The position numbers were made by a program, and so were the translations under genes. Positions 1 to 64,000 of a DNA stretch of 64,000 bases are shown here, piece after piece. The stretch is from Planctomycetota bacterium. Lineage in GTDB: Bacteria > Planctomycetota > PLA2 > JAEUHO01. The DNA is taken from the NCBI GenBank assembly GCA_965223505.1, contig CBDCWP010000021.1, positions 128,001 to 192,000 of the forward strand, read 5' to 3'. A model generated the notes under the pieces. It was not told where the DNA came from. It was given only the letters and a program-made list of their open reading frames with translations, and did not search any database. Position 1 is the first letter of the stretch. The number at the start of each line of letters is the position of its first letter.

Positions 1-1
1 C

Positions 2-406
2 TTCGGGTTGGCCAAGTCTTACCGCAATCTGGGCTATCACCCGCTGACAGGCTCGGGGGAAGCTCGCGGAACTCCCCACTTCATGCCGCCTGAACAGGTG
101 CTCAACGCGAAGTACGCGGGCCCACCGGCCGACATCTACGGCTTCGGTGCGACGATGTATTGGGCGCTTGCGAACGCGTGGCACGTGGATGAATCCGCGG
201 AAGACGGCAATGTCTGGCGGGCGATCCTCTTGGCACCGCACATCCCGATTACGCAACGCAGGCCAGATCTACCGGCGGAGCTCGGTCGTATCATCGATCG
301 GTCGCTCGAGCGCGATGAGAGTGCACGCTTCGATTCCGCCGTCGATGTCCTTCGAGCTTGGAACGACGTAGATCGCTCCGGTGCTGCGGAGCGAACTCGG
401 TGGTAG
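2..406 (+). CDS. Hanks-type Ser/Thr protein kinase, C-terminal part (5' end outside window)
   Basis: Frame opens with (D)FGLAK, then GTPHFMPPEQ (subdomain VIII), ADIYGFG (IX) and the subdomain XI Arg (SARF). Confidence 0.9.
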   Translation, partial: FGLAKSYRNLGYHPLTGSGEARGTPHFMPPEQVLNAKYAGPPADIYGFGATMYWALANAWHVDESAEDGNVWRAILLAPHIPITQRRPDLPAELGRIIDRSLERDESARFDSAVDVLRAWNDVDRSGAAERTRW

Positions 407-408
407 GC

Positions 409-2649
409 TCATCCGTCTGCGTAGATGGCCTTGAACTCGGGCATGTGCCGCAGGGCTTCAAGATCGGGATCCCCCTGAGTCGCGTGCGCGTGGTGCAACT
501 TGATCCGGCTTCGAAGTTGCGTTGCTCGCTGAGACTCCTCATCGAGCCCGCTTAGTACCGCTCGCCGGAGCTTCCACTCCAGGCCGAGCCATTCCAGGGC
601 TCGCTTCGTCCATTCGCGGCGGCCCTGCTCGTCGCGCTTCGCCAACGACAGCGAGGCTGCGCAGGCGCCGTTATAGAGTTCGAGAGGGTCACGTCCGATA
701 GAGGCATCCTCGAACGCACGCGAGAAGTAGTCGGCCGATAGTCCATACTCTCGCATTTCATAGGCCACGTAAGCAAGCGCCAGTGCTTCCTCGGCACTTG
801 CTTCGTCCGTCTTGCCAGCCCGCAACAAGTGCGAGCCGTCGCGAAGCCGTCCCAGGGTCGTCGGGCCGACCCATGTCTCATTCAAGCGATTCTCGTTCGA
901 AGCCAAAGCGGCCAAGGAAGCATCGAGCGCTTCGACCGCTTCGTCGACTCTACGCTGTCTCAGGCACTTTCGCGCCGTGAATCCAAGCTCCACCGCAAGC
1001 TGCTCTGCGGCTCTCGAATCGCCGATCTCGACGAGGTACTTGTGCACGGTAACGCGCTCGCGCTCCTCGTCTGTGATTCGATCTGTGTCCCAGTCCCAGT
1101 CCAGTAGCCCGAGCACCCACCGGCAGGTACGCGCGAGGTCGCTCTTGTATTTGTCGCCGCCACTGCTCTTCGTGAGTTCGACACGCAGCTCAAGCGCCTT
1201 GCGATACCAGACTAGCGCTTCGTCGGGCTTCTTCGACCGTTCGGCCACGATTCCGAACTGCTGGTACGCATATGCGAGATTACTCTTCCATGTCGAATTT
1301 GCCGGAGACCTCGCATAGAGAGCCTCGCGGATCCGGAGGTTCTCCTCGAAGTGAGCAGACGCGGAGGTGAGGTCTTCCGCCCCCCGATCGAGGTCGACCA
1401 GACCCAAGCGCTCATGCGTTAGAGACTCTTCGGTCTGCCAGAGTTCGTTGGTCGGAGCACTCTTGGCCAGCGCCTGAATGACTGGAAGCGCCTCACTGTG
1501 CCGCTTCAGAGCGTCCTCCCACTTTCGATCTGCTCGATGGACCTCACCCAAGCCGTCGAGCGCCGCCCAAATTGCATGCTTCGGTTCGTCACCGGCATCC
1601 ACCTGTGCGCGGGCCGACCGAAGGGCCCGTTCGTAGTGGGTGATTGCCTTGTCCCAGTTTCTCGCCTTCTTCGCCGCCACTGCGAGTCGAAGCTGCTCAT
1701 TGAATGCACCTGGAAGTTCAGTGATCAGTGTGTCAATCGAACTCTGGAGTCGCGACTCGGCCTCCACCCACTCGCGTTCGGAGCGTGAGGCTAGCAAGCT
1801 CTGAACCAAAGCGTGGGCCGTTCGATAGAACTTCAAAGCGACGGCCAGACGACCCTGCCCGCGCTCAAGCTGACCCAACCATGCCAATGCAGTGGCCTCC
1901 TTCATTCGAAGTTCCGGCTCGACGTCACGAGACTCCTGGGCGGAGCGAAGAAGCGCCAAAGTCTCGAGCCAGGCATCGCGCTCCCGGACGGGATCTTCGA
2001 GCTTTCCGTAGAGCAACGCGGTGTGGGAGACCAAGTCGGCCAGAATGACACTCGCCTCACGAGGTCGCTGATACCCCTCCAAGGAGCGCTCGAATCGTTC
2101 GCGAGCCTCAAGGAGGCTCTGGAGCTGCTCGGGAGTCTGGCTGGGACCGTACTGCCCCACGACCCTCTCGAGGTCGGTTAGGGCCGTCTCGATCAGCTCG
2201 ACCTGCCACTGCCCAACGGCGTCCTCACCCAAGAGATGCAGAGCCCGAAGTGCGACTCTCCGTACACGTTCGTCGTCGTCGGTCAGCTGAAGACGAACCA
2301 GCGTTTCCGTAGCCGCAGCGTCTCGCTCACCCACTCCTCCAAGCGCAAGTGCGCACCAGAGCCGGACATCGGCATCGGGATCCCGAAGTGCTTCGACGAG
2401 AGCCTCAGTGGCATCCGCCGCGCCGGGGCCGGCGTCCGCCAACGACTGTGCTGCACGGCGTCGAACTTCCAGGTCCGAGGACCGCAGGCGATCAGCCGCG
2501 GCAACGGCGTCGAAGCCGGCCTTGGGGGATGCGATCCGGTCGCCGCACGCAGAAGCGCAGAGAAAGAACACACAGGCCAAGACTCTCAGGGCGCGCAATG
2601 GGCAACTCCCCCGTATGCAGTTCTGGAGTGGATACCATGTTCTCCCCAC
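409..2649 (-). CDS. HEAT-repeat plus TPR-repeat protein, possible lipoprotein
   Basis: Hydrophobic N-terminus ending CASAC; PBS/HEAT repeats (LVEALRDPDADVRLWCALALG); many TPR-like helices; C-terminal LYNGAC...DPDLEALR..PEF. Start uncertain. Confidence 0.75.
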   Translation of the reverse strand: MGRTWYPLQNCIRGSCPLRALRVLACVFFLCASACGDRIASPKAGFDAVAAADRLRSSDLEVRRRAAQSLADAGPGAADATEALVEALRDPDADVRLWCALALGGVGERDAAATETLVRLQLTDDDERVRRVALRALHLLGEDAVGQWQVELIETALTDLERVVGQYGPSQTPEQLQSLLEARERFERSLEGYQRPREASVILADLVSHTALLYGKLEDPVRERDAWLETLALLRSAQESRDVEPELRMKEATALAWLGQLERGQGRLAVALKFYRTAHALVQSLLASRSEREWVEAESRLQSSIDTLITELPGAFNEQLRLAVAAKKARNWDKAITHYERALRSARAQVDAGDEPKHAIWAALDGLGEVHRADRKWEDALKRHSEALPVIQALAKSAPTNELWQTEESLTHERLGLVDLDRGAEDLTSASAHFEENLRIREALYARSPANSTWKSNLAYAYQQFGIVAERSKKPDEALVWYRKALELRVELTKSSGGDKYKSDLARTCRWVLGLLDWDWDTDRITDEERERVTVHKYLVEIGDSRAAEQLAVELGFTARKCLRQRRVDEAVEALDASLAALASNENRLNETWVGPTTLGRLRDGSHLLRAGKTDEASAEEALALAYVAYEMREYGLSADYFSRAFEDASIGRDPLELYNGACAASLSLAKRDEQGRREWTKRALEWLGLEWKLRRAVLSGLDEESQRATQLRSRIKLHHAHATQGDPDLEALRHMPEFKAIYADG

Positions 2650-2676
2650 GCCGACCAGACGTAGGATTCGCCCACC

Positions 2677-3747
2677 GTGAGCGACACCCCCACCATGCGC
2701 GCCGCCGTCTACCGCGGACAGGACGACGTCCGGATCGAGTCCGTCCCGCGGCCCGAGATCGGCCCCGGCGAGGTCCTATTGCGCGTCGGCGCCTGCGGCG
2801 TCTGCGGCACCGACATCAAGAAGATCCAGCTCGGCCTCGTCGAGCCGCCGCGCATCTTCGGCCACGAAACCGCCGGCACCGTCGAAGCCGTCGGCCCCGG
2901 CGTCACCGACTGGAAGCCCGGCGACCGCGCCGCCGTCTACCATCACATCCCCGATCCCACGTCGTGGTACGGCAGCCGCGGCCTCTACGCCCAATGCGAG
3001 CAGTACCTCAAGACCGGCGCTACCGCCGGGTTCGAACCCGCGGGCGGCGGCTTCTCCGAGTACGTGCGCGTCATGCCCTGGATCGTCGAGCACGACGGAC
3101 TCGTCCGCATCCCGGACGGCGTCACGCTCGAGGAAGCCGCGTTCGTCGAACCCGTCAACACCTGCCTCAAGGCCGTGCGCCTTCTCGACTCCGACGAGGA
3201 CGAGGTCGTTCTCGTCACCGGCGCCGGCAGCATCGGACTCATCCTGATGCAGCTGCTCGTGCGCGAAGGCAATCGCGTCGTCGTCTCGGACCCGCTCCCG
3301 GGCAGGCGCGCGCTGGCATCGAAGCTCGGCGCCGAGCAGGTCGTCGATCCGATCGACGGCGACGCGGCCGCCGCGTGCCGCGAGCTCACTGAGGGGCGCG
3401 GCGCCGACCACGCCGTCATCGCCGCGACCGGACGCGATCCGATTCGCGACGCACTACGGGCAACACGCCCCGGCGCCGGCATCCTGCTCTTCGCGCAGAC
3501 GAAGCCCGGCGACGAAGTACCCATCGACGTCGGCGACCTGTGCGTGAACGAGAAACGACTCTTCGGTTCGTACTCCGCGTCCATCGACATCGCCGATGAA
3601 GCCGCGCAGGTCGTGTTCGATCGCGAGATCGAGCTACGCGAACTGATCTCGCACCGGTATGGTCTCGACCAGGCCGCGGAAGCGATTCGCGTGGCCGCCT
3701 CGCCCGATGATGCCGTGTGCAAGGTGATCGTGACCCCGGAAACGTAG
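2677..3747 (+). CDS. Zn-dependent MDR-family alcohol/polyol dehydrogenase
   Basis: CGVCGTD, GHE and GAGSIG Rossmann motifs; three of the four structural-Zn Cys are absent. Confidence 0.9.
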
Positions 3748-3750
3748 CGA

Positions 3751-4740
3751 ATGACACTGAGGACGATGCGCGCGGCCGTGCTTCGCGGTCCCGAAGACCT
3801 GCGCATCGACGACGTTCCCGTTCGCGAGCCCGGTAAGGGCGAGGTCCGTCTCCGCGTCGAGGCCGCCCTGACCGGCGGCACCACGAAGAAGGTCTGGCGC
3901 CGCGGCTATCACGCGCGCATGGGCGACTTGCCCTTGCGCCTCGGCCACGAGGGCGCGGGCGTCGTGGACGCCGTCGGCGAGGGCGTCGAAGGCGTCGAGG
4001 TGGGCCAACGCGTCGTGCCTGCGAACTCGGCCCCGTGCCGCGTCTGCTCGCGCTGCCGGCGCGGCATGACCGCCCAATGCATCGACATGACGTGGCTGCG
4101 CGGGATGTTCGCCCGGTACGTCATCGTGCCCGAGGCCATCGTCGCGTCGAACCTGCATCCGATCCCCGACACCCTCGATTTCGAGACCGCCGCCTTGGCG
4201 GAGAACCTCGCCTGCGTGCTCAAGGGGTTGGATCGCAGCCCCGCGCGGGCGGGCGAGCGCGCGCTCGTCATCGGCACCGGCGCGCTGGGGCTGCTCTGGG
4301 TGCGTGCGCTCTCGCTACGCGGCGTGCACGTAACCGCCGAGGGCCGGCGTCCCGAACGTGAGACCGTGGCGCGCGAGATGGGCGCGGCGGAGACCGAGAT
4401 CGAAGGCAAGTACGATCTGGTCGTCGAGGCGGTCGGCACGACCGAGGGCTGGGAGACGGCCATCGATGCCGTGAACGCGGGCGGGCGGATCAACTTTTTC
4501 GGCGGCCCGGAGCGTGGCAGCACCGTCCCAATCGACACGAACCGGCTGCACTACGACGAGCTACTGTTCACGGCATCGTTTCATCACACGCCGTATCACT
4601 TCGCGGAAGCGGTGAAGCTGCTCGCGCAAGGGTTCGTCGACGGGTCGCTGCTGATCCAGACCGAAGTCGTGCTCGACGGCCTGCAGGACTTCTTCGCGAC
4701 GGATGGCGGCGCGATCAAAGCCGGCGTCAACGTTCGGTAG
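3751..4740 (+). CDS. MDR-family dehydrogenase paralog with degenerate catalytic Zn site
   Basis: GHE, CRVCSRC-x7-C structural site and GTGALG; ALTGGTT replaces the usual TCGTD. Confidence 0.88.
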   Translation: MTLRTMRAAVLRGPEDLRIDDVPVREPGKGEVRLRVEAALTGGTTKKVWRRGYHARMGDLPLRLGHEGAGVVDAVGEGVEGVEVGQRVVPANSAPCRVCSRCRRGMTAQCIDMTWLRGMFARYVIVPEAIVASNLHPIPDTLDFETAALAENLACVLKGLDRSPARAGERALVIGTGALGLLWVRALSLRGVHVTAEGRRPERETVAREMGAAETEIEGKYDLVVEAVGTTEGWETAIDAVNAGGRINFFGGPERGSTVPIDTNRLHYDELLFTASFHHTPYHFAEAVKLLAQGFVDGSLLIQTEVVLDGLQDFFATDGGAIKAGVNVR

Positions 4741-6322
4741 CGTCCGGCACCTCGATCTTCACGGAGGTGTGCCGGCCGTTCTGCACGATGACGTGTTTGG
4801 TAGCCGAACGCGATCCGAAGTAGATGCCGACGCGCACCTTGCCGGGCTCGACCATGTGACACGTGCGCTTGCCGAGGTGATCGACGAACGAATCGACGCG
4901 CTGCGTCGTGCCGTTCACGTCCATCCAGGCGAAGTTCGACGGCTGCAGGATCTCTACGCGGGCGAACGGCAAGGGGCGCCCCTGGGTATCGACGGCCTCG
5001 ACGCCCACCGTGCCGCCGCGGACGGCGCGAACGCTGACCACCTCGACACCGACCTTCACCTCGATCTTCGTGACCAGCGGCGCGCCCGCCCCCCAGACGA
5101 CGCAGTCGAGCTCGCCGAGCGGCTGCTTGCCGAGATCGAGCTCGCCGCGCTCGTCGGCGGTGCCCTCGGCGCTGATGATCGTTCCGCGCCCTACGCGAAC
5201 GATCGCGCCGCGCGCCGCCTTGCCGTCGAAGCGCAACACGCGCAGCAGGACGGGGTGGCTCTTCTCGGGCTCGACGGCGAGCGCCTCCTCTTCGATCGTC
5301 TCTTCGAAGTCCAGGTCCTCTTCGATCTCCACGTGGTCGTCGACCATGGATTCGTCCGGGTGGATGCGCTCCGCCCTGAGCTCGATGCGAAGCCACTCGC
5401 TCGGGTCGTAGGGAAGCGTCCCCGAGCCGCCGATGAGCCACCCCTCGTGCGCGCCGTACAGGTCCACGGGCTCACCCGGATAGTGGGCGACGCCTTCGAG
5501 CCGAGAGCGGCCGAACGCGTCGGTGGTCACCGACACGTAGCGGCCGCGGCGGGCGACGACGGCCTGGGGCTTCCAGCTCGCAGCGATGTCCGCCGGCACC
5601 TCGGCGGGGAACACGACCTGGATGTTCGCCGCGGGGCGCACGGGCAGCTCGCCGACGAGCTTCTCGCTCCACGGCGCGACCGGGCCGGGAAAGTACGCAG
5701 GCTCCCAGATCAGGCCCGCTTCGGTCTTGCCGGTCTCGAACGTGACCGTGCGGTACGTACCGGGCGTCATCGTGGCGATCGCGGTCGGCGTCGCGGCCTC
5801 GCCGCCGGTGAAGGCTTGCTTCAGCGTCCGTTCGAGGCCGACGTCCGCGCCGCGAACCGCGTGGCGCGGCCGAAGCTCGACCGGCACGCCGACGTCGCCG
5901 AGGGTGACCCGGCTGCCGGTCAGCTTCGTCCGGCTCAGCTCGTGCTCCGCCGTCGTGAGCCAGACCGCCTCGGAGCCGTCCCACGGCACGGTGGGCAACA
6001 CGACGCGGCCGGCCTCGTCGGTGCGCAGGCCGGTTGGCAAGACCGGCACACCGGCAAGCGGGGCACCGGCGAACCCGAGAACCGTCACCGTCACCGGCCC
6101 TTCGGTGCCGCCCTCCGTGTCGTCTGCGGCAGCGACGGCCCCTGGTGCGAGGCCTGCGTTGCCGCCCACGTCGGTTCGCATGAGGCCCGCAGGCACCGCG
6201 TCCTCGTTCGCCGCATCGTCGTCCGTTGCCGACGGCTCGCGGTCGAACGACTGCCACACGAGCAGCCCCACGAGTGCGAGCGCAATGAGGATCGCCGAGA
6301 GGGAGAGCGACCGACGTGTCAT
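4727..6322 (-). CDS. Membrane-anchored protein with carboxypeptidase-regulatory-like beta-sandwich domains
   Basis: N-terminal TM helix; VD.QGRPLP.A.V-type repeats; C-terminus similar to the neighbouring gene. Confidence 0.7.
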   Translation of the reverse strand: MTRRSLSLSAILIALALVGLLVWQSFDREPSATDDDAANEDAVPAGLMRTDVGGNAGLAPGAVAAADDTEGGTEGPVTVTVLGFAGAPLAGVPVLPTGLRTDEAGRVVLPTVPWDGSEAVWLTTAEHELSRTKLTGSRVTLGDVGVPVELRPRHAVRGADVGLERTLKQAFTGGEAATPTAIATMTPGTYRTVTFETGKTEAGLIWEPAYFPGPVAPWSEKLVGELPVRPAANIQVVFPAEVPADIAASWKPQAVVARRGRYVSVTTDAFGRSRLEGVAHYPGEPVDLYGAHEGWLIGGSGTLPYDPSEWLRIELRAERIHPDESMVDDHVEIEEDLDFEETIEEEALAVEPEKSHPVLLRVLRFDGKAARGAIVRVGRGTIISAEGTADERGELDLGKQPLGELDCVVWGAGAPLVTKIEVKVGVEVVSVRAVRGGTVGVEAVDTQGRPLPFARVEILQPSNFAWMDVNGTTQRVDSFVDHLGKRTCHMVEPGKVRVGIYFGSRSATKHVIVQNGRHTSVKIEVPDATER

Positions 6323-6361
6323 CTGCTCAGTCCAACGTCGGAGGGACGGCGCGCGTTCGCT

Positions 6362-8161
6362 TCATTTCTCGGACTTCGGGGTATTCGGCGGCGGCGCCGC
6401 CTGGCCGAGCTTCACGCGAAGCCTCTCCGTGCGGCCCTCGCGAACGTCGACATACGCGGATCCGGTGCGCGATCCGAAGGAAGCGCTGACACTGACGGTG
6501 CCGACCAGCCTGTGCAGCGTGCGGCGCCCGCGTGCGTCGGTGAACGGATCGACGCGTTGTTCGTCGCCGACGACATCGACCCACGGGAGATCGGGCGTCT
6601 GCTTGACGGTCAGCGTCGCGAAGGGAACGGGCCGGTCGTTCTCGTCCACGACCTCGACCTCGACGTTGCCGCCGCGCGGCCCCGTCCAGTCATGCCTCGT
6701 CTTCCGACCGACATCGATGGAGACCTTGCGGGTGAACACCGCGCCAGCGCCCCAGACCAGGACCTCGTGCTCCCCGGGAGCGAGATCCTGGACGAGCACG
6801 GTCCCGTTGCGCGAGAGCTTCAGATTGCGGCCCGCGACGTGGACGCGGGCGTCCTTGGCCGGCCGCCCGCTCGGACGACGAACGGTCAGCTCGAGGGCGC
6901 CCGTCGTCGGCGCCTCGTCCTTCGTGATCTGGAGCCGGCCGAGCGCGTTGAGCGCGAGCCGAAACGAGCCGTCAGACACGTGAATCACCGCGCGCTGGTG
7001 CTGACCGAGCGCGTTGGCGAGCACGATCTGCCGCTGGCTGACGTGTTGGATGTCCACGTTCAGCTTGGTCGCGAAGTAGACGAGCTTCCCGGCCTTCGCG
7101 AGCGAGGCGCGGATCACCGCCGGATCACGCGATGTCGCGGACAGTCGCACACTGCCGCTCACGTTGGACTTCCCCATGGCCCCGCTGACGGAAACGGTCT
7201 CGCCCGGCAGGTGCGGAATGCCGTCCAGATGAATGCGCCGGAAGGAGTCCATGTGTTTCGGCGGTGTGAAGCTTCGGCCCACGATCGTCGCCTGTGCGCT
7301 CCACGCGTCGGCCGAACGCGGTTCGTTCTCGGCGGGGAACAACACGGTGACCTCGGCCACGCGCCGCAGCGGATAGAACGCCCGAAGCCGCTTGACGCCC
7401 GGGGCGATCGAAACGGTCCACTTGCGACCGTCCCACGCGAGACCGTCACGAAATTCGGGAAGCGTCAGCTCGAGGATGGTCGAGTCTCCGGCGCCGACGG
7501 CGGCGACCCGACTTCCCGCAGCCGTCACGACGCCGTCGAACGCCGGCTTCACGGTCCAATCGTCGCAGGCGATTCGATCGCCCGTCTCGGCGTCGAGGCA
7601 GTCGAGCTCGATCGGAATGCCGCGCGGAAGCTGCAGCAGCGCGGTCGGTCCCTCGACGACGACGCTCGCCGCGTCCTGCTTGCCCATCGTCACGCGCCCA
7701 CGATCATCGGCGAACGTCACGACCAAGGTCGGTCCATTCGACACGGGTCGAACGGTCTTCGAGCCGTCCCACGGAAGATCGCGCAGCAGCGCCTTGCCGT
7801 CGGCGCCGGTCGTCTGCAACGCCACGCTCCATCGGGCAAGCTCGTTCTTCGGGTTGCTCTCCGCGGTCGTGAGCTCTACGCCGCTGAGCGGGACGCCGGT
7901 GGGCCCGATCACCGTGACCAGGACGTCGCCGCGACGATCGTCGCGCGCGCGCCGGCTGCCTGAGAGCGTGGGCTTCGGCGCGCTCGCGTCGGCAGGCGCC
8001 TCGCCGAGCAGCATCGCGCGCTCTTCTTCGGACGGCTCTTGGATCGCAAGCTCGGCGCCGGAGAGGTCGGCGTCGATCGGATCGTCGAGCAGCAGATACG
8101 CCGCCCCGCCGATGAGCAACAAAGCGAGCAGCAACCAGCCGTGGCGGGCACTTCGGCGCAC
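6362..8161 (-). CDS. Membrane-anchored carboxypeptidase-regulatory-like domain protein (tandem paralog)
   Basis: N-terminal TM; shares VWGAGA...RGG.V.VE.VD...RP.PFA...W.DV.G..QRVD.F.D..G.RT...FGSR with 4727..6322. Confidence 0.7.
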   Translation of the reverse strand: MRRSARHGWLLLALLLIGGAAYLLLDDPIDADLSGAELAIQEPSEEERAMLLGEAPADASAPKPTLSGSRRARDDRRGDVLVTVIGPTGVPLSGVELTTAESNPKNELARWSVALQTTGADGKALLRDLPWDGSKTVRPVSNGPTLVVTFADDRGRVTMGKQDAASVVVEGPTALLQLPRGIPIELDCLDAETGDRIACDDWTVKPAFDGVVTAAGSRVAAVGAGDSTILELTLPEFRDGLAWDGRKWTVSIAPGVKRLRAFYPLRRVAEVTVLFPAENEPRSADAWSAQATIVGRSFTPPKHMDSFRRIHLDGIPHLPGETVSVSGAMGKSNVSGSVRLSATSRDPAVIRASLAKAGKLVYFATKLNVDIQHVSQRQIVLANALGQHQRAVIHVSDGSFRLALNALGRLQITKDEAPTTGALELTVRRPSGRPAKDARVHVAGRNLKLSRNGTVLVQDLAPGEHEVLVWGAGAVFTRKVSIDVGRKTRHDWTGPRGGNVEVEVVDENDRPVPFATLTVKQTPDLPWVDVVGDEQRVDPFTDARGRRTLHRLVGTVSVSASFGSRTGSAYVDVREGRTERLRVKLGQAAPPPNTPKSEK

Positions 8162-8214
8162 CGCGTCCTCCCGGGGAACGGTTCAATCGTACCCACGATT
8201 CGCGGGGGGCTCGC

Positions 8215-8418
8215 CTAGGCCTTCGTCTTGCCTTTGCGCAGGTACTTCAGGCCCCGGATGAGGATCTGGAACAGCAGGAACACCGCGCCGAAGGTGAGCA
8301 GCTCGAGCCCCAGGTCCTCGAAGAGCTTCTCGTCGTCGCTCCAGATCCAGCGCGCCGCGACGTAGGCAACGACGGCGCTCGCGATGTCGATGATCCAGCC
8401 CTTGAGCTTCTGCCACAT
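8215..8418 (-). CDS. Small two-TM membrane protein (67 aa)
   Basis: MWQKLKGWIIDIASAVVAYVAARW...LLTFGAVFLLFQILI; TACATT box 7 nt before the ATG. Confidence 0.6.
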   Translation of the reverse strand: MWQKLKGWIIDIASAVVAYVAARWIWSDDEKLFEDLGLELLTFGAVFLLFQILIRGLKYLRKGKTKA

Positions 8419-8488
8419 GCACGCCAATGTACGCCATCGGTGCGGCCTGGACACGCCGCTTCGGGCCGGTTCCCGTACAACATCGGCC

Positions 8489-10156
<1,668 letters not shown>

Positions 10157-10160
10157 TGCG

Positions 10161-10769
10161 ATGAAGCGAACGGCCGTCCTCGTCCTGTCGCTCTGCTGCT
10201 TCGCGGGCTGCGGGGACGAGAAGAGCGTCGACGACGTCCCGGACGCGCGCGCGTCGCTCGTCGCGTTCGCGCAGGCGATGGACGCCGGCGACTGGAAGAC
10301 GGCGCAAGGCTACATCGACCAGACGTCGGCGAACGGGCGCGAGTACGCGTCGCTGTTGCAGCAGGTCGCGGGGATGCTCGCCATGCGGCAAGCGGTCCTG
10401 GGGGAGGTCGAAAGGAAGTTCGGACGTTCGGCGCGCGATGCCGCGGCGCGCACGTTCCTGCTGCCGCGGGTCGGGGGCGTCGAGGGACCGTATGCGCAGA
10501 TCGTCCCGCCGGACGGGGTGACGGTCGACGAGGAGACCGCGGTTCCCGTGCCCGGGTTCACCGGCTTCGCGCAGCTCGTGCAACGCGGCGACCGCTACGT
10601 GCTGGATGTGAACGAGGCGCTGCGGGACGCGGCGGTGCACGACGCGCGGATCAAGATGCCGGACTACGTGCAGTCGGCGGCGCTCTTCGAGTACCGGCTC
10701 GAGCGCGCCGAGACGGCGGAGGCATTCATCGAGTCGTTGGGCGGCGACGCGCACGAAGAACCGAAGTAG
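10161..10769 (+). CDS. Hypothetical lipoprotein
   Basis: MKRTAVLVLSLCCFAGC lipobox; starts 4 nt after the ettA stop. Confidence 0.7.
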   Translation: MKRTAVLVLSLCCFAGCGDEKSVDDVPDARASLVAFAQAMDAGDWKTAQGYIDQTSANGREYASLLQQVAGMLAMRQAVLGEVERKFGRSARDAAARTFLLPRVGGVEGPYAQIVPPDGVTVDEETAVPVPGFTGFAQLVQRGDRYVLDVNEALRDAAVHDARIKMPDYVQSAALFEYRLERAETAEAFIESLGGDAHEEPK

Positions 10770-10894
10770 CGCGTATCCCCGAGGCCCCCTCGCGCGTTGC
10801 CCCCCCGGGCTTGGGGGGGCGAAAAAAGGGCTGCCGGACCGTCCGCGTCGATTCCGCGGGACAATCGCGCCCGAGGTTCGTCTGGATGGGTGCG

Positions 10895-11416
10895 ATGGCA
10901 ATGCCCCCCACTACGGAAGCGCTGGTCACCCGGGCCCGAGCCGGTGACGCCGAGAGCCGCGAGGCCCTGGCCCACGCGTGGCTGCCTTCCGTCTACGGCG
11001 TCGCGCTTGCCTGCACCGGCCGCGCAGGCGAAGCCGAAGACCTCGCCCAAGAGGCCTTCTCCCGCGCCTTCGGCAAGCTCGACACCCTGCGCGACCCCGC
11101 GCGCTTCGGCCCCTGGATCTGCCAGATCGTGCGCAACGCCGCGCGCGATCTCCGACGCAGGCCCACGCCGCCGGCCGCCCTCGGCGAAGCACAGGAGATG
11201 CTTCCCGACGATCGGCGCCACACCGCCGATGCGAGCGACGCGGTACGCGCGTGGCGCGGCCTGCCCGAAGACCAACGACTGGTCTGCTGGCTCAAAGTGA
11301 TGCAGGGCATGCCGTTTCGAGAGATCGCGAACCTCACGGGCACGTCCAAGAGCGCCGTCTACCGGCTCTACGGAAAGGGACTCGCCCGCCTCCGAGAGGA
11401 GATGTCGACATGTTGA
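10895..11416 (+). CDS. ECF RNA polymerase sigma factor
   Basis: Region 2 AEDLAQEAF...FGPWICQIVRN; region 4 LPEDQR...EIANLTG. Start may be 10886, 10895 or 10901. Confidence 0.9.
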   Translation: MAMPPTTEALVTRARAGDAESREALAHAWLPSVYGVALACTGRAGEAEDLAQEAFSRAFGKLDTLRDPARFGPWICQIVRNAARDLRRRPTPPAALGEAQEMLPDDRRHTADASDAVRAWRGLPEDQRLVCWLKVMQGMPFREIANLTGTSKSAVYRLYGKGLARLREEMSTC

Positions 11417-13707
11417 CCTGCAACGACGTCCAAGGCGCGCTGCCCGGCATCGTCGCCGGCGAGCGCGACACCGAAGCGCTGCGCGAACACGTCGCCGCGT
11501 GCGACGACTGCCGCACGGAGCGCGACCGGCTCGCCACCGAGCTCGGGAGCCTGCGCGAAGAGCTCGCCGCGCTCACACCGTCCCCGTTTCTAGAGAACGC
11601 CGTTCTCCAGACCGCGCGTGAAACCGAGATCGAAACGCGGAGACCTCGGATCTCGCGGCGCACCTGGATGCAGGTCGGCATCGGCATCGCCGCCGCCGCG
11701 CTCCTGTTCGTTCTGCGACCGGGCGTGGACGACGAACCGACGACCGAGCCTGCGCCCGAGCGACACGCGATCGGAGACGGGTCGCCTCGCGTCTGGACAC
11801 CGCCTTCCGCACGTCAGGTGGCCGACGCGCGCGCCAAGAACGTCGTGGATCTGAGCGTCATCGACGCGTCGACCCACTTCCCCGGCATGCTGCACAAGCC
11901 GGACGCGCCCGGGAGCCGCGACAAGGTGATCAGCGAGACGTTCCTGCCGATCGACGAGCGGCTGCACCACAGGTGGGTGTACGGCGACGGCGCAGCCCTT
12001 CCCGGCCGCAGAAAGTTCCAGGTCTACAGCCAACCCCGGCCCGGCGTCATGCTCGTCGGCAACGGCTTGCTGCGGGAGATGGACGACGCCGTCGTGCACG
12101 GCGCCGTCGACGTCATCGTCAACGGAAAGCACTGGCGCAGCACGCCGGGGTCCGCCGAAGCCGAGCTCACCCTCGGCGCTCCGGACGAACACGGCGCGCG
12201 CGCGCAGGTGCGCGTCCTCGTCAGCACCGCCTACAGCGGGACGATCCTGATCGAGGACACGCTCGCTCGCGCGCTGGGGCTCCATCAGTTCGAGATCCCC
12301 GGTGGGTTCGAGACCTCGGGCACGGGCACGATCGAAGGCCAGCGCGCACGCGCACGCGTGCAGATCCCCGAGCTCGACTTCGACAAGGTCGTCGAGGTAC
12401 AGGTGCGCAAACCGATCGAGCGCGCAAGCAAGGCACCGGCGGCGTCGATCAGCGAGCTCCACTTCGAGCGCACCGTCCCGCAGTCGATCACCGTCGGCTC
12501 GGCGATGACGTTCGAGCAGAGCAAGCTGAAGGTCCACGGCAACGTGCGCGGCGCGCGCAGCGCCGACGCCGACCGCCGGTTCCAATTCCCGACGTCGTCG
12601 GGGCCGTTGGCCGTCGCGATGCACTTCGCGCCGGGCCGCAGCGACAAAGAATACGTCCCGATGGTCGCCGAGAAACCGCCGGCCACGGGGCAACAGGCCA
12701 CCGTGATCGCGGGCACGTACGACATCGGCGCGCCCGACGCTCTCGCCCGCAAGTTCTGGGTGAACTACGTCACGCTCGGCAGCAAGGACGAACCGCATGC
12801 CCGCGTGATCATCTCGCGCGTGTGGCGCGGCGCTACGGCGATCCCTTCACGCGAAGGCGTCGTGGTCACCAACGTCGCCGCCGACGGCACGATCACCTTT
12901 CCGCGCATGGCCGGCGAACGCGGCGCGAAGCTGCGCATGCTGGTCACGCGCAAGGACGGGGTCTCGACGTTCCACGACGTGATCGTCAACAAGCAGGAGC
13001 TGACGAACCCGCCGCAGGCCGTGCTCATCCAGGCCGACGGCACCGTGAGCTTCAAGGGGTTCCAGTTCCGCATCGACGACGAGCTGACGCCCCAGCAGAA
13101 CGCGCTCGCGCTCGAAGCGTTCCTGAAGGAGCTTCGAAAGGTCGCGGATACAGAGGGCGCGCGGGACGCCCAAGGGCTGTCGCGCTACGAGCTGCGGATC
13201 GTCGCGGAGCCCGGCGTGCGCTGGCGCGTCGTGCAGTACGTCATGCAGACCGCGGCGCACCCCTCGGTCAAGATCCACAAGATCCGGTTCGGCGACACGC
13301 CCTACGAGCTGCCGAAGGACAAGGGCCTCGCGGACGAACCCTTCAACAAGTCGATCAACAAGATCAAGGCCAAGGTGTTCTTGAAAGAGGATCAGTACGG
13401 GCAGCGCGTCCGGATCCAGATCGACGGCGGCATGGCGCTCGAGACGCCGGCCGTGAAGGACGGTCCGGCTCAGCTCGACGAGAAACACGCCGGCTATCTG
13501 AAGAACGGCATCGTCGTCCTGAAACGCGAGATCGACAGCAAGGGCGAGAGTCTTCCGCTGATCGGCGAGGTCTCCGCGCCGCCCCCGAACGGCGGCAAGA
13601 TCCCGTACGCCGTCATTCGACGGATCTACCAGGCGTTCCTCGACGCCGGCGTGACGCGCGTTCAGTTCGAGGGGGCGGCGTCACCGAGGAACGCGCCGCC
13701 GCGATAG
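11410..13707 (+). CDS. Zinc-finger (ZAS) anti-sigma factor with large extracytoplasmic region and ExbD-like C-terminus
   Basis: Overlaps the sigma stop; HVAACDDC (HxxxCxxC); TM VGIGIAAAALLFVL; two ExbD/TolR-like segments at the C-terminus. Confidence 0.8.
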   Translation: MLTCNDVQGALPGIVAGERDTEALREHVAACDDCRTERDRLATELGSLREELAALTPSPFLENAVLQTARETEIETRRPRISRRTWMQVGIGIAAAALLFVLRPGVDDEPTTEPAPERHAIGDGSPRVWTPPSARQVADARAKNVVDLSVIDASTHFPGMLHKPDAPGSRDKVISETFLPIDERLHHRWVYGDGAALPGRRKFQVYSQPRPGVMLVGNGLLREMDDAVVHGAVDVIVNGKHWRSTPGSAEAELTLGAPDEHGARAQVRVLVSTAYSGTILIEDTLARALGLHQFEIPGGFETSGTGTIEGQRARARVQIPELDFDKVVEVQVRKPIERASKAPAASISELHFERTVPQSITVGSAMTFEQSKLKVHGNVRGARSADADRRFQFPTSSGPLAVAMHFAPGRSDKEYVPMVAEKPPATGQQATVIAGTYDIGAPDALARKFWVNYVTLGSKDEPHARVIISRVWRGATAIPSREGVVVTNVAADGTITFPRMAGERGAKLRMLVTRKDGVSTFHDVIVNKQELTNPPQAVLIQADGTVSFKGFQFRIDDELTPQQNALALEAFLKELRKVADTEGARDAQGLSRYELRIVAEPGVRWRVVQYVMQTAAHPSVKIHKIRFGDTPYELPKDKGLADEPFNKSINKIKAKVFLKEDQYGQRVRIQIDGGMALETPAVKDGPAQLDEKHAGYLKNGIVVLKREIDSKGESLPLIGEVSAPPPNGGKIPYAVIRRIYQAFLDAGVTRVQFEGAASPRNAPPR

Positions 13708-13719
13708 TCGGGGGAGCGT

Positions 13720-15864
13720 CTACCGGACGTCCACCCGCACCGCGGCTTGCGGCCGCAGCTCGACGGCGAGCTTCGCCTTCGCCTTCGCGCCGGGTACGCG
13801 CAGCCGTACGTGCGGCGGAACGTCGGTGCGGAACCAACCCTCGTACCGAACGGCGATCCCACGCGCCATCTTCACGACGTGCGTGCGGTGCAAGATCGTT
13901 CGCGGCTTCTCGTGGCCGGGAAGCACGACCGTCCCGTCGTGCTCCGCGACGATCGACATCGGTGCGACGCGGCCCTTCGGCAGCACGACGACGACCTCGG
14001 TCTTGCCGTCCACCGGCACGACGATCTCCGCCTTGCGGCACGTATCGGGCACAAGGTCGCCGGAGGTCGTCACCAGGCCTTCCGACAGGATGATGCGCGA
14101 GTGCGTGCGGGTCCGCGAAGGGATGAACTCGATCACGCCCTCGTCGTCCGTCACGAGCTCTTGCGACACCGTGCGCGCGTGATCCGCGGGCAACAGGTCA
14201 CCGACCGGGACGAGCTTCACGCCCAGGTTCGGGAATGGGCGTCCGGCGCCGTCTACGAAGCGCAGCTCGGTCCAGGTCGAGCGATGCTTCCAGCTCGGAG
14301 GGGCAACGCCGGGGCGCTCGTCGCCGGTCAGTGACTTCAGGAATTCCGTCAGGTCCGCGATGTCGCGCGGCGAGACGAAGAAGGGCTTGATCCGCCGGTC
14401 CTGCAGCGGGTCCTCGCTGCCGCCGGTGGCGTAGTGGAAGATCACCTGCTCGAACGTCTCGAACGCGCCGTTGTGCATGTACGGACCGCGCCGCGTCAGG
14501 TCGCGCAACGTCGGCGTCTTGAACGCGCGACGGTGCTTCGCCTTGGTGCTGAACGGGTGCCGGCCGGGGTCGAGCGCCTCGATCTGCTCGGCGGTGAGCG
14601 CCTTCGCGCGCGCCGCGGTGCCGAGCTCCTTCCAGGCGACGCCGGTGTTGTGAAAGTCGAAGTCGGTGAACGCGGCGCGTTGCCGACGCGTTCCGGGCGT
14701 GTGGCATTGCGCGCAGCCGGCGCGGCCTTCGAAGAGCGCGAGTCCGCGCCGCGCCGCCGGCGAGAGCGCGGCCTTGTCACCCTTGACGAAGCGGTCGTAC
14801 GGCGACTCGGTGCTCTCGAGCGACAGGCAGTACGCCGCGATCGCGCGCGCGATGCGAGCCGACGACACGGACGTGCTGCCGAACACGGCGCGGAACGCCT
14901 CGCGATACCGGCCGCCGTCCTCGAGACGGTCGGATACGCGCGGCAACTTCAACAGATCCGCCAGCACCTTGGCGCGCAGCTGGTCCTCGTCGAGCTCACG
15001 GGAGTCCCCGTCGCTCGTATCCGGCGCCGGCGCGCTCGACGCCGTGGTCGGCGACGGCGAAGACGCCTCCGCCTCGCCGGAGGCCGTGCCGCCGTCCGAC
15101 GACGCCGTGGACGCCGTGGACGCCGAAGCATCGGCGCCGTCCGCGCTCGGACTCTCCGCGGGATCCGCGGCGGGCCGCGAGCCGGGCGAGACCGCGCCGA
15201 CGGGGTTGTCGAAGTAGCCGCTTCGACGCGAGTCGTCGTTGGCGCCTTCGCGCTCGGGGGTGTCGCCCTCGCCCGGCACGTCCTCGGGCGGTTCGTCGGT
15301 CGGATGCTCGTCGGTCGATGCCGGCGCGTCCGCGCCGTCTTCGACCGGCGCGGGAACGCGCTCGCCCGGCGCACCGGAATCCGCGCTCGCGGGCGCCCCC
15401 GGCGCGCGGCTGCCGGACGCGCCGCGCGGGCCTCCGCCGGGCACGGCGAAGTCCGTGATCACGGAGCCGTGGCCCTGCAGCCCCTTGCGTCCGGAGAGTT
15501 CGCCGATGCGAGCGTGCACGAGCTCCTCGATCGTCTCGAACTCGCCGTCCCAATGCGCCGACGGGTTCAGGTGACTGTCGATGATCGTCTGGCTGTGTCG
15601 GCGCGTGACGCCGACGTCGTCTTCGCTGCGAACCGCCGGATCGGAGAACCCGAACTCGGGGTCGTGGCACGAGGCACAGGAGCGCTCGCCTGAACGACTC
15701 ACGAGCGGGTCGAAGAAGAGCCGTCTTCCGAGCTCGACCAAGGCCTGCTCCTTTCCGTTGCGCTTCGACTTCGCGCCGCCGCCGGCTTCGACCGCCGGCA
15801 GCACGACGAACGCGAGCATGCAGATGAGGAAGAACGGAACGGCCATCAACCAACGTGAAGACAT
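13720..15864 (-). CDS. Di-heme cytochrome c peroxidase/MauG-family protein
   Basis: Signal peptide; LGRRLFFDP.VS, CASCH, HWDG, CAQCH, FKTPTLR, PYMHNG; long low-complexity insert and C-terminal extension. Confidence 0.88.
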   Translation of the reverse strand: MSSRWLMAVPFFLICMLAFVVLPAVEAGGGAKSKRNGKEQALVELGRRLFFDPLVSRSGERSCASCHDPEFGFSDPAVRSEDDVGVTRRHSQTIIDSHLNPSAHWDGEFETIEELVHARIGELSGRKGLQGHGSVITDFAVPGGGPRGASGSRAPGAPASADSGAPGERVPAPVEDGADAPASTDEHPTDEPPEDVPGEGDTPEREGANDDSRRSGYFDNPVGAVSPGSRPAADPAESPSADGADASASTASTASSDGGTASGEAEASSPSPTTASSAPAPDTSDGDSRELDEDQLRAKVLADLLKLPRVSDRLEDGGRYREAFRAVFGSTSVSSARIARAIAAYCLSLESTESPYDRFVKGDKAALSPAARRGLALFEGRAGCAQCHTPGTRRQRAAFTDFDFHNTGVAWKELGTAARAKALTAEQIEALDPGRHPFSTKAKHRRAFKTPTLRDLTRRGPYMHNGAFETFEQVIFHYATGGSEDPLQDRRIKPFFVSPRDIADLTEFLKSLTGDERPGVAPPSWKHRSTWTELRFVDGAGRPFPNLGVKLVPVGDLLPADHARTVSQELVTDDEGVIEFIPSRTRTHSRIILSEGLVTTSGDLVPDTCRKAEIVVPVDGKTEVVVVLPKGRVAPMSIVAEHDGTVVLPGHEKPRTILHRTHVVKMARGIAVRYEGWFRTDVPPHVRLRVPGAKAKAKLAVELRPQAAVRVDVR

Positions 15865-16019
15865 CGGCGACTCCTACTCTCACGAAGCCAACGAAACGCC
15901 GCGAACGCGCGCGGCACAGCCACACATCGATCAGCAAACTCGATGCCGGTTCGATTTACCGACACATGCCCGAGTTTCGGTCCCTAGTGGGTCTCGAAAC
16001 GTAAAACGTAAAACGCTTC

Positions 16020-17120
16020 TTACGCGTTCGACGCGTCGAGCGACGTAGCGAGCATGCGATGAAAGTGATGCACGCCGCGTTCGTGCTTCGGCGCGTAGCG
16101 TCCACGTCGATAGAGGCGCGATTGCATTCCCGACTGACACGCTTCGACGATCGCTTCGTCTTCGAGCTCGACGCGATGCAGATCGGCGCCCGCACCGTCG
16201 TCGAGCTTCGACTCGTCGCGCACGAACGCAAGAAACGATACACGTGTGTGTCGCGCCGATAACGGTGCGACGACGTTCACGTTGACGCCCCAGGAATAGA
16301 CGTTCAGCATGAGATTCGGGAACAACCAGAAGTAATAGGCGGCGACGTGCTTGTCTCGCTCCGGTGCGTCGGCCGGTAGCTCGAGCGTCGCATCTGCCGA
16401 CGAAGCGATGCCGATCTGAACGCTGCCGTATCGTTCGAGCTTCACTTCGTACGATCCGAAGTCGAGCGCAGCATTCAACCCTGCATGCACGAACGGGATG
16501 TGCAGTCCCTCGAGGTAGTTGTCGACGTAGAGCGCCCAATTGGCGGCGACCTCGTAGGTGCGAGAACGCCCCTCGTCGAACGTCAGACCGTCGTCGAGCG
16601 CCCATCCGACGCGCGAGCGAACGCCTCCGATCCAGTCCTCGAACGAACACACGGGATCGAGCGCGGCGAAGAGGAGCGGACCGAGGGTGCCGTGGGCGAC
16701 GGCGGGCAGGTCGTCTTCCGGCCCTGGGAAGTCCTCGGCGCCGTCGAAGCCCGGCGCCGAACGCAGCCGGCCGTCCAGCTCGAACGTTCGCCCGTGGTAG
16801 TCGCAGCGCAGATGCCGCGCGCGGCAGGGCGCGCGCAAGACGCGATTGCCACGATGCGTGCAGACGTTCGACAGCACCCGAACACCGCCGTCGGCGCCGC
16901 GGGTCAGGACCAGCGGCTCGTCGAGGCATCCCGCGAGGAGGAAGAGCGGATGCGCGCTGTCCGACGCCGGAAGCAGGTCGTCACCGTGCCCCAGGACCTG
17001 CCAACTTCGAGCGAACACCCGCTCGCGCACCTGAGCGTGGAATGCCTCGTCGGTGTAGCACCAGGATGGAAGCGTGCGCGCGCGGTGGATGTCCGGGTCG
17101 ACGTCGAGCGGTTCCTTCAT
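16020..17120 (-). CDS. Rieske non-heme iron oxygenase alpha subunit (choline monooxygenase-like)
   Basis: CTH...CDYH Rieske ligands; DNYLEGLHIPFVH mononuclear iron motif; TLPSWCY N-terminus. Confidence 0.88.
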   Translation of the reverse strand: MKEPLDVDPDIHRARTLPSWCYTDEAFHAQVRERVFARSWQVLGHGDDLLPASDSAHPLFLLAGCLDEPLVLTRGADGGVRVLSNVCTHRGNRVLRAPCRARHLRCDYHGRTFELDGRLRSAPGFDGAEDFPGPEDDLPAVAHGTLGPLLFAALDPVCSFEDWIGGVRSRVGWALDDGLTFDEGRSRTYEVAANWALYVDNYLEGLHIPFVHAGLNAALDFGSYEVKLERYGSVQIGIASSADATLELPADAPERDKHVAAYYFWLFPNLMLNVYSWGVNVNVVAPLSARHTRVSFLAFVRDESKLDDGAGADLHRVELEDEAIVEACQSGMQSRLYRRGRYAPKHERGVHHFHRMLATSLDASNA

Positions 17121-17289
17121 CGAGGCCGGCCACTGTATGCGCTGCGGCGCGGCGGGAAATCCCTAGAAATGGAGGTTTCACGCGCCGGTCGGACAACGCG
17201 GCGGGCCGGGGCGCGCCAGGCCGCCCGAAATGGAGCCGACGGCCCGCTCCGGCCTGAATTCGGGCCCTGGGAATGGTCGAAAGGGTGGC

Positions 17290-19359
17290 ATGTCCTCTCA
17301 GCCGCTCGACGCCCTGCTCGCGGACCGCGCGACCGCCAAGACGGAGGGGACGCCGCTGGCGGGCGCGGACCGCGCCATGGTCGAGCGTTGGGCCGACTTC
17401 ACCAAGGCGCTGGCGATGTACCCGGAGACGAATAGCCGGGTTCAGGAGAGCCGGAATCAGTTCCTCGAGGCGCTGGCCGGCGCGCTTCGCGGGGACGACC
17501 GGTCGCGCCCGTCCGCGGCGATCAAGCTCGAGCGAGACGAGATCATCGTCGACGGCACGCGAGGCCCGATCACACACGGCACGAACCTGTACTGGATGTA
17601 CGAGCGGCTCGACAAGGCCGCCCTCGAGGGGGTTCGGATCCACGCGGACGTGCAACCCGACCAGCTCATCGCGTTCGCGAAGCGGCTGCTGAAGAACTTC
17701 GCTCGGAAGAACCTCCGCGTGACACCGCAGGATCTGTGGCCCGAGACGTACGAAGGACTGGAGCTCGTCCTGCGGAAGTTCGAGGGTGGTTTCCACGGTG
17801 GAGGAAGCGGTACGCCGACGGACATCTTCGCCCGCCGCGATGAAGCGCCGACCGAGAGCGAGGTCATCGGCGCGGACAGCGGCATGACCGGCAGTAGCGA
17901 AGAGCCCGAAGGCGGCGCCGAAGAGGCGGCGTTCGAGCGCGAGCTCTCGAAGCGACTCGCCGGTGAAGAGCGCGTCGTCAGCCGGATTCAGAGCCTTCGC
18001 GGCGCGGTCGAGATGTCCAGGAAGGACGAGGGCGACACCGTTCACGTCGACCTCGTCTCGGGCATCGTCCGCATGTTGCCCGTCGACGTGGCCGCGGACT
18101 TCAACAGAGTCGTGGATCTGACCGAATCCGTGCTCGAGGCGCTCAACGAGCACGTCGCACACGAAGGGCTCTCGATCGAACCGGGGCCCGACGGCGGCAT
18201 GGCGGACTTGAAGGCTCTGCTCTTCGCGGCGAGCCGCAAGTACTTTGGGCGCGCCAAGAGTGACGCCGGGAAGCAGATCTCTCGAGAGCAACGAGGTGAC
18301 GGCAGCGACCTGCACAAGACCGCCAAGCAGGGGCACAAGGGCGACGAGAAGATCGTGGATGACCTCGACGCCTTCTTGGCAGAGCTCGCGCACCTGCCGA
18401 TGCCCGGCAACAAGGCAATGACGGCCGAGCAGGCCGACCTGGGCGCCGAGCAGCTCGATGTCTACCTGACGTTCCTCACGGACGTGCAGTCCGTCGAGGT
18501 CGTGCGCAACCTTCATCCCCCGCTACGAGAGCTGCTGAAGCAGCCCAACGCGGGCGAGCTGAAAGTGCTCCAAACCCACCTCGAGAGAGAGTGGTTCCGC
18601 ACGGGCGCAGGCGACGGAAGAGTCGGCAAGACCCGGATCCTAGGTCTGCTGCAGCAAGCGCAGGCGACACGACTTCTACGCCGGTGCGGCTTCCTCTCGA
18701 AGGAACACGTCGTAGAGGCTTTCCCCCAGAACTTCGGGCACTACGTCGACGCGCTCGACTTCAGCAATCGCGAGGACATGGCCGAGTTCGAGTCCGTCTG
18801 CAGGACCGTTGGCGAGGCACGCATTCACGAATCAGCCGACGCCCTCATTCGCGATGCCGCGCTGCTCGACGGCGCTCGGGCCGAGAAGCTCTTGTCGCAT
18901 GCGTCGTTCCATCTCATGCCGTTCGCGAAGATCCTCATCGACAGGGGGGGAGACCGCTTTCGCGACCTCGTCATCAACTTCCTTCAGGCCGTCAAGCCGC
19001 GCAAGCGAGAAGCGTGCTTGCTCACGATCGTCGAGAACCCGATCTTCCTCTCGTCTCGGTACCTGTCGCTGATCACTTCTCCGGTTCTGTCGGAGGAGGA
19101 CGAACGCAAGCTCAAGCACGAGGTGGCAGAGGTCCTGTGCCGCTTCATTCGCGCGGCGGTCCACGTCTCGGGGCAATCCGAGAGGCGGCTCGAGGCCGTT
19201 CGCCACCTCGCGTTCTTCCCGACCTCGCAGACTGCCATCATGCTCCAAGAGCTTCAGAAGGCGCGACGCCTCTGGTTCTTCAAAGCCGAGTCCGCTGAGA
19301 TTCGCACCGCTGCACGCCTCGGCCTCCTGACGATCGAAACGGAGAAAGGCCGTGTGTGA
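17290..19359 (+). CDS. Hypothetical helical protein, partner of the HD-GYP-like gene
   Basis: Long ORF overlapping the next gene; N-terminal ALAMYPETNSRVQES domain; HEAT-like C-terminus. Confidence 0.7.
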   Translation: MSSQPLDALLADRATAKTEGTPLAGADRAMVERWADFTKALAMYPETNSRVQESRNQFLEALAGALRGDDRSRPSAAIKLERDEIIVDGTRGPITHGTNLYWMYERLDKAALEGVRIHADVQPDQLIAFAKRLLKNFARKNLRVTPQDLWPETYEGLELVLRKFEGGFHGGGSGTPTDIFARRDEAPTESEVIGADSGMTGSSEEPEGGAEEAAFERELSKRLAGEERVVSRIQSLRGAVEMSRKDEGDTVHVDLVSGIVRMLPVDVAADFNRVVDLTESVLEALNEHVAHEGLSIEPGPDGGMADLKALLFAASRKYFGRAKSDAGKQISREQRGDGSDLHKTAKQGHKGDEKIVDDLDAFLAELAHLPMPGNKAMTAEQADLGAEQLDVYLTFLTDVQSVEVVRNLHPPLRELLKQPNAGELKVLQTHLEREWFRTGAGDGRVGKTRILGLLQQAQATRLLRRCGFLSKEHVVEAFPQNFGHYVDALDFSNREDMAEFESVCRTVGEARIHESADALIRDAALLDGARAEKLLSHASFHLMPFAKILIDRGGDRFRDLVINFLQAVKPRKREACLLTIVENPIFLSSRYLSLITSPVLSEEDERKLKHEVAEVLCRFIRAAVHVSGQSERRLEAVRHLAFFPTSQTAIMLQELQKARRLWFFKAESAEIRTAARLGLLTIETEKGRV

Positions 19360-20794
19360 CCTGCATCATCCCGACGAGGGAATACCCCGGCGCACCGGCA
19401 TCACGGACCTGGTCGACGAGCTCGTCGTGTGTCTGACGAACAGTCGCATCTACTGGGCCAAGCACCCGAGGGTGCAGTCCTCGATCGAAAATCTCGAGGT
19501 GATTCTCCAGGCACGCTGCGACGCGTCGAGCACGGGCGTCGTTGACCTCGGCGCGGCGGACGGGTACCTGTTCCACGAGAAGCAACCGCTGTTGGGTGCG
19601 AGCCTCTCGGCGGCGCGGATCATCGAGCCGCTTTCTGCGCTCAGCTCCGGCGGGATCCGTTTCAAGCGCGGCGCCGACCAGGCCGCCTTGCTCGCCCTGG
19701 TGGAGCTGCTGGGCTCCAACAAGGACGTCCGACGGTTCGACGAGGCCAACGAGGTCCTGCGCGCGAAGGGCTGCCATGCCATCGAGCTGCTCCCTGAGTA
19801 CGGCGAAAGCGCGGGTGCCGGTCCTCATGTTGCGGCGCACGACTTCGGGCTCGTCGAGGGGGACGCCGACCAGGGCCTCGGCGAGCCCAGTCCGACGACC
19901 GTCGACATTCCCGTGGCGATGTACCAGAGCATCGTCGACTCGCTCCAGGACATCATGGTGCGCGCGTGCCGCGGGGAGACATTCGACATCGCGGGTATGC
20001 GCGGACACGTCGAGACGGTGCTCACGCAACTGCACGCCGACCCCGCCGCCCTGATGCGCGTCTGCCGGTACGAGCACTACGACGCGTTCACTTTCGGGCA
20101 CTCGATTCGTGTTTGCGCGATCGCGCTCCAATTCGCGCGCCAGTTGACGAACGACCCGGCGTTGCTCGAGCGCGTCGGTATGTCCGCGCTGCTGCACGAC
20201 GTCGGCAAGGCCTGGGTGCCGTTCGAGATCCTCTACTCACGCGGCCGCTTGAGCGACGAGGAACGTGAGGAGATGAACAAACACACGCAGTACGGCAGTG
20301 AGATCCTGCTCGGCCTGCCGGACAACGACCCCATGGCGGTTGCGACGGCGTACAACCATCACAAACGGACCGGCAAGTCGTCGAGTGACACGGTGCGACT
20401 CTCGACGGTGACCCGGATCGTGAAGATCGCCGACGTTTTCGAAGCGCTCACGGCGGTTCGCCCCTACAAGGACCGGATGTCGGCGCTTCGCGCATATCGC
20501 ATCATGATGTCGATGGGAGATCACTTCGACGGCGGTCTACTGCGTCGTTTCATTCAGCTACACGGCGTATATCCGGACGGCTGCCGCGTCTTGCTCGATA
20601 CGGGCGAAACAGCGCGCGTCGTGCGCCAGTCCTCGGCGCTGCAGTTCCCCGTCGTCGAGATCGAAGAGCCCATGGACTCGAAGCTCAGTGCGGGCGGAGA
20701 GCTGAAACACGACCTGAGCACGTTCCCCACCGGCGAGATGATCGGGATCACCGAGCAGATCGTGACGCCGGAAGACGACGCCGAAGCGGCGTAA
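19352..20794 (+). CDS. HD-GYP-like metal-dependent phosphohydrolase (GYP loop missing)
   Basis: FTFGHSIRV, LLHDVGK, HH, IADVFEALT.VRPYK and GVYP.G..V.L.TGE motifs. Confidence 0.85.
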   Translation: MCDLHHPDEGIPRRTGITDLVDELVVCLTNSRIYWAKHPRVQSSIENLEVILQARCDASSTGVVDLGAADGYLFHEKQPLLGASLSAARIIEPLSALSSGGIRFKRGADQAALLALVELLGSNKDVRRFDEANEVLRAKGCHAIELLPEYGESAGAGPHVAAHDFGLVEGDADQGLGEPSPTTVDIPVAMYQSIVDSLQDIMVRACRGETFDIAGMRGHVETVLTQLHADPAALMRVCRYEHYDAFTFGHSIRVCAIALQFARQLTNDPALLERVGMSALLHDVGKAWVPFEILYSRGRLSDEEREEMNKHTQYGSEILLGLPDNDPMAVATAYNHHKRTGKSSSDTVRLSTVTRIVKIADVFEALTAVRPYKDRMSALRAYRIMMSMGDHFDGGLLRRFIQLHGVYPDGCRVLLDTGETARVVRQSSALQFPVVEIEEPMDSKLSAGGELKHDLSTFPTGEMIGITEQIVTPEDDAEAA

Positions 20795-20797
20795 CGG

Positions 20798-21127
20798 CTA
20801 TCTGAAGACGAACCAGACGCCGAGCAGCGACCCCAGGATCGCCGTTCCGTAGCAGATCACGGCCATGCCCTTGCCGAGGCGGATGCCCATGTCCTGAACG
20901 GTGAAACGGAAGCGGTGGGCCCAGTGGAAGAGCGGCAGCGCGATGAGCACGAGGAGATACAGGCGCCCGAGCGGGTGCTTGACCAGACCCCACAGCCGCT
21001 CCTCGCTCAGCCACCCCGCCGGTACGGCGATGCCGGTCAAAACGATCGTGATCGGAAACAGCATCGCGGACGCCATGCCGCCGGCCGCGAACAAGGACCA
21101 CCAGAACGGTTCGTTCGACTTTGCCAT
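20798..21127 (-). CDS. frdD: Fumarate reductase membrane anchor subunit D
   Basis: KSNEPFWWSLFAAGGM, LPLFHWAHR; 3 TM; last gene of the frd operon. Confidence 0.9.
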   Translation of the reverse strand: MAKSNEPFWWSLFAAGGMASAMLFPITIVLTGIAVPAGWLSEERLWGLVKHPLGRLYLLVLIALPLFHWAHRFRFTVQDMGIRLGKGMAVICYGTAILGSLLGVWFVFR

Positions 21128-21129
21128 GG

Positions 21130-21510
21130 CTACCCCAACACGATCCAGGCGACGACCAGCGATGCCACGATCCACGCGCCGTAGTGAGCGCCTCGGATCA
21201 TGTGGGCCGGCACCTTGTTCTCGCCCTGCCAAACGACGACCACCTTGTCGGTCAGGAACAACCACGTGAGCGTGTGGAAGAGAACCATGAGCAGAACCAC
21301 GATGTGGAGCACGATGCTGACCGGGCTCTGCAGAAAGGCGTAGAACTCGCTGAACGAGGCGCGTGTCGCGGCGTTGGCCGCGAGAAGGAGCAACACGAAC
21401 GAGTAAATGCCGACGAACACGCACGTCAGCTCCCTCAGCATGTAGATCCGAAAGGCGGGCTTCTTGAGCCACCAGTCGTTCTTCATGGGGCGAACGTAGT
21501 CCTTGGGCAT
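21130..21510 (-). CDS. frdC: Fumarate reductase membrane anchor subunit C
   Basis: YVRPMKNDWW...FRIYMLRE; 3 TM helices. Confidence 0.9.
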   Translation of the reverse strand: MPKDYVRPMKNDWWLKKPAFRIYMLRELTCVFVGIYSFVLLLLAANAATRASFSEFYAFLQSPVSIVLHIVVLLMVLFHTLTWLFLTDKVVVVWQGENKVPAHMIRGAHYGAWIVASLVVAWIVLG

Positions 21511-22265
21511 CAGCTCTTTCCCCCCGGCATCAGCTTCGACTTGTACCAATCCAGCGTGTTCGACGCCTTGGCCTGCTGGATCGCGCCGGCGGGGTCGACG
21601 TCCTTGGGACACACCCGCGAGCACTCGCCGACGAACGTGCAGTCCCAGATCCCGTGGTCGCTCGACACCTCGTGCGCACGCTCGCCCACGCCGCCGTCAC
21701 GGGAGTCGAGGTTGTAGCGCTGCGCCAGCGCGAGCGCAGCCGGCCCCATGAACGTCGCATTGAGCCCGGCAACCGGGCACGCCGAGTAGCAGATCATGCA
21801 GTTGATGCACATGCTGTACTGCTTGAACTGTGCGAGCTCCGCCGGCGACTGCCGGTACTCGCCCTGCTCCAACGAACGCTCTTCCTTGGGAATCAGCCAC
21901 GTCTTGAGGTCGCTGAGGCTCTCGAGGAAGCGCTCCATGTTGATGACGAGATCGCGCACGACCGGAAAGTGCTCGAGCGGCTCGACGCGAATCGGGCTGG
22001 GGTAGTAGTCGCGGAGGAAGGTCGAACATGTGAGGCTCGGCTCGCCGTTCACGACCATCCCGCAGCTTCCGCACACGCCCATGCGGCAGGACCAGCGGTA
22101 CGAAAGCGTGCCGTCGATGTTGTCCTTGACGTAGTTGATCGCGTCCAGCACGACCCAGTCTTCCTTGTAGGGAATCTCGAATTGGTCGTACCGAGGCGCG
22201 TCGTCCTCGTCAGGGAGGTATCGGAACACCTCCATGACCATGGTGCGGGTGTCAGCGCTTGCCAT
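21510..22265 (-). CDS. frdB: Fumarate reductase iron-sulfur subunit
   Basis: [37 protein letters not shown]. Confidence 0.95.
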
Positions 22266-24012
22266 AGACGCGTTCTCCGGGAGGCCACCGCGTGATCACC
22301 ACATCCAGGTAGTCGATGCGCGGATCGCCGTCCGTTTGATAGGCCAGCGAGTGCTTCAAGTAGTCGTCGTCGTCGCGCTCGGGGAAGTCCGTTCGCTGAT
22401 GCGAGCCGCGCGACTCCTTGCGCGCGCTCGCGCTGAACGCCAACGCCTCGGCGGCATCCACCGTGAACTCGAGCTCGAGCGCGCTCACGAGCTCCGTGTT
22501 GAAGGTGCGACTGTGGTCCTGGACCTTCACGTTCGCCGCGCGCTCCTTCAGCTCTCGCACCTTCTCGCACGCCTCGTCGAGCGACTTCTGCGTCCGGTAG
22601 ATCCCGGCGCCGCCTTCGAGCGCGTCGTTGAGCTCCAGCCGGATCTTCGCGATCGAGTCCGAGCTTTCGCCGCCACGGCAGAAGCGCGAACGCACCTCCT
22701 CGTCGTAGTCCGCCGCCGCCTTCGAGATGACGTCGGTGTCTACACTGTCGTTCTCGCCGGCGTGTCGGGCCGCGGCCTGCGCCGCGCGACGTCCGAAGAC
22801 GAGCAGCTCGGTCAAGGAGTTCGAGCCGAGCCGGTTCGCGCCGTTGATGCTCACGCACGCGCACTCGCCTGCGGCGTACAGCCCCGGAAGCGGCGTCGCG
22901 CCGTTGATGTCGGTGTGCACGCCGCCCATCATGTAGTGCACGACCGGGCGAACCGGGATCGGCGCGTGGACGGGATCGACGCCGACGTAGTTCTTCGCGG
23001 TCGCGCGCACGAACGGGATCTTCTTGTCGATCTTCTTCTCGCCCAGATGCCGTACGTCCAGGTGCACGTAGTCACCGCGCTCGCCCTGGATGGTGTTGCC
23101 CTTCGCCTGCTCCTGCATGAACGCCTGTGAGAGTCGATCGCGCGGACCGAGCTCCATGCTGCGCTTCTGCGGGTGGTTGGGGTCGTTGACGTCGAGCGGC
23201 GTTCCGAGCTCGTAGTCCTGGAGGTAGCGGCGGCCGTCCTTGTTGAGCAGGATGCCGCCCTCGCCGCGCGCCGCTTCCGTGATCAGAATGCCCGTGCCCG
23301 GCAGACCCGTCGGGTGGTACTGCACGAACTCCATGTCCTTGAGCGGTACGCCGGCCTGGTAGGCGAGCGACATGCCGTCGCCGGTCTTGATCGCCGCGTT
23401 CGTCGTGAACGGGAAGATGCGTCCGGCGCCGCCGGTGCAGAGGATGACGGACTTGCCGCCGATGGCCCGCATCTCGCCCGAGCGCAGCTCGATGGCGGCC
23501 ACGCCCTGGCACCGGCCTTCGTGTACGACCAGCTTGCACACGAAGTGCTCGTCGTAGCGCGTGACCGGCTTGTACTTCTGCGCGGTCTGGAAGAGCGTGT
23601 GGAGCATGTGGAAGCCGGTCTTGTCGGCGGCGAACCACGTGCGCTCGATCTTCATGCCGCCGAACGGCCGCGTGGCGACGGATCCGTCGGGCTCGCGGCT
23701 CCACGGACAGCCCCAGTGCTCCAGCTGCAGCAGCTCCTTCGGCGCCTCGTTGACGAACGCCTCCACCGCGTCCTGATCGGCCATCCAGTCGGCGCCGGAG
23801 ATGGTGTCGTAGCAGTGGTCGTCGAGCGAGTCGTTGGGCTTGATGACCCCGGCCGAGCCGCCCTCGGCCGAGACCGTGTGACTGCGCATCGGGTAGACCT
23901 TGGAGACGACACCGACGCTGAGCTTGGGGAACTCCTCCGCGATGGTGATCGCTGCTCGCAGTCCGGCGCCACCGCCGCCGACAATGAGCACGTCGTGAAC
24001 GGGAATCGCCAT
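22252..24012 (-). CDS. frdA: Fumarate reductase flavoprotein subunit
   Basis: [20 protein letters not shown] (covalent-FAD His), [30 protein letters not shown]. Confidence 0.95.
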
Positions 24013-24146
24013 GGAATCTCCGTTGGGCGTCCTTGGGAGCGGGATGATGGCACGCCCCCTGCCCTCAGTCCAGGCAGGCCAGGGCATCTTGGACGGTGGA
24101 ATTCAGCCGGCCGTGGACGCGGGTCGGCACGCATAGAATCGCTTGG

Positions 24147-24608
24147 ATGAGTGCGCCGAAGTCCGCAGCCGCCGCGTCCCTCGTCGCCCGTCTCGCGCTC
24201 GAGCCGCACCCGGAGGGCGGCTGGTATCGAGAGACGGTGCGCGCGGATCTGACGATCCCGGCAACGGCGCTCCCCGATCGATTCGGCGGTGATCGCAGCG
24301 CGTTGACGTCGATCCTGTACCTGCTCGAGAAGGGTGACCGCTCGCGCCGCCATCGCCTGAAGTCGGATGAGATCTGGCTACATCAGCTCGGTGACGGCGT
24401 TCGCCTGCGCACGTCCGCGCCCGACGGAACCGAGCGCCTCGATGTCGGCGTCGGCCCCGACCCGGATGCTCGACTTCAACACGTAGTGCCGGCCGGCTGG
24501 TGGCAGCAGGCGGATGTGTCGTCGGGACCGCACGGCTTCGCGCTGCTGGCGTGCGTCATGGCGCCCGGATTCGAGTTCGAGGACTTCGAGCTGGCCGGCG
24601 GCGCCTGA
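24147..24608 (+). CDS. Cupin (DUF985/Cupin_5-like) protein
   Basis: LEPHPEGGWYRE, TSILYLL, HRLKSDEIW, APGFEFEDF. Confidence 0.88.
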   Translation: MSAPKSAAAASLVARLALEPHPEGGWYRETVRADLTIPATALPDRFGGDRSALTSILYLLEKGDRSRRHRLKSDEIWLHQLGDGVRLRTSAPDGTERLDVGVGPDPDARLQHVVPAGWWQQADVSSGPHGFALLACVMAPGFEFEDFELAGGA

Positions 24609-24626
24609 GCGCCGCCGGCCTCGTCC

Positions 24627-27338
24627 CTACTGCAGGATCGTGATCGTGATCTGCGCCGTCGTGCTGCCCGACGCATTCGTCGCGGTCACCGTGTGATTGG
24701 TCTGATTGGTCTGGGTCGTCGGCGTGCCCGAGATGACGCCGGTCGTCGTGTTCAACGTCACGCCGGCCGGCAGGGCCGGAGTGATGCTGTACGACGCGAC
24801 GGTGCCGCCGGACACCGTCGGGTTCATCGTCGCGAAGATGCCGCCCGTCACGTAGCCCACATTGGGCGTGTTCGAGTACGAGAGGTTCTTCGGCGCCCCG
24901 AGCGGCGTGGTGATCGTCACGGTGGCCTGCGTACTGCCCGCGGCGTTGGTCGCCGTGACCGTGTAGTTGGTCTGCGAGGTCACCGACGTCGGCGTGCCGC
25001 TGATGACGCCGGTCGTCCCGTTCAGCGTCAGTCCGGCGGGCAAGGCCGGTGAGACCGCGTAGGTGTCGACGGCGCCGCCGCTGATGGTCGGCGAGTTGTC
25101 CGTGATCGCGCAGCCGGTCGGATAGCTCACTGGCGAGCTGTAGGACAGGTTGCTCGGCGGCTGCAGCGCGGACGTCACGGTGATGTTCACCGTCGCCATC
25201 GTGCTGCCGCCGGAGTTCGTGCCGGTCACCACGTGATTGGTCGCACTCTGTGTCACCGTCGGGGTCCCGGAGATGACGCCGGTGGTTGCGCTCAACGAAA
25301 GGCCCGTCGGCAGCGCGGGACTCACCGTGTAGTTGGTGATCGTTCCCCCGGTGTTCGTCGGGACGTTGTTGGTGATCGCCGAGTTCTGGACGTACGTGAC
25401 CGGTGTCGTGTACGCGAGATTCGCCGGCGCGGTCGCGTCGACCTTGATGTTGACCGTCGCCTGGGTGCTGCCCGCGTCGTTCGAGCCGGTCACGGTGTAG
25501 TCCGCCGCCGCGGTCGGCGCGGTCGGCGTACCGGAGATGACGCCCGAGACCGGGTTGAGCAAAAGCCCCGCCGGCAGCGTCGGGCTCACCGCGTAGTTCG
25601 TGATCGCGCCGCCCGTACTCGCCGGAACGTTGTTGTCGATCGCGACCGACTCCTGGTAGCAGACCGGGGTGTCGTAGGTCAGGCCGGCAGGCGGAATGTC
25701 GCCCTGCACCTTGGCGAACTGCCCGCGCACGTGACCGCCGGGATTCGCGGCCGTGTGCATGTTCGCGTAGAAGTCGCTCGCGTCCGCGAGCATGCGCGCG
25801 AACGTGCGCCCCGTGAGCGTCACGGTGCCGTCGGAGGTGTTGCCGGACGCGTTCGCGACGATCTGGGACGAGAAGTCGACCAGGACGGGGCCGTTGACAC
25901 CGGCCGGGCTGTCGTGAATGTGCCCTGCCGTGATGTCGGTCGCCGGCGGGGCGCCCATCGTCAGGTTGAACGAAGCCGTGAACACGCCGGTGAAGATCAC
26001 GGTGATCGTGCCGTTGTCGGGGCCGATGATCGGTGGGACCTCGTTCTCGTCGAGCATCGCCGCGAAGAAGGTCACGGGCGTTTGCGTCAGCTGACCGCGT
26101 ACCAGACCGGCAGGCGCCGTGGCGGTATGGAAGTTGGCGTAGAAGGCGCCGGGACAGGCCAACATGCGCGTCAGCAACGTCTGTTCGCAGGTGATCGAGC
26201 CGTCCGCGGATCCGGTCGGGACGCTCACGTTGTAGTCGGCGCCCGCCTGCAGATCGATCACGACCGGTCCCTCGGCGCCGGCAGGCGCCTCGTGCACGTG
26301 AGCCTGGTTGACGAGATCGATGCCCTGCGCATCGGGCACGGCGAGGTGCGCGATGCCCGCCGTGAACGAGGGGAACTGGAGCGTGCAGCCGCCGCGCGCG
26401 TTGGCGTCGACGATGGTCGTCTCCTGATCTCCTTCCATGCACGTCCAGAACTGCGGGTCGTCGTCGCAGAGCTGGCCGCGCGCGATGCCGATGGGCGCCG
26501 ACGCCGTGACGAGGTTCAGGTAGAAGCCCCTCACGTCGGCGCAGATCCTCGACAGCGTCGCGAGCGGCGGGGTCACGCTGCCCGACAGCGTCCCGAGACT
26601 GGCGTCGACGACGGCCGAGCCGACGTCGAGATCCTGCAGCGCGATGCCGTTCTGGCCCTCGTTGCCGATGTGTACGCCGGCCGCGGTGATGTCCGTGATG
26701 ACCGGCGACTTCGTCGCGATCACGAAGTCGACCCGGCCGCTCGGATCGACGGCGAACGTCCCGGCGCCGCGCGCGGCGGGATCGGAAGGCGCGGTCACGT
26801 TCGAACCCAAGGCGACGGCATGCACCTCCAGGCCGGCGAAGGGAGCAAGCTGCTCGCGAACGAGCCCCGGCAGCGCGAACGAGGTATGGATGTTCACGTA
26901 GAAGTCGTCCGGCGCGTTCGCGATCTCGTCTGCCAGTGCGGGCGCGATGGCCAGCGTATCCGAAGCCGTACGCGTCGTGCCGTCGAACGCCGCGCCGCCC
27001 GACAGTAGATCGACTTCGATGGGCCCGTCGACCCCCGCCGGGGCGCGATGGATGTGCATGCCCGTGATGTCGCCGACGTAGCCGGCCTGGGCGGTGGCGG
27101 CGAACCGCAGCTCGCCGTCGCTGCGAAGAACCACGATCACGGACGCGCGCGCGTCGGCGTCGACGACGGTCGTCTCGTTGCTCCCGAGGAGCGTCGCCTT
27201 CAGAACGGCCAGCTGCACGACGCCGGGGCCGCCGCCGCCGCTGCCGCCTCCGCCGCCGCAGGAGGCGATCGAGACCACGGCGAACGACAAGAACAAAGTG
27301 GTAAGGGAGAAACGTCGCACGAGACACCTCCGGTCCAT
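24627..27338 (-). CDS. Lipoprotein with four CHRD domains and four putative Ig (He_PIG-like) repeats
   Basis: IASCGGGG lipobox; four units of G..E/N...HIH-like...FY.N.HT-like...G..R[GE]Q[LF]; four units of P.NL.Y...P.LP.GL.L...TGVISGTPT. Start approximate. Confidence 0.85.
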   Translation of the reverse strand: MDRRCLVRRFSLTTLFLSFAVVSIASCGGGGGSGGGGPGVVQLAVLKATLLGSNETTVVDADARASVIVVLRSDGELRFAATAQAGYVGDITGMHIHRAPAGVDGPIEVDLLSGGAAFDGTTRTASDTLAIAPALADEIANAPDDFYVNIHTSFALPGLVREQLAPFAGLEVHAVALGSNVTAPSDPAARGAGTFAVDPSGRVDFVIATKSPVITDITAAGVHIGNEGQNGIALQDLDVGSAVVDASLGTLSGSVTPPLATLSRICADVRGFYLNLVTASAPIGIARGQLCDDDPQFWTCMEGDQETTIVDANARGGCTLQFPSFTAGIAHLAVPDAQGIDLVNQAHVHEAPAGAEGPVVIDLQAGADYNVSVPTGSADGSITCEQTLLTRMLACPGAFYANFHTATAPAGLVRGQLTQTPVTFFAAMLDENEVPPIIGPDNGTITVIFTGVFTASFNLTMGAPPATDITAGHIHDSPAGVNGPVLVDFSSQIVANASGNTSDGTVTLTGRTFARMLADASDFYANMHTAANPGGHVRGQFAKVQGDIPPAGLTYDTPVCYQESVAIDNNVPASTGGAITNYAVSPTLPAGLLLNPVSGVISGTPTAPTAAADYTVTGSNDAGSTQATVNIKVDATAPANLAYTTPVTYVQNSAITNNVPTNTGGTITNYTVSPALPTGLSLSATTGVISGTPTVTQSATNHVVTGTNSGGSTMATVNITVTSALQPPSNLSYSSPVSYPTGCAITDNSPTISGGAVDTYAVSPALPAGLTLNGTTGVISGTPTSVTSQTNYTVTATNAAGSTQATVTITTPLGAPKNLSYSNTPNVGYVTGGIFATMNPTVSGGTVASYSITPALPAGVTLNTTTGVISGTPTTQTNQTNHTVTATNASGSTTAQITITILQ

Positions 27339-27379
27339 GGGACCGACTGCGCACCCGTGACCACCCGAACCGACGAACC

Positions 27380-27404
27380 CCTGCCTTGCGTATGCAAGGG
27401 CAGG
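27380..27404. promoter_or_regulatory. Imperfect palindrome, candidate MarR operator
   Basis: CCTGCCTTGC-GTAT-GCAAGGGCAGG between the divergent CHRD gene and marR. Confidence 0.4.
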
Positions 27405-27473
27405 CATCCTAGCGGGGCACGGTCGAAAGTGCCACGATGACCCGAACAAACCGGGCCAGGAGTCCCTCGGTCG

Positions 27474-27501
27474 TTGACTTCGCCCCGATCTCGCGTACGA
27501 C
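27474..27501 (+). promoter_or_regulatory. Candidate sigma70 promoter of the MarR gene (leaderless)
   Basis: TTGACT-N16-TACGAC-N6-ATG. Confidence 0.4.
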
Positions 27502-27507
27502 GGTCGT

Positions 27508-27954
27508 ATGCCTCTGTCGAAAAACGAATATGCAGACGCAGTGGACATCTGCGCCTGCTTCAACCTACGAAGTGCCGCGCGAAGCGTAACGCGCCTGTTC
27601 GATGACGTTCTGGAGCCGTCGGGGCTCCGATCGACCCAGTTCGTCACCCTCGTGTCGATTCACGTCGACGGACCGGTCGAGCTGCCCTCTCTCGCTCGGA
27701 ACCTGCACGTCGATCGCAGCACGCTGACGCGGAATCTCGCGCCGCTCGAGCGCGACGGATTCGTTGCGCGGAAGACGACGCCGAGCGGCGCCGTCGAGGT
27801 CAAGCTGACCGCCAAGGGCCGCCGAAAAGTGGAACGAGCCGCGCCGTACTGGGCCGAGGCGCAGGGCCGCTTCGAGAAACGCATGGGCAAGCGCCGATGG
27901 AAGTCTCTCGTGGGCGAGCTCGGCGACGCGCTCAGAGCGGCCGAGGACGCCTAG
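27508..27954 (+). CDS. MarR-family transcriptional regulator
   Basis: CACFNLRSAAR, LARNLHVDRSTLTRNL.PLERDG, LTAKG winged helix. Confidence 0.92.
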   Translation: MPLSKNEYADAVDICACFNLRSAARSVTRLFDDVLEPSGLRSTQFVTLVSIHVDGPVELPSLARNLHVDRSTLTRNLAPLERDGFVARKTTPSGAVEVKLTAKGRRKVERAAPYWAEAQGRFEKRMGKRRWKSLVGELGDALRAAEDA

Positions 27955-29582
27955 CGCAGCGTCCGGTCGAGATCGACCACGATCGTCGCGCCGGGCATCA
28001 TGCGTTCGCCTGCGTCCGCTTCAACCTCGACCTTCGGTGTGCTCAACGCTTCGGTGTGCTCCTCCCACCACTTTCGAGCGTGCTCGGCGTCCCATCCCTT
28101 CGCGTCAGCACAGTCGGCGAGCATCTCGCGTAACGCCCACGCGGATGCCGGCCTGGCGGCGGGGTCCTTGGCGAGGCACGACATGATCACGGCCTCGAGG
28201 TCGACGGCGAGCGACTCGCTGATGCGCTCCGACGGCGGCACGGGGTCCTCGTTGAGATGCTTCGAGCAGATGTCGATCACCGAGTCGCCCTCGAAGACCG
28301 GCTCGCCGGATAGTAGGTAGTACCCGACGCACCCGAGCGAGTAGAGATCGCTGCGATGGTCGACGTCGTCCGCTCGCATCGACTCCGGCGACATGTAGAG
28401 CGGCGTGCCCGCGACGATGCCGGCCTGGGTGATGTTCGCGTCTTCATCGACGCCGAGATCCTTGACGAGGCCGAAGTCGAGGATCTTGGCCACGTCCTGC
28501 TCGCCGCCCTGCTCGCACAGGAAGATGTTGGCCGGCTTGATGTCGCGGTGAATGAGACCGGTGCCGTGCGCTTCCGACAGCGCGCCCGCGATGTGGTCCA
28601 GCACGTGAATCACACGCGCCGCCGGCAACCTGCCGTCGGACTCGACGATCTCCTCCAGCGTCGCGCCGTCGAGCAGCTCCATCGCGTAGTAGAAGACGCC
28701 TTCCGGTGTGCGGCCGTAGTCGTAGACCGTGACGGTGTTGGGGTGGCTGAGCTGCGCGGTCAGCTGTACCTCGCGCTCGAAACGGCCCAGCGCGACCTCG
28801 CCGATCCGGTCCGGATGGAGCAGCTTGACGGCCGTGGGGCGACGCAGCATCGCGTGCCGGGCCTTGAACACCATGCCCATGCCGCCCTCGCCCAACTTCT
28901 CTTCGAGCGTGTACTGCCCGAGCCGCTCGGCCTTCTGCACCTGGCGACGCAGACCGTAGATGACCCTCGAGGCGGACCACGTCACCAACGTCGTGATGGT
29001 CCACCACATCGTGGTCATCGTGGCCATGGCGAACGCGGCCTTGGGCCGGTCGAGCGACTCGGCGGAGATGATCGCCAGCTCGTCGAACTCGGGGCCGGCG
29101 TTGTAGTACGAGAGGTACTGGATGGCGACGAGCGGCATGCCGATCACGATGGCCAACCACGCGGTGCGCGTCGCGCTGCTGGGCACGTAGACGGCGCGCG
29201 CGATCAGGCCGAACGACAACGACATGATGACGATGTGGTCCGGCCGCACCATGAGCGGCAGCGAACGCCCCATCATCATGGCCGCGAGGGAAGCGGCGAA
29301 GATGCCCCCCGCCTCGACGTATCGCACGTAGCGCGCGCTGCACCCGGGCTTGCGGCAGAGGAGCCAGATGAGCAGGAAGCTCAGGATGCAGACGTAGTGC
29401 CAGACGAACGACGGGTGGAGCAGCTCGTTGTACATGCTGCCGATCGCCGCCAGCACGACACGGAAGAGCGCCGCGACGCCGAACAGACCGGCGGCGAAGA
29501 GCCCGAAGCGCGCGACCCGGCTGCGGAGGAACGCCCGCCCCTCCTCGGTGCTCGCGAAGCTGTCGGCGCCCGTGGACCACAT
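27951..29582 (-). CDS. Ser/Thr protein kinase with N-terminal multi-TM domain
   Basis: LGEGGMG, AVK, HRDIKPAN, DFG, GTPLYMSPE; about 6 hydrophobic helices precede the kinase domain. Confidence 0.92.
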   Translation of the reverse strand: MWSTGADSFASTEEGRAFLRSRVARFGLFAAGLFGVAALFRVVLAAIGSMYNELLHPSFVWHYVCILSFLLIWLLCRKPGCSARYVRYVEAGGIFAASLAAMMMGRSLPLMVRPDHIVIMSLSFGLIARAVYVPSSATRTAWLAIVIGMPLVAIQYLSYYNAGPEFDELAIISAESLDRPKAAFAMATMTTMWWTITTLVTWSASRVIYGLRRQVQKAERLGQYTLEEKLGEGGMGMVFKARHAMLRRPTAVKLLHPDRIGEVALGRFEREVQLTAQLSHPNTVTVYDYGRTPEGVFYYAMELLDGATLEEIVESDGRLPAARVIHVLDHIAGALSEAHGTGLIHRDIKPANIFLCEQGGEQDVAKILDFGLVKDLGVDEDANITQAGIVAGTPLYMSPESMRADDVDHRSDLYSLGCVGYYLLSGEPVFEGDSVIDICSKHLNEDPVPPSERISESLAVDLEAVIMSCLAKDPAARPASAWALREMLADCADAKGWDAEHARKWWEEHTEALSTPKVEVEADAGERMMPGATIVVDLDRTLR

Positions 29583-29747
29583 GCGGCTCCAACGTATCCG
29601 GCCCCGGGGCCCCGACGGCCAGACCCCGTCGCTCCGGGCTAACACCGACGCGCCGCCCGCGTCTTGTGGAGTGCCATGGGAACCGCTGTTGACGTCCTGC
29701 TCCTGGCCGGTCACCGTCGGTTCGCGAGAACTCGCCGGGAGCGGGGC

Positions 29748-30260
29748 ATGGACGCAGAGGACCGGCTCATCGTCGCCGCCGCGCGCGCCGGCGATCGCAA
29801 GGCGTTCGAACGCCTGCACCGGCGGTATGCCCGCATGGTGCACGCGATCCTGCTCGCGAGGGTCCCGGCCGGCGAGGCCGAGGATCTGACCCAGGACGTC
29901 TTCGTCACGGTGCTGCGCAAGCTGCCGAAGCTTCGCGACGACGGAGCGTTCGGGGGCTGGGTGGCGCGCATCGCGCGCAATCGGGCGGTGGACTTCCATC
30001 GGCGCAGGAAGCGAACGGAGACGCTGCCGGAAGAGGTACGCATCGAGGCCTCCAGAGCCGTGGAGGCGCGCGAAGCGCTGGACGCGATTCGCGCCTTGCC
30101 CGACGCGTATCGCGAGACGTTGTTGATGAGGTTGGTGGAGGGAATGAAAGGACCGGAGATCGCGTCGCGCACCGGGATGACCCCCGGGTCGGTGCGGGTG
30201 AACCTGCACCGCGGCATGAAGATGCTGCGCGAGCGATTGGGTTGGAAGGACGCGTCATGA
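29748..30260 (+). CDS. ECF RNA polymerase sigma factor
   Basis: AEDLTQDVF, FGGWVARIARNRAVD, LPDAYRE, SVRVNLHRG. Confidence 0.92.
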   Translation: MDAEDRLIVAAARAGDRKAFERLHRRYARMVHAILLARVPAGEAEDLTQDVFVTVLRKLPKLRDDGAFGGWVARIARNRAVDFHRRRKRTETLPEEVRIEASRAVEAREALDAIRALPDAYRETLLMRLVEGMKGPEIASRTGMTPGSVRVNLHRGMKMLRERLGWKDAS

Positions 30261-31180
30261 GTGACGACAAGGACTATCTGTGGGACGGAACGGGCTCCGA
30301 CGAGGACGTCGAGCGGCTCGAGGCCTCTCTAGGGGGACTGCGGTACGACCGCACCGCGCCCGTGGCGACCAAGGCCGCGTCGCGCCTCTGGGTCTACGTC
30401 GCGGCCGCCGTCCTGCTCGTGGGCGTCGCGTACGGCGCCTTCGCGCTGACGAGCCGGGTCTTCGAGCCGACCGGCCCTCCGTCGTACATCCTCGGCGAGG
30501 GCGCGTTCGACGCGGGCAGCTGGATCGAGACCGGGGCGTCCAAGGCGCGCGTTCAGGTTGCGGACATCGGCTACGTCGACGTCCATCCGAGATCGCGCAT
30601 CCAAGCCGTTCGCTCCGGCTCGACCGAACACCGGTTGCACCTCGAGCGCGGACGCATCCACGCGAAGATCAACGCGCCGCCCCGGCTGTTCATCGTGGAT
30701 ACGCCGTCGGCGACGGCCGTCGACCAGGGGTGCGAGTACACCCTCGAGGTGGACGAGGACGGCAACGGCCTGCTGCGGGTGACGCTGGGCTGGGTCAACC
30801 TCGAGCTCGAAGACGGACTGGCCGAGGTGCCCCGCGGCGCGGCGTGCGAGTCGCGCAAGGACGCGGGCCTGGGCATCCCCTACTTCGAGGACGCGACGAG
30901 CGCGTTCCGCCACGCGCTCTCGGACCTGACGTTCGGCGACGACCCGAAGCTGGATGCGAAGCACTTCCAGACGGTTCTCGACGAGTCGCGGGAAAAGGAC
31001 TCGCTCACGCTGTGGCACCTCCTGCGCGAGGCGAAGCAGCAGTTCGTCCGCAAGCTGCTCGTCGGCAAGCTCATGGAGCACGTCCCGTTGCCGACGGGTG
31101 TGACCTTCGTGGGCCTGTGGAACGGCGACGACTACATGCTCGGCATCTACGAAGACGAGATCAAGCAGACCTGGTGGTAG
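30257..31180 (+). CDS. FecR-domain anti-sigma factor
   Basis: ATGA overlap with the sigma gene; single TM; LHLERG...FIVDTPSA.AVD.G..Y...V..G.V FecR pattern. Confidence 0.82.
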   Translation: MSDDKDYLWDGTGSDEDVERLEASLGGLRYDRTAPVATKAASRLWVYVAAAVLLVGVAYGAFALTSRVFEPTGPPSYILGEGAFDAGSWIETGASKARVQVADIGYVDVHPRSRIQAVRSGSTEHRLHLERGRIHAKINAPPRLFIVDTPSATAVDQGCEYTLEVDEDGNGLLRVTLGWVNLELEDGLAEVPRGAACESRKDAGLGIPYFEDATSAFRHALSDLTFGDDPKLDAKHFQTVLDESREKDSLTLWHLLREAKQQFVRKLLVGKLMEHVPLPTGVTFVGLWNGDDYMLGIYEDEIKQTWW

Positions 31181-31183
31181 CGT

Positions 31184-31732
31184 TCAAGAACTAGGCGGCG
31201 CCCCGACGTACGCGTCGATCGGAATCTGCAGCGCGTTGGCAGCGTGGCCGAAGAGCTGCGTCAGCCCGATCAGCAGGGTGAGATTCACGATCTCGGCCGA
31301 CGAGAAGTGCGCCTCCAGCTGCACGAACACGTCGTCGGAGATGTCGAGCGAGTCCCGCGCGTACTTCTCGGCATAGGTGAGCGCCGCTCGCTCCGGCTCG
31401 CTGAAGGCGCCGAGGTCGCCGTCGCGTAACGCGTCGATCTCGTCCATGGTCGCGTCGTGCTCGAGCGCGAACGCCTTGTGAAGCGTCAAACAGTAGTGGC
31501 TCTGGAGCGTGAACGAGACCTGCACCATCACCAGTTCCGTCAGCCGGGGCGGGAACGAAGACTGCGCATAGATCGAGTCGAACATGCCGAGGAGCGGTGC
31601 CAGCGCCGGCGGGTAGTGCGCCATCGTTCGAAAGAGGTTCGGCACCTTCTCGAACCGTTCGTGGAGAGCGTCGAAGAACGCTTGGCCCGACGCGTCGGCG
31701 TCGTCTCGTTCCACGAGGCGAATGCGGGGCAT
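31184..31732 (-). CDS. Carboxymuconolactone decarboxylase/AhpD-family protein
   Basis: VPNLFRTMAHYP, SHYCLTLH (SxxC), FSEPERAAL, FSSAEIVNL. Confidence 0.85.
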   Translation of the reverse strand: MPRIRLVERDDADASGQAFFDALHERFEKVPNLFRTMAHYPPALAPLLGMFDSIYAQSSFPPRLTELVMVQVSFTLQSHYCLTLHKAFALEHDATMDEIDALRDGDLGAFSEPERAALTYAEKYARDSLDISDDVFVQLEAHFSSAEIVNLTLLIGLTQLFGHAANALQIPIDAYVGAPPSS

Positions 31733-31855
31733 GGGGTTCTCCTGTTCGGCGTCCAATCCTACGCTCGAGCGCCGGGGGGTTGCCAACGCCTCCGGAATCC
31801 GCATCCTGGGGAACCGGAAGCGCTGCCGGCGCGTTGCAGGAGAAGGGAGGTCCTC

Positions 31856-33247
31856 ATGGGTCATCGATTCACGCTTCGCGCGGTGATCTGGATCGTGGTG
31901 TCGGTCCTGACGGCGGGCGCGGCCGGCGCGGACGACATCAAGGAGGTGAGCCCCGACGCCCAGGTCAAGGGCCGCAAGTCGCGCGGCAAGCTTTGTTCCT
32001 GGAAGTCGGCCGACGGGCTGCAGTTCAACTACCGGGTGCCGAAGGACTACGACCACGACAAGGGCGCGAGTCTGACCTTCATCCTCCACGGGTCGAACCT
32101 GTCCCGCGGCTGGGGCTTCGCGAACCACTCCTACAAGACGTTCCGGCCGGACGACATCGTCGTGAGTCCCGACGGGACGACGCCCAACGGCAACGGCGGC
32201 TTCAACTTCATGGGCGAGAAGAAAGACGCCAAGCGCCTGCACGGTCTCCACGAAGAGCTCAAGAAGACCTTCAACATCAAGGCCACGTACCTCTACGGTC
32301 ACAGCCAGGGCTCGTTCTTTTCGTTCTACTACGCGGGCGAGTACCCGGAAGACGTCAACGGCGTCGTTGGACACGCCAGCGGCGTTTGGAACTGGACGAC
32401 CGCGAGCAAGAAGGGCCACCACCAGGCGATCGTGCTGATGCACGGTACGCAGGATCCGGTCGTGCCGTACGTCCAGTCGGCGGCGGATACGACGTTCACG
32501 GATCGCAAGTACCCGATGGTGCGCAAGCGCCATCTGGAGTGGTGGAACCACTGGCCGGCCGAACACAACGGCGACACGCCGCACACGTCCCAGCAGCTGG
32601 CGTGGGTCGAAGGCATGACCACGACCGACATGGATCGCCTGACCGCGTGCTGGGACGTGCTCACGGACGTCAAGAAGAAGGAGGAGCACGACTACGCGGG
32701 CGTGTACCTGCTCGCCAAGCGCATCGTCGAGCTCGAAGGCGCGCCCGGGAAATGCAAGAAGTCGGCCGAGAACGCGATCAAGGTCGTCGACGAGCTGGTG
32801 AAGAAGCACATCGACGCCATTCAGGCGCCGGAAGACCTGAAGTTCGCCGATGAGGACTGGATCACGCAGCTCGGGTTCTTCATGCGCAGGTTCGAAGGCG
32901 TTCCGGCGGCCGACAGCTACGTCGAGACGTTCGCGCAGGCGCTGGAGAAGCAGCAGAAGGACGCCGTCAAGCACCTGAAGAAGTACTTCAAGGCGCTGAA
33001 CAAGGGAAAGCAGGCCGACGCGTTCAAAGAGGGCATCGCGGCGATCGAGAAGGGGTTCCTGTGGCCCGAGACGATCGACAACCGCATCCGCAACAACCTG
33101 AAGGACTGGGCGAAGGACGCCAAGAAGCTGAAGATCCCCAAGAAGGTCATGAAGGACTACGAGGCGATCGCGGCGGTGTTCGACAAGCGCATGCAGAGCG
33201 GCTGGAAGGCGTTCTCGAAGATCAACGCGAAGGCCGGCAAGCTGTAG
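31856..33247 (+). CDS. Secreted alpha/beta hydrolase with helical C-terminal extension
   Basis: Signal peptide; ILHG, GHSQG nucleophile elbow, HGTQDPVV; GGAGG upstream of the ATG. Confidence 0.8.
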   Translation: MGHRFTLRAVIWIVVSVLTAGAAGADDIKEVSPDAQVKGRKSRGKLCSWKSADGLQFNYRVPKDYDHDKGASLTFILHGSNLSRGWGFANHSYKTFRPDDIVVSPDGTTPNGNGGFNFMGEKKDAKRLHGLHEELKKTFNIKATYLYGHSQGSFFSFYYAGEYPEDVNGVVGHASGVWNWTTASKKGHHQAIVLMHGTQDPVVPYVQSAADTTFTDRKYPMVRKRHLEWWNHWPAEHNGDTPHTSQQLAWVEGMTTTDMDRLTACWDVLTDVKKKEEHDYAGVYLLAKRIVELEGAPGKCKKSAENAIKVVDELVKKHIDAIQAPEDLKFADEDWITQLGFFMRRFEGVPAADSYVETFAQALEKQQKDAVKHLKKYFKALNKGKQADAFKEGIAAIEKGFLWPETIDNRIRNNLKDWAKDAKKLKIPKKVMKDYEAIAAVFDKRMQSGWKAFSKINAKAGKL

Positions 33248-33271
33248 CCGCCGCTTGGGCCGTAGCGGCGG
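33248..33271. terminator. Hairpin between convergent genes
   Basis: CCGCCGCT-N8-AGCGGCGG perfect 8-bp stem right after the stop codon; no U-tract. Confidence 0.4.
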
Positions 33272-33292
33272 GGCCCGACCCCGTCCGCGAAA

Positions 33293-34243
33293 CTAGAACT
33301 TCGCTCGCAACCCCACGTCGATCAACGAGTCCAGCGACTCGATGTCGCCCGGCGGGTCGATCACATGATCGAGGCGCACGCCGATGCTCAGGCTGAGCTC
33401 GGCGCACAACGGCACGTCGAGCCGGGCGTCGAACGTCGTCAACGAGAGATCGAAGTCGCTCAGGTTGGGCAGGAAGTCGAGCTTCGCGCGCAGCGTCGTC
33501 TTGCCCGGTCCTTCGTAGACGTACTCCAGACCCGCGTACGCCGACGGATCGGTCATCGGCGAGAGGCCGAAGCGGCGTTCGTGCGTGAAGCCGGCGCCGA
33601 CCTCGCCCTTCAGCTCCGCGTAGCGGCTCTCGGCGAGCACCGTGCCGACGCCCGCGACCGTGGCGAACCGATGCTGAAGGTCCGCCAGCTCGTTGCGGTC
33701 GTAGTGGACCTGCAGGAACGAGTACGCGCACTTGCCGAACTTGCGATCGAGACGAAACAGGCCGTGCCAGGTCTCGGTCGAACGCTTGCCGTCGCTCTCG
33801 CCGTACACGTAGGTGCCGCCCACCTTCATGAGCCACGGGTCGCGTTCGTAGATCGCCGTGGCGTCGAGCTTGATGTCGAAGTGGTCCGCGTTGCCGCCCG
33901 CGGAGCTCGACGCGACGCCGATCTCGAACGACCACGGATCTTCGACGGGCTCCGGCTTCGGCGCCGGCGCGACGACGCGCGCCGCGTCGGCGGCATCCGC
34001 GGTCTCGGTCGCGGCGGCGATCGCCGGTATGTCGGCGTCGCGCCGGATCTCCGTGACCGCGGAGCGGGGGATGAGCACCGTTCCGAGCACGGGATGACGA
34101 AGCCGCAGCGAATCGCCGACGTCCTCGACGACGCCCGACAGAACGTCTCCGTTGCCCAGCACGATCGTGTCGGCGCGCGCGGCGTCGCACCAGCAGGACA
34201 ACGCGGCGAGCAGACAGGCTGCACGAATGCCGTTGCGAATCAT
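33293..34243 (-). CDS. DUF481 (YdiY-like) outer-membrane beta-barrel protein
   Basis: Signal peptide; ADTIVLGNGDVLSG N-domain; amphipathic strands; C-terminal Phe (GLRAKF). Confidence 0.82.
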   Translation of the reverse strand: MIRNGIRAACLLAALSCWCDAARADTIVLGNGDVLSGVVEDVGDSLRLRHPVLGTVLIPRSAVTEIRRDADIPAIAAATETADAADAARVVAPAPKPEPVEDPWSFEIGVASSSAGGNADHFDIKLDATAIYERDPWLMKVGGTYVYGESDGKRSTETWHGLFRLDRKFGKCAYSFLQVHYDRNELADLQHRFATVAGVGTVLAESRYAELKGEVGAGFTHERRFGLSPMTDPSAYAGLEYVYEGPGKTTLRAKLDFLPNLSDFDLSLTTFDARLDVPLCAELSLSIGVRLDHVIDPPGDIESLDSLIDVGLRAKF

Positions 34244-34271
34244 GTGGTCTCCTGTGCGCCCGGGCCGCTGT

Positions 34272-35048
34272 CTAGCCGTCGGGCAGGAAGAAGGATGCGG
34301 CCGTGAAGCCGCCGTCGATCGGGAGCACCGCCCCGTTGATCCAGCCGGCCTCGCCTCCGGCGAGGAAGCGCACTGCTGCGGCGATCTCTTCGGGCGTACC
34401 GAGCCGTCCGGACGGCGTACAGGCGAGGATGGCCTGCTTGTAGTCGTCCTTGGCGAGCACGGGCTCCGTCAGCGGGGTCGGCACGTACCACGGCGCGATC
34501 AGGTTCACGGTGACGCCTCGTGCGCCCCACTCGCGCGCGAGCACCTTGGTGAGCTGCACCAACCCGGCCTTGGCGACGGCGTAGGGTGCGCCCGTCGGCA
34601 GCGCGGTGAGGCCGGCGACACTGCCGATGTTGACGATCCGGCCGAACCCGTTCTCCCGCATCCCCCGGCCGCACAACCGCGACCAGTGAAACGGCGCGGT
34701 CAGTCCGAGCTCGAGCAGCGCGTCCCAGTCTTCCAAACGGTAGTGGTCGGCGCCCTTGCGAACGTTCCCGCCGGCGTTGTTGACGAGGATGTCGATGACG
34801 CCATGACTGCGAAGCGCCTGCTCGACCGCGTCGGTGCTGGCATCACGTTCCGTGACGTCCACGACCATCGGCGTCGCGGTGCCGCCGTCCGCCTCGATCC
34901 GGGCGGCGAGCTCGACGAGGTCGGGCTCGGTGCGCGCCGCCAACAGGACGTGCGCACCGTCGCGAGCGAGGCGCCGCGCGATGGCCGCGCCGATGCCGCG
35001 CGATGCACCGGTGACGAGGGCGGTGCGGCCTTCGAGGTCCGATGCCAT
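34272..35048 (-). CDS. SDR-family oxidoreductase
   Basis: TGASRGIG, NNAG, YAVAK, DGG. Confidence 0.93.
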   Translation of the reverse strand: MASDLEGRTALVTGASRGIGAAIARRLARDGAHVLLAARTEPDLVELAARIEADGGTATPMVVDVTERDASTDAVEQALRSHGVIDILVNNAGGNVRKGADHYRLEDWDALLELGLTAPFHWSRLCGRGMRENGFGRIVNIGSVAGLTALPTGAPYAVAKAGLVQLTKVLAREWGARGVTVNLIAPWYVPTPLTEPVLAKDDYKQAILACTPSGRLGTPEEIAAAVRFLAGGEAGWINGAVLPIDGGFTAASFFLPDG

Positions 35049-35420
35049 CTAGCCGCCTGGCTTGCGCAGGTGCTTGGTGCTGAAGTTGCGCTCGGACGGC
35101 AGAGGGCCGGCCGACGGAGACGGCACCTTCCCTTCGAGGGGCCGGCCGCCGGGCGCCGCGATCTCCGGATCGACGGCGAAGTTGATCTCCTCCGCGCCTT
35201 CGATGCGCGAGATCAGCTCGACGAGGCTGCGATGCATCGCCCGGGTGAAGACCGTCCCCTCGAGCCCGACGCGCCGCCCCTTGAGCGTGACCTTCAGCTT
35301 CTTCTGGTCGCGCAGGATCGGATGCGCCTGGATCGCGCGCCGCACGCGTTGGGCGAGCGGGCTTCCGGCGAGCGGGTCCGCTTCGGTCTGCGCTTCTTGC
35401 TGCGGCTTCTCGTCGGCCAT
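35049..35420 (-). CDS. Small BON-domain-like protein
   Basis: LAQRVRRAI...LKVTL...VGLEGTV...IEGAEEI pattern; GGAGG upstream. Confidence 0.65.
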   Translation of the reverse strand: MADEKPQQEAQTEADPLAGSPLAQRVRRAIQAHPILRDQKKLKVTLKGRRVGLEGTVFTRAMHRSLVELISRIEGAEEINFAVDPEIAAPGGRPLEGKVPSPSAGPLPSERNFSTKHLRKPGG

Positions 35421-35485
35421 GGGTCCCTCCGGCGAAGGCAATCTACCCGCCCCCGCGACGCGCGCGAACCCCTGGACCGGACGAA

Positions 35486-36397
35486 CTAGAGGAAGAGCAC
35501 CGCGGTGCCGCCGCCTTCGAGCTCGACGCGGGTCCTGCTCTTGGCATCCGCGTGTCGAACGAAGCCCAGTGCGCGCTGCGCGGCGACGGTCGTGACCGTG
35601 CCGACCGTTTCCCCGTCCTTGAGAATCGACGCGCCGGCGACGGGGACCGCCCCGCCCTCGACGGCGAGCGAGGCGAGGAGCCGGGGCGGATGACCGCGGT
35701 CGCGCGCCATCACGACGGGTTCCTGCCCGGGAAAGCAGCCCTTGGCCCAGGAGACGGCGTGCTCGAGCGGCGCCTCGTTGAACAGGACCGAAGGACCGAG
35801 CTCCGGACCGTACGCGGGCCTGCGCAGCGCCACGCGCAGCGCGTCCCACTGCGCGGCATTGGCGGCTTCGGCACCGGCTTCGATGAGCGCCTCGCGAACG
35901 GCCGCTGCGTCCGCCGCGGCGGCCGCGATCTCGAAGTTCGGATGTCCGGTCAGATCCGAGCGCAGGACGCGCGCGCTCGTTGCGCCGATCGTCGCCTCGA
36001 CGTGCCGGTCCGGCTCCGGCGCGTCGGCTCCCGCGGACTCGAGCACGGCGGCGGCGCGCGGTCCGGTCAATCCGAGACGCGCTTGCTCGGACGAGACGTC
36101 CTCGAACGTCACGTCGTCGGCGATGACGTACTTCTCGAGCACCGGCAGCGCATGCTCGACGGCGGCCGTCGGCAGGTCGGCGACGAGCGCGTCACCGAGA
36201 TTCCACAGCAGTAGGTCGGCCAGCACGCGGCCGCGGTTGTTCAGCAGACACGCATGCCGCGCCATGCCCGGCTCGATGGCGTTGACGTCCTGCGTGAGCA
36301 TGCGATGCAGGTAGTCGCGGCGGTCGTCGCCGGTGACCCGATAGACGGCGTTGCGCTCGGAGGCGCGCAGGCCGGCCGTGCTCTCGAGCGGGTTCAC
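35486..36397 (-). CDS. ygfZ: YgfZ/GcvT-family folate-binding protein
   Basis: VTGDDRRDYLHRMLTQD, LLNNRGR, KGCFPGQE; GTG start overlaps the upstream stop. Confidence 0.85.
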   Translation of the reverse strand: MNPLESTAGLRASERNAVYRVTGDDRRDYLHRMLTQDVNAIEPGMARHACLLNNRGRVLADLLLWNLGDALVADLPTAAVEHALPVLEKYVIADDVTFEDVSSEQARLGLTGPRAAAVLESAGADAPEPDRHVEATIGATSARVLRSDLTGHPNFEIAAAAADAAAVREALIEAGAEAANAAQWDALRVALRRPAYGPELGPSVLFNEAPLEHAVSWAKGCFPGQEPVVMARDRGHPPRLLASLAVEGGAVPVAGASILKDGETVGTVTTVAAQRALGFVRHADAKSRTRVELEGGGTAVLFL

Positions 36398-36942
36398 GAC
36401 TTCTTCGGCACCCACGGGACGTCCTTCTCTCCGGCGTTGTGATTCGCCAGGCGGGCCTTCACGAACAACATGTCCGACAGTCGGTTGAGCCAACGCAGCT
36501 CGGCGGCGTGCGCATCTCCGTCTTCGCGCAGCGCGACCAACGCGCGCTCGGCACGCCGGCAGACGGTGCGCGCCACGTGCAGGCGGGCCGCGGCCTCCGT
36601 CCCGCCCGGCAGGATGAACGTCTTCAGCGGCTCGAGCTCCGCTTCGCTCCGGTCGATGGCCGCCTCGAGCAGCTCGATGTCGGCATCGCCGACCGGCTCG
36701 ACACCCGGGTCCTTGTCCGCGCCGGTCGCGACGTGGGCGCCCAGTCGGAAACACGCCTCTTGACACTGCGCCAGCGTTTCGTCGACGCGCGGCGGCAAGA
36801 CGGCCGCGCGCGCCCAACCGAGCACCGCGTTGAGCTCGTCAACCAGCCCGTACGCCTCGACGCGCGGATGCGACTTCCGGACGCGGTCGCCACCGTAGAG
36901 TCCGGTCGACCCGTCGTCGCCTTTGCGGGTGTAGATCTTCAT
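36394..36942 (-). CDS. PduO-type cob(I)alamin adenosyltransferase
   Basis: KIYTRKGDDG.TGL, EAYG.VDELN, FILPGG, RTVCRRAER, LNRLSD. Confidence 0.93.
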   Translation of the reverse strand: MKIYTRKGDDGSTGLYGGDRVRKSHPRVEAYGLVDELNAVLGWARAAVLPPRVDETLAQCQEACFRLGAHVATGADKDPGVEPVGDADIELLEAAIDRSEAELEPLKTFILPGGTEAAARLHVARTVCRRAERALVALREDGDAHAAELRWLNRLSDMLFVKARLANHNAGEKDVPWVPKKS

Positions 36943-37037
36943 GCACCGATGATGCCACGCGACGGGCGGGGAAGGCGACGCGGGGCGCGGAGCGGCGAGT
37001 AGAATCCGCGCCCCTTCTTCGCGACTCCCCCATCATC

Positions 37038-38255
37038 GTGCGCAAGTCCCCGCTTCTGGCCGTGTTCCTCACGGTGGTCATCGACCTCCTCGGCTTCGGG
37101 ATCGTGCTGCCGCTGCTGCCGCTGTACGGCGAGGCGTTCGATGCGCGCGGCATCACGCTCAGCCTGCTCTTCATCTCGTTCTCGGCCATGCAGTTCGTCG
37201 CGTCGCCGATCTGGGGACGGTTCTCGGACCGCTTCGGACGCCGGCCCATCATCCTGATCGGCCTGACCGGTTCCGTGGCGTCTTACACGTTGTTCGGACT
37301 CGCTCCGGGCATGTCCGCCGCACTGTTCTGGCTCTTCGTCTCGCGGATCGTCGCCGGCGTGTTCGGCGGGACGATCTCGACCGCGTACGCGTACATCGCC
37401 GACGTGACGACGACGAAGGAACGCGGGCGAGGCATGGCGCTGATCGGCGCGGCGTTCGGCATCGGCTTCACGCTCGGCCCGACCATTGGCGGCCTCGGCT
37501 ACGAGCACCTCGGTCCTGGCGCGCCCGGCTACATCGCCGCGGGCTTCTCCTTCGTCGCGCTCTTGTTCGCGGCGTTCCGGCTACCGGAGCCGGAGCGGCA
37601 CGCCGAGCACAGAGCACGGTCGTGGTTCGATCTCGACGCGTTCCGCACGGCGATGCGTACACCCGCGGTCGGCACCATCCTGATGACCGGCTTCGTGTCC
37701 GTCGGTTGCTTCGCGCTGCTGGAAGCGACGTTGTCCGTGCTCGCGAAGCACCGCTACCAGCTCGGCATCGGACAGATCGGGTTGCTGTTCTCCTACTTCG
37801 GGCTGTGGTCGGCGGTCAACCAGGGCTACGTCGTGCGCAAGATGATGAAGCGCATGGGCGAGCGCACGCTCATTCTCTGGGGACCGGTGCTGCTCGGCGC
37901 GGGTCTGTTGGTCATCGGCGCCGCGTCGGTGTTGCTCGAGCAGCTCGATCTCGGTTTCGGTTGGCGCCTCGCGGCTTTGTTGGTGATCGCGCCGCTGCCG
38001 GTGCTCGGATTCGGCATGATCATGCCGTCGTTGAACAGCCTCTTGTCGCGCGCAACGGATCCCACGACCCAAGGCGGTGTGCTCGGCGTGAACCAGAGCC
38101 TGCAGAGCCTGAGCCGGATCATCGGACCGTTCGTCGGCCTGAGCCTCTTCTACGTCAATGACGCGGTCCCGTTCCTGCTGGGCGCCGTCACGATGCTGCT
38201 GGCGATGGGGCTGGCCGTGAAGATCCGCAGGACGCCGCTCGAAGACCGCTACTGA
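37038..38255 (+). CDS. MFS transporter (DHA1/TetA-like)
   Basis: IDLLGFGIVLP, GRFSDRFGRRP motif A, about 12 TM. Confidence 0.92.
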   Translation: MRKSPLLAVFLTVVIDLLGFGIVLPLLPLYGEAFDARGITLSLLFISFSAMQFVASPIWGRFSDRFGRRPIILIGLTGSVASYTLFGLAPGMSAALFWLFVSRIVAGVFGGTISTAYAYIADVTTTKERGRGMALIGAAFGIGFTLGPTIGGLGYEHLGPGAPGYIAAGFSFVALLFAAFRLPEPERHAEHRARSWFDLDAFRTAMRTPAVGTILMTGFVSVGCFALLEATLSVLAKHRYQLGIGQIGLLFSYFGLWSAVNQGYVVRKMMKRMGERTLILWGPVLLGAGLLVIGAASVLLEQLDLGFGWRLAALLVIAPLPVLGFGMIMPSLNSLLSRATDPTTQGGVLGVNQSLQSLSRIIGPFVGLSLFYVNDAVPFLLGAVTMLLAMGLAVKIRRTPLEDRY

Positions 38256-38267
38256 TTCGAAGACGCG

Positions 38268-40811
38268 CTACGGGACCGTCGGGAAGAGCTGGACGTCGAG
38301 GTCCGTGACCGGTTCCTCGCCCTCGACGAACCCGACGGGCTGCGCATCCGCCTCGGTCGGACCCCCGAACCAACCGCAGAACTCGCCCGGCTGACAGAAG
38401 AACCCGTCGGCGTCGAGGTCCTCGCCCGCCTTGAGGTGGTACTGGGCCGGCGGGAGCCCGCGGAGCCAGAATCGGTAGTCGCACATGGCGCAGGCGACGG
38501 ACAACGAACGCGCGATCGACGTGTCGGCATCGATCGTCGCGATCTTCAAGTCCACACCCGCGCGCTGGACGTCGCCCACGTACATCACGATGCGCACCAC
38601 GCCCAGCACACCGTCGGTCGGGTTGGTCAGCCGCAGGATGCCGGAGTAGGTACCGGGGGCGAGTCCTTGCCGATCGACGGTCACCTCGACGCCGTCGACG
38701 TTGACCTCGCCGTTCCCGGGCGAGACGGGCACCAGGGTCGCGGACAACCACGCGGCGCCGTCGTCGGTCTTCGTGGGCGTGCCCACGACCTGGAGCTGGC
38801 CGCCGCCGCAGTTGAACACCGGCAGCTCGTAGATCGACTCGGCGCCGGCGAAGCGCAGGGAGTGGGTCGGCAACAACAAGGACGGTGGATCCACGCGGGG
38901 CGTGCCGGCCAGCACGAGCGCGCGGTTGATCGCGCGCTGTGCCTGCACCAGGCCCGAGCCGTGGGCGACGTCGTCACCGGGCACACCGAGATCACGCGCG
39001 GTGTCGCGCATGATCTGACGTAGGTCGTTCGCGCTCAGCGTCGGATCGATCGCCAGCAGGAGGGCGGCGACACCGGCGACGTGCGGCGCCGCTTCGCTCG
39101 TCCCTTGCAGGAACGACTGCGAGAAGACGGCGGGGAACACCGTCTCGTCCATCACGCTCGACAAGATGCCGTCGGGCCAACCGTCGCCCCAACGGTCGAC
39201 GACGAGATGCCCGCCCGGCGCCACGAGCTCCATCTCGTCGCCGAAGTTCGAGTACGACGTGGTGAAGAAGTTCGTGCCGACGGCGCCGACGCACACGACC
39301 GACGGATAGCGGGCCGGGAAGATGATCGCGGACTTCGTGTTGCCCGCGGCGCCGACGACGAGCACGTCGCGATTCGCCGCCCGGTCGCACGCGTCCTTTA
39401 GCTCGGGGCTGTCGACCGTGATCCCGAGCGAGAGATTGATGATGTCGACCGGATCGATGAAGACGCCGATCTCGTCCGGCGCGAGCCCGGCGCAGTAGAG
39501 GATCGCCGCGGCGACGTCGCTGAGCAGGCCGCCGCCGACGCCGAGAACGCGGACCGGCATGATCGACGTGTTGCACGCGACACCCGTCTTGCCGCCGATG
39601 ATGCCGGCCGTGTGCGTGCCGTGCCACGAGGACAGGCCCGAGGACGCATCGAGGTCGCCTGGATCCGTCGGATCGGCGTCGCGGCCGTCGCCGTCGTTCG
39701 AGAACGCGTCGTCGGAGATGAAGTCACGCCCCGCGACGAGGTTGTCGACGATCGAGGGATGCGGCACGACGCCGGTGTCGAGAACCGCGACGACCACGCT
39801 CGGGTCGCCCTCGGTGATCTTCCAAGCGCCCGGACAACCGATCGACTGGAGGTTCCACTTGAGGGGGAAGGACTCGTCGGTGGGATCGGCCAACGCCCTG
39901 ACGATCCAGTCCGGCTCGGCCCAACGCACGTTCGGATCGGCGGCGATCGCGTCGCAGAGCGACACCGCCTTGCGCTCGCCGCTCTCGCCTTCGTCGCATT
40001 CGAACCCCAGCTTCAACGTGCCGCTGCCGGTGTCGCCGATCAGGCGCAGGTCGTGCGCGTCGCACACGTGTTGCGCGTCGGCGCCGTCCTTCATCCGCAC
40101 GAGGATGTGGGTGCCGGCGCACCTCGGCTCGTCGTCGGCGAACGGCAAGACGATCGGCGTCTCCGCGAGGTCGGCGTGGACCGCGATCGACGCGCTCACC
40201 GGCTTCGGCGCGCCGACAGGGTCGCTGAGCGCTGCGCGCAGCACGTAGGAGGCGTGTCCGGTCACGATGCTCACGACGAAGTCGTACGTCTCGCGCGCGG
40301 ACGCGGTGAACGACGTCGTGACCGGCGACGGCCCCCCCGCCGTGGTGGCGACGACATTGCCGGTGGCGGTCTGGAACACCGCGACGTTGACCTGATCGGC
40401 GACCCCGCCCTCGGGAACGAACGACAGCTCCAGATCGACGACCTGCTCGTTGAGCATGGTGATCCGGAACGCGTCGACCGGGTCGACCCGGCCGAACTGG
40501 ACGGCGGTGACGCCGACGTTGCCGGCGATCTCGAGTGTCGTCCGCGCGGCCATCGGCGGAACGCGCGCCGCGTCCGTGACCGTGTCGTTCGGCTCCTGCT
40601 CGATGATGCGCCCGAGGTCGACGTCCGTGAGCAGGATGGTGCCGCTCAGCCCGTCGGGCGCCTGGGGCGGCGGGTCGGGCTCCGGCGTGAACACGCCGCC
40701 CCCGCCGCCGCACGCTCCGAGCGCCAGCAGCACCGCGATACACAGAAAGAGAGCGCGCACGCGACGCGCGGAGAGGGCTTCGAATCCCATCGAACGCTGC
40801 AAGAGCTGCAT
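38268..40811 (-). CDS. Subtilisin-like S8 peptidase lipoprotein
   Basis: LGAC lipobox; VAVLDTG, HGTHTAG, GAAGN, GTSEAAPH; EQEPND pre-peptidase-like segment. Confidence 0.9.
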   Translation of the reverse strand: MQLLQRSMGFEALSARRVRALFLCIAVLLALGACGGGGGVFTPEPDPPPQAPDGLSGTILLTDVDLGRIIEQEPNDTVTDAARVPPMAARTTLEIAGNVGVTAVQFGRVDPVDAFRITMLNEQVVDLELSFVPEGGVADQVNVAVFQTATGNVVATTAGGPSPVTTSFTASARETYDFVVSIVTGHASYVLRAALSDPVGAPKPVSASIAVHADLAETPIVLPFADDEPRCAGTHILVRMKDGADAQHVCDAHDLRLIGDTGSGTLKLGFECDEGESGERKAVSLCDAIAADPNVRWAEPDWIVRALADPTDESFPLKWNLQSIGCPGAWKITEGDPSVVVAVLDTGVVPHPSIVDNLVAGRDFISDDAFSNDGDGRDADPTDPGDLDASSGLSSWHGTHTAGIIGGKTGVACNTSIMPVRVLGVGGGLLSDVAAAILYCAGLAPDEIGVFIDPVDIINLSLGITVDSPELKDACDRAANRDVLVVGAAGNTKSAIIFPARYPSVVCVGAVGTNFFTTSYSNFGDEMELVAPGGHLVVDRWGDGWPDGILSSVMDETVFPAVFSQSFLQGTSEAAPHVAGVAALLLAIDPTLSANDLRQIMRDTARDLGVPGDDVAHGSGLVQAQRAINRALVLAGTPRVDPPSLLLPTHSLRFAGAESIYELPVFNCGGGQLQVVGTPTKTDDGAAWLSATLVPVSPGNGEVNVDGVEVTVDRQGLAPGTYSGILRLTNPTDGVLGVVRIVMYVGDVQRAGVDLKIATIDADTSIARSLSVACAMCDYRFWLRGLPPAQYHLKAGEDLDADGFFCQPGEFCGWFGGPTEADAQPVGFVEGEEPVTDLDVQLFPTVP

Positions 40812-40947
40812 GCCGGACGACTTGCTCCTGGAGGTCTTTGTTGTTCCGTTCCGAAAGCCCGCGGGAATTCTAACCGCGTTCGTCGGCGGGGGGCGCCGAT
40901 CGGCCGGGCCCCGGTCGAAGTCGCGTCCGCCGCAGCTTTCGGGCACG

Positions 40948-42861
40948 ATGCAGACGGTGAAACAGGACCAATTCCTACAGGTCGCCTCGGTGGACGACGC
41001 GCGTACGCGTTGGTACGCGGCGCTCGCGCTCGATCCGCGCCCGGCGGAGCTCGTGCCGCTGGACCGGTCGCTGGGCCGCACCCTCGCCGAAGACATCGTC
41101 GCGCCCGGCGACGTTCCGGCGTTCGACCGCTCGAACGTCGACGGGTTCGCGGTGCGCGCCGCCGACACATTCGGTGCCGACGAGCGAACGCCCCGTCTGC
41201 TGCGGATCGCAGAGGAGTCGATCGATGCCGGTCACGCGCCGACGAAGGAGCTCGAAGCGGGGCACGCGGTCGTCATCGCGACCGGCGGCGTCGTACCGCG
41301 CGGCGCGGACGCCGTCGTCATGGTCGAAGACACGGAGACCGACGGCGACCTGGTGAAGGTCACGCGACCTGTATCGCCGGGAGGACGCATCAGTAACGCC
41401 GGCAGTGACATCACGCGCGGCGAGACGTTGCTGCGCGCGGGCCTGCGACTCTCCGCGCGCGAGACGGGAACGCTCGCGGCGTGCGGCGTCGACCCTGTCG
41501 CCTGTCGCGCACGGGTGCGCGTCGCCGTGCTCTCGACAGGCGATGAGATCGTCGCGCCCGGCACGACTTTGGCGCCGGGGCAGGTGCACGACGCGAACGC
41601 GACGCTGCTCGCCGACGCGATTCGCGAGCTCGGTGACGAAGCGCACGTGCTCGGCATCGCGCCTGACGACGCGGAGCCGTTGCGCCGGATGCTGCGCGAA
41701 GCGTGGGCGGACAGCGACGTGATCCTGCTCTCCGGCGGAACGAGCAAGGGCGGCGGCGACCTCTCGTACCGCGTGCTGGCCGAGGAGGCGGAGATCATCG
41801 TGCACGGCGTCGCGCTGAAGCCGGGCAAGCCGCTGTGCCTGGCGGCGTGGGACCGGAAACCGGTCGTGATCCTGCCGGGGTTCCCGACGTCCGCCATCTT
41901 CACCTTCCACGCGTTCGTCGTGCCCGTGCTCGGCAAGCTCGCGGGACGCGCCGGTTTGCCGGCGTCGACGATCCGCGCCAAGCTCTCCCGTCACATCCGC
42001 TCCGATCGGGGCCGCGCCGAATTCACGTTGGTCAGCCTCGTCGGCGGCGACGACGGCTGGGTCGCGTTCCCGATGGGCAAGGGCTCGGGCTCCGTCACCA
42101 CCTTCGCGCGCGCGGACGGCTTCTTCCAGGTCCCCGCGAACGTGGAGTACGTCGAAGCCGACGACGTGGTCGACGTCACGCTGCTCGGTCGCGACCTGCG
42201 CCCCGCGGCGCTGGTGATCGTGGGTAGCCACTGCACGGGCCTCGACGTGATCGTCGGCGACCTTTCGAAGACGCTGGGCGACGTCAAGGTGATCACCGTC
42301 GGCTCGCGCGGCGGCGTCGACGCGCTGCGCCATGGCGCCTGCGACATCGCGCCGGTGCATCTGTTCGACAAGGAACGCGGCACGTGGAACGAGTCGTTCG
42401 CGCCGCCGGGCACCCGGTTGCTGCGCGGCTACGGGCGAACCCAGGGCCTGGCATTTCGAGCGGAGCACGGCGACCACTTCTCCGGCGACGTCGAAGCCGC
42501 GTTCCTCCGCGCCGCGCGCGACGAGACGCTTCGGTTGGCGAACCGCAATCCTGCGAGCGGCACGCGCATCCTCGTCGAGGAGTTGCTGGGCGACGCGCCA
42601 AAGCCCGCGGGCTGGGCGACGTCGTACACGTCGCACACCGCCGTTGCCGCGTCGATCGCCCAGCGTCGCGCGGACTACGGCATCTGCCTCGCATCGGCCG
42701 CACGCAAGGCCGGACTCGAGTGGAGGCCCTGGCGTGCGGAGCAGTACGACTTCCTGGTGCCGGACGATCGCTGGACGTCTCCGGGCGTCACGGCGTTTCG
42801 CAAGACACTCGCGACGCCGAAGGTGCGCGCCGCCCTCGAGGACGCGGGGTTCGAGCTTTGA
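40948..42861 (+). CDS. moeA: MoeA fused to a C-terminal PBP/LysR-substrate-binding-like domain
   Basis: FDRSNVDGFAV, STGDE, SGGTSKG, KPGKP, LPGFP; C-terminal GSH...GSRGG...NRNPASGTR. Confidence 0.92.
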   Translation: MQTVKQDQFLQVASVDDARTRWYAALALDPRPAELVPLDRSLGRTLAEDIVAPGDVPAFDRSNVDGFAVRAADTFGADERTPRLLRIAEESIDAGHAPTKELEAGHAVVIATGGVVPRGADAVVMVEDTETDGDLVKVTRPVSPGGRISNAGSDITRGETLLRAGLRLSARETGTLAACGVDPVACRARVRVAVLSTGDEIVAPGTTLAPGQVHDANATLLADAIRELGDEAHVLGIAPDDAEPLRRMLREAWADSDVILLSGGTSKGGGDLSYRVLAEEAEIIVHGVALKPGKPLCLAAWDRKPVVILPGFPTSAIFTFHAFVVPVLGKLAGRAGLPASTIRAKLSRHIRSDRGRAEFTLVSLVGGDDGWVAFPMGKGSGSVTTFARADGFFQVPANVEYVEADDVVDVTLLGRDLRPAALVIVGSHCTGLDVIVGDLSKTLGDVKVITVGSRGGVDALRHGACDIAPVHLFDKERGTWNESFAPPGTRLLRGYGRTQGLAFRAEHGDHFSGDVEAAFLRAARDETLRLANRNPASGTRILVEELLGDAPKPAGWATSYTSHTAVAASIAQRRADYGICLASAARKAGLEWRPWRAEQYDFLVPDDRWTSPGVTAFRKTLATPKVRAALEDAGFEL

Positions 42862-43460
42862 TCCGCGGCGCGCTCGTTCTGTGCGGTGGTCACAGCACCC
42901 GCATGGGCGCGCCCAAGGCGCTGCTGCCGTTCGGCGAGGAGCTCATGTTGCAGCGCGTGGTGCGTCTCGTCTCGGAGGCCGTGACGGACGTCGTCGTGGT
43001 CGCGCGCCCCGGTCAGGAGATGCCGCCGCTTCCGAAACACGTGCGGGTCACCTACGACGAGATCCCCGATCAGGGTCCGCTCGGCGGCATCGCGCCGGGC
43101 CTGAAAGTCTCCCGCGCGGACGCGGTGTACGTAACCGGGTGCGACGTTCCGTTCTTGAGAACGGCCGTCGTCGACCTGCTCTTCGACCGGCTCGCGTCGA
43201 ACGACGTCGCCGTGTGCGAGACCGATGGGTTCACGCACCCGCTGGCGGCGGTCTATCGCGTCGGCGTGCTGCCCGTGGTCGAGAAGCTGCTGGCAACCGA
43301 GCGCCGGCGGCCGGTGTACCTCTTCGACCGGGTGCGGACGGTGCGCGTGAACGCGGCCGCGCTTCGGAAGGTCGATCCGAACCTCGACACGCTCGCGAAC
43401 CTGAACACACCGGAGGCCTACGAGGCGGCGCTGCAGTCGCTGTTGGGCGAGACGCCGTGA
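42858..43460 (+). CDS. mobA: Molybdenum cofactor guanylyltransferase
   Basis: LCGGHSTRMG.PK, GPLGGI, CDVP, N.NTP; TTG start overlaps the moeA stop. Confidence 0.92.
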   Translation: MIRGALVLCGGHSTRMGAPKALLPFGEELMLQRVVRLVSEAVTDVVVVARPGQEMPPLPKHVRVTYDEIPDQGPLGGIAPGLKVSRADAVYVTGCDVPFLRTAVVDLLFDRLASNDVAVCETDGFTHPLAAVYRVGVLPVVEKLLATERRRPVYLFDRVRTVRVNAAALRKVDPNLDTLANLNTPEAYEAALQSLLGETP

Positions 43461-43717
43461 TCCGGGTCGAGCTCTACGAGGTGGCGCGGCGGCTGGCAGG
43501 CGTCGCGAGCCTCGAGGTCGAAGCGTCGACCCTGGGCGAGGCGCTCCAGGCGGTCCGTTTGCGATACCCGGTGCTGGAGCCGGACGTGATCGTCGGCCGG
43601 CGCCTGGCGCCGCAGTGGCGCGCCAGCCGCAACGGCCGCGAGTGGATCGAGGATCCGGACACCCCGCTCGAGGTCGGTGACGCGCTCGTGCTCGTGAGCG
43701 CCTTGGCGGGCGGGTAG
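43457..43717 (+). CDS. moaD: MoaD/ThiS-family sulfur carrier
   Basis: 86-aa beta-grasp-like protein ending ALAGG; GTGA overlap with mobA. Confidence 0.85.
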   Translation: MIRVELYEVARRLAGVASLEVEASTLGEALQAVRLRYPVLEPDVIVGRRLAPQWRASRNGREWIEDPDTPLEVGDALVLVSALAGG

Positions 43718-43771
43718 CGGGAAGTCGAACGCGCTCCCGGCGTCCAAGTCGATGGTCACTGGGAGAGTCGC

Positions 43772-44653
43772 ATGCCGTCCAAGAGCGTCCTTGGTTGTGT
43801 TCTGTGTTGCGGGGCCGTCGCAGGGTTCCTCGCTTCGGCCTTCGTGCCGTGGGCGCCGGCCCACGCGGATGACGAGGAAACGGCGCGGCTGTACGTCAAC
43901 TGCCCCGAGGCCTCGGTGCAGCCGATCGTCGACTTCGTCGCGGAGCGGGGCGGCATAGTGCACGACATGGATTCGTTCAAGCGCCTGTTCGCGTCGCGGA
44001 GAGTCCCGCTGTTGCCGCCGCTGCAGTCGGGTGTCGACGTCATCACCGCGATCTACGAGTCTCTTGCCGCGGCCCGGCAAGAGGGCGAGGTGCTCGACGT
44101 CACGAGCTTGCACGTCCGCGAGCGACGGTTCCGCCTCACGGTGCGCATGTCGAGCTACGAGACGGCCGATGCGCTGCGCACGGCGCTCAACACCAACCCC
44201 TACCTGAGACACCGCATGGGGGAGGGCAACCGCGTCGAGCTCGGCAGCTCGTCGCGCACCAAGGACGGGCACGTCAAGCAGGACATCGCCGCGAAGCTGC
44301 CCGAGTCGGTCGGGGACGTCAGGGTTCCCGAGATCGTGCCGGACGTGAGCATTCGCGTCGCGGACGTCGACCGGATCGCCCTGAAGACCGACCTGCGTCT
44401 GATGCAGGCGGGCCCGGAGCGGCGCGATGCGAATCGAAGCCTCGGCGTGATGACGATCTCGCGTGAGTTCGTCTACGAGGCGACCGAGCTGGTGCGCCTG
44501 CGCGCGTTTCTCAAGCTGCTCGCCGAGCACCCGGACTTCACGGTGATCGACGTCCGCTTCACGATCGACGAGAAGGAATCGACGGCCGAGCGCCTGCTGG
44601 TCGGGAAGTCGACGGTGCGCGTCGCGCGCTACGGAGCCAATCCGCCGAAGTAG
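43772..44653 (+). CDS. Hypothetical exported protein with PilN/GspL-like and PilO/GspM-like segments
   Basis: N-terminal signal/TM; VTSLHV...LTV..SSYETADALRTAL..NPYL; LRAFLKLL...FTVIDVRF. Confidence 0.6.
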   Translation: MPSKSVLGCVLCCGAVAGFLASAFVPWAPAHADDEETARLYVNCPEASVQPIVDFVAERGGIVHDMDSFKRLFASRRVPLLPPLQSGVDVITAIYESLAAARQEGEVLDVTSLHVRERRFRLTVRMSSYETADALRTALNTNPYLRHRMGEGNRVELGSSSRTKDGHVKQDIAAKLPESVGDVRVPEIVPDVSIRVADVDRIALKTDLRLMQAGPERRDANRSLGVMTISREFVYEATELVRLRAFLKLLAEHPDFTVIDVRFTIDEKESTAERLLVGKSTVRVARYGANPPK

Positions 44654-44683
44654 GCGCGAGCTGCGACGTCCGCGGAGGGACGC

Positions 44684-45559
44684 ATGGGAAGGCATACGGT
44701 GCTCGCGCTCACGGCGGCAACGGCGCTCGCTCTCGTGGTGCTCGCCCCGAGCTGGTTGGACCGCTCCGCGGATGCGGACGGACAGCCGTCGACCGAGCTG
44801 GTCGTTCGGTGTGCACCCGACCGAGTGCAGTCGATCGTCGACTTCGTGACCCGGCAAGGCGGCACGGTGCACGACCGCGCGACCCTGGAGCCGCTGCGCG
44901 CGAGGGCACGCGGAGCCGCGCCCGGACTGCCGGCGATCAGGTCGATCATCCCGGTCTGGGACGGCCTGCACGAGACGCTCTCCGTCGTCAACGCAAGCGC
45001 CGGTCGGCATCCGGTCTCGCTCTCCCACGTGGACATCCAGGACCGTCGCATGCAGCTCACGGTCGAGACGCAAGACCGGAGTCTGATCGACGCGCTTCAA
45101 CGGGCCCTGCTGAAGCACCCGGTCGTCGCGGCGCGCGTCGCCGGCGCCAACCGTCCCGTCGAGCGCGCTACCGCGAGGAAGGACCGGAGCGGATCGTGGC
45201 GCGCCGACCTCACGGTTCATTTCGGGCGACCTGCCGAAGCGAAGCCGCCGACAGAGGACGCCGAGAGGACGATTCGCCTCGATGATCTGAAGACGGCATC
45301 CAAGCGTGCCGGGGTCGAGCTGATCTACGCGTCGAACGAGCACCTCGAGGCACATCGGCGCACCGGCCTCGCCACGATCTGGCGCGCGGTCACATACGCA
45401 CGCGTGGAGTCCGACGGTCTGCAATCGCTCTTGCGCGAACTCGAGTCGATCCGCGGCGTGAGCGTCGCCGTGCTTCGCGTTTCGGTCGATCCGGAGGGCG
45501 CCGCCGCGTTCGAGAAGGTCAACGTCCGCGTGGCCAGACGCATCCACTGGCGGGACTGA
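44684..45559 (+). CDS. Paralog of 43772..44653
   Basis: Shares L.V.C....VQ.IVDFV...GG.VHD...L and the overall layout with the upstream gene. Confidence 0.6.
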   Translation: MGRHTVLALTAATALALVVLAPSWLDRSADADGQPSTELVVRCAPDRVQSIVDFVTRQGGTVHDRATLEPLRARARGAAPGLPAIRSIIPVWDGLHETLSVVNASAGRHPVSLSHVDIQDRRMQLTVETQDRSLIDALQRALLKHPVVAARVAGANRPVERATARKDRSGSWRADLTVHFGRPAEAKPPTEDAERTIRLDDLKTASKRAGVELIYASNEHLEAHRRTGLATIWRAVTYARVESDGLQSLLRELESIRGVSVAVLRVSVDPEGAAAFEKVNVRVARRIHWRD

Positions 45560-45678
45560 GTTCCTGACGAACACGTGTCGATTGAAATCGCAGCGTTCGA
45601 CGTTGCGCGCCCGCGGCTATGCTGGTCCGGGGCAAGCGGCTACGTGAGGTGGTTGGAGCGCTCGACGTCTCGACCCGC

Positions 45679-47793
45679 ATGGTGCACGCGCAACGGAACC
45701 ACCGACGACCGAACCGGGGTCTGCTCGCCCTGGGACTCGCCGCTGCGCTTCTCACGGCGCTGCTCGGCTGCGGCGACGGCGAGCTCGATTTCGTCTTGCC
45801 CTCGGACGCCGTCTTCTCGGTCACCAACCCGGCGGGGATGCCCGTCGCCGGCGCGACCGTCTTCCTGGTGCCGGCATCGGATATCGACACCGGTGACGTC
45901 ACCGGAAACGACGTTCTCTCCGGCGCCGCCGAGACCCGCGACGAACCGCTCGAAGACGCCGTTCGCCTGCGCGGCGCCTCGTACCCGCGGGGCGTCACCG
46001 ACGCCGGCGGTCGCGTCCTCATCGCCGACGTTCCGTTCGGCACCTACTTCTGGTTCGTCCTGCCCGCGGCCGGCGACACCGAGCACCTTCCCGGTGGCGA
46101 AGGCTGCCGGCTCGCCCGGCAGAGCACGACGTTCCTGGGCACGACCACGTCGATCCGCCTCACGTCGCAGCCCTCCGCTGCGGCGGCCTTCGTCGGATCC
46201 ACGACCTGTCTGGCTTGTCACAGCGCGCACGGCGGCTTTCGTCAGCACGCACATCGACTCGCCTTCACGGTGCCGGGGCAGCTCTCGGCGCTGCAGGACG
46301 CGACGCGCTACCCGAACATCCAGGGCGGCTGGGCGACGTTCCTTCCCGCCGCCGTTCACACCGGCGGCACGCCCGTCTACTTCTCGGACTTCGACGGCGG
46401 GCGCGAAACCGACAAGTTCAAGACGTCGCTCAGCGATCCGCGCCCGGCCGAGACGCTCTTCGTGATCGCGTGGCTCTGGCGGGACACCGCGGACAACCGC
46501 TTCAAGATCACGCTCGAGAACGTCATCAACGCGATCGATCCACCGCGAACGCTCGTCGTCGAGCTGACCTACGGCGGGCCGTTGCACATGCAGCGCAGTC
46601 TCGTGAGCGTCCCGGGGCGCAACGGACGCTACCCACTGCTCCAGTGGCAGTCGGAAGGCGACGAGACGAAGTTCGACCGAACGCGCAAGGTGTTCCGCGA
46701 CTACCGACTCGACTCGTTCTGGAGCGCGGGCACGCAGACGTTCACCGACCCGCCGGTCGATACCGCCTTCGAGGGCAACTGCACCGGCTGTCACTCGAAC
46801 GGGTTCGAGCGCTTTCGGGACCCGGGCACCAACGAGTGGCTGTCGCGCGCCGTGTCCGACGTCGGCGGCGCTTTCGACATCGACGGCGACGGACCCGCCG
46901 ACGAGATCAACCTCGGCTGCGAGACCTGCCACGGCGCCGGCTCGGAGCACGTGGCCTGGGCGCAGGCCAACCCCGTCTCGTCGGCCGCGCGGTTCATCGT
47001 GTCGAACGCGTACTTGAGCCCGTCACGCGACATGCAGGTGTGCGGCCGCTGCCACGACCGCGTCGTCGGCAACGGCCCGCATCCCACGGGCGAGCCGCTC
47101 GATCCGCAGGGGCGGCGCGCCCGGCCCGGCATCAGCCGCATGCAGTTCCTCGCAAACCACGTCACGCGCAAGGGGCCCGATGCGGCCGACTATTGGAACG
47201 ACGACCTGCACAGCCGCAACCACTACCAGCAGTACGCCGACATGTTGAAGTCGAAGAAACACAGGAACGACCGCATCCTCACCACGTGCACGGACTGCCA
47301 CGAGAGCCACGGCAACGGCCCCTTCGTGCGGCATCTGCGCGCGGATCCCTCCGACGCGAACAGCGCGCTGTGCCAGCAGTGCCACCTGACCGACCACTTC
47401 CAACACATGTTCGACGAGACCGGCACGACCCACGCGGGCGACGCGACGACCTGCGTGCGCTGCCACCAGACATGGGCATCGCGCGCGGGCGCCGGACGGT
47501 ACGGGATCATCATCACCGGCGCCACCGGCACGGCGCTCGACCTTCAACGGACGTACTTCCAGAACGACCGACGCAGCCACCTCTTCCTCGGCGTACCGGG
47601 AAGACTGCATCCCGATGTCGCGGGCGTGCTTCCGGCGTTCGCCATGCCGATCCCGTTCACGAACGAGTGCGGGGCGGGCTGCCACAGCGTCGTCAATCTG
47701 CAGAACCTCAAACCGACAAACGGCGTCGAGATCGACGTCTCGCGCCGCCCGTTGCCGGACCTGGGACGGGGTGCATCGGGAGACGACCGATGA
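45679..47793 (+). CDS. Multiheme cytochrome c lipoprotein (7 CxxCH plus 1 CxxxCH)
   Basis: LLGC lipobox; N-terminal beta-sandwich; CLACH, CTGCH, CETCH, CGRCH, CTDCH, CQQCH, CVRCH, CGAGCH. Confidence 0.92.
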   Translation: MVHAQRNHRRPNRGLLALGLAAALLTALLGCGDGELDFVLPSDAVFSVTNPAGMPVAGATVFLVPASDIDTGDVTGNDVLSGAAETRDEPLEDAVRLRGASYPRGVTDAGGRVLIADVPFGTYFWFVLPAAGDTEHLPGGEGCRLARQSTTFLGTTTSIRLTSQPSAAAAFVGSTTCLACHSAHGGFRQHAHRLAFTVPGQLSALQDATRYPNIQGGWATFLPAAVHTGGTPVYFSDFDGGRETDKFKTSLSDPRPAETLFVIAWLWRDTADNRFKITLENVINAIDPPRTLVVELTYGGPLHMQRSLVSVPGRNGRYPLLQWQSEGDETKFDRTRKVFRDYRLDSFWSAGTQTFTDPPVDTAFEGNCTGCHSNGFERFRDPGTNEWLSRAVSDVGGAFDIDGDGPADEINLGCETCHGAGSEHVAWAQANPVSSAARFIVSNAYLSPSRDMQVCGRCHDRVVGNGPHPTGEPLDPQGRRARPGISRMQFLANHVTRKGPDAADYWNDDLHSRNHYQQYADMLKSKKHRNDRILTTCTDCHESHGNGPFVRHLRADPSDANSALCQQCHLTDHFQHMFDETGTTHAGDATTCVRCHQTWASRAGAGRYGIIITGATGTALDLQRTYFQNDRRSHLFLGVPGRLHPDVAGVLPAFAMPIPFTNECGAGCHSVVNLQNLKPTNGVEIDVSRRPLPDLGRGASGDDR

Positions 47794-48410
47794 TCCGCGT
47801 TTGTCTGCTCCTTTGCGCGACGTCGGCCGTGGTGGCCAACCTCTTGCCCGCGTCGCGCCATGCTCCCGCCGCGGCCGACGAAGAGAAACCGTGCTTCATC
47901 GGCGCCGCGAAATGCAAGCACTGCCACTTCCGGCATCACAAGACGTGGAAGCAAAGCGGCCTCGCCCAGGCGTTCGAGGCGCTGAAGCCGGGCGCGGCCG
48001 CCGAGAAGAAGAGGTCGAGCGGGCTGGACGTGAAGAAGGACTACACGAAGGACCCGAAGTGCCTGAAGTGCCACACGACCGGCTACGGCACCCCCACCGG
48101 CTATCCCGTGCCGGTGGCCGATGGGTGGACGGCCGAAGAGCAAGAGCGCGCGAAGATCAATGAAGGCGTGACGTGCGAGGTCTGCCACGGCCCGGGCAGC
48201 CTCTACGCGCCCTACAAGCGCAAACACAAGGACTACAAGCGCTCCGCCATCGTCGAGCGCGGCGCGATCGCGCCGGTGTCGTCCAAGACGTGCGACCAGT
48301 GCCACGTGCGCGAGTGTCCGACGATGGGGTCCGACTACCGTTTCGACTTCGCCGCCAAGCGCCGCTCGAAGCGCATTCACTCACGCGTGCGGCTCAAACA
48401 CCCGCACTGA
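47790..48410 (+). CDS. Tetraheme cytochrome c554-like protein
   Basis: Signal peptide; FIGAAKCKHCH, CLKCHTTG, GVTCEVCHGPGS, CDQCH; ATGA overlap. Confidence 0.9.
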   Translation: MIRVCLLLCATSAVVANLLPASRHAPAAADEEKPCFIGAAKCKHCHFRHHKTWKQSGLAQAFEALKPGAAAEKKRSSGLDVKKDYTKDPKCLKCHTTGYGTPTGYPVPVADGWTAEEQERAKINEGVTCEVCHGPGSLYAPYKRKHKDYKRSAIVERGAIAPVSSKTCDQCHVRECPTMGSDYRFDFAAKRRSKRIHSRVRLKHPH

Positions 48411-48426
48411 GGAGAGAACCCACCCG

Positions 48427-49950
48427 TTGACCCGGCACGCCCCCCTGCCGCTTCGCGTCGTCTGTGCCTTCCTCGCCCTCGCCGCCGGCGCGCTGGCCGC
48501 GACGGCCGACGACGACCTGCCGGCGCCGGTCCAACCGCCGCCGCCGACGCCCCTGGAGGCCGAGTCGCCTGGCGAAGCCGACAGCGAGGACGTCGCCGAC
48601 GACGACGAGGAAGCGATCCTCGACGAGACGTTCGACGAGGAACCGCTCGGCGCGTTCGACGAGGACGAGCTTCCGGTCCTGACCGCCGCACCGCCAAGGC
48701 TCACCTTCTCCGAGCTGTTTCACGGCTCGATCCGGGTGCGCTACCACGGCCGCTTCACGGGCAGTGACTCGGACAACGACGGGTTTGCGTATCTGCGCCT
48801 GAACTTCCGCGACGAGGACGACGTCGGTCTCTCGGGCTCGTTCTACGGCCGCCTGAGCCACGACATCGACGGGCACGGCGACGACGGCAGCTTCTTCGTC
48901 TTCGACTCGGTCACCGACTCGTTCACGCACCGCGTGAACGGACGCGTCTACCACGCCTACGTGGACTACCGCCCGTGTTGCGGAACGCCCCTCAACCGTG
49001 TCCGTGTCGGCCGGCAGCAGATCGACGGCGGCGAGTTCTTCCTCATGGACGGCGTCCACGTGCGCCTGAGCGAGTACGGACTCCGCCGGGTGCAACTTTC
49101 GGTGTTCGGCGGCGTTCCCACGCACCTGTTCGAAGGCTCGCCGGACGGCGACGTCATCGCCGGGGCGTCGCTCTCCGTGCGACCCTGGGGCGGCGCCGAG
49201 GCGCGCGCGGACTTCGTGTACCTCGAAGACGACAACCAGTTCTACGGCGAGGTCGAGAACGATCTGTTGACCCTGTCACTGCGGCAGACCGTCGGCCCGT
49301 TCGCGACGGCGCGCGCCTCCTACCAGCACTTCAACGGCGAACCGCGGTACGGCGCTTTCGCGTTCGACGCGTATCTGCCGAGGCGCCGCGCGCTCGTCCG
49401 CGGTGCGTTCCGGGGCCTGTTCACCGCGCAGAACGAGCAGGTGTTCGACCTCGACCCGTTCTTCGCCGTTGCGCAGCGGCTCGAGCCGTACTTCGACGCG
49501 CACCTGGCCGTCTCGAAGGAGCTCGGACGCTGCTTCCACGTCGAAGGCGGGATCGCGACGCGCCGGCTCTTCGACGACGCCGACGAGGGCACGTTCAATC
49601 GCGAGTACCAGCGCTACCACCTGAGCCTCTCGTCGTTCGATTGGCCGTGCCACGCGTTGTCCATGTCGCTCACCGGCGAATGGTGGCAGGGCGACGAAGA
49701 CATCGCGTCCGTGACGTTCGATCTCGACTACAGGCCGAGCGAGCGCTGGCGCATTCGCGCGGGAACGGACTTCGCACTGTATCGATTCGACTTCTTTGGC
49801 AACCGCGAACGGCAGAACGCACGCGGCGTGTTCGTACGCGCGACGTACCGGCCCGGCGAGCGTTGGCGCTTCGACGGACGGGTGCGCGTCGACCACGACG
49901 ACTTCGACACGTACACGACCGTTCGGTTCGGCGCGGAGATGGACTTCTGA
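48427..49950 (+). CDS. Outer-membrane beta-barrel (putative porin of a porin-cytochrome complex)
   Basis: Signal peptide, acidic linker, many alternating amphipathic strands, terminal Phe (GAEMDF); lies between multiheme genes. Confidence 0.78.
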   Translation: MTRHAPLPLRVVCAFLALAAGALAATADDDLPAPVQPPPPTPLEAESPGEADSEDVADDDEEAILDETFDEEPLGAFDEDELPVLTAAPPRLTFSELFHGSIRVRYHGRFTGSDSDNDGFAYLRLNFRDEDDVGLSGSFYGRLSHDIDGHGDDGSFFVFDSVTDSFTHRVNGRVYHAYVDYRPCCGTPLNRVRVGRQQIDGGEFFLMDGVHVRLSEYGLRRVQLSVFGGVPTHLFEGSPDGDVIAGASLSVRPWGGAEARADFVYLEDDNQFYGEVENDLLTLSLRQTVGPFATARASYQHFNGEPRYGAFAFDAYLPRRRALVRGAFRGLFTAQNEQVFDLDPFFAVAQRLEPYFDAHLAVSKELGRCFHVEGGIATRRLFDDADEGTFNREYQRYHLSLSSFDWPCHALSMSLTGEWWQGDEDIASVTFDLDYRPSERWRIRAGTDFALYRFDFFGNRERQNARGVFVRATYRPGERWRFDGRVRVDHDDFDTYTTVRFGAEMDF

Positions 49951-51008
49951 TGAACACGCCCGCACGAAAATGCGTGATCGGACTCCTGCTGTTCACCGTC
50001 TATCTGGTGGGCTGCCGCCTGTTCGCCCCGCCGGAGTGGCGCCCGGGCAGCGCACGCGCGCCGGTCGAGTTCGTCGGTGGACCGCGCATGGACCACGCCG
50101 CGCACGTCGAGCGCGGTCTCGCGTGCGCCGACTGCCACGCGCCCGATCCCAGGACGGGCGAACCCGGATCGCCTTCCCGCGACGACTGCGCGCAGTGTCA
50201 CGACGAGATCGACGAAGCCTGGCCGGCGCAGAAACGCGTCGCCACCGCGTTCTTCCGACCCGACGGAACGCCCCGATGGCGGCGCGCCGTCGCGGACTAC
50301 GACCCCGAGGTCATCTTCGATCATCGCGGACACGGCGCAATGAGCTGCCTCTCATGCCACGGCGCGGTGACGCGCCAATCGCGACGGGTGGCGGGCGAGT
50401 TGCACACGATGGACCAATGCATGCACTGCCACGAACGCCAGACGGCCGCGAACGAGTGCGCGACGTGCCATCGCGTCCTGCGCGACGACAAGGCGCCCGC
50501 GAACCACCGGTACCTGTGGAAGGAGCGCCACGGGCAGATCGTTCGTAATCACGGATCGATGGAGGCCGGCCGCTGCGACATCTGCCATCGCGACGCGTCG
50601 TATTGCGACGACTGCCACCAGGACGAGCCGCCGCGCGACCACACGGCGCTATTCCGGATCCGCACCCACGGCGTTCACGCGGCCATGGACCGTCAGAAGT
50701 GCGCGACGTGTCACATGACCGACTTCTGCCAGCGCTGCCACGAGAACACGCCGCCGCGCTCGCACCGCGGCGTCTTCGCAACGGGACGCAACACGCACTG
50801 CGTGCAGTGCCACTTTCCGGTGACCCAGACCCGCTCGTGCCGCGTGTGCCACTTCGAGAATCCGACGCACGACACGGCGCCGGATCAGCCGCCGTCGCAC
50901 TTCCCGGGGATGAGCTGCCGCAACTGTCACAACGCCATCGGCCAGGGCGGCGCGCGTCCGCTGCGTCACCTCGACAACGGGCAAGTTTGCGAGTCTTGCC
51001 ACCGCTAG
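49950..51008 (+). CDS. 13-heme cytochrome c (c3-like repeats), probable lipoprotein
   Basis: YLVGC lipobox; 13 CxxCH in 352 aa; [MF]DH..H distal His pairs; TGATG overlap with the porin gene. Confidence 0.92.
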   Translation: MNTPARKCVIGLLLFTVYLVGCRLFAPPEWRPGSARAPVEFVGGPRMDHAAHVERGLACADCHAPDPRTGEPGSPSRDDCAQCHDEIDEAWPAQKRVATAFFRPDGTPRWRRAVADYDPEVIFDHRGHGAMSCLSCHGAVTRQSRRVAGELHTMDQCMHCHERQTAANECATCHRVLRDDKAPANHRYLWKERHGQIVRNHGSMEAGRCDICHRDASYCDDCHQDEPPRDHTALFRIRTHGVHAAMDRQKCATCHMTDFCQRCHENTPPRSHRGVFATGRNTHCVQCHFPVTQTRSCRVCHFENPTHDTAPDQPPSHFPGMSCRNCHNAIGQGGARPLRHLDNGQVCESCHR

Positions 51009-51018
51009 CGGACTTGGC

Positions 51019-51396
51019 CTAGGTCTCATGGATCGACGGGACCACGAAAAACACTGGGCCGAAGAACTGCGCCATGGCGATCAAGGGCACCAAGATCCGG
51101 AACGACCACCGCTTCGTCTTGTGATGGAACCGGCGCATGGCGATGTAAGCGCCGATGGCGCCGCCGAAGACGACGTAAAACCAGAGCGTCGCCTCGGCGA
51201 TGCGCCGCTGTCCGCGCTGCGCCCGCGCCTTGTCACTCCGAAACAGCGCGAATGCGAAATACGACATCAAGACCCCCAGCATCCAGAGGAAGACCAACAT
51301 GTTCTCGGGCGCATGCCAGTGCTTCGGCACGGTCAAGCAGAAGATCCCGATGACGGCGGCGGAGCCGAGGATGTACTTGGCGTCGTGGCGGTTCAC
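51019..51396 (-). CDS. DUF1294-family membrane protein
   Basis: DKARAQRGQRRIAEATL...GGAIGA..AMRRFHHKTK..SF. GTG start inferred. Confidence 0.85.
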   Translation of the reverse strand: MNRHDAKYILGSAAVIGIFCLTVPKHWHAPENMLVFLWMLGVLMSYFAFALFRSDKARAQRGQRRIAEATLWFYVVFGGAIGAYIAMRRFHHKTKRWSFRILVPLIAMAQFFGPVFFVVPSIHET

Positions 51397-51431
51397 GCGC
51401 ACATCTTGCCGGAGCGGCCGGATCACGCGCC

Positions 51432-51437
51432 TAGAAT
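51432..51437 (+). promoter_or_regulatory. -10 box, probable leaderless promoter of the aor-fdh-tup unit
   Basis: TAGAAT 6 nt before ATG 51444; no SD sequence. Confidence 0.5.
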
Positions 51438-51443
51438 GCGTAC

Positions 51444-53255
51444 ATGCCCCCCGGTGGATACCACGGCCGCTACGGTCACTTCGACCTGGAGCGAACCGAG
51501 GGGGCGCTGCGTCCGCTCTCCGACGACGTGCTGCGGCGCTTCCTCGGCGGATCGGGTCTGGGGGCATGGCTCCTCATGCAAGAGAGCGCAGGCGGCTACG
51601 ACCCGTTGGGGCCCGAAGCGCCGATCGTCATCGCGCTCTCGCCGCTGGTCGGTTCGCCGCTCACGACCAGCGCGAAGTTCGCCGTGGTCACGAAGTCGCC
51701 GCTGACGGAGCGCATCAACGACGCGCTCTCGAGCGACCGTTTCGCCATCGAGCTGAAGCGCGCCGGCATGGACGCATTGGTCGTCACCGGCTGGTGCGAC
51801 GACTGGTCGGTACTGGTCGTGGACGACGGCGCGATGCGCCTGGAGCCGGCGGACGACCTCGTCGGTCTGTCGTCGCTCGAGGCCGAGGAACGCCTGCGCA
51901 AGAAACACGGCGCGACGTTTCGCTTCTTCGGCATCGGCCCCGCGGGCGAAAACGGCGTGCGCTACGCGTCGGCGTCGGGCGACAGCCGGCACGCCGGCCG
52001 CGGCGGCACCGGCGCCGTCTTCGGATCGAAGCGGCTCAAGGGCGTCCTCGTGCGCGGGACGACGCCATGCGAGGTGGACGACCGTGAAGCGGTGCTCGCG
52101 CTGGCCAAGGAGCTGTCGGCGAAGTCGCTGGGCGCCGGGACCGCGAAGTACCGCGAGCTCGGGACGGTCGCGAACGTCCTCGTGATGAACCGGCTCGGGG
52201 CGCTGCCGACCCGCAACTTCAAGGAGGCCACGTTCGAAGGCGCCGAGCAGATCTCCGGCGAGGCGTTTCACACGACGCCCGACAAGATGCGCAAGCACTG
52301 CGCCGCGTGCACGATCGGCTGCGAGCACGTGTTCGCGTCCCGGAGCGGCCGGCAGGTGCGCCTGGAATACGAAGGCATCTTCGCGCTCGGCCCGCTGTGC
52401 GGCATCGACGACCGGGACGTGATCCTCGAAGCGGCGGCACGCTGCGACGACCTCGGGCTCGACGTCATCTCCGCCGGTGGCACGATCGCCTTCGCCATGG
52501 AGTGCAGGGAGAAGGGCCTGCTCGAGAACGCACCGTCCTTCGGCGACGGGGACGGATTGCTGTCGTTGCTGGACGACATCGCGCACCGGCGCGGACTGGG
52601 CGACCTGCTCGCGGAGGGCTCGCGGCGCGCGGCGCTGATCGTCGGCGGCGGCGCCGAGCACTTCGCGTGTCACGTCAAGGGACTCGAGCTGCCGGGGTAC
52701 GAACCGCGCGCGCTGCAGGCGATGGGACTCGGTCTCGCCGTGGGTGCGCGCGGCGCGGATCACAACCGCTCGGGCGCCTACGAGGAGGACTTCCGCTCGG
52801 GCGCGGACCGCTTCGTGGCCGACGACGCCAAGGGCCCTGCGGCGGCGAACAGCGAGACGCGGGCGGCGATCCTGGACAGCCTGATCCTGTGCAAGTTCCT
52901 GCGCGGCGTGTTCGAGGACCTCGAGGCGGAGAGCGCGCGGATGCTGTCCGCGATCACCGGCTGGGACGTCACGGCCGCCCCGTTGCATCGAACAGGCGAA
53001 CGGATCGTGACGCTGAAGAAGCTCTTCAATCTGCGCGAGGGCTGGGAGCGGTCGGAAGACACCCTCCCACAACGGTTTCTGAGCGAAGCCCTGGACGGCG
53101 GCGCTTCGTCCGGGGCCGCGTTGAGCCCCCACGACCTCGACCGTATGATCGTAAGCTACTACCGCGCGCGCGGTTGGACCGACGACGGCCGGGTTCCCGC
53201 AGAGCGGATCGAGAGCCTCGGGCTGAGTGACGTCCAGCCGGCGCCGAAGAGGTAG
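51444..53255 (+). CDS. aor: Aldehyde:ferredoxin oxidoreductase (AOR/WOR family, tungsten)
   Basis: KSPLT, IGPAGE, GRGGTGAVFGSK.LK, CAACTIGC, EYE, DDLGLD, KGLELPGYEPR, RGADH, LILCKF. Confidence 0.93.
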   Translation: MPPGGYHGRYGHFDLERTEGALRPLSDDVLRRFLGGSGLGAWLLMQESAGGYDPLGPEAPIVIALSPLVGSPLTTSAKFAVVTKSPLTERINDALSSDRFAIELKRAGMDALVVTGWCDDWSVLVVDDGAMRLEPADDLVGLSSLEAEERLRKKHGATFRFFGIGPAGENGVRYASASGDSRHAGRGGTGAVFGSKRLKGVLVRGTTPCEVDDREAVLALAKELSAKSLGAGTAKYRELGTVANVLVMNRLGALPTRNFKEATFEGAEQISGEAFHTTPDKMRKHCAACTIGCEHVFASRSGRQVRLEYEGIFALGPLCGIDDRDVILEAAARCDDLGLDVISAGGTIAFAMECREKGLLENAPSFGDGDGLLSLLDDIAHRRGLGDLLAEGSRRAALIVGGGAEHFACHVKGLELPGYEPRALQAMGLGLAVGARGADHNRSGAYEEDFRSGADRFVADDAKGPAAANSETRAAILDSLILCKFLRGVFEDLEAESARMLSAITGWDVTAAPLHRTGERIVTLKKLFNLREGWERSEDTLPQRFLSEALDGGASSGAALSPHDLDRMIVSYYRARGWTDDGRVPAERIESLGLSDVQPAPKR

Positions 53256-53272
53256 CGGAGGTCGAGCCCGAC

Positions 53273-56107
53273 ATGAACTCGCCGTTGACCGCGGACACGG
53301 AAGCCACCGAAGCGCCGGCCAAGACCGTCACGCTGGAGATCGACGGACAAGAGGTCACCGTCCCCGAAGGCACCACCGTCTGGCAGGCCGCCAAGGACAT
53401 GGGCATCGACATTCCGGTGCTTTGCCACGATCCCAAGCTCGATCCCGTCGGCGTGTGCCGCATGTGCGTCGTCGAGGTCGAAGGTGCGCGCACCCTGGTC
53501 GCGTCGTGCGTGCGCGACTGCGAAGACGGCTTGAAGGTCAAGACGGGCTCCGAGACCGTCGTGCGCAACCGCAAGGTGCTCACCGATCTGTTGATGGCGG
53601 ATCAGGACGCGACCAGCCGCCGCGACGAGAAGACCAACGACGACGAGCTGTTCAGCCTCGCCCGCGAGTTCCAGGTCGACGGCTCGCGTTGGCCCCGCGG
53701 CAACGGCCGTCCCGACGACGACTCGTCGCCCGTCATCTCGGTGGATCACCAGGCCTGCATCCTTTGCGACCGCTGCATTCGCGCCTGTGACGACATCCAA
53801 TTCAACATGGTCATCGGCCGCACCGGCAAGGGCTATGCGACGCGCATCGGCTTCGACCTGAACAACCCGATGGGCGACTCGACCTGCGTGGAGTGCGGCG
53901 AGTGCGCATCGGCGTGTCCGACCGGGGCGCTCACCAACAAGCCGATCACCGTGCCGATTCGGCCGCCCGAGACGCTCGAGAAGGTCGACTCCGTCTGCCC
54001 CTATTGCGGCGTCGGCTGCGCGCTGACGTTCATGGTCGACAGAGAAGAGAACAAGGTCGTCTACGCCGAGGGCCGTGACCCGAGCGCCAACGAGGGGCGG
54101 CTGTGCGTCAAGGGCCGTTACGGCTTCGACTACGCGACGCACAAGCACCGGCTGACCAAGCCCCTGATCCGCAAGGAGAGCTCGTACCCGAAGGGGCCGC
54201 TCAGCGCGAACATGCAGCGCCGGGACGACGGCACGCGCGGCGAGAGCGTGTATCCCGACTACGACGAGGCGCTGAACCACTTCCGGGAAGCGACGTGGGA
54301 CGAGGCCCTCGATCTCGTGGCAAGCAAGCTCAAGTCGATTCGCGACGAACACGGCCCGCAGGCGCTCGCCGGCTTCGGCAGCGCGAAGTGCTCGAATGAA
54401 GAGGCGTATCTCTTCCAGAAGATGATCCGCGCGGTGTTCGGCACGAACAACGTGGACCACTGCACGCGGCTTTGCCACGCGTCCAGCGTGGCCGCGCTGC
54501 TCGAGACGATCGGCTCGGGCGCGGTCACGACCGTGTACGGCGACATCGAGAACTCCGACGTCGCGCTCGTGACGGGCACGAACACGACCAGCAACCACCC
54601 CGTCGCAGCGACCTTCTTCAAGGAGGCCGCGAAGAACGGCACGAAGCTCATCATCGTGAACCCGCACCGGCCCGAGCTGGCCGATCACGGCGAGTACGTT
54701 CGCATCCGGCCTGGCAGCGACGTCTCCTTCTACAACGCCATCATGAACGTCATCCTCGAGGAGGGCCTCGAGGACCGCGCGTACATCGAGAAGTTCACGG
54801 AGAACTTCGATGCGCTCAAGGAGGTCGTTGCGCGCTACACGCCCGAGGTCGCGGCGCCCATCTGCGGCATCTCGGCCGACGAGATCCGCGACCTGGCGCG
54901 CACCATCGGCAACGCGAAGGCGATGATCATCTTCTGGGGCATGGGCATCTCGCAGCACGTGCACGGCACCGACAACGCGCGCAGCCTCATCTCGCTGTGC
55001 CTGATGACGGGCAACGTCGGCCGCCCGGGTACGGGCCTGCATCCGCTGCGCGGCCAGAACAACGTCCAGGGCGCCAGCGACGCGGGCTTGATCCCGATGG
55101 TCTACCCCGACTACGTGCCGGTCAACGACCCCGACGCGCAGAAGCGCTACGAGGAAGCCTGGGGCGTCTCGCTCGATCCGAATCCCGGCAAGACGGTGGT
55201 CGAGATCGCGCACGCCGCGGTCGAGGGTGAGCTCAAGGGCATGTACATCATGGGCGAGAACCCGTTCATGTCCGACCCGAACGTGAAGCACGCCCGCGAG
55301 GGGTTCATGAACCTCGACTTCCTCGTCGTCCAGGACATCTTCCTGACCGAGACCGCCGAGGTCGCCGACGTCGTGCTGCCCGCGACGAGCTACTTCGAGA
55401 AGACGGGCACCTACACGAACACGGACCGGCGCGTGCAGATCGGCGCGACGACGCTCGAGCCGCCCGGTGAAGCCCGGCTGGACTGGGAGATCCTGTGCGA
55501 GGTCATGACGCGCATGGGCTACGAGCAGTCGTACGACGACATCGAGGACGTCTTCGTCGAGTTCAGCGAGATGACGGAGAGCTACAAAGGCCTGCGCTAC
55601 CGCCACCTGGGCGGCCCGGGCAAGCTCTGGCCGTGCGCCGATCCCGACAACTCCGACGGCGAGGTCGTGCTGTTCGGTGACGGCTTCCCGACGCCGTCGG
55701 GCCGCGGCAAGTTCTCGCCCGCCGAGGTCATCCCGCCGGCCGAGCTTCCCGACGAGGAGTACCCGTTCGTCCTGAACACGGGGCGGACGCTGCAGCACTG
55801 GCACGGCGGCTCGATGACGCGTCGCGCAAAGGTGCTCGACCAAATCAACCCCGAGGCGTTCTGCGAAATCCACCCCGACGACATGGCGTCGCTCGGGCTC
55901 GAGGACGGCGGCATGGTGCGCTTGAGCACGCGCCGCAACTCCATTCGCGTGAAGGCCGTCGCGAGCACGAAGACCTCGAAGGGCAGCGTGTTCATGCCGT
56001 TCCACTACCGCGAGGCGGCGGCGAACCTGCTGACGACCGACACGCTCGACCCGATCGGCAAGATCCCATCCTTCAAGTTCGCAGCGCTCAAGGTCGAGAA
56101 GGCGTGA
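53273..56107 (+). CDS. fdhF: Formate dehydrogenase alpha subunit (FdhF/FdsA-type, Cys ligand, cytoplasmic)
   Basis: 2Fe-2S (IPVLCH..CRMC..C), two 4Fe-4S (CILCDRC, CVECGEC), CPYCGVGC, CTRLCH, LRGQNNVQG; no Tat signal. Confidence 0.93.
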   Translation: MNSPLTADTEATEAPAKTVTLEIDGQEVTVPEGTTVWQAAKDMGIDIPVLCHDPKLDPVGVCRMCVVEVEGARTLVASCVRDCEDGLKVKTGSETVVRNRKVLTDLLMADQDATSRRDEKTNDDELFSLAREFQVDGSRWPRGNGRPDDDSSPVISVDHQACILCDRCIRACDDIQFNMVIGRTGKGYATRIGFDLNNPMGDSTCVECGECASACPTGALTNKPITVPIRPPETLEKVDSVCPYCGVGCALTFMVDREENKVVYAEGRDPSANEGRLCVKGRYGFDYATHKHRLTKPLIRKESSYPKGPLSANMQRRDDGTRGESVYPDYDEALNHFREATWDEALDLVASKLKSIRDEHGPQALAGFGSAKCSNEEAYLFQKMIRAVFGTNNVDHCTRLCHASSVAALLETIGSGAVTTVYGDIENSDVALVTGTNTTSNHPVAATFFKEAAKNGTKLIIVNPHRPELADHGEYVRIRPGSDVSFYNAIMNVILEEGLEDRAYIEKFTENFDALKEVVARYTPEVAAPICGISADEIRDLARTIGNAKAMIIFWGMGISQHVHGTDNARSLISLCLMTGNVGRPGTGLHPLRGQNNVQGASDAGLIPMVYPDYVPVNDPDAQKRYEEAWGVSLDPNPGKTVVEIAHAAVEGELKGMYIMGENPFMSDPNVKHAREGFMNLDFLVVQDIFLTETAEVADVVLPATSYFEKTGTYTNTDRRVQIGATTLEPPGEARLDWEILCEVMTRMGYEQSYDDIEDVFVEFSEMTESYKGLRYRHLGGPGKLWPCADPDNSDGEVVLFGDGFPTPSGRGKFSPAEVIPPAELPDEEYPFVLNTGRTLQHWHGGSMTRRAKVLDQINPEAFCEIHPDDMASLGLEDGGMVRLSTRRNSIRVKAVASTKTSKGSVFMPFHYREAAANLLTTDTLDPIGKIPSFKFAALKVEKA

Positions 56108-56916
56108 GCCGTAGCCTCGCGCTGCTCCTGGCGCTCGCGGTCTCTCTGGGCGCTTGCGGGGACGGCGCGAAGCGCGTCCGCCTCGTCACGACGACGTCGA
56201 CGCACAACTCGGGTCTCCTCGAGCACTTGCTCGCCGAATTCACACCGCAGACCGGCATCGAGGTCGATGTCCTGGCCGTGGGAACGGGCAAGGCGCTCGC
56301 GCAAGGGCGGCGCGGCGACGCGGACCTGCTGCTCGTACACGCGCGCGAGCTCGAAGACGCGTTCCTCGCCGAGGGCCATGCGATCGAGCGGCGCGATGTG
56401 ATGTGGAACGACTTCGTAATCGTCGGGCCGCCGTCCGACCCGGCGGGCATTCGCGGCATGAAGGAACCGGCGGCGGCGCTCGCGAAGATCGCGAAGACGG
56501 GGGCGCGCTTCGCGAGCCGTGGGGACCGGTCGGGCACCCACATGCGAGAGCTCGCGCTCTGGAAGGCGTCCGGTGTCGATCGCACGTCCAACGGCGGTTA
56601 CGTGGAGGCGCGGCTCGGCATGGGCGGCTCGTTGATCTACGCGGACGAGAAGCGCGCGTACCTGCTCGCCGACCGCGGCACGTACCTCTCGCACATGAAG
56701 CGCCTCGATCTCGAGCTCGACATTCTCGTAGAGGGCCACGCCTCACTTCGCAATCCCTACGGCGCGCTGTTGATCGACCCAGTGCGACACCCGGTCGGCA
56801 ATGCGGAGGGCGCCCGCAAGCTGTTCGACTGGTTGACCTCGCCGGCCGGTCAGGCGCGAATCGCTTCGTTCCAGGTTGACGGCAATCCGCTCTTCCATCC
56901 CAATGCCGCCAAGTAG
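56104..56916 (+). CDS. tupA: Tungstate ABC transporter binding lipoprotein
   Basis: LGAC lipobox; TTTS signature, SGLL, VGTG.AL, VH, SRGD.SGTH, DRGT, NPY. Confidence 0.92.
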   Translation: MSRSLALLLALAVSLGACGDGAKRVRLVTTTSTHNSGLLEHLLAEFTPQTGIEVDVLAVGTGKALAQGRRGDADLLLVHARELEDAFLAEGHAIERRDVMWNDFVIVGPPSDPAGIRGMKEPAAALAKIAKTGARFASRGDRSGTHMRELALWKASGVDRTSNGGYVEARLGMGGSLIYADEKRAYLLADRGTYLSHMKRLDLELDILVEGHASLRNPYGALLIDPVRHPVGNAEGARKLFDWLTSPAGQARIASFQVDGNPLFHPNAAK

Positions 56917-56942
56917 CTCGTGATCAAAATAGGAGATCGACC

Positions 56943-57638
56943 GTGGAGTTCCTCTGGGAGGGATTCAAGACCGCCGTCCATCTCATCCTGAGCGGCGACG
57001 CGGAAACGTGGCACGCCGCGTGGGTGACGATCTTCTGCTCGTTCATCGCGGTCGCGCTGGCTGCTCCGCTCGCGGTCACGTACGGCGGCTGGCTGGCCGT
57101 CTATCGCCCGCGCGGGCACCGCCTGCAGGTGTTGCTGCTGCGCATCGGCATGTTCGTGCCCACGATCTTCATCGGGACGATGGTCTGGGGCTTCCTCTCG
57201 CGGCGGGGCCCGCTGGGCGAGCTCGACATGCTCTACACGAAGGGCGCGATCATCGCCGGCGAGTTCCTGCTCGTCTTCCCCATCCTGGGCGCACTGACGC
57301 ACAGCGCCCTCGAAGCGCCCGACCGGCGACCGTTCGAGACGGCGCGTACGCTGGGCGCCGGACCGGTGCGCACCTTGTTGACGCTGTTGGGTGAAGTACG
57401 CGGTGTCATCGTGGGCGCGATGCTCATGGCCTGTGCCCGCTGCTTCTCCGAGCTGGGCATCTCCGTCACGGTCGGCGGGAACCTGCAGTGGCAAACCAGC
57501 ACCTTGAGCGGCGGTGCCCAGCTCATGGTGCGCCAGGGGGAGTTCGGCGAAGCGCTCGCGTTGGGGTTCATCCTTCTGTTCTTCGCCGGCATCGTCGCCG
57601 TGCTCGCGCCGTTGGTTTCGAAGGAGAGCAAGGCGTGA
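56943..57638 (+). CDS. tupB: Tungstate ABC transporter permease
   Basis: LSRRGPLG, ETARTLGA (EAA loop), FSELG...VGGN. Confidence 0.88.
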   Translation: MEFLWEGFKTAVHLILSGDAETWHAAWVTIFCSFIAVALAAPLAVTYGGWLAVYRPRGHRLQVLLLRIGMFVPTIFIGTMVWGFLSRRGPLGELDMLYTKGAIIAGEFLLVFPILGALTHSALEAPDRRPFETARTLGAGPVRTLLTLLGEVRGVIVGAMLMACARCFSELGISVTVGGNLQWQTSTLSGGAQLMVRQGEFGEALALGFILLFFAGIVAVLAPLVSKESKA

Positions 57639-58219
57639 TGCGCATGCGGAACATCCGCGTCGTGTTCGGCGACGTCGTCGGCCTGTGGTTGGACGAGCTC
57701 GACATCGAATCCGGCGAACGACTCGGCGTCACGGGCCCGAACGGCTGCGGCAAGTCGACGCTGATGCGGGTGCTCGCGGGTCTGCAGGCGGTCACGTCGG
57801 GAACGGTGCAGGGGCTGCCGGCGCCCGGCCGCATCACGCTCGTGCATCAGCGCCCCTACTTCTTCCGCGGCACCGCGCGAGACAACGTCGTCTACGCGTT
57901 GAAGACGGCAGGGAAGCCAACGTCGGAGGCGGACGCGTGGCTGGAACGGCTCGGCGCCGCCGAGCTCGCCGATCGAACGGCGGGCGTGCTCTCGGGCGGC
58001 GAGCGCCGCCGCGTCGCGGTCGCGCGCGCGCTGGCGATCCGGCCGGAGATCCTGCTGCTCGACGAGCCGTTCGCCGCGCTCGACGACGAGGGCCTCGCGA
58101 CGATGAACGCCGCGATCGGAGCGTTCGAAGGCACGCTGGTGGTCACGGCGCCGGACCTGAAAGACGCGCCGGTCGCGCGGACGGTCGAGCTTCGTCCCGC
58201 CGAACGTCGAAACGGATAG
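57638..58219 (+). CDS. tupC: Tungstate ABC transporter ATPase
   Basis: GPNGCGKST, LSGGE, LLLDEP; TGATG overlap with tupB. Confidence 0.85.
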   Translation: MRMRNIRVVFGDVVGLWLDELDIESGERLGVTGPNGCGKSTLMRVLAGLQAVTSGTVQGLPAPGRITLVHQRPYFFRGTARDNVVYALKTAGKPTSEADAWLERLGAAELADRTAGVLSGGERRRVAVARALAIRPEILLLDEPFAALDDEGLATMNAAIGAFEGTLVVTAPDLKDAPVARTVELRPAERRNG

Positions 58220-58225
58220 ACTGGG

Positions 58226-59482
58226 ATGGTGAGGTGCGCGCGACCCGTCCTGCTTCTGTTCGCGACGTCGCTGCTTTGTGTCGCGCCCGCGGCCGCGGAC
58301 AGCAAGAAGAAGCCGCAGGGCGCCGACCGCGAGGCCGAGCGGTATCCGCCGAGCTTTCGGTTGGCCGTCGAGGAGGCGATCCAGTACGGCGTCGCGGTCA
58401 TCAAGAAGGCACAGAAGAAGGACACGGGGACGTGGGGCAGCCCCGACGCACCCGAAGCCATGGGCCGCACGGCGCTCCCGTTGCTCGCGCTGCTGAAGGC
58501 CGGCGTCCCCGTCGACGACCCGCACGTGGTGCGCGCGCTCGAGGCGCTCTCGAAGATGAAGTTCGAGCGCACGTACAGCACGGCCTGCTACCTGATGGCG
58601 ATCCAGGCGATCTACCAGCCCAAGCTCGACATGTGGGACACGGACGTGGGCGCCTTGCGTTCGAAGCGCCTGAAGCCCAAGGAGGTCTACGCCAGGCTCA
58701 CCCCCGAGCACCGTGAGGCCGTCGAGAAGGGCGTCGCGCACCTCACCGCTGCGCAAAACTCCATCGGGCTCTGGACCTACGTCGACGAGCGGGTCAAGAC
58801 GCCGGTCAAGTACGACCTGTCGAACACGCAGTACGGCCTCCTGGGGCTCCGTGCGGCGGCCGACTGCGGGGTCAAGGTCAAGCCGCTGGTCTGGAAGGCC
58901 GCGTTGCGCGGACTGTTCCTGAATCAGGACGCGAAGGGCGAGAAGGTCACGCTCACGAACGACGTCGAGAAGGACGGGTACGTCTTCCGCACGAAGGACG
59001 TCGCGGAGACCCGGCCCTTCCGCTACACGCACGCGAAGAAGCACGGGCCGGCCGGCGAGAACACGGTGCCGACGATGCCCGCGACGGGATCGATGACGAC
59101 CGCCGGGGTCTGCTCGGTCGCGATCTGCATGGAAGGGATGTGGCGCAGCCGCAAGTTCAGCGGCACGGAGCGCAAGAAGGCCAACGACGCGATCCGCGAC
59201 GGACTGGCGTGGCTGCAGCAGAACTTCACGGTCGAGAAGAACCCCGGCCACCCGAACATGCGGCATCACTTCTACTACCTGTACGGACTGGAGCGCATGG
59301 GCATGCTCACGGACCGGCGCTGGATCGGGTCGCACGACTGGTACAAGGAAGGCGCCGACCTGCTGCTGGCGCGCCAGCGGGAGCCCTTCGGCGGCTGGGC
59401 CGGCGGCGCCGTGCAGAACGCGTTCGCGGTGCTGTTCCTGAAGCGCGCGACGGCCCGGTCGATCGCCGTCAGTGGCGATTAG
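58226..59482 (+). CDS. Exported prenyltransferase/squalene-cyclase-like repeat protein
   Basis: Signal peptide; L.AAQN..G.W.Y, DLSNTQYGLLGL, SMTTAG, YYLYGLER.G, DWY.EGA..L...Q...G.W. Confidence 0.8.
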   Translation: MVRCARPVLLLFATSLLCVAPAAADSKKKPQGADREAERYPPSFRLAVEEAIQYGVAVIKKAQKKDTGTWGSPDAPEAMGRTALPLLALLKAGVPVDDPHVVRALEALSKMKFERTYSTACYLMAIQAIYQPKLDMWDTDVGALRSKRLKPKEVYARLTPEHREAVEKGVAHLTAAQNSIGLWTYVDERVKTPVKYDLSNTQYGLLGLRAAADCGVKVKPLVWKAALRGLFLNQDAKGEKVTLTNDVEKDGYVFRTKDVAETRPFRYTHAKKHGPAGENTVPTMPATGSMTTAGVCSVAICMEGMWRSRKFSGTERKKANDAIRDGLAWLQQNFTVEKNPGHPNMRHHFYYLYGLERMGMLTDRRWIGSHDWYKEGADLLLARQREPFGGWAGGAVQNAFAVLFLKRATARSIAVSGD

Positions 59483-60444
59483 AGCGTTTCGCGCACGATC
59501 TCCGCGACGGCGTCGACGGCGGGGCGGCCCGCGTTGATGCAATCGATGCGGGTGTAGCCCTTGCCGCCGGCTGCTTCGAACGTCTCGCGCAGCTCGCGTC
59601 CGATCTCGTCGATCGTCTCCAGACAGTCGGCGACGAACGACGGCGTGATCACGCTCATCGAGGTCACCCCCTCGCCCGGCAGCTTTGCAACCGACGCGTC
59701 GGCGTAGGGCGTCAGCCACTCCTCGCGGCCGAAGCGACTTTGATAGACCACGCGCCACACGTCGTCATCGAGGTCGAGCGCGCTCGCAAGGGCGTCGGCG
59801 GTGCGCCGGCATTCGTCCGGGTAGGGATCGCCCTCCGCCGCGTAGCGCTTCGGAATGCCGTGAAAGGACATCAACAGGGGGGCGTCCTTCGTCGCCACGA
59901 CGCCCGCGTCGACGACCGTCTTCCGGAGCGCCTCGATGTAGGCGGGATGGTCGGGGAAGGATCGAACGAAGCGGAGGGAGGGCAGGTCCTTCCGGGTCGT
60001 CGCCCACTTCGCGACGGCGTCGAACGCGGACGCGGTCGTGGCGCTCGAGAACTGCGGGAACAACGGCAGCACGACGACGTCGCGGCAGCCCGCGCGCACG
60101 AGCTCGTCCAGCGCACCACCGAGCGGCGGGTTGCCGACGATCATCCCGTACCGGACGAGGTAGTCGTCGCCAAGCGCCGCGGCGACACCGTCCGCCAGCT
60201 GCTTGGTGTGCACCAGCAGCGGCGAGCCCTGTTCGGTCCACACGCGCTTGTAGAGCGCGGCCGACTTCCGCGGCCGCGTGCGAAGGATGACGCCGTGCAG
60301 CAACGGCTTCCACAGCCAAGGGTTTACGTCGACGACGCGCGGATCGCTCAGGAACTTCCGCAGGTACCTGCGCAACGCAGGGGTGGTCGGCGCGTCGGGC
60401 GTGCCGAGCTGGATGAGCAGAACGCCGGTAGGTGCGGTCGCCAT
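59479..60444 (-). CDS. hemH: Ferrochelatase
   Basis: GVLLIQLGTP, FLSDPRV, SPL, PLFPQFS, SFHGIP, YQSRFG..EWL.P, FVADCLET..EI. Confidence 0.95.
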   Translation of the reverse strand: MATAPTGVLLIQLGTPDAPTTPALRRYLRKFLSDPRVVDVNPWLWKPLLHGVILRTRPRKSAALYKRVWTEQGSPLLVHTKQLADGVAAALGDDYLVRYGMIVGNPPLGGALDELVRAGCRDVVVLPLFPQFSSATTASAFDAVAKWATTRKDLPSLRFVRSFPDHPAYIEALRKTVVDAGVVATKDAPLLMSFHGIPKRYAAEGDPYPDECRRTADALASALDLDDDVWRVVYQSRFGREEWLTPYADASVAKLPGEGVTSMSVITPSFVADCLETIDEIGRELRETFEAAGGKGYTRIDCINAGRPAVDAVAEIVRETL

Positions 60445-60523
60445 GGCCGGCCATGCTGCCTTGATTCCGCCCGGTCGGCGCAGCCTTGCCCGACTGAGGC
60501 CGCTACTCGTTCGGGTTCCGCCG

Positions 60524-60680
60524 TCAGCGGGTCGGGTCTGCGGCGGGCGGGGTCGAGCCCCGCCGCGACAGCACTGTATCGCCGGCGGATCGCTGGTCGT
60601 TCAGTGCATGGACGAGAATCGTCTGCGCGACGGGATCGTCTTCGACAATGAGAATACGTATGGGGATATCGTGAATCGGG
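60524..60680 (-). pseudogene. Possible remnant of a response-regulator receiver domain
   Basis: IRILIVEDDPVAQTILVHAL (beta1-alpha1 of REC) followed by unrelated sequence and a stop. Confidence 0.35.
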
Positions 60681-60785
60681 GGGTTCAGTTGATCTGCTCC
60701 GTTCCCACCATCGGCCGAGAAACCACGGGCCACACCCCTCCCGCGGCTCACCCCAACATCTCGGAAACGTCGCTGGAATCGGGCC

Positions 60786-63700
60786 CTATTCCTTGCGCTT
60801 GACCTCGATCACGACGTCCTCGTCGCCCGCGCGGGCCCGGGCCTGACCTTGGTACGTGCCGCCCCCTTCGACGAGCCGATTGCCGCTGCTCTGGGCGCGA
60901 ATCGTCCAGGTTCCGTCCGGCACACCCTTGAGCTCGAACGTCCCGTCGGGCATCACCGCGCCCCAGATGTTGAATTCGCCCTGGATCACGACGGCGAACG
61001 TGTCCGCCTCGAGACCGGTCGGTAGCTCCAGGCGGCCCCGGATGGTCTTGCCCTTCTTCGGCGTCACGACGCGCTCGCCGCCCCCGGCCTCCAGGTCCTT
61101 CAGGAACACGTACTTGTCGTCGGGCAGGCCCGAGATGCGCAGCGTGTAGCGCTCGTCGCTCTTCAACCCCTGGAAGACGACGCGCCCGTCCTCGTCGATC
61201 TGTTTCCACAGATGCAGGCGGTTCTCGGGCGCCGTCAGCGTGGCGTGCGCCCAGCGTTCGCCGGTCCAATCCTTGATACGGATCCGGATCGCAAGCCCCG
61301 GATCGACCGTGAGCGTGACGCCGGTCGCGCCGGCGTCACCCTTGATCTCGTCCGGGTAGTCCTTGTTTACGTCGATCCACTGCGCGTCGACGCGCGCAAG
61401 CAGCCGTCCGCTGCCCTTGCGCAGCCCCTGGATGACGAACTTCCCGTCCTTGCCCGTCGGCTCGGACTGCTTGGTATCCGTGCGAACGATGTAGTAGGCG
61501 CGGGCGCCCTCGACGGGCGACCCGGAGGCGTCGCGGATCACGCCGGAGATGGTGAAGGCCTGCTCGAGCTCGATGGTCGTGTCCGCCGGCGTCCAGCCCC
61601 GAACCGCTCGCGGCAGCAACGACTTCGCCTCGACGTTGGAGACCGTGACGTCGTAGCGCGAACTGCCGTCGAGCGCCTTCAGCCGCACGATGCCGTCCGC
61701 GCCCGTGCTGTGCATGCCGCCGACGCTGTGCGGCGCGATCATGCCGTCGTTGCGGATCGAGGCCTCCTCGCTCTCCTGGTGCGACCGAATGGAGACCGAC
61801 GCTCCTTTTACGGGGTCGCCGCGGTGATCGAGCACGGTGATCGCTGCCGTCACACCGGCCTTCAACACGAAGTCGACGCGCTTCGTTCCGCCGACGGTGT
61901 CGATGGGCTCCGGCGGCTGGTACGCGTCCGGCACGCGCGCCTCGACGCGGTAGTCACTCTCGCCCACGCCTTTGAGGACATAGCGACCGTCCTTGTCGGT
62001 GGCGGCCGACGCATGAGCGTTGCCGAAGTCGATCTCGTCGCCGTGCCGCAGCATCGGCTTCGCGGAGATCCGCGCGCCCCCGACCGGCGCGCCGCTCGCA
62101 TCGCGGACGACGCCTTCGATCGTCGTGGGTGTACCCAGCTTGATCTCGAGCTCGTTCTTCGACGTGTCGAACGGTCCCGCCAACGTCGCGGCGACGTTGC
62201 TACCCGGCACCCGATAGATCTCGATGAAGATCACGGTGCCCGGGCTGACCGACCTCGAAGTCGAACGTGCCGTTCGAGAACGACGACGAGTGCGTGCCGC
62301 TCCCGTTCTGGTAGCGCTGGTGCACGACGAAGCTGCCGGACGGGACCGGGTTGCCGTCCGGGTCGACGACCTTGACGACGTAGCTGCCGGCGCCGCTCGT
62401 GACCTTCTCGAGGACGAGCTTCGCGTTGACGGTGCCGGCCGCGAGTTTCTCTTCCGCGCGCCACTTCGCACCCTGCCAGTCGAGTTCCGCGGAGACCTGG
62501 AACGTGCCCTCGGGCAGGACGTCGACCACGAAGGAGCCGTCCTCCTTCACGGACGCGCGCTCCCAGACCCAGTTGCCGCCGCGGAAGTTCACGCTCTGAA
62601 CCGTCACCTCGACGGCGTTTGCCGGCGCGCCTTCCGGCGGCAGCACCGTACCGGCCATTTCCAGGCCCTTCGCGAGTACGACGCGTCCCTCGAGGTCGCC
62701 GTCGTCGCCGCCTTCGATCTCCTGCCAGTCACGCGCCTTGACGTGACCGCCCGCCTCGATCTGCACCGCGACGCGGCCCTTCGGGAGCGGACCCGCGCGC
62801 ACGCGACCGTCCGGTCCCGTGTTGAAGACCTGGTTGATGCGCACCCAGCTCCCCTCGTCGGTCTCCCGTGTACCTGCGACGACCACGGCGCCGGCGACGG
62901 GCGCTTCCCCTTCGCTGCTGACGACCTCCAGCTCGAGCCAGCGCGCCGTCTCGAGCGTGATGTCGAGCGTGTGCTTCGAGCCGCCGGCGAGCTTGAACGC
63001 ATCCGAGCGCTTCGTCGGATGATCGACCGCACGCACGACGGAGCTGGAACGACGCGTCGGGAACGATGGAGTCGAGGACGTACTGTCCTTCGCCGTCGGT
63101 GACGGCGCTGCCGAAGCCCGCATCCTCGCCGAACCCGAACTGGCGGACGACGAGGCCGCCCTGGCTCTCTGCCACGACCGTGACGATCGCACCCGCGATC
63201 GGCTTGCCGCCCGCATCGACGCGTCCACTCACGCGGCCCGCCTCGACGACCTCGACATCGTGCTCCAGCGTCTTGCCGGCCTCGACGGTGACCACGAGCG
63301 CGCCCGCCGGCTCGTCGAGGTTTTGCATGCCGGGCGAGGCGAAGCCCTTGCCCAACGCGAAGACGGTCGCGGTGCCGGACAACGGGTTGACGTCGGTCAA
63401 CTCGAAATTGCCGTCCGCGTCGGCCGTCGTCGCCGAGACGGTCGCGAATCCGCCACGGCCCATGTCGGCCGGCACCGCCATGACGGCGATACCGCCCACG
63501 GGCGCACCCGCCTTGGTGAGCACGCGCCCCTTGATGTGCGCGACCGGCGTCATGGTGACGACGACCTCGTCCTCCGAGCCGCTGCGAAGCTGAACGGGGG
63601 GCGCGACGTAGCCGTCGGCGCGCACGAACATGCCGCCGTTCCCGGCGCCGACCGCCAGGGAGAAGCGGCCGTCGGGACCCGTCGTGGCGCTTCGGATCGT

Positions 63701-64000
63701 GAGGCCGCTGCGCGGGTCGCCGCGGCCGCCGATCACCATCGCCCCCTCGATCGGCTCGGCCGTGTCCTGGGCGATCACCTTGCCGTGGATCGTCCCGCCC
63801 GCGGCGCCGATCGTGAGCGTGTACTCGCCGTCGTAGGGCAGACGCACCGGCGCGCCCATCGCGCGCAGCTCGCCCGGCTGGAACGCGGAGATGATGACGT
63901 CGCCGGCCATCAGCCCGGCGACCTCGAAGCGTCCGTCGGCGTCGACCGGCGCCGTCGCGCCCGTCGCGACCATGAACGGACCCGAGGATTGCGCCGCGGG
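60786..64000 (-). pseudogene. Large carboxypeptidase-regulatory-like repeat protein split by two single-base frameshifts (5' end outside window)
   Basis: Three overlapping ORFs each carry I.G.V.D..G.PV.GA...TD..G.F repeats; removing one base near 63040 and one near 62241 joins them. May be sequencing error. Confidence 0.75.

What the first reader, a model, noticed from the sequence alone, without database searches (positions are those of the whole stretch)
40948..58219. Tungsten-enzyme locus wrapped around the electron conduit
Seen: moeA-PBP, mobA and moaD on the left and AOR, FdhF and tupABC on the right, all on the + strand, with the PilN/O-like pair and the porin-cytochrome operon between them; hemH is about 1.3 kb further on. 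Known: AOR is a W-bis-pterin enzyme, TupA (TTTS) is tungstate-selective, and MobA makes the dinucleotide cofactor FdhF needs. Inference: a module that may link low-potential aldehyde/formate redox chemistry to extracellular acceptors or donors. Caveats: AOR and FDH lack export signals, no inner-membrane quinol oxidase or ferredoxin is in the window, and aor seems to have its own promoter, so the cytochrome operon could be an insertion into an older W locus.
Basis: partly seen in the sequence, partly recalled or inferred. Interest (0 to 1): 0.75.

Follow-up and report, generated by a model that had tools for sequence, protein, structure and literature searches.

The report
Tungsten-enzyme genes split by cytochrome module
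A set of genes for tungsten uptake, cofactor synthesis and two cytoplasmic tungsten enzymes is interrupted by an outer-membrane cytochrome module; the two look like separate units that sit side by side, not one machine.

Summary
One gene was missed: a minus-strand DUF1294 gene (51019-~51402) lies between the last cytochrome gene and aor.

The right arm, aor-fdhA-tupABC, is conserved in a Planctomycetota MAG at 63-81% protein identity (L001). In a Myxococcota chromosome (L002), mobA and an 82-residue MoaD-like tail ending in GG stop directly at the aor start codon. fdhA follows, a NuoE/F-type diaphorase gene lies upstream, and there are no cytochrome or porin genes.

The FDH is a full-length homologue of the cytoplasmic, NAD-linked tungsten FDH1 alpha subunit of Methylobacterium extorquens.

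The inserted block looks like a porin-cytochrome (Pcc) module:
- a lipoprotein cytochrome with 7 CXXCH and 1 CX3CH;
- a c554-like tetrahaem cytochrome;
- a modelled 24-strand barrel;
- a 346-residue cytochrome with 13 CXXCH;
- two tandem paralogues from an uncharacterised family with PilO/GspL-like domains.

Best reading: an older tungsten cassette and a Pcc-like module are juxtaposed. Electron flow between them is not supported. This is an ordinary new member of known kinds.

The parts
40948..42861 (+). moeA fused to a C-terminal PBP_like oxyanion-binding domain (metal insertion into molybdopterin)
Evidence: NF011068 at 691.7 bits, above the cutoff of 534. Pfam MoeA_N, MoCF_biosynth, MoeA_C and PBP_like also match.
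42870..43460 (+). mobA (guanylyltransferase that makes the bis-MGD cofactor)
   Evidence: PF12804 at 122 bits. TIGR02665 scores 103 bits, below its 151.85 cutoff. The start is approximate.
43469..43717 (+). moaD/ThiS-like small protein ending in AGG
   Evidence: ThiS 22.0 bits against a 22.5 cutoff. MoaD family 27.7 bits against 49.5. The C-terminal GG was read from the sequence.
43772..44653 (+). A293: exported or anchored protein of an uncharacterised family with two tandem PilO/GspL-like alpha-beta-beta domains
   Evidence: No Pfam or NCBIfam hit. Two close homologues and 60 family representatives. The model has pLDDT 89.4. Domain-level fold hits are PilO, EpsL and a type II secretion protein, TM 0.58-0.69 normalised to the target.
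44684..45559 (+). B291: tandem paralogue of A293
   Evidence: 29% identity over 262 residues, E 7e-25. It shares a clade with A293 (96/85 support).
45679..47793 (+). Putative outer-membrane lipoprotein multihaem cytochrome (7 CXXCH + 1 CX3CH)
   Evidence: Motif count and LLGC lipobox. Weak Cytochrome_C7, Paired_CXXCH and MtrC/MtrF-domain hits. No relative by sequence in the PDB. The ORF is open from 45619.
47808..48410 (+). Periplasmic tetrahaem cytochrome, c554-like
   Evidence: PF13435 at 62.5 bits. Nitrosomonas cytochrome c554 (1bvb), E 1.2e-15. 4 CXXCH and a signal peptide.
48427..49950 (+). Outer-membrane beta-barrel ('porin'), about 24 strands, with a disordered acidic/proline-rich N-terminal linker
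   Evidence: AlphaFold2 model: 24 strands over residues 98-506, pLDDT 72.5 overall and 85-94 in most barrel blocks. Fold hits to FimD usher, AlgE and Occ barrels, E 1e-9 to 1e-6. C-terminal Phe. 10 homologues.
49968..51008 (+). 346-residue cytochrome with 13 CXXCH and an LVGC lipobox or anchor; candidate periplasmic or in-barrel cytochrome
   Evidence: Motif count. The N-terminal half resembles ActA of alternative complex III (6lod, E 1e-7) and QrcA. Size and haem number match the Kuenenia/Anaeromyxobacter Pcc periplasmic cytochromes described in PMC4245776.
51019..51402 (-). DUF1294 small membrane protein, convergent with the cytochrome genes and divergent from aor
   Evidence: PF06961 at 72 bits, cutoff 25. 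Translation. The start codon is uncertain: GTG at 51402 is likely, and the ORF is open to 51567.
51444..53255 (+). Aldehyde:ferredoxin oxidoreductase family enzyme (tungsten-pterin type), cytoplasmic
   Evidence: PF02730 and PF01314. P. furiosus AOR (1aor) 340 bits and FOR (1b25) 309 bits. No signal peptide.
53273..56107 (+). Formate dehydrogenase alpha subunit, FDH1-alpha/FdsA type, Cys active site, cytoplasmic
   Evidence: TIGR01591 at 769 bits, above the 666 cutoff. 7vw6_A, the tungsten-containing FDH alpha subunit, scores 1018.7 bits over residues 11-941. The motif CTRLCHASS is identical, and the Cys aligns with Cys436 (PMC10869683).
56104..56916 (+). tupA-like tungstate-binding protein; start overlaps the fdhA stop by 4 bp
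   Evidence: PF12849 at 122.5 bits. NF041772 TupA at 181.5 bits, below its 400 cutoff. TTTS motif present; the motif is described in PMC5517513.
56943..57638 (+). tupB-like permease
   Evidence: NF038017 at 138.7 bits, above its cutoff of 100. NF041773 TupB at 135 bits, below its 320 cutoff.
57635..58219 (+). tupC-like ABC ATPase
   Evidence: PF00005 at 98 bits. 66% identical to the L001 counterpart.
58226..59482 (+). Secreted 418-residue protein with no family, 7 bp after tupC
   Evidence: No Pfam or NCBIfam hit. Only a 13-bit squalene-hopene-cyclase-like trace.
59479..60444 (-). hemH (ferrochelatase)
   Evidence: PF00762 at 331.6 bits; TIGR00109 at 268 bits.

Best explanation
Two independent units lie next to each other.

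Unit 1 is a cytoplasmic tungsten cassette.
- TupABC imports tungstate.
- MoeA-PBP, MobA and the MoaD-like protein build W-pterin and W-bis-MGD.
- An AOR-family enzyme oxidises aldehydes with a soluble acceptor.
- An FDH1-alpha-type formate dehydrogenase interconverts formate and CO2, passing electrons through its NuoG-like Fe-S domain to a diaphorase subunit encoded outside the window.

Unit 2 is a Pcc-like outer-membrane module.
- It has a roughly 24-strand barrel, a 13-haem cytochrome, a c554-like tetrahaem relay and a lipoprotein cytochrome with 8 haem motifs.
- Two PilO/GspL-fold paralogues sit in front of these genes.

Unit 2, together with a DUF1294 gene, lies between moaD and aor, a junction that is uninterrupted in a relative.

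Shown: gene identities, the synteny of the right arm, the uninterrupted junction in L002, and the strand break. Inferred: the metal, the direction of electron flow, the localisations, and that the module was inserted here rather than lost in L002.
For: - L002 (Myxococcota chromosome) carries a NuoE/F fusion at 7230-9176, then mobA running in the same frame into an 82-residue tail ending AGG at 9994, then aor starting at 9995 and fdhA at 11719-14523.
- L001 (Planctomycetota) carries aor-fdhA-tupA-tupB-tupC at 78, 81, 64, 63 and 66% identity.
- None of the six module proteins hits any of the 18 AOR loci at E <= 1e-5. None of the 18 loci holds a frame with 3 or more CXXCH; the window holds 3 such frames.
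- A DUF1294 gene on the minus strand separates cyt13 from aor.
- The FDH is a full-length homologue of MeFDH1-alpha (1018.7 bits) with the Cys436-equivalent ligand. MeFDH1 is an alpha/beta heterodimer with an FMN diaphorase beta subunit.
- AOR and FDH have no signal or twin-arginine sequences.
- The AOR clade is common: the 119 best of 7561 hits are 60-86% identical, and those that carry a name are Planctomycetota or Gemmataceae. The barrel has only 10 word-indexed relatives. Comparing by eye, none of those 10 shares a contig length with any of the 119 AOR hits.
Against: - Only one relative shows the moaD-aor junction, and it belongs to another phylum (AOR 53% identical). The closest relative, L001, starts inside aor.
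- Codon usage and GC content of the module match the rest of the window, and no flanking repeats were found. There is therefore no mark of recent insertion, and loss of the module in L002's lineage is not excluded.
- moaD and A293 are 55 bp apart with no convincing terminator, so the left tungsten genes and the cytochrome genes may share a transcript.
- The contig-length comparison is weak: contigs are short and partial AORs are filtered out by length.
Confidence: 0.7

Rival explanations
1. One reading: one functional module. Electrons from tungsten-dependent aldehyde or formate oxidation reach extracellular acceptors through the cytochrome conduit, or the conduit takes up electrons for CO2 or acid reduction.
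For: - All genes except DUF1294 are on one strand within 17 kb with short gaps.
- moaD and A293 are 55 bp apart with no clear terminator.
- The N-terminal half of cyt13 resembles ActA/QrcA, the cytochrome subunits of quinone-interacting complexes. A membrane link encoded elsewhere is therefore conceivable.
Against: - Both enzymes are cytoplasmic.
- The FDH type is NAD-linked.
- No quinol dehydrogenase or ferredoxin was found among the window ORFs scanned, no other frame has 3 or more CXXCH, and the diaphorase gene has no match anywhere in the window.
- L002 has the tungsten genes without any cytochromes.
- A minus-strand gene breaks the unit before aor.
Confidence: 0.08
2. Co-regulation without electron flow. 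moeA-mobA-moaD and the Pcc-like genes form one transcript of about 10 kb, induced for instance by anoxia. The position reflects shared expression conditions only.
For: Gaps from moeA to cyt13 run from overlaps up to about 120 bp. The scan found one terminator-like site on the + strand, lying inside the start of A293, and overall fewer sites than in shuffled sequence (7 against 9.2 expected).
Against: The promoter and terminator scans are uninformative here (1 promoter-like site against 0.8 expected). No transcript data exist. In L002 the cofactor genes are tied to aor and fdhA instead.
Confidence: 0.17
3. The cytochrome block is not an outward electron conduit. It could instead be an uptake or oxidation system (Fe(II) or Mn(II) oxidation, like PioAB/MtoAB) or a periplasmic redox module whose barrel has another role.
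For: - Direction cannot be read from sequence.
- The barrel's fold hits are generic: FimD, AlgE and Occ, with TM 0.3-0.45.
- The MtrB_PioB Pfam hit scores only 11.3 bits against a cutoff of 23.
Against: The gene set (barrel, adjacent 13-haem cytochrome of 346 residues, lipoprotein cytochrome with an atypical CX3CH) matches the published description of Pcc clusters (PMC4245776). That paper also notes that clusters without an outer cytochrome are the ones linked to Fe(II) oxidation.
Confidence: 0.05

Closest known systems
Porin-cytochrome (Pcc) gene clusters: Geobacter OmaB/OmbB/OmcB and the two-gene porin plus 12-14-haem cytochrome clusters of Ca. Kuenenia and Anaeromyxobacter (PMC4245776)
   Same: - A barrel gene sits next to a multihaem cytochrome of 346 residues with 13 CXXCH. 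The paper gives 338-344 residues and 12-14 haems for the Kuenenia and Anaeromyxobacter proteins.
- There is also a lipoprotein cytochrome with an atypical CX3CH motif, a feature the paper calls typical of Pcc outer cytochromes.
   Different: - A c554-like tetrahaem gene and two PilO/GspL-fold paralogues are part of the block.
- The barrel model has 24 strands.
- BLAST similarity to OmaB, OmbB or OmcB was not tested.
- The 13-haem protein has a lipobox and an ActA/QrcA-like N-terminal half.
MtrCAB of Shewanella
   Same: The same logic: a barrel, an inner decahaem-like cytochrome and a lipoprotein outer cytochrome.
   Different: The Pfam MtrB_PioB hit scores 11.3 bits (cutoff 23) and the MtrC/MtrF domain 22.9 bits (cutoff 30). 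Both are below cutoff.
Tungsten-containing NAD-dependent formate dehydrogenase FDH1 of Methylobacterium extorquens AM1 (PDB 7vw6, 7e5z)
   Same: The alignment runs the full length at 1018.7 bits. The CTRLCHASS motif is identical, with Cys at the tungsten-ligand position, and the N-terminal 2Fe-2S/4Fe-4S domain is present.
   Different: No beta (NuoE/F-like) subunit gene is in the 64-kb window. It is adjacent in L002. The metal was not determined.
Pyrococcus furiosus AOR and FOR (PDB 1aor, 1b25)
   Same: Both AFOR domains align over the full length, at 340 and 309 bits.
   Different: The substrate is unknown. The gene is conserved next to an FDH1-alpha gene in 2 of the 4 loci with AOR at 50% identity or more (L001, L002).
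TupABC tungstate transporter (Desulfovibrio alaskensis TupA, PMC5517513)
   Same: The TTTS motif is present, the fold is PBP_like_2, and the permease and ATPase genes follow.
   Different: The NCBIfam TupA and TupB equivalog scores are below their cutoffs: 181.5 against 400 and 135 against 320.
PilN/PilO and GspL/GspM periplasmic ferredoxin-like domains
   Same: A293 is modelled as an N-terminal hydrophobic helix followed by alpha-beta-beta-alpha-beta-beta domains. Single-domain fold hits are PilO 2rjz_B (TM 0.58), EpsL 2w7v_A (0.69) and 5hl8_A (0.66), each at probability 1.00.
   Different: - No Pfam PilN or PilO hit in any of 42 family members.
- Foldseek E-values are about 1e-2, and no hit reaches 1e-3.
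- The protein has two tandem domains.
- No pilus or secretion genes are nearby.
- The pair is a lineage-specific duplication, not an ancient N/O split.

Membership tests
Pcc porin-cytochrome cluster | Gene for a porin-like outer-membrane beta-barrel adjacent to a gene for a multihaem c-type cytochrome | tested here: met
   The barrel model has 24 strands and fold hits to outer-membrane barrels. The adjacent ORF has 13 CXXCH.
Pcc porin-cytochrome cluster | Outer-membrane (lipoprotein) c-type cytochrome in the cluster | tested here: inconclusive
   An LLGC lipobox and 7 CXXCH + 1 CX3CH are read from the sequence. Localisation cannot be tested.
Pcc porin-cytochrome cluster | BLAST similarity (E < 0.01) to OmaB/C, OmbB/C or OmcB/C, the criterion used in PMC4245776 | not tested
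Only weak NCBIfam hits to the GSU2203 and DmsE decahaem families, far below cutoff.
Pcc porin-cytochrome cluster | Electron transfer across the outer membrane | not testable with these tools
   Needs biochemistry.
MtrCAB | MtrB/PioB-family barrel and MtrC/MtrF-type domains above the Pfam cutoffs | tested here: not met
   PF11854 at 11.3 bits against 23. PF22113 at 22.9 bits against 30.
AOR family (tungsten-pterin aldehyde oxidoreductases) | AFOR_N and AFOR_C domains over the full length | tested here: met
   198 and 379 bits. 1aor at 340 bits over residues 7-596.
AOR family (tungsten-pterin aldehyde oxidoreductases) | Tungsten in the active site; aldehyde substrate | not testable with these tools
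   Inferred only from the family and the neighbouring tup genes.
FDH1/FdsA-type NAD-dependent formate dehydrogenase | Alpha subunit with a NuoG-like Fe-S N-terminus, a bis-MGD domain and a Cys/Sec ligand | tested here: met
   TIGR01591 at 769 bits, above 666. The Cys aligns with Cys436 of 7vw6_A.
FDH1/FdsA-type NAD-dependent formate dehydrogenase | Diaphorase (NuoE/F-like) beta subunit encoded alongside | tested here: not met
   tblastn of the L002 NuoE/F protein against the window gave a best E of 0.37. The subunit is present next to the cluster in L002. The rest of the genome was not available.
TupABC | TupA with the TTTS motif, followed by permease and ATPase genes | tested here: met
   TTTS is in the sequence. 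Gene order. The motif is described in PMC5517513.
TupABC | NCBIfam equivalog score above the cutoff | tested here: not met
   TupA 181.5 against 400; TupB 135 against 320.
MoaD/ThiS | Small beta-grasp protein with a C-terminal Gly-Gly and a family HMM score above the cutoff | tested here: inconclusive
   It ends in AGG. ThiS 22.0 against 22.5. MoaD family 27.7 against 49.5.
PilN/PilO | Match to the PilN or PilO family profiles, in a pilus-gene context | tested here: not met
   None of 42 family members matches PilN or PilO in Pfam. No pilus genes were found among the window ORFs scanned. Support is limited to domain-level fold similarity and atlas leads at 0.82 and 0.79.

The most novel reading that the evidence does not exclude
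The block is more than a neighbour. The moeA-mobA-moaD genes and the Pcc-like genes share one transcript. The organism then expresses its outer-membrane conduit together with tungsten-cofactor synthesis. Electrons from formate or aldehyde oxidation travel via NADH or ferredoxin, the quinone pool and an unlinked quinol oxidase that docks the ActA/QrcA-like 13-haem protein, and end at extracellular acceptors. The two PilO/GspL-fold paralogues would be a new envelope-spanning scaffold for such conduits.
Probability: 0.1. Interest if true: 0.7.

Novelty: new member of a known kind. Interest (0 to 1): 0.3.

Why it matters
If the tungsten enzymes really fed an outer-membrane conduit, it would be a new way to couple very low-potential C1 and aldehyde chemistry to minerals or electrodes, in a phylum not known for it. 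The evidence points instead to a common tungsten cassette (aor-fdhA-tupABC with its cofactor genes) that here is interrupted by a Pcc-like module.

Two smaller points have some value:
- The aor/FDH1-alpha pairing is conserved across two phyla. It hints at a two-step aldehyde to acid to CO2 route (for example formaldehyde to formate to CO2). This is inference only.
- A small uncharacterised family with PilO/GspL-like domains (60 representatives among 1.84 billion) sits at the head of a cytochrome module.

Tried and rejected
- Promoter and terminator scan of 40000-59900: 1 promoter-like site against 0.8 expected, and 7 terminator-like sites against 9.2 expected. Uninformative.
- Flanking repeats around 43300-51600: only haem-motif repeats and the A/B paralogy, with no insertion scars.
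- Rfam at gathering thresholds over 38000-62000: 0 matches, so no Moco riboswitch.
- Codon usage and GC3 for 41 genes: the module genes are not outliers.
- PDB sequence search with the 704-residue cytochrome: 0 hits.
- PDB profile search with the A293 family: one hit at E 0.68, treated as noise.
- Pfam on 42 family members: three unrelated single-member hits.
- Atlas search for A293: best score 0.90, an unnamed cluster; PilO2 at 0.82 and MshI/PilN at 0.79 are leads only.
- Atlas search for the barrel: unnamed clusters at 0.97-0.98, most commonly Planctomycetota, Nitrospirota and Deferribacterota.
No claim about binding is made.
- Cluster membership, names and accessions of the barrel and A293 homologues could not be fetched.
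- The idea that A293 and B291 are an ancient PilN/PilO-type pair was rejected: they are sister sequences within one small clade.
The neighbourhoods of the barrel, cytochrome and A293 homologues therefore stayed unchecked.

Full report
**What is there**

The window is 61-71% G+C, so raw ORF lists are crowded. I picked genes by third-position G+C and then scanned them against Pfam and NCBIfam.

The left arm, on the + strand, contains:
- a MoeA fused to a PBP_like oxyanion-binding domain, 40948-42861 (NF011068, 691.7 bits, cutoff 534);
- mobA, about 42870-43460 (PF12804);
- an 82-residue MoaD/ThiS-like ORF, 43469-43717, ending in AGG. It scores just below the family cutoffs: ThiS 22.0 against 22.5 and MoaD family 27.7 against 49.5.

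The right arm contains:
- an AOR-family enzyme, 51444-53255;
- a 944-residue formate dehydrogenase alpha subunit, 53273-56107;
- tupA, 56104-56916, whose start overlaps the fdhA stop by 4 bp and which carries TTTS;
- tupB and tupC, ending at 58219;
- a secreted 418-residue protein with no family, 58226-59482;
- hemH on the minus strand, 59479-60444.

Neither AOR nor FDH has a hydrophobic or twin-arginine N-terminus.

**The middle block**

From the translations, the block holds:
- two paralogous ORFs, A293 (43772-44653) and B291 (44684-45559), which are 29% identical (E 7e-25);
- a roughly 700-residue cytochrome with an LLGC lipobox, 7 CXXCH and one CX3CH;
- a 200-residue cytochrome with 4 CXXCH, related to Nitrosomonas cytochrome c554 (PF13435; 1bvb, E 1.2e-15);
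- a 507-residue protein ending in Phe;
- a 346-residue cytochrome with an LVGC lipobox and 13 CXXCH.

The 507-residue protein has 10 homologues at 30-48% identity. With those as the alignment, AlphaFold2 gives a barrel of 24 strands over residues 98-506. Mean pLDDT is 72.5, with most barrel blocks at 85-94 and residues 18-89 disordered. Foldseek matches large outer-membrane barrels such as FimD usher, AlgE and Occ porins (E 1e-9 to 1e-6, TM 0.3-0.45). That places it in the right fold class without naming a specific family.

The N-terminal half of the 13-haem protein resembles ActA of alternative complex III (6lod, E 1e-7) and QrcA.

According to passages read in PMC4245776, Pcc clusters always pair a porin-like gene with a periplasmic multihaem cytochrome gene. 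In Ca. Kuenenia and Anaeromyxobacter that cytochrome has 338-344 residues and 12-14 haems, and atypical haem motifs are frequent in Pcc outer cytochromes. The block fits this description. Similarity to the Geobacter reference proteins was not tested. The Mtr-specific Pfam models score below their cutoffs. Passages read in PMC10732223 show that PCC clusters have already been annotated in Planctomycetota MAGs.

**The 'PilN/O-like pair'**

A293 has only two close homologues among 5.8 billion clusters. A profile search finds 60 representatives among 1.84 billion. None of 42 members matches PilN or PilO in Pfam, and no PDB relative is found by sequence.

The model is confident (pLDDT 89.4). It shows an N-terminal hydrophobic helix followed by two tandem alpha-beta-beta-alpha-beta-beta domains. 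The PDB fold search gives no hit at E <= 1e-3. It does give single-domain matches at probability 1.00 to PilO (2rjz_B, TM 0.58 normalised to the target), EpsL (2w7v_A, 0.69) and a type II secretion membrane protein (5hl8_A, 0.66).

In a tree of the 42 sequences, A293, its two orthologues and B291 form one clade (96/85 support). The pair is therefore a local duplication. Whether the two proteins bind each other could not be tested.

**A missed gene**

The 436 bp between the last cytochrome gene and aor are occupied by a minus-strand DUF1294 gene (PF06961, 72 bits, cutoff 25). Its stop lies about 10 bp from the cytochrome stop. Its likely GTG start at 51402 is about 40 bp from the aor start. The aor-fdhA-tupABC genes are therefore very probably a separate transcription unit from the cytochrome genes. 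In contrast, moaD and A293 are only 55 bp apart, and co-transcription of the left arm with the cytochrome genes remains possible.

**Relatives**

It returned 18 loci out of 34 pattern matches. I compared 19 window proteins with all 18 loci by tblastn.

- L001 (a Planctomycetota MAG contig that begins inside aor) has aor-fdhA-tupA-tupB-tupC in the same order, at 78, 81, 64, 63 and 66% identity.
- L002 (a Myxococcota MAG chromosome; AOR 53%, FDH 63%) has a NuoE/NuoF fusion at 7230-9176. mobA follows, running in frame into an 82-residue tail that ends AGG at 9994. aor starts at 9995 and fdhA lies at 11719-14523. The tail aligns weakly with the window's MoaD-like ORF (E 1e-4 over 38 residues, same length and same ending).
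- L003 and L004 (53% and 50%) carry aor without fdhA in the DNA available.
- The other 14 loci are distant AORs (33-38% identical).

The six proteins of the middle block hit none of the 18 loci. None of the 18 loci has a stop-free frame of at least 80 residues with 3 or more CXXCH, whereas the window has three. The moaD-aor junction is visible in only one locus with AOR identity of 50% or more. In that one it is uninterrupted.

**Abundance contrast**

The AOR search found 7561 proteins at E <= 1e-150 among 8000 scored. The 119 best besides the window's own are 60-86% identical, and where a source names them they are Planctomycetota, Planctomycetes or Gemmataceae.

I compared by eye the 'longest contig' values of these 119 with those of the 10 barrel homologues. 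None of the 10 coincides. This is weak evidence, because contigs are short and partial AORs are excluded by the length filter. It agrees with the picture that the AOR cassette is common while the barrel is not usually beside it.

**What the FDH is**

Its best solved relative is the tungsten-containing FDH1 alpha subunit of Methylobacterium extorquens (7vw6, 7e5z; 1018.7 bits over residues 11-941). The motif CTRLCHASS is identical, and the Cys aligns with chain residue 436. Passages read in PMC10869683 name Cys436 as the tungsten ligand. They describe the enzyme as an alpha/beta heterodimer whose beta subunit is an FMN-containing, Nqo1/2-like diaphorase.

L002 encodes exactly such a NuoE/F fusion next to the cluster. 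The window has no homologue (best tblastn E 0.37). The FDH is thus most likely a cytoplasmic NAD-linked enzyme, which argues against a direct tie to an outer-membrane conduit.

**Tests for insertion**

Codon usage and G+C of the block match the rest of the window. No flanking repeats and no Rfam elements were found. If the block was inserted, it was not recently or not from a compositionally foreign donor. Loss in the L002 lineage cannot be excluded.

**Mechanism proposed**

TupABC takes up tungstate. The TTTS motif is described for TupA in PMC5517513 (passages). MoeA-PBP inserts the metal, MobA adds GMP for the FDH cofactor, and the MoaD-like protein carries sulfur for pterin synthesis; these roles come from established pathway knowledge. 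AOR and FDH act in the cytoplasm.

Separately, the barrel and the 13-haem cytochrome form the core of a trans-outer-membrane wire. The lipoprotein cytochrome sits at the surface and the c554-like protein acts as a periplasmic relay. These roles are inferred from the Pcc analogy. A293 and B291 may scaffold the assembly, which is speculative.

**Verdict**

The functional link is not supported.

Neighbourhoods of the module's own homologues, transcript data and the rest of the genome stayed unchecked.

Noticed in passing
window 51019-51402 (-): A DUF1294 small membrane protein gene is wedged between the cytochrome genes and aor. It is convergent with the former and divergent from the latter, with only about 40 bp to the aor start.
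   Followed up: yes
L002 7230-14523: The Myxococcota relative has a NuoE/NuoF fusion, then MobA running in frame into a MoaD-like GG tail, then AOR and FDH1-alpha as one tight block. AOR lies between the genes for the two FDH subunits. This hints that AOR and FDH work in one pathway (for example aldehyde to acid to CO2) or share the diaphorase.
   Followed up: partly
window 58226-59482 (+): A secreted 418-residue protein with no family starts 7 bp after tupC. Its only trace is a 13-bit match to the squalene-hopene cyclase C-terminal domain. Whether it belongs to the tup operon is unknown, because L001 ends before this point.
   Followed up: partly
window 48427-49950, residues 18-89 of the barrel protein: A long acidic, proline-rich, predicted-disordered linker lies between the signal peptide and the barrel (pLDDT 30-42).
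   Followed up: no
window 21130-24087 (-): frdC-, frdB- and frdA-like fumarate reductase / succinate dehydrogenase genes, a sign of anaerobic respiration in the same organism.
   Followed up: no
window 13720-15864 (-): A 714-residue protein with two CCP/MauG di-haem peroxidase stretches and a cytochrome c domain.
   Followed up: no
window 24627-27647 (-) and 60786-63973 (-): Large secreted proteins: one with CHRD and He_PIG repeats (1006 residues), and several ORFs rich in CarboxypepD_reg domains.
   Followed up: no
L013 1-11659: A Caldilineaceae contig carries an AOR, a PBP_like protein resembling the MoeA-PBP tail, tupB, tupC and tupA, and then a second AOR on the opposite strand. This is another compact tungsten cassette without cytochromes.
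   Followed up: partly
window 27951-31180: A Ser/Thr protein kinase (752 residues, minus strand) lies next to a FecR-domain protein on the + strand.
   Followed up: no

Follow-up and report, generated by a model that had tools for sequence, protein, structure and literature searches.

Four co-directional genes, g1 to g4, lie on the forward strand of the window (the whole 64,000-nt stretch of DNA analysed here), and they overlap or nearly abut one another (Table 1). Four tightly coupled genes had been described at this position in an earlier, sequence-only reading, and re-derivation from the window gave the same structure: an ATGA overlap at the g1/g2 junction, a gap of 16 nt between g2 and g3, and a TGATG overlap of stop and start codons at the g3/g4 junction. 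The total of 25 putative haem sites was also reproduced (seven CxxCH and one CxxxCH in g1, four in g2, none in g3 and 13 in g4). Across all 5.15 Mb of the assembly, a six-frame census turned up just 20 CxxCH-rich frames (at least three CxxCH and at least 80 aa). The clustering of haem motifs at this locus is more than would be expected by chance, because three of those 20 frames are g1, g2 and g4. In a public sequencing run, which may itself be the source of the assembly, one contig covered positions 43500-51700 with zero differences.

Table 1. Genes, domains and signals of the g1 to g4 locus, in window positions.
Feature	Positions	Strand	Basis
g1, 704-aa octahaem lipoprotein, lipobox LLGC (Cys31), 7 CxxCH + 1 CxxxCH	45679..47793	+	motifs
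g1 haem core, OcwA/NrfA-type related, about residues 411-601	46909..47481	+	profile matches
g1 atypical haem motif CGAGCH (CxxxCH), residues 664-669	47668..47685	+	sequence
g2, 206-aa secreted tetrahaem cytochrome, c554 type, 4 CxxCH	47790..48410	+	motifs and Pfam
Shine-Dalgarno-like GAGGAGAG, g2-g3 gap, ahead of the g3 TTG start	48409..48416	+	read from sequence
g3, 507 aa, TTG start, no haem motif, ends MDF	48427..49950	+	sequence
g3 signal peptide, residues 1-25, ALAA then TADDD	48427..48501	+	sequence; model helix 7-24; cleavage site inferred
g3 disordered acidic, proline-rich N-terminal tail, residues 26-97, net charge -23	48502..48717	+	pLDDT, composition
g3 barrel, 22 beta-strands, residues 98-506, C-terminal Phe, no plug domain	48718..49950	+	AF2
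g4, 352-aa lipoprotein, lipobox LVGC (Cys22), 13 CxxCH	49950..51008	+	motifs
g4 N-terminal pentahaem module, ActA type, residues 43-175, haems 1-5	50076..50474	+	sequence and fold matches
g4 tail, 8 haems, dihaem units; site of extra dihaem repeats in relatives	50475..51005	+	motif spacings

The AF2 model of g3, built from 89 sequences, was a confident prediction (mean pLDDT 84.6, pTM 0.77) and listed 22 strands. The C-terminal Phe was retained in 132 of the 138 full-length homologues, and the description of g3 as a barrel ending in Phe was thus upheld. The best structural matches were 22-strand TonB-dependent receptor barrels, such as Cir (2hdf_A; Z 17.8, rmsd 4.4, 358 aligned), and MtrB was also a structural neighbour (6r2q_B; Z 13.4, rmsd 6.9, 329 aligned). 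The sequence-only reading had allowed that g3 might prove not to be a barrel, or to be too narrow for a haem chain; the predicted strand number and the receptor size class argue against both. That reading also took the barrel to be shorter than MtrB, and with 22 strands g3 is not the larger barrel of MtrB. TonB-dependent receptor barrels hold a plug domain. The g3 model was without a plug and had just the disordered tail ahead of the barrel, with residues 21-72 at pLDDT below 50; in homologues the tail is of variable length and Pro/Ala-rich. The barrel is covered by no NCBIfam or Pfam model, and its family was present in 44 of 201 sampled Planctomycetota genomes. We propose that g3 is a sheath for a haem wire.

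Re-derivation of g4 agreed with its earlier description as a 352-aa lipoprotein with 13 CxxCH, at a density of about 25 residues per haem. In the 57 aligned relatives all 13 motifs and 11 further His were invariant and Cys22 was nearly so. Searches of the PDB by sequence matched the head of g4 to 6lod_A (4.3e-8), 8k9e_A (3.1e-7) and 6f0k_A (2.6e-5). The AF2 model was of moderate quality (pLDDT 75.8, pTM 0.48), and its head matched 6f0k_A (Z 8.8, rmsd 3.1, 131 aligned) and 6btm_A (Z 8.0) by fold. The NCBIfam QrcA model was not reached (46.7 bits, cut-off 180). Six family members, with 13, 15, 17, 19, 21 and 23 haems, had motif spacings differing by only 0 to 5 inserted dihaem units, each of about 35 + 10 residues, while both ends of the protein were constant. 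These alignments indicate that the family grows from 13 to 23 haems through the insertion of dihaem repeats.

The synteny search found a g4 homologue directly 3' of the barrel gene in all 24 related loci tested by tblastn (16/16 in a first set and 8/8 in a second, three of the latter from anammox genomes). Complex folding of g3 (residues 90-507) with g4 (residues 23-352) gave a median score of 0.56 (runs of 0.19, 0.60 and 0.56), and the best control scored 0.01. Of 157 solved complexes, 116 reached the mark used, against 2 of 215 mismatched pairs; just 18 of the 157 passed with scores of 0.60 or lower, as did both of the mismatches that passed. Shared contacts in the runs were at least 6% and partner pLDDT was at least 65. 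The fold of barrel with cytochrome was a weak pass, above its controls, that gave no interface, and it lends weak support to a predicted g3-g4 complex in which g4 would be the haem wire threaded through g3.

The second gene, g2, matched Pfam Cytochrome_C554 (66.5 bits, cut-off 20.8) and the c554 structure 1bvb (E 1.7e-15), and fell short of the NCBIfam equivalog for Nitrosomonas c554 (76.6 bits, cut-off 400). The mature protein is basic, with a pI of about 9.5. A c554-like protein that may act as a shuttle had been suggested for this gene, and g2 is a recurrent partner of the pair, being found in 15 of the 24 loci (13/16 and 2/8); we propose a role as periplasmic electron shuttle.

The g1 family is large (476 database matches). 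In the 53 aligned sequences all seven CxxCH and the CxxxCH were invariant, with C664, C668 and H669 of the atypical motif conserved in 53/53. Lipoboxes were conserved in both g1 and g4, in keeping with the two lipid-anchored cytochromes noted previously. The g1 profile matched the OcwA chain 6i5b_A (E 3.3e-13; profile 410-592, chain 158-341) and also 6qvm_A (3.2e-7), MtrA (6r2q_A, 1e-4) and NrfA (2e-3). The N-terminus has a beta-sandwich-like region, with a weak Pfam CarboxypepD_reg match (13 bits) that is precomputed on many g1 homologues. Genes of g1 type occurred in just four further related loci (L011, L018, L028 and L032). The conserved core is g2-g3-g4, and g1 is a variable accessory and a candidate outer or terminal cytochrome.

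Many of the related loci carry further electron-transfer genes. In 8 of the 12 loci scanned, a cytochrome b561 domain is joined in one protein to an 11-haem c domain (10-haem in L025), and decahaem proteins with MtrC/MtrF domain II/IV matches (E 1e-33 to 1e-45) were encoded in four (L012, L015, L019 and L024). Rrf2 regulators were also present, as were ResB/CcsA genes for cytochrome maturation. CbcL-like and MtrC-like proteins are known as parts from metal reducers. By homology, the multihaem-c/cytochrome-b fusion, the barrel/cytochrome pair and the MtrC-like decahaems of these relatives make up a complete path that starts at quinol and ends at the cell surface. The host genome, which is 92% complete, lacks both the CbcL-like and the MtrC-like partner, so that inner-membrane entry and outer exit are both unsecured; it has the OcwA-related octahaem lipoprotein in place of its relatives' extras. 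It also encodes two ActA/NrfD-type complexes; no ActB-F genes are adjacent to the g4 locus. With a cbb3-type oxidase as well, the organism need not depend on extracellular acceptors. The genes beside g1-g4 encode an aldehyde:ferredoxin oxidoreductase (AOR) and a formate-dehydrogenase-like (FdhA-like) enzyme, both possible electron sources.

Together, these data suggest that g1-g4 are probably one operon for a Pcc-type trans-outer-membrane electron conduit of an uncultured planctomycete. The conduit proposed in the sequence-only reading gains support from the 22-strand barrel, from the quinol-oxidase-like and MtrC-like partners of relatives and from the lack, among the four proteins, of any match at cut-off to a curated enzyme family. 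We suggest that g3 would sit in the outer membrane as a 22-strand barrel without a plug, its lumen occupied by g4 (lipid anchor, ActA-like pentahaem head and dihaem-repeat tail), which would both plug the barrel and wire the periplasm to the cell surface. The soluble, basic g2 would carry electrons across the periplasm to g4, perhaps recruited by the acidic tail of g3, and g1 would be the variable outer partner that passes them to a final acceptor, which may be humics, an Fe(III)/Mn(IV) mineral or another oxidant outside the cell. Since the host has no CbcL-like protein, electrons from the quinol pool would enter through another module, perhaps one of the two ActA/NrfD-type complexes. On this reading, respiratory electrons of this organism would cross its outer membrane by way of the g1-g4 products.

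We favour outward flow, that is, respiration on extracellular acceptors. Haem chains are in principle reversible, and the same barrel and wire could carry electrons inward: a donor outside the cell, such as a partner cell, reduced humics, Fe(II) or Mn(II), would feed g4 and g2, and these would deliver to the respiratory chain, for instance to the cbb3 oxidase, as in two-component PioAB/MtoAB. That oxidase is in the host genome, from which the quinol oxidase and outer decahaem of the relatives are missing, and a core of barrel plus one long cytochrome resembles the conduits of Fe(II) oxidisers without an outer cytochrome, as given in PMC4245776 and in the available text of PMC5566968. We nevertheless consider inward flow unlikely, as relatives pair this core with CbcL-like and MtrC-like proteins, the AOR and FdhA-like neighbours are electron-donor enzymes and, in the available part of a preprint by Shaw et al. 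(10.1101/855817), a Brocadia orthologue is reported to be expressed on electrodes during electron export.

A different placement of g4 also has to be weighed. ActA is the membrane-anchored pentahaem cytochrome of alternative complex III, seated on an FeS/NrfD module. With a head homologous to ActA, g4 might be anchored in the inner membrane on a quinol-oxidising FeS/NrfD module, its repeats spanning the periplasm and its constant C-terminal part in the barrel, so that one polypeptide, its length tuned by dihaem repeats, would lead electrons from the inner membrane to the cell surface. One related locus (L016) encodes an NrfD protein and a 4Fe-4S dicluster protein two genes downstream of g4, a 4Fe-4S protein lies near g4 in another (L024), and insertions in mid-protein between constant ends, from 13 to 23 haems, fit a spacer with a fixed docking site at either end. 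Against this, both the conserved soluble g2 and the relatives' CbcL-like proteins suggest that one step in the periplasm is diffusible, and 13 haems are by our estimate probably too short for a wide periplasm. In addition, the residue at +2 after the lipobox Cys was not Asp in the sequences seen; in E. coli a non-Asp residue there sends a lipoprotein to the outer membrane, a rule that may not be that of Planctomycetota. We regard an inner-membrane g4 as improbable. The wide occurrence of the g1 family outside barrel/cytochrome loci and its relation to NrfA mean that g1 may instead be a periplasmic OcwA/NrfA-like enzyme acting on a soluble N, S or metal oxyanion, with g2 and g4 as its electron donors, g3 as a substrate porin and no flow across the outer membrane. 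The NrfA match and the place of g1 in the NrfA/c554/OcwA group agree with this, OcwA itself reduces nitrite and hydroxylamine according to the available text of PMC6703420, and only six conserved non-motif His were seen for eight haems, which would leave room for open-coordination, catalytic haems. We regard this as improbable too, as g1 occurs in only five of the loci examined and the conserved unit is g3-g4, a 22-strand barrel that has neither a plug nor long loops far exceeds what a solute porin needs, and no curated enzyme family was matched at its cut-off. Relatives also swap g1 for surface MtrC-like decahaems that are not homologous to it (the hhalign match was confined to the signal peptide, probability 45%).

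The outward conduit that we prefer is a Pcc-type system of already known logic. The unusual composition claimed in the sequence-only reading stands in one respect, in that Mtr family models were not reached, and falls in another, as the barrel/13-haem pair has precedent in anammox bacteria. The barrel family was present in all four genomes with hydrazine dehydrogenase over its cut-off (profile E 1e-84 to 1e-89). The anammox barrels are only 26-28% identical to g3 and the g4 homologues 31% identical to g4 (one has 338 aa and 14 CxxCH), and by homology these pairs belong to the same family as g3-g4. By description they fit a pcc cluster of two genes in Ca. Kuenenia stuttgartiensis (Shi, Fredrickson and Zachara 2014, PMC4245776). 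That cluster has the same order of barrel then cytochrome (about 340 aa, 12-14 haems), was suggested to cross the outer membrane with no separate outer cytochrome and is called distantly related to the other Pcc proteins by its authors. The Kuenenia cytochrome was called periplasmic in that paper, whereas the g4 family has a conserved lipobox, and the anammox loci have no g1 or g2 within 8 kb.

Compared by description, OmbB-OmaB-OmcB of Geobacter sulfurreducens likewise has a porin-like protein (18-22 predicted membrane strands) always adjoining a multihaem cytochrome, a lipoprotein outer cytochrome and highly variable outer components; it combines 8-haem periplasmic and 12-haem outer cytochromes, in contrast to the single 13-haem lipoprotein wire, tetrahaem and octahaem here. 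MtrCAB, PioAB and MtoAB (6R2Q) likewise enclose a multihaem wire in an outer-membrane barrel, and a surface cytochrome is optional; the MtrB and MtrA matches of g3 and g1 (the latter weak) point the same way, but the barrel here has 22 strands and is not the larger one of MtrB, and the wire is a 13-haem lipoprotein. The expectation that the parts would not look like decahaem MtrA/MtrC proved correct: MtrB_PioB (11.3 bits, cut-off 23), DmsE/MtrA TIGR03508 (29 bits, cut-off 192) and OmcA/MtrC TIGR03507 (15.7 bits, cut-off 209) all remained below cut-off. ExtABCD of G. sulfurreducens also comprises four genes, among them those for a single barrel and for two cytochromes that are lipoproteins, and the outer lipoproteins are swapped between species (Jimenez Otero et al. 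2018, PMC6148476). It differs in having a periplasmic dodecahaem cytochrome, an 18-strand barrel and 5- and 12-haem lipoproteins; Ext clusters have no sequence similarity even among themselves (PMC6148476), and g1-g4 were far below the cut-offs of NCBIfam ExtKL, ExtN and ExtO. The sequence-only reading had also asked whether the cluster might match an already characterised system other than extracellular electron transfer; no part of g1-g4 reached the cut-off of a curated enzyme or Mtr family.

The haem core of g1 matches OcwA, described in the available text of PMC6703420 as a cell-surface terminal reductase of Thermincola potens, over about 180 residues. Both proteins fall within the NrfA/c554-related group, and each is a candidate for a last, outward-facing step, but OcwA is a 526-aa protein with 9 haems from a Gram-positive source, whereas g1 has 8 haems (one CxxxCH) in 704 aa, with an added lipobox and N-terminal beta-sandwich-like region. 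PCC4 (He et al. 2017), as set out in the available text of PMC5566968, joins a porin to three multihaem cytochromes including a tetrahaem, was put forward as a conduit that has no outer cytochrome and was reported in Planctomycetes too. By that description it is set apart by its 4-, 5- and 10-haem cytochromes (4, 13 and 8 here) and by a conserved five-helix inner-membrane protein, often with an FeS protein; no such membrane protein is adjacent to g1-g4. Residues 43-175 of g4 resemble ActA (6F0K, 6LOD, 6BTM) by both sequence and fold, and g4 differs from ActA/QrcA in having eight more haems and in always lying beside a barrel. This ActA-like pentahaem head and the lengthening of the g4 family from 13 to 23 haems are the newly described details of a conduit type that is otherwise not unprecedented.

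Translation of the window returned the same co-directional set of four genes, with 8 + 4 + barrel + 13 haem sites, that had been read from the sequence before any database search: an octahaem lipoprotein (g1), a tetrahaem cytochrome (g2), a β-barrel (g3) and a 13-haem lipoprotein (g4). The ATGA overlap, the TGATG overlap and the 16-nt gap named in that sequence-only reading were all found at the gene junctions, and GAGGAGAG stands ahead of the TTG start of g3. Open frames with at least three CxxCH motifs number just 20 in the whole 5.15-Mb assembly, and the G+C content of the window is ~68%. An 8.2-kb stretch was recovered as one contig, with 0 differences, from a public run that may be the assembly's own source. 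The public runs compared were DNA contigs, and no RNA was listed among them. One contig of low depth (2.9) from a second sample (run X3) had A for C at window position 47683, which falls within the CxxxCH motif of g1 (47668-47685); either strain variation or an error could account for the difference. A scan of positions 43400-51700 identified no promoter-like sites, and one terminator-like site versus 4.4 expected.

Features of the operon, its surroundings, related loci and the window's own genome (G000)
Feature	Location	Strand	Description
g1	45679-47793	+	704 aa; lipobox LLGC (Cys31); 7 CxxCH plus CGAGCH at residue 664
g2	47790-48410	+	206 aa; 4 CxxCH
g3	48427-49950	+	507 aa; TTG start; no haem motifs; C-terminal Phe
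g4	49950-51008	+	352 aa; lipobox LVGC (Cys22); 13 CxxCH
Subtilase (Peptidase_S8), large	38268-41168	-	966 aa by GC3-based caller
Upstream genes	40987-43717	+	MoeA fused to PBP-like domain, MobA, small MoaD-sized ORF
Tandem secreted paralogues	43772-44653, 44684-45559	+	293 and 291 aa; 29% identical, E 7e-25
DUF1294 small membrane protein	51019-51402	-	convergent, 11 bases past g4 end
Downstream genes	51444-58219	+	aldehyde:ferredoxin oxidoreductase, 944-aa formate-dehydrogenase-like molybdopterin enzyme, PBP_like_2 ABC transporter
c/b561 fusion carriers	e.g., L012:9530-11665	-	loci L011, L012, L013, L015, L016, L017, L022, L025
G000 pentahaems, cbb3 fusion and HAO-like octahaem	C38:116019-120990, C10:129012-133889, C30:133271-135328, C24:32417-34000		

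A strand check bore out the barrel that had been proposed for g3. In an AF2 model made with 89 homologues (mean pLDDT 84.6, pTM 0.77), residues 98-506 form a 22-strand barrel, preceded by a signal peptide and then a disordered, acidic, proline-rich tail with a net charge of -23. Only two loops are longer than ~20 residues, and a C-terminal Phe was found in 132 of 138 full-length homologues. The top structural neighbours among 48,161 solved chains were 22-strand TonB-dependent receptor barrels (e.g., Cir; Z 17.8, rmsd 4.4, 358 aligned), and MtrB scored Z 13.4 in the same search; Foldseek with the g3 model returned generic barrels only (TM <0.5). Name searches for the family gave 0 matches to PDB sequences with the barrel profile at E up to 10, no match whatever for g3 in NCBIfam and nothing above cut-off in Pfam. 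The clusters of the family in a protein atlas were all unnamed, and cluster look-up of 10 distant homologues gave 'hypothetical protein' or no name. In TonB-dependent receptors, a barrel of such width houses a folded plug. As the g3 barrel is plug-wide and its model has no plug domain, we infer that the lumen would have to be occupied by another component.

The component proposed to fill the lumen is g4. Folding g3 with g4 gave a median score of 0.56 versus 0.01 for the best control, in a range (0.60 or under) that held just 18 of 157 solved complexes and both of the mismatched pairs that passed; contacts agreed by at least 6% between runs and the partner pLDDT was at least 65. These predictions hint at a physical complex of the two proteins. 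The haems of g4 are packed at ~25 residues per haem, and in 57 relatives all 13 CxxCH motifs and 11 further His residues are invariant, the lipobox Cys being nearly so. The cytochrome of this family is predicted to be a lipoprotein rather than a free periplasmic protein, which is a new detail.

Residues 43-175 of g4 (haems 1-5) matched ActA, the pentahaem subunit of alternative complex III, both by sequence (6lod_A, 4.3e-8) and, in a model of moderate quality (pLDDT 75.8), by fold (6f0k_A; Z 8.8, rmsd 3.1, 131 aligned). In a wide fold search ActA alone stood out; MtrA was not among the matches listed, which is no sign that the folds differ. Foldseek with the g4 model found nothing at E 0.001 or better, and no solved counterpart was found for the last 8 haems. 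The relation to ActA is one of homology at the domain level only: none of the ActB-F genes is adjacent to g4, which carries 8 further haems past the ActA-type head. This head is a new detail for the family, as is a stepwise series of dihaem repeats. Six members (P0159, P0160, P0172, P0162, P0165 and P0161) have 13, 15, 17, 19, 21 and 23 haems, and their spacings differ by 0 to 5 mid-protein dihaem units (~35 + 10 residues) with the ends constant. Over 106 members, the commonest haem counts were 13 (52), 17 (17) and 15 (11).

The operon probably functions as an outward electron conduit. We speculate further, as an idea that we consider a long shot, that g4 and its relatives are length-adjustable haem wires of one polypeptide with two fixed ends. 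The ActA-like head would dock to a quinol-oxidising module of the inner membrane (FeS/NrfD or a related one), the tail would plug the barrel, and between 0 and 5 added dihaem repeats in the middle (giving 13 to 23 haems) would fit the wire to the width of the planctomycete periplasm. If this speculation were correct, inner membrane and cell surface would be wired directly by one protein, a design of which we found no description among the porin-cytochrome systems covered. The 13-to-23-haem series is a natural experiment on the setting of wire length.

The other two cytochromes are of different kinds. The description of g2 as a c554-like tetrahaem stood up, as this protein with four CxxCH motifs belongs to Cytochrome_C554 (PF13435; 66.5 bits, cut-off 20.8) and matches 1bvb in the PDB (E 1.7e-15). 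It falls short of the equivalog model for Nitrosomonas c554 (NF043010 in NCBIfam; 76.6 bits, cut-off 400). The signal of g2 is of the Sec type, and the protein is basic (pI ~9.5). The family of g1 is large and unnamed (476 matches), with atlas clusters across several phyla, and all eight of its haem motifs are invariant, the CxxxCH included. Its profile matched the cell-surface terminal reductase OcwA (3.3e-13), and MtrA and NrfA more weakly; the OcwA match spans ~180 of 668 profile positions, and g1 has 8 haems versus nine in OcwA. The proposed outer partner in the window is OcwA-related in its haem core, a new detail. Between g1 and the MtrC-like proteins of related loci, hhalign detected no homology past the signal peptide, and the two gene types never occur together in a locus. 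From this non-homology and mutual exclusion, g1 appears to take the place of the outer partner as a non-homologous protein; exchangeable outer lipoproteins show the same pattern in Geobacter (PMC6148476).

The barrel family is widespread: a search of 1.84 billion proteins recovered 565 representatives (E 0.001 or better). It was present in 21 of 41 close genomes and in 44 of 201 genomes drawn evenly from the phylum (38 of 171 genera; best E 1e-69 or better in 37). The window derives from an uncultured planctomycete, and the closest public records bearing the barrel are titled Planctomycetota MAGs. The single g3 protein as query found no relative in a first contig scan; relatives were recovered on contigs with a 17-sequence barrel alignment. 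The synteny search suggested earlier showed by tblastn that g4 directly follows g3 in 16/16 and 8/8 further loci. A crude gene caller showed this order in four of five additional MAG loci, the barrel being uncalled in L037; the GC3-based caller misreads some antisense frames, e.g., over MoeA. A g2 homologue lies within the locus in 13/16 and 2/8 of the tblastn sets, and the c554-like tetrahaem often makes up a third component in non-anammox genomes, a new detail. Among the loci examined, g1-type genes were found, window aside, in only four (L011, L018, L028 and L032).

Neighbouring genes in 12 related loci were searched with Pfam. In 8 of the 12, an 11-haem c-type domain (10-haem in L025) is fused to a membrane domain of the cytochrome b561 type in a protein of 615-711 aa, a CbcL-like quinol oxidase architecture that probably has more haems than CbcL itself. 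Cytochrome-b-like fusions beside pcc genes are also discussed in an earlier survey (PMC4245776). Related loci also encode lipoprotein cytochromes of 819-1136 aa with 9-10 haems and two MtrC/MtrF II/IV domains (E 1e-33 to 1e-45), and the 12 loci held ResB/CcsA maturation genes and Rrf2 regulators. The CbcL-like, MtrC-like and maturation genes around a shared core make it plausible that the relatives' loci encode a route by which electrons from quinol reach the cell surface. In two loci (L016:10899-13627 and L024:13174-14999), a small tetrahaem or nonahaem cytochrome, a Fer4_11 4Fe-4S dicluster protein and NrfD lie a short way downstream of the g4 homologue, forming an NrfCD/ActBC-like module that could be the partner for the ActA-like head.

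In the window's own genome (92% complete, so that this means not found rather than absent), no CbcL-like, MtrC-like or PF01292 protein was over threshold, and no hydrazine dehydrogenase was over cut-off. The genome encodes two ActA/QrcA-like pentahaems with NrfD genes beside them, a cbb3 CcoO/CcoP-like fusion and an HAO-like octahaem. The operon lies in a molybdenum/tungsten cofactor neighbourhood, in which the formate-dehydrogenase-like enzyme has 2Fe-2S/4Fe-4S domains at its N-terminus. The call of the subtilase overruns the start of MoeA on the opposite strand, leaving its true start uncertain. The secreted paralogues upstream of g1 have no Pfam family; we rejected them as part of the module, since they are absent from 16 related loci and were matched weakly, on other contigs, in 4 of 40 relatives.

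Soils, sediments and groundwater harbour abundant non-anammox Planctomycetota, for which we know of no extracellular electron transfer route that has been worked out. Two studies mention, respectively, just 'novel multihaem clusters' in the phylum (10.1101/2022.03.26.485925) and PCC matches by FeGenie in Phycisphaerae (PMC10732223). Porin-cytochrome clusters as such are familiar, many phyla having been mined for them. In the article texts covered, we found no description of the planctomycete module, the ActA-like head or the repeat series. A conserved module is now defined, in which a barrel of 22 strands is combined with a c554-like tetrahaem and a lipoprotein wire that has an ActA-type head. 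Its spread, exchangeable partners and tie to anammox bacteria provide markers for metagenome annotation and targets for biochemistry.

The tie to anammox bacteria came from the phylum survey, in which hydrazine dehydrogenase over the NCBIfam cut-off in 4/4 genomes marked one group as of anammox type. In these genomes, proteins homologous to the barrel (profile E about 1e-84 to 1e-89) are encoded ahead of g4 homologues, among them a protein of 338 aa with 14 CxxCH motifs and a lipobox. This pair is consistent with the two-gene pcc cluster of Ca. Kuenenia stuttgartiensis, described in PMC4245776 as a porin-like protein and a 338-344-aa, 12-14-haem cytochrome, considered capable of bridging the outer membrane unaided. 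The same text relates that a BLAST search using the Pcc proteins of Geobacter uncovered the Kuenenia pair and terms the pair 'distantly related' to them, and expression of the Brocadia orthologue on electrodes is reported elsewhere (10.1101/855817).

Compared with known systems, none of g1-g4 reached a curated NCBIfam cut-off, and their Pfam passes were to generic cytochrome families and Cytochrome_C554 only. The HMM check agreed with the earlier impression that these proteins are unlike MtrA and MtrC, as all Mtr family models scored below cut-off: MtrB_PioB (PF11854) with g3 (E 0.12, 11.3 bits, cut-off 23), the MtrA/DmsE decahaem model TIGR03508 with g4 and g1 (29.1 and 42.3 bits, cut-off 192.2), and OmcA/MtrC (TIGR03507; 15.7 bits, cut-off 209.3) and the Pfam Mtrc-MtrF_II-IV_dom (23.7 bits, cut-off 30) with g1. 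PCC4 (He et al. 2017) is told apart by its description, having 4-, 5- and 10-haem cytochromes in contrast to 4, 13 and 8 here; its conserved five-helix inner-membrane protein has no counterpart beside the operon, whose neighbours are DUF1294, AOR and FdhA-like. The Pcc clusters of Shi et al. (2014) are closer. Their barrel corresponds to g3, with its 22 strands (pLDDT 84.6) and terminal Phe (132/138), and their trait of a porin gene always accompanied by a multihaem c-type cytochrome gene is seen in the adjoining g3 and g4 (16/16 and 8/8 loci). The likeness of g3 and g4 to Pcc rests on fold and gene pairing, and the link to Geobacter OmbB/OmaB/OmcB is an indirect one, through the anammox homologues that fit the Kuenenia description.
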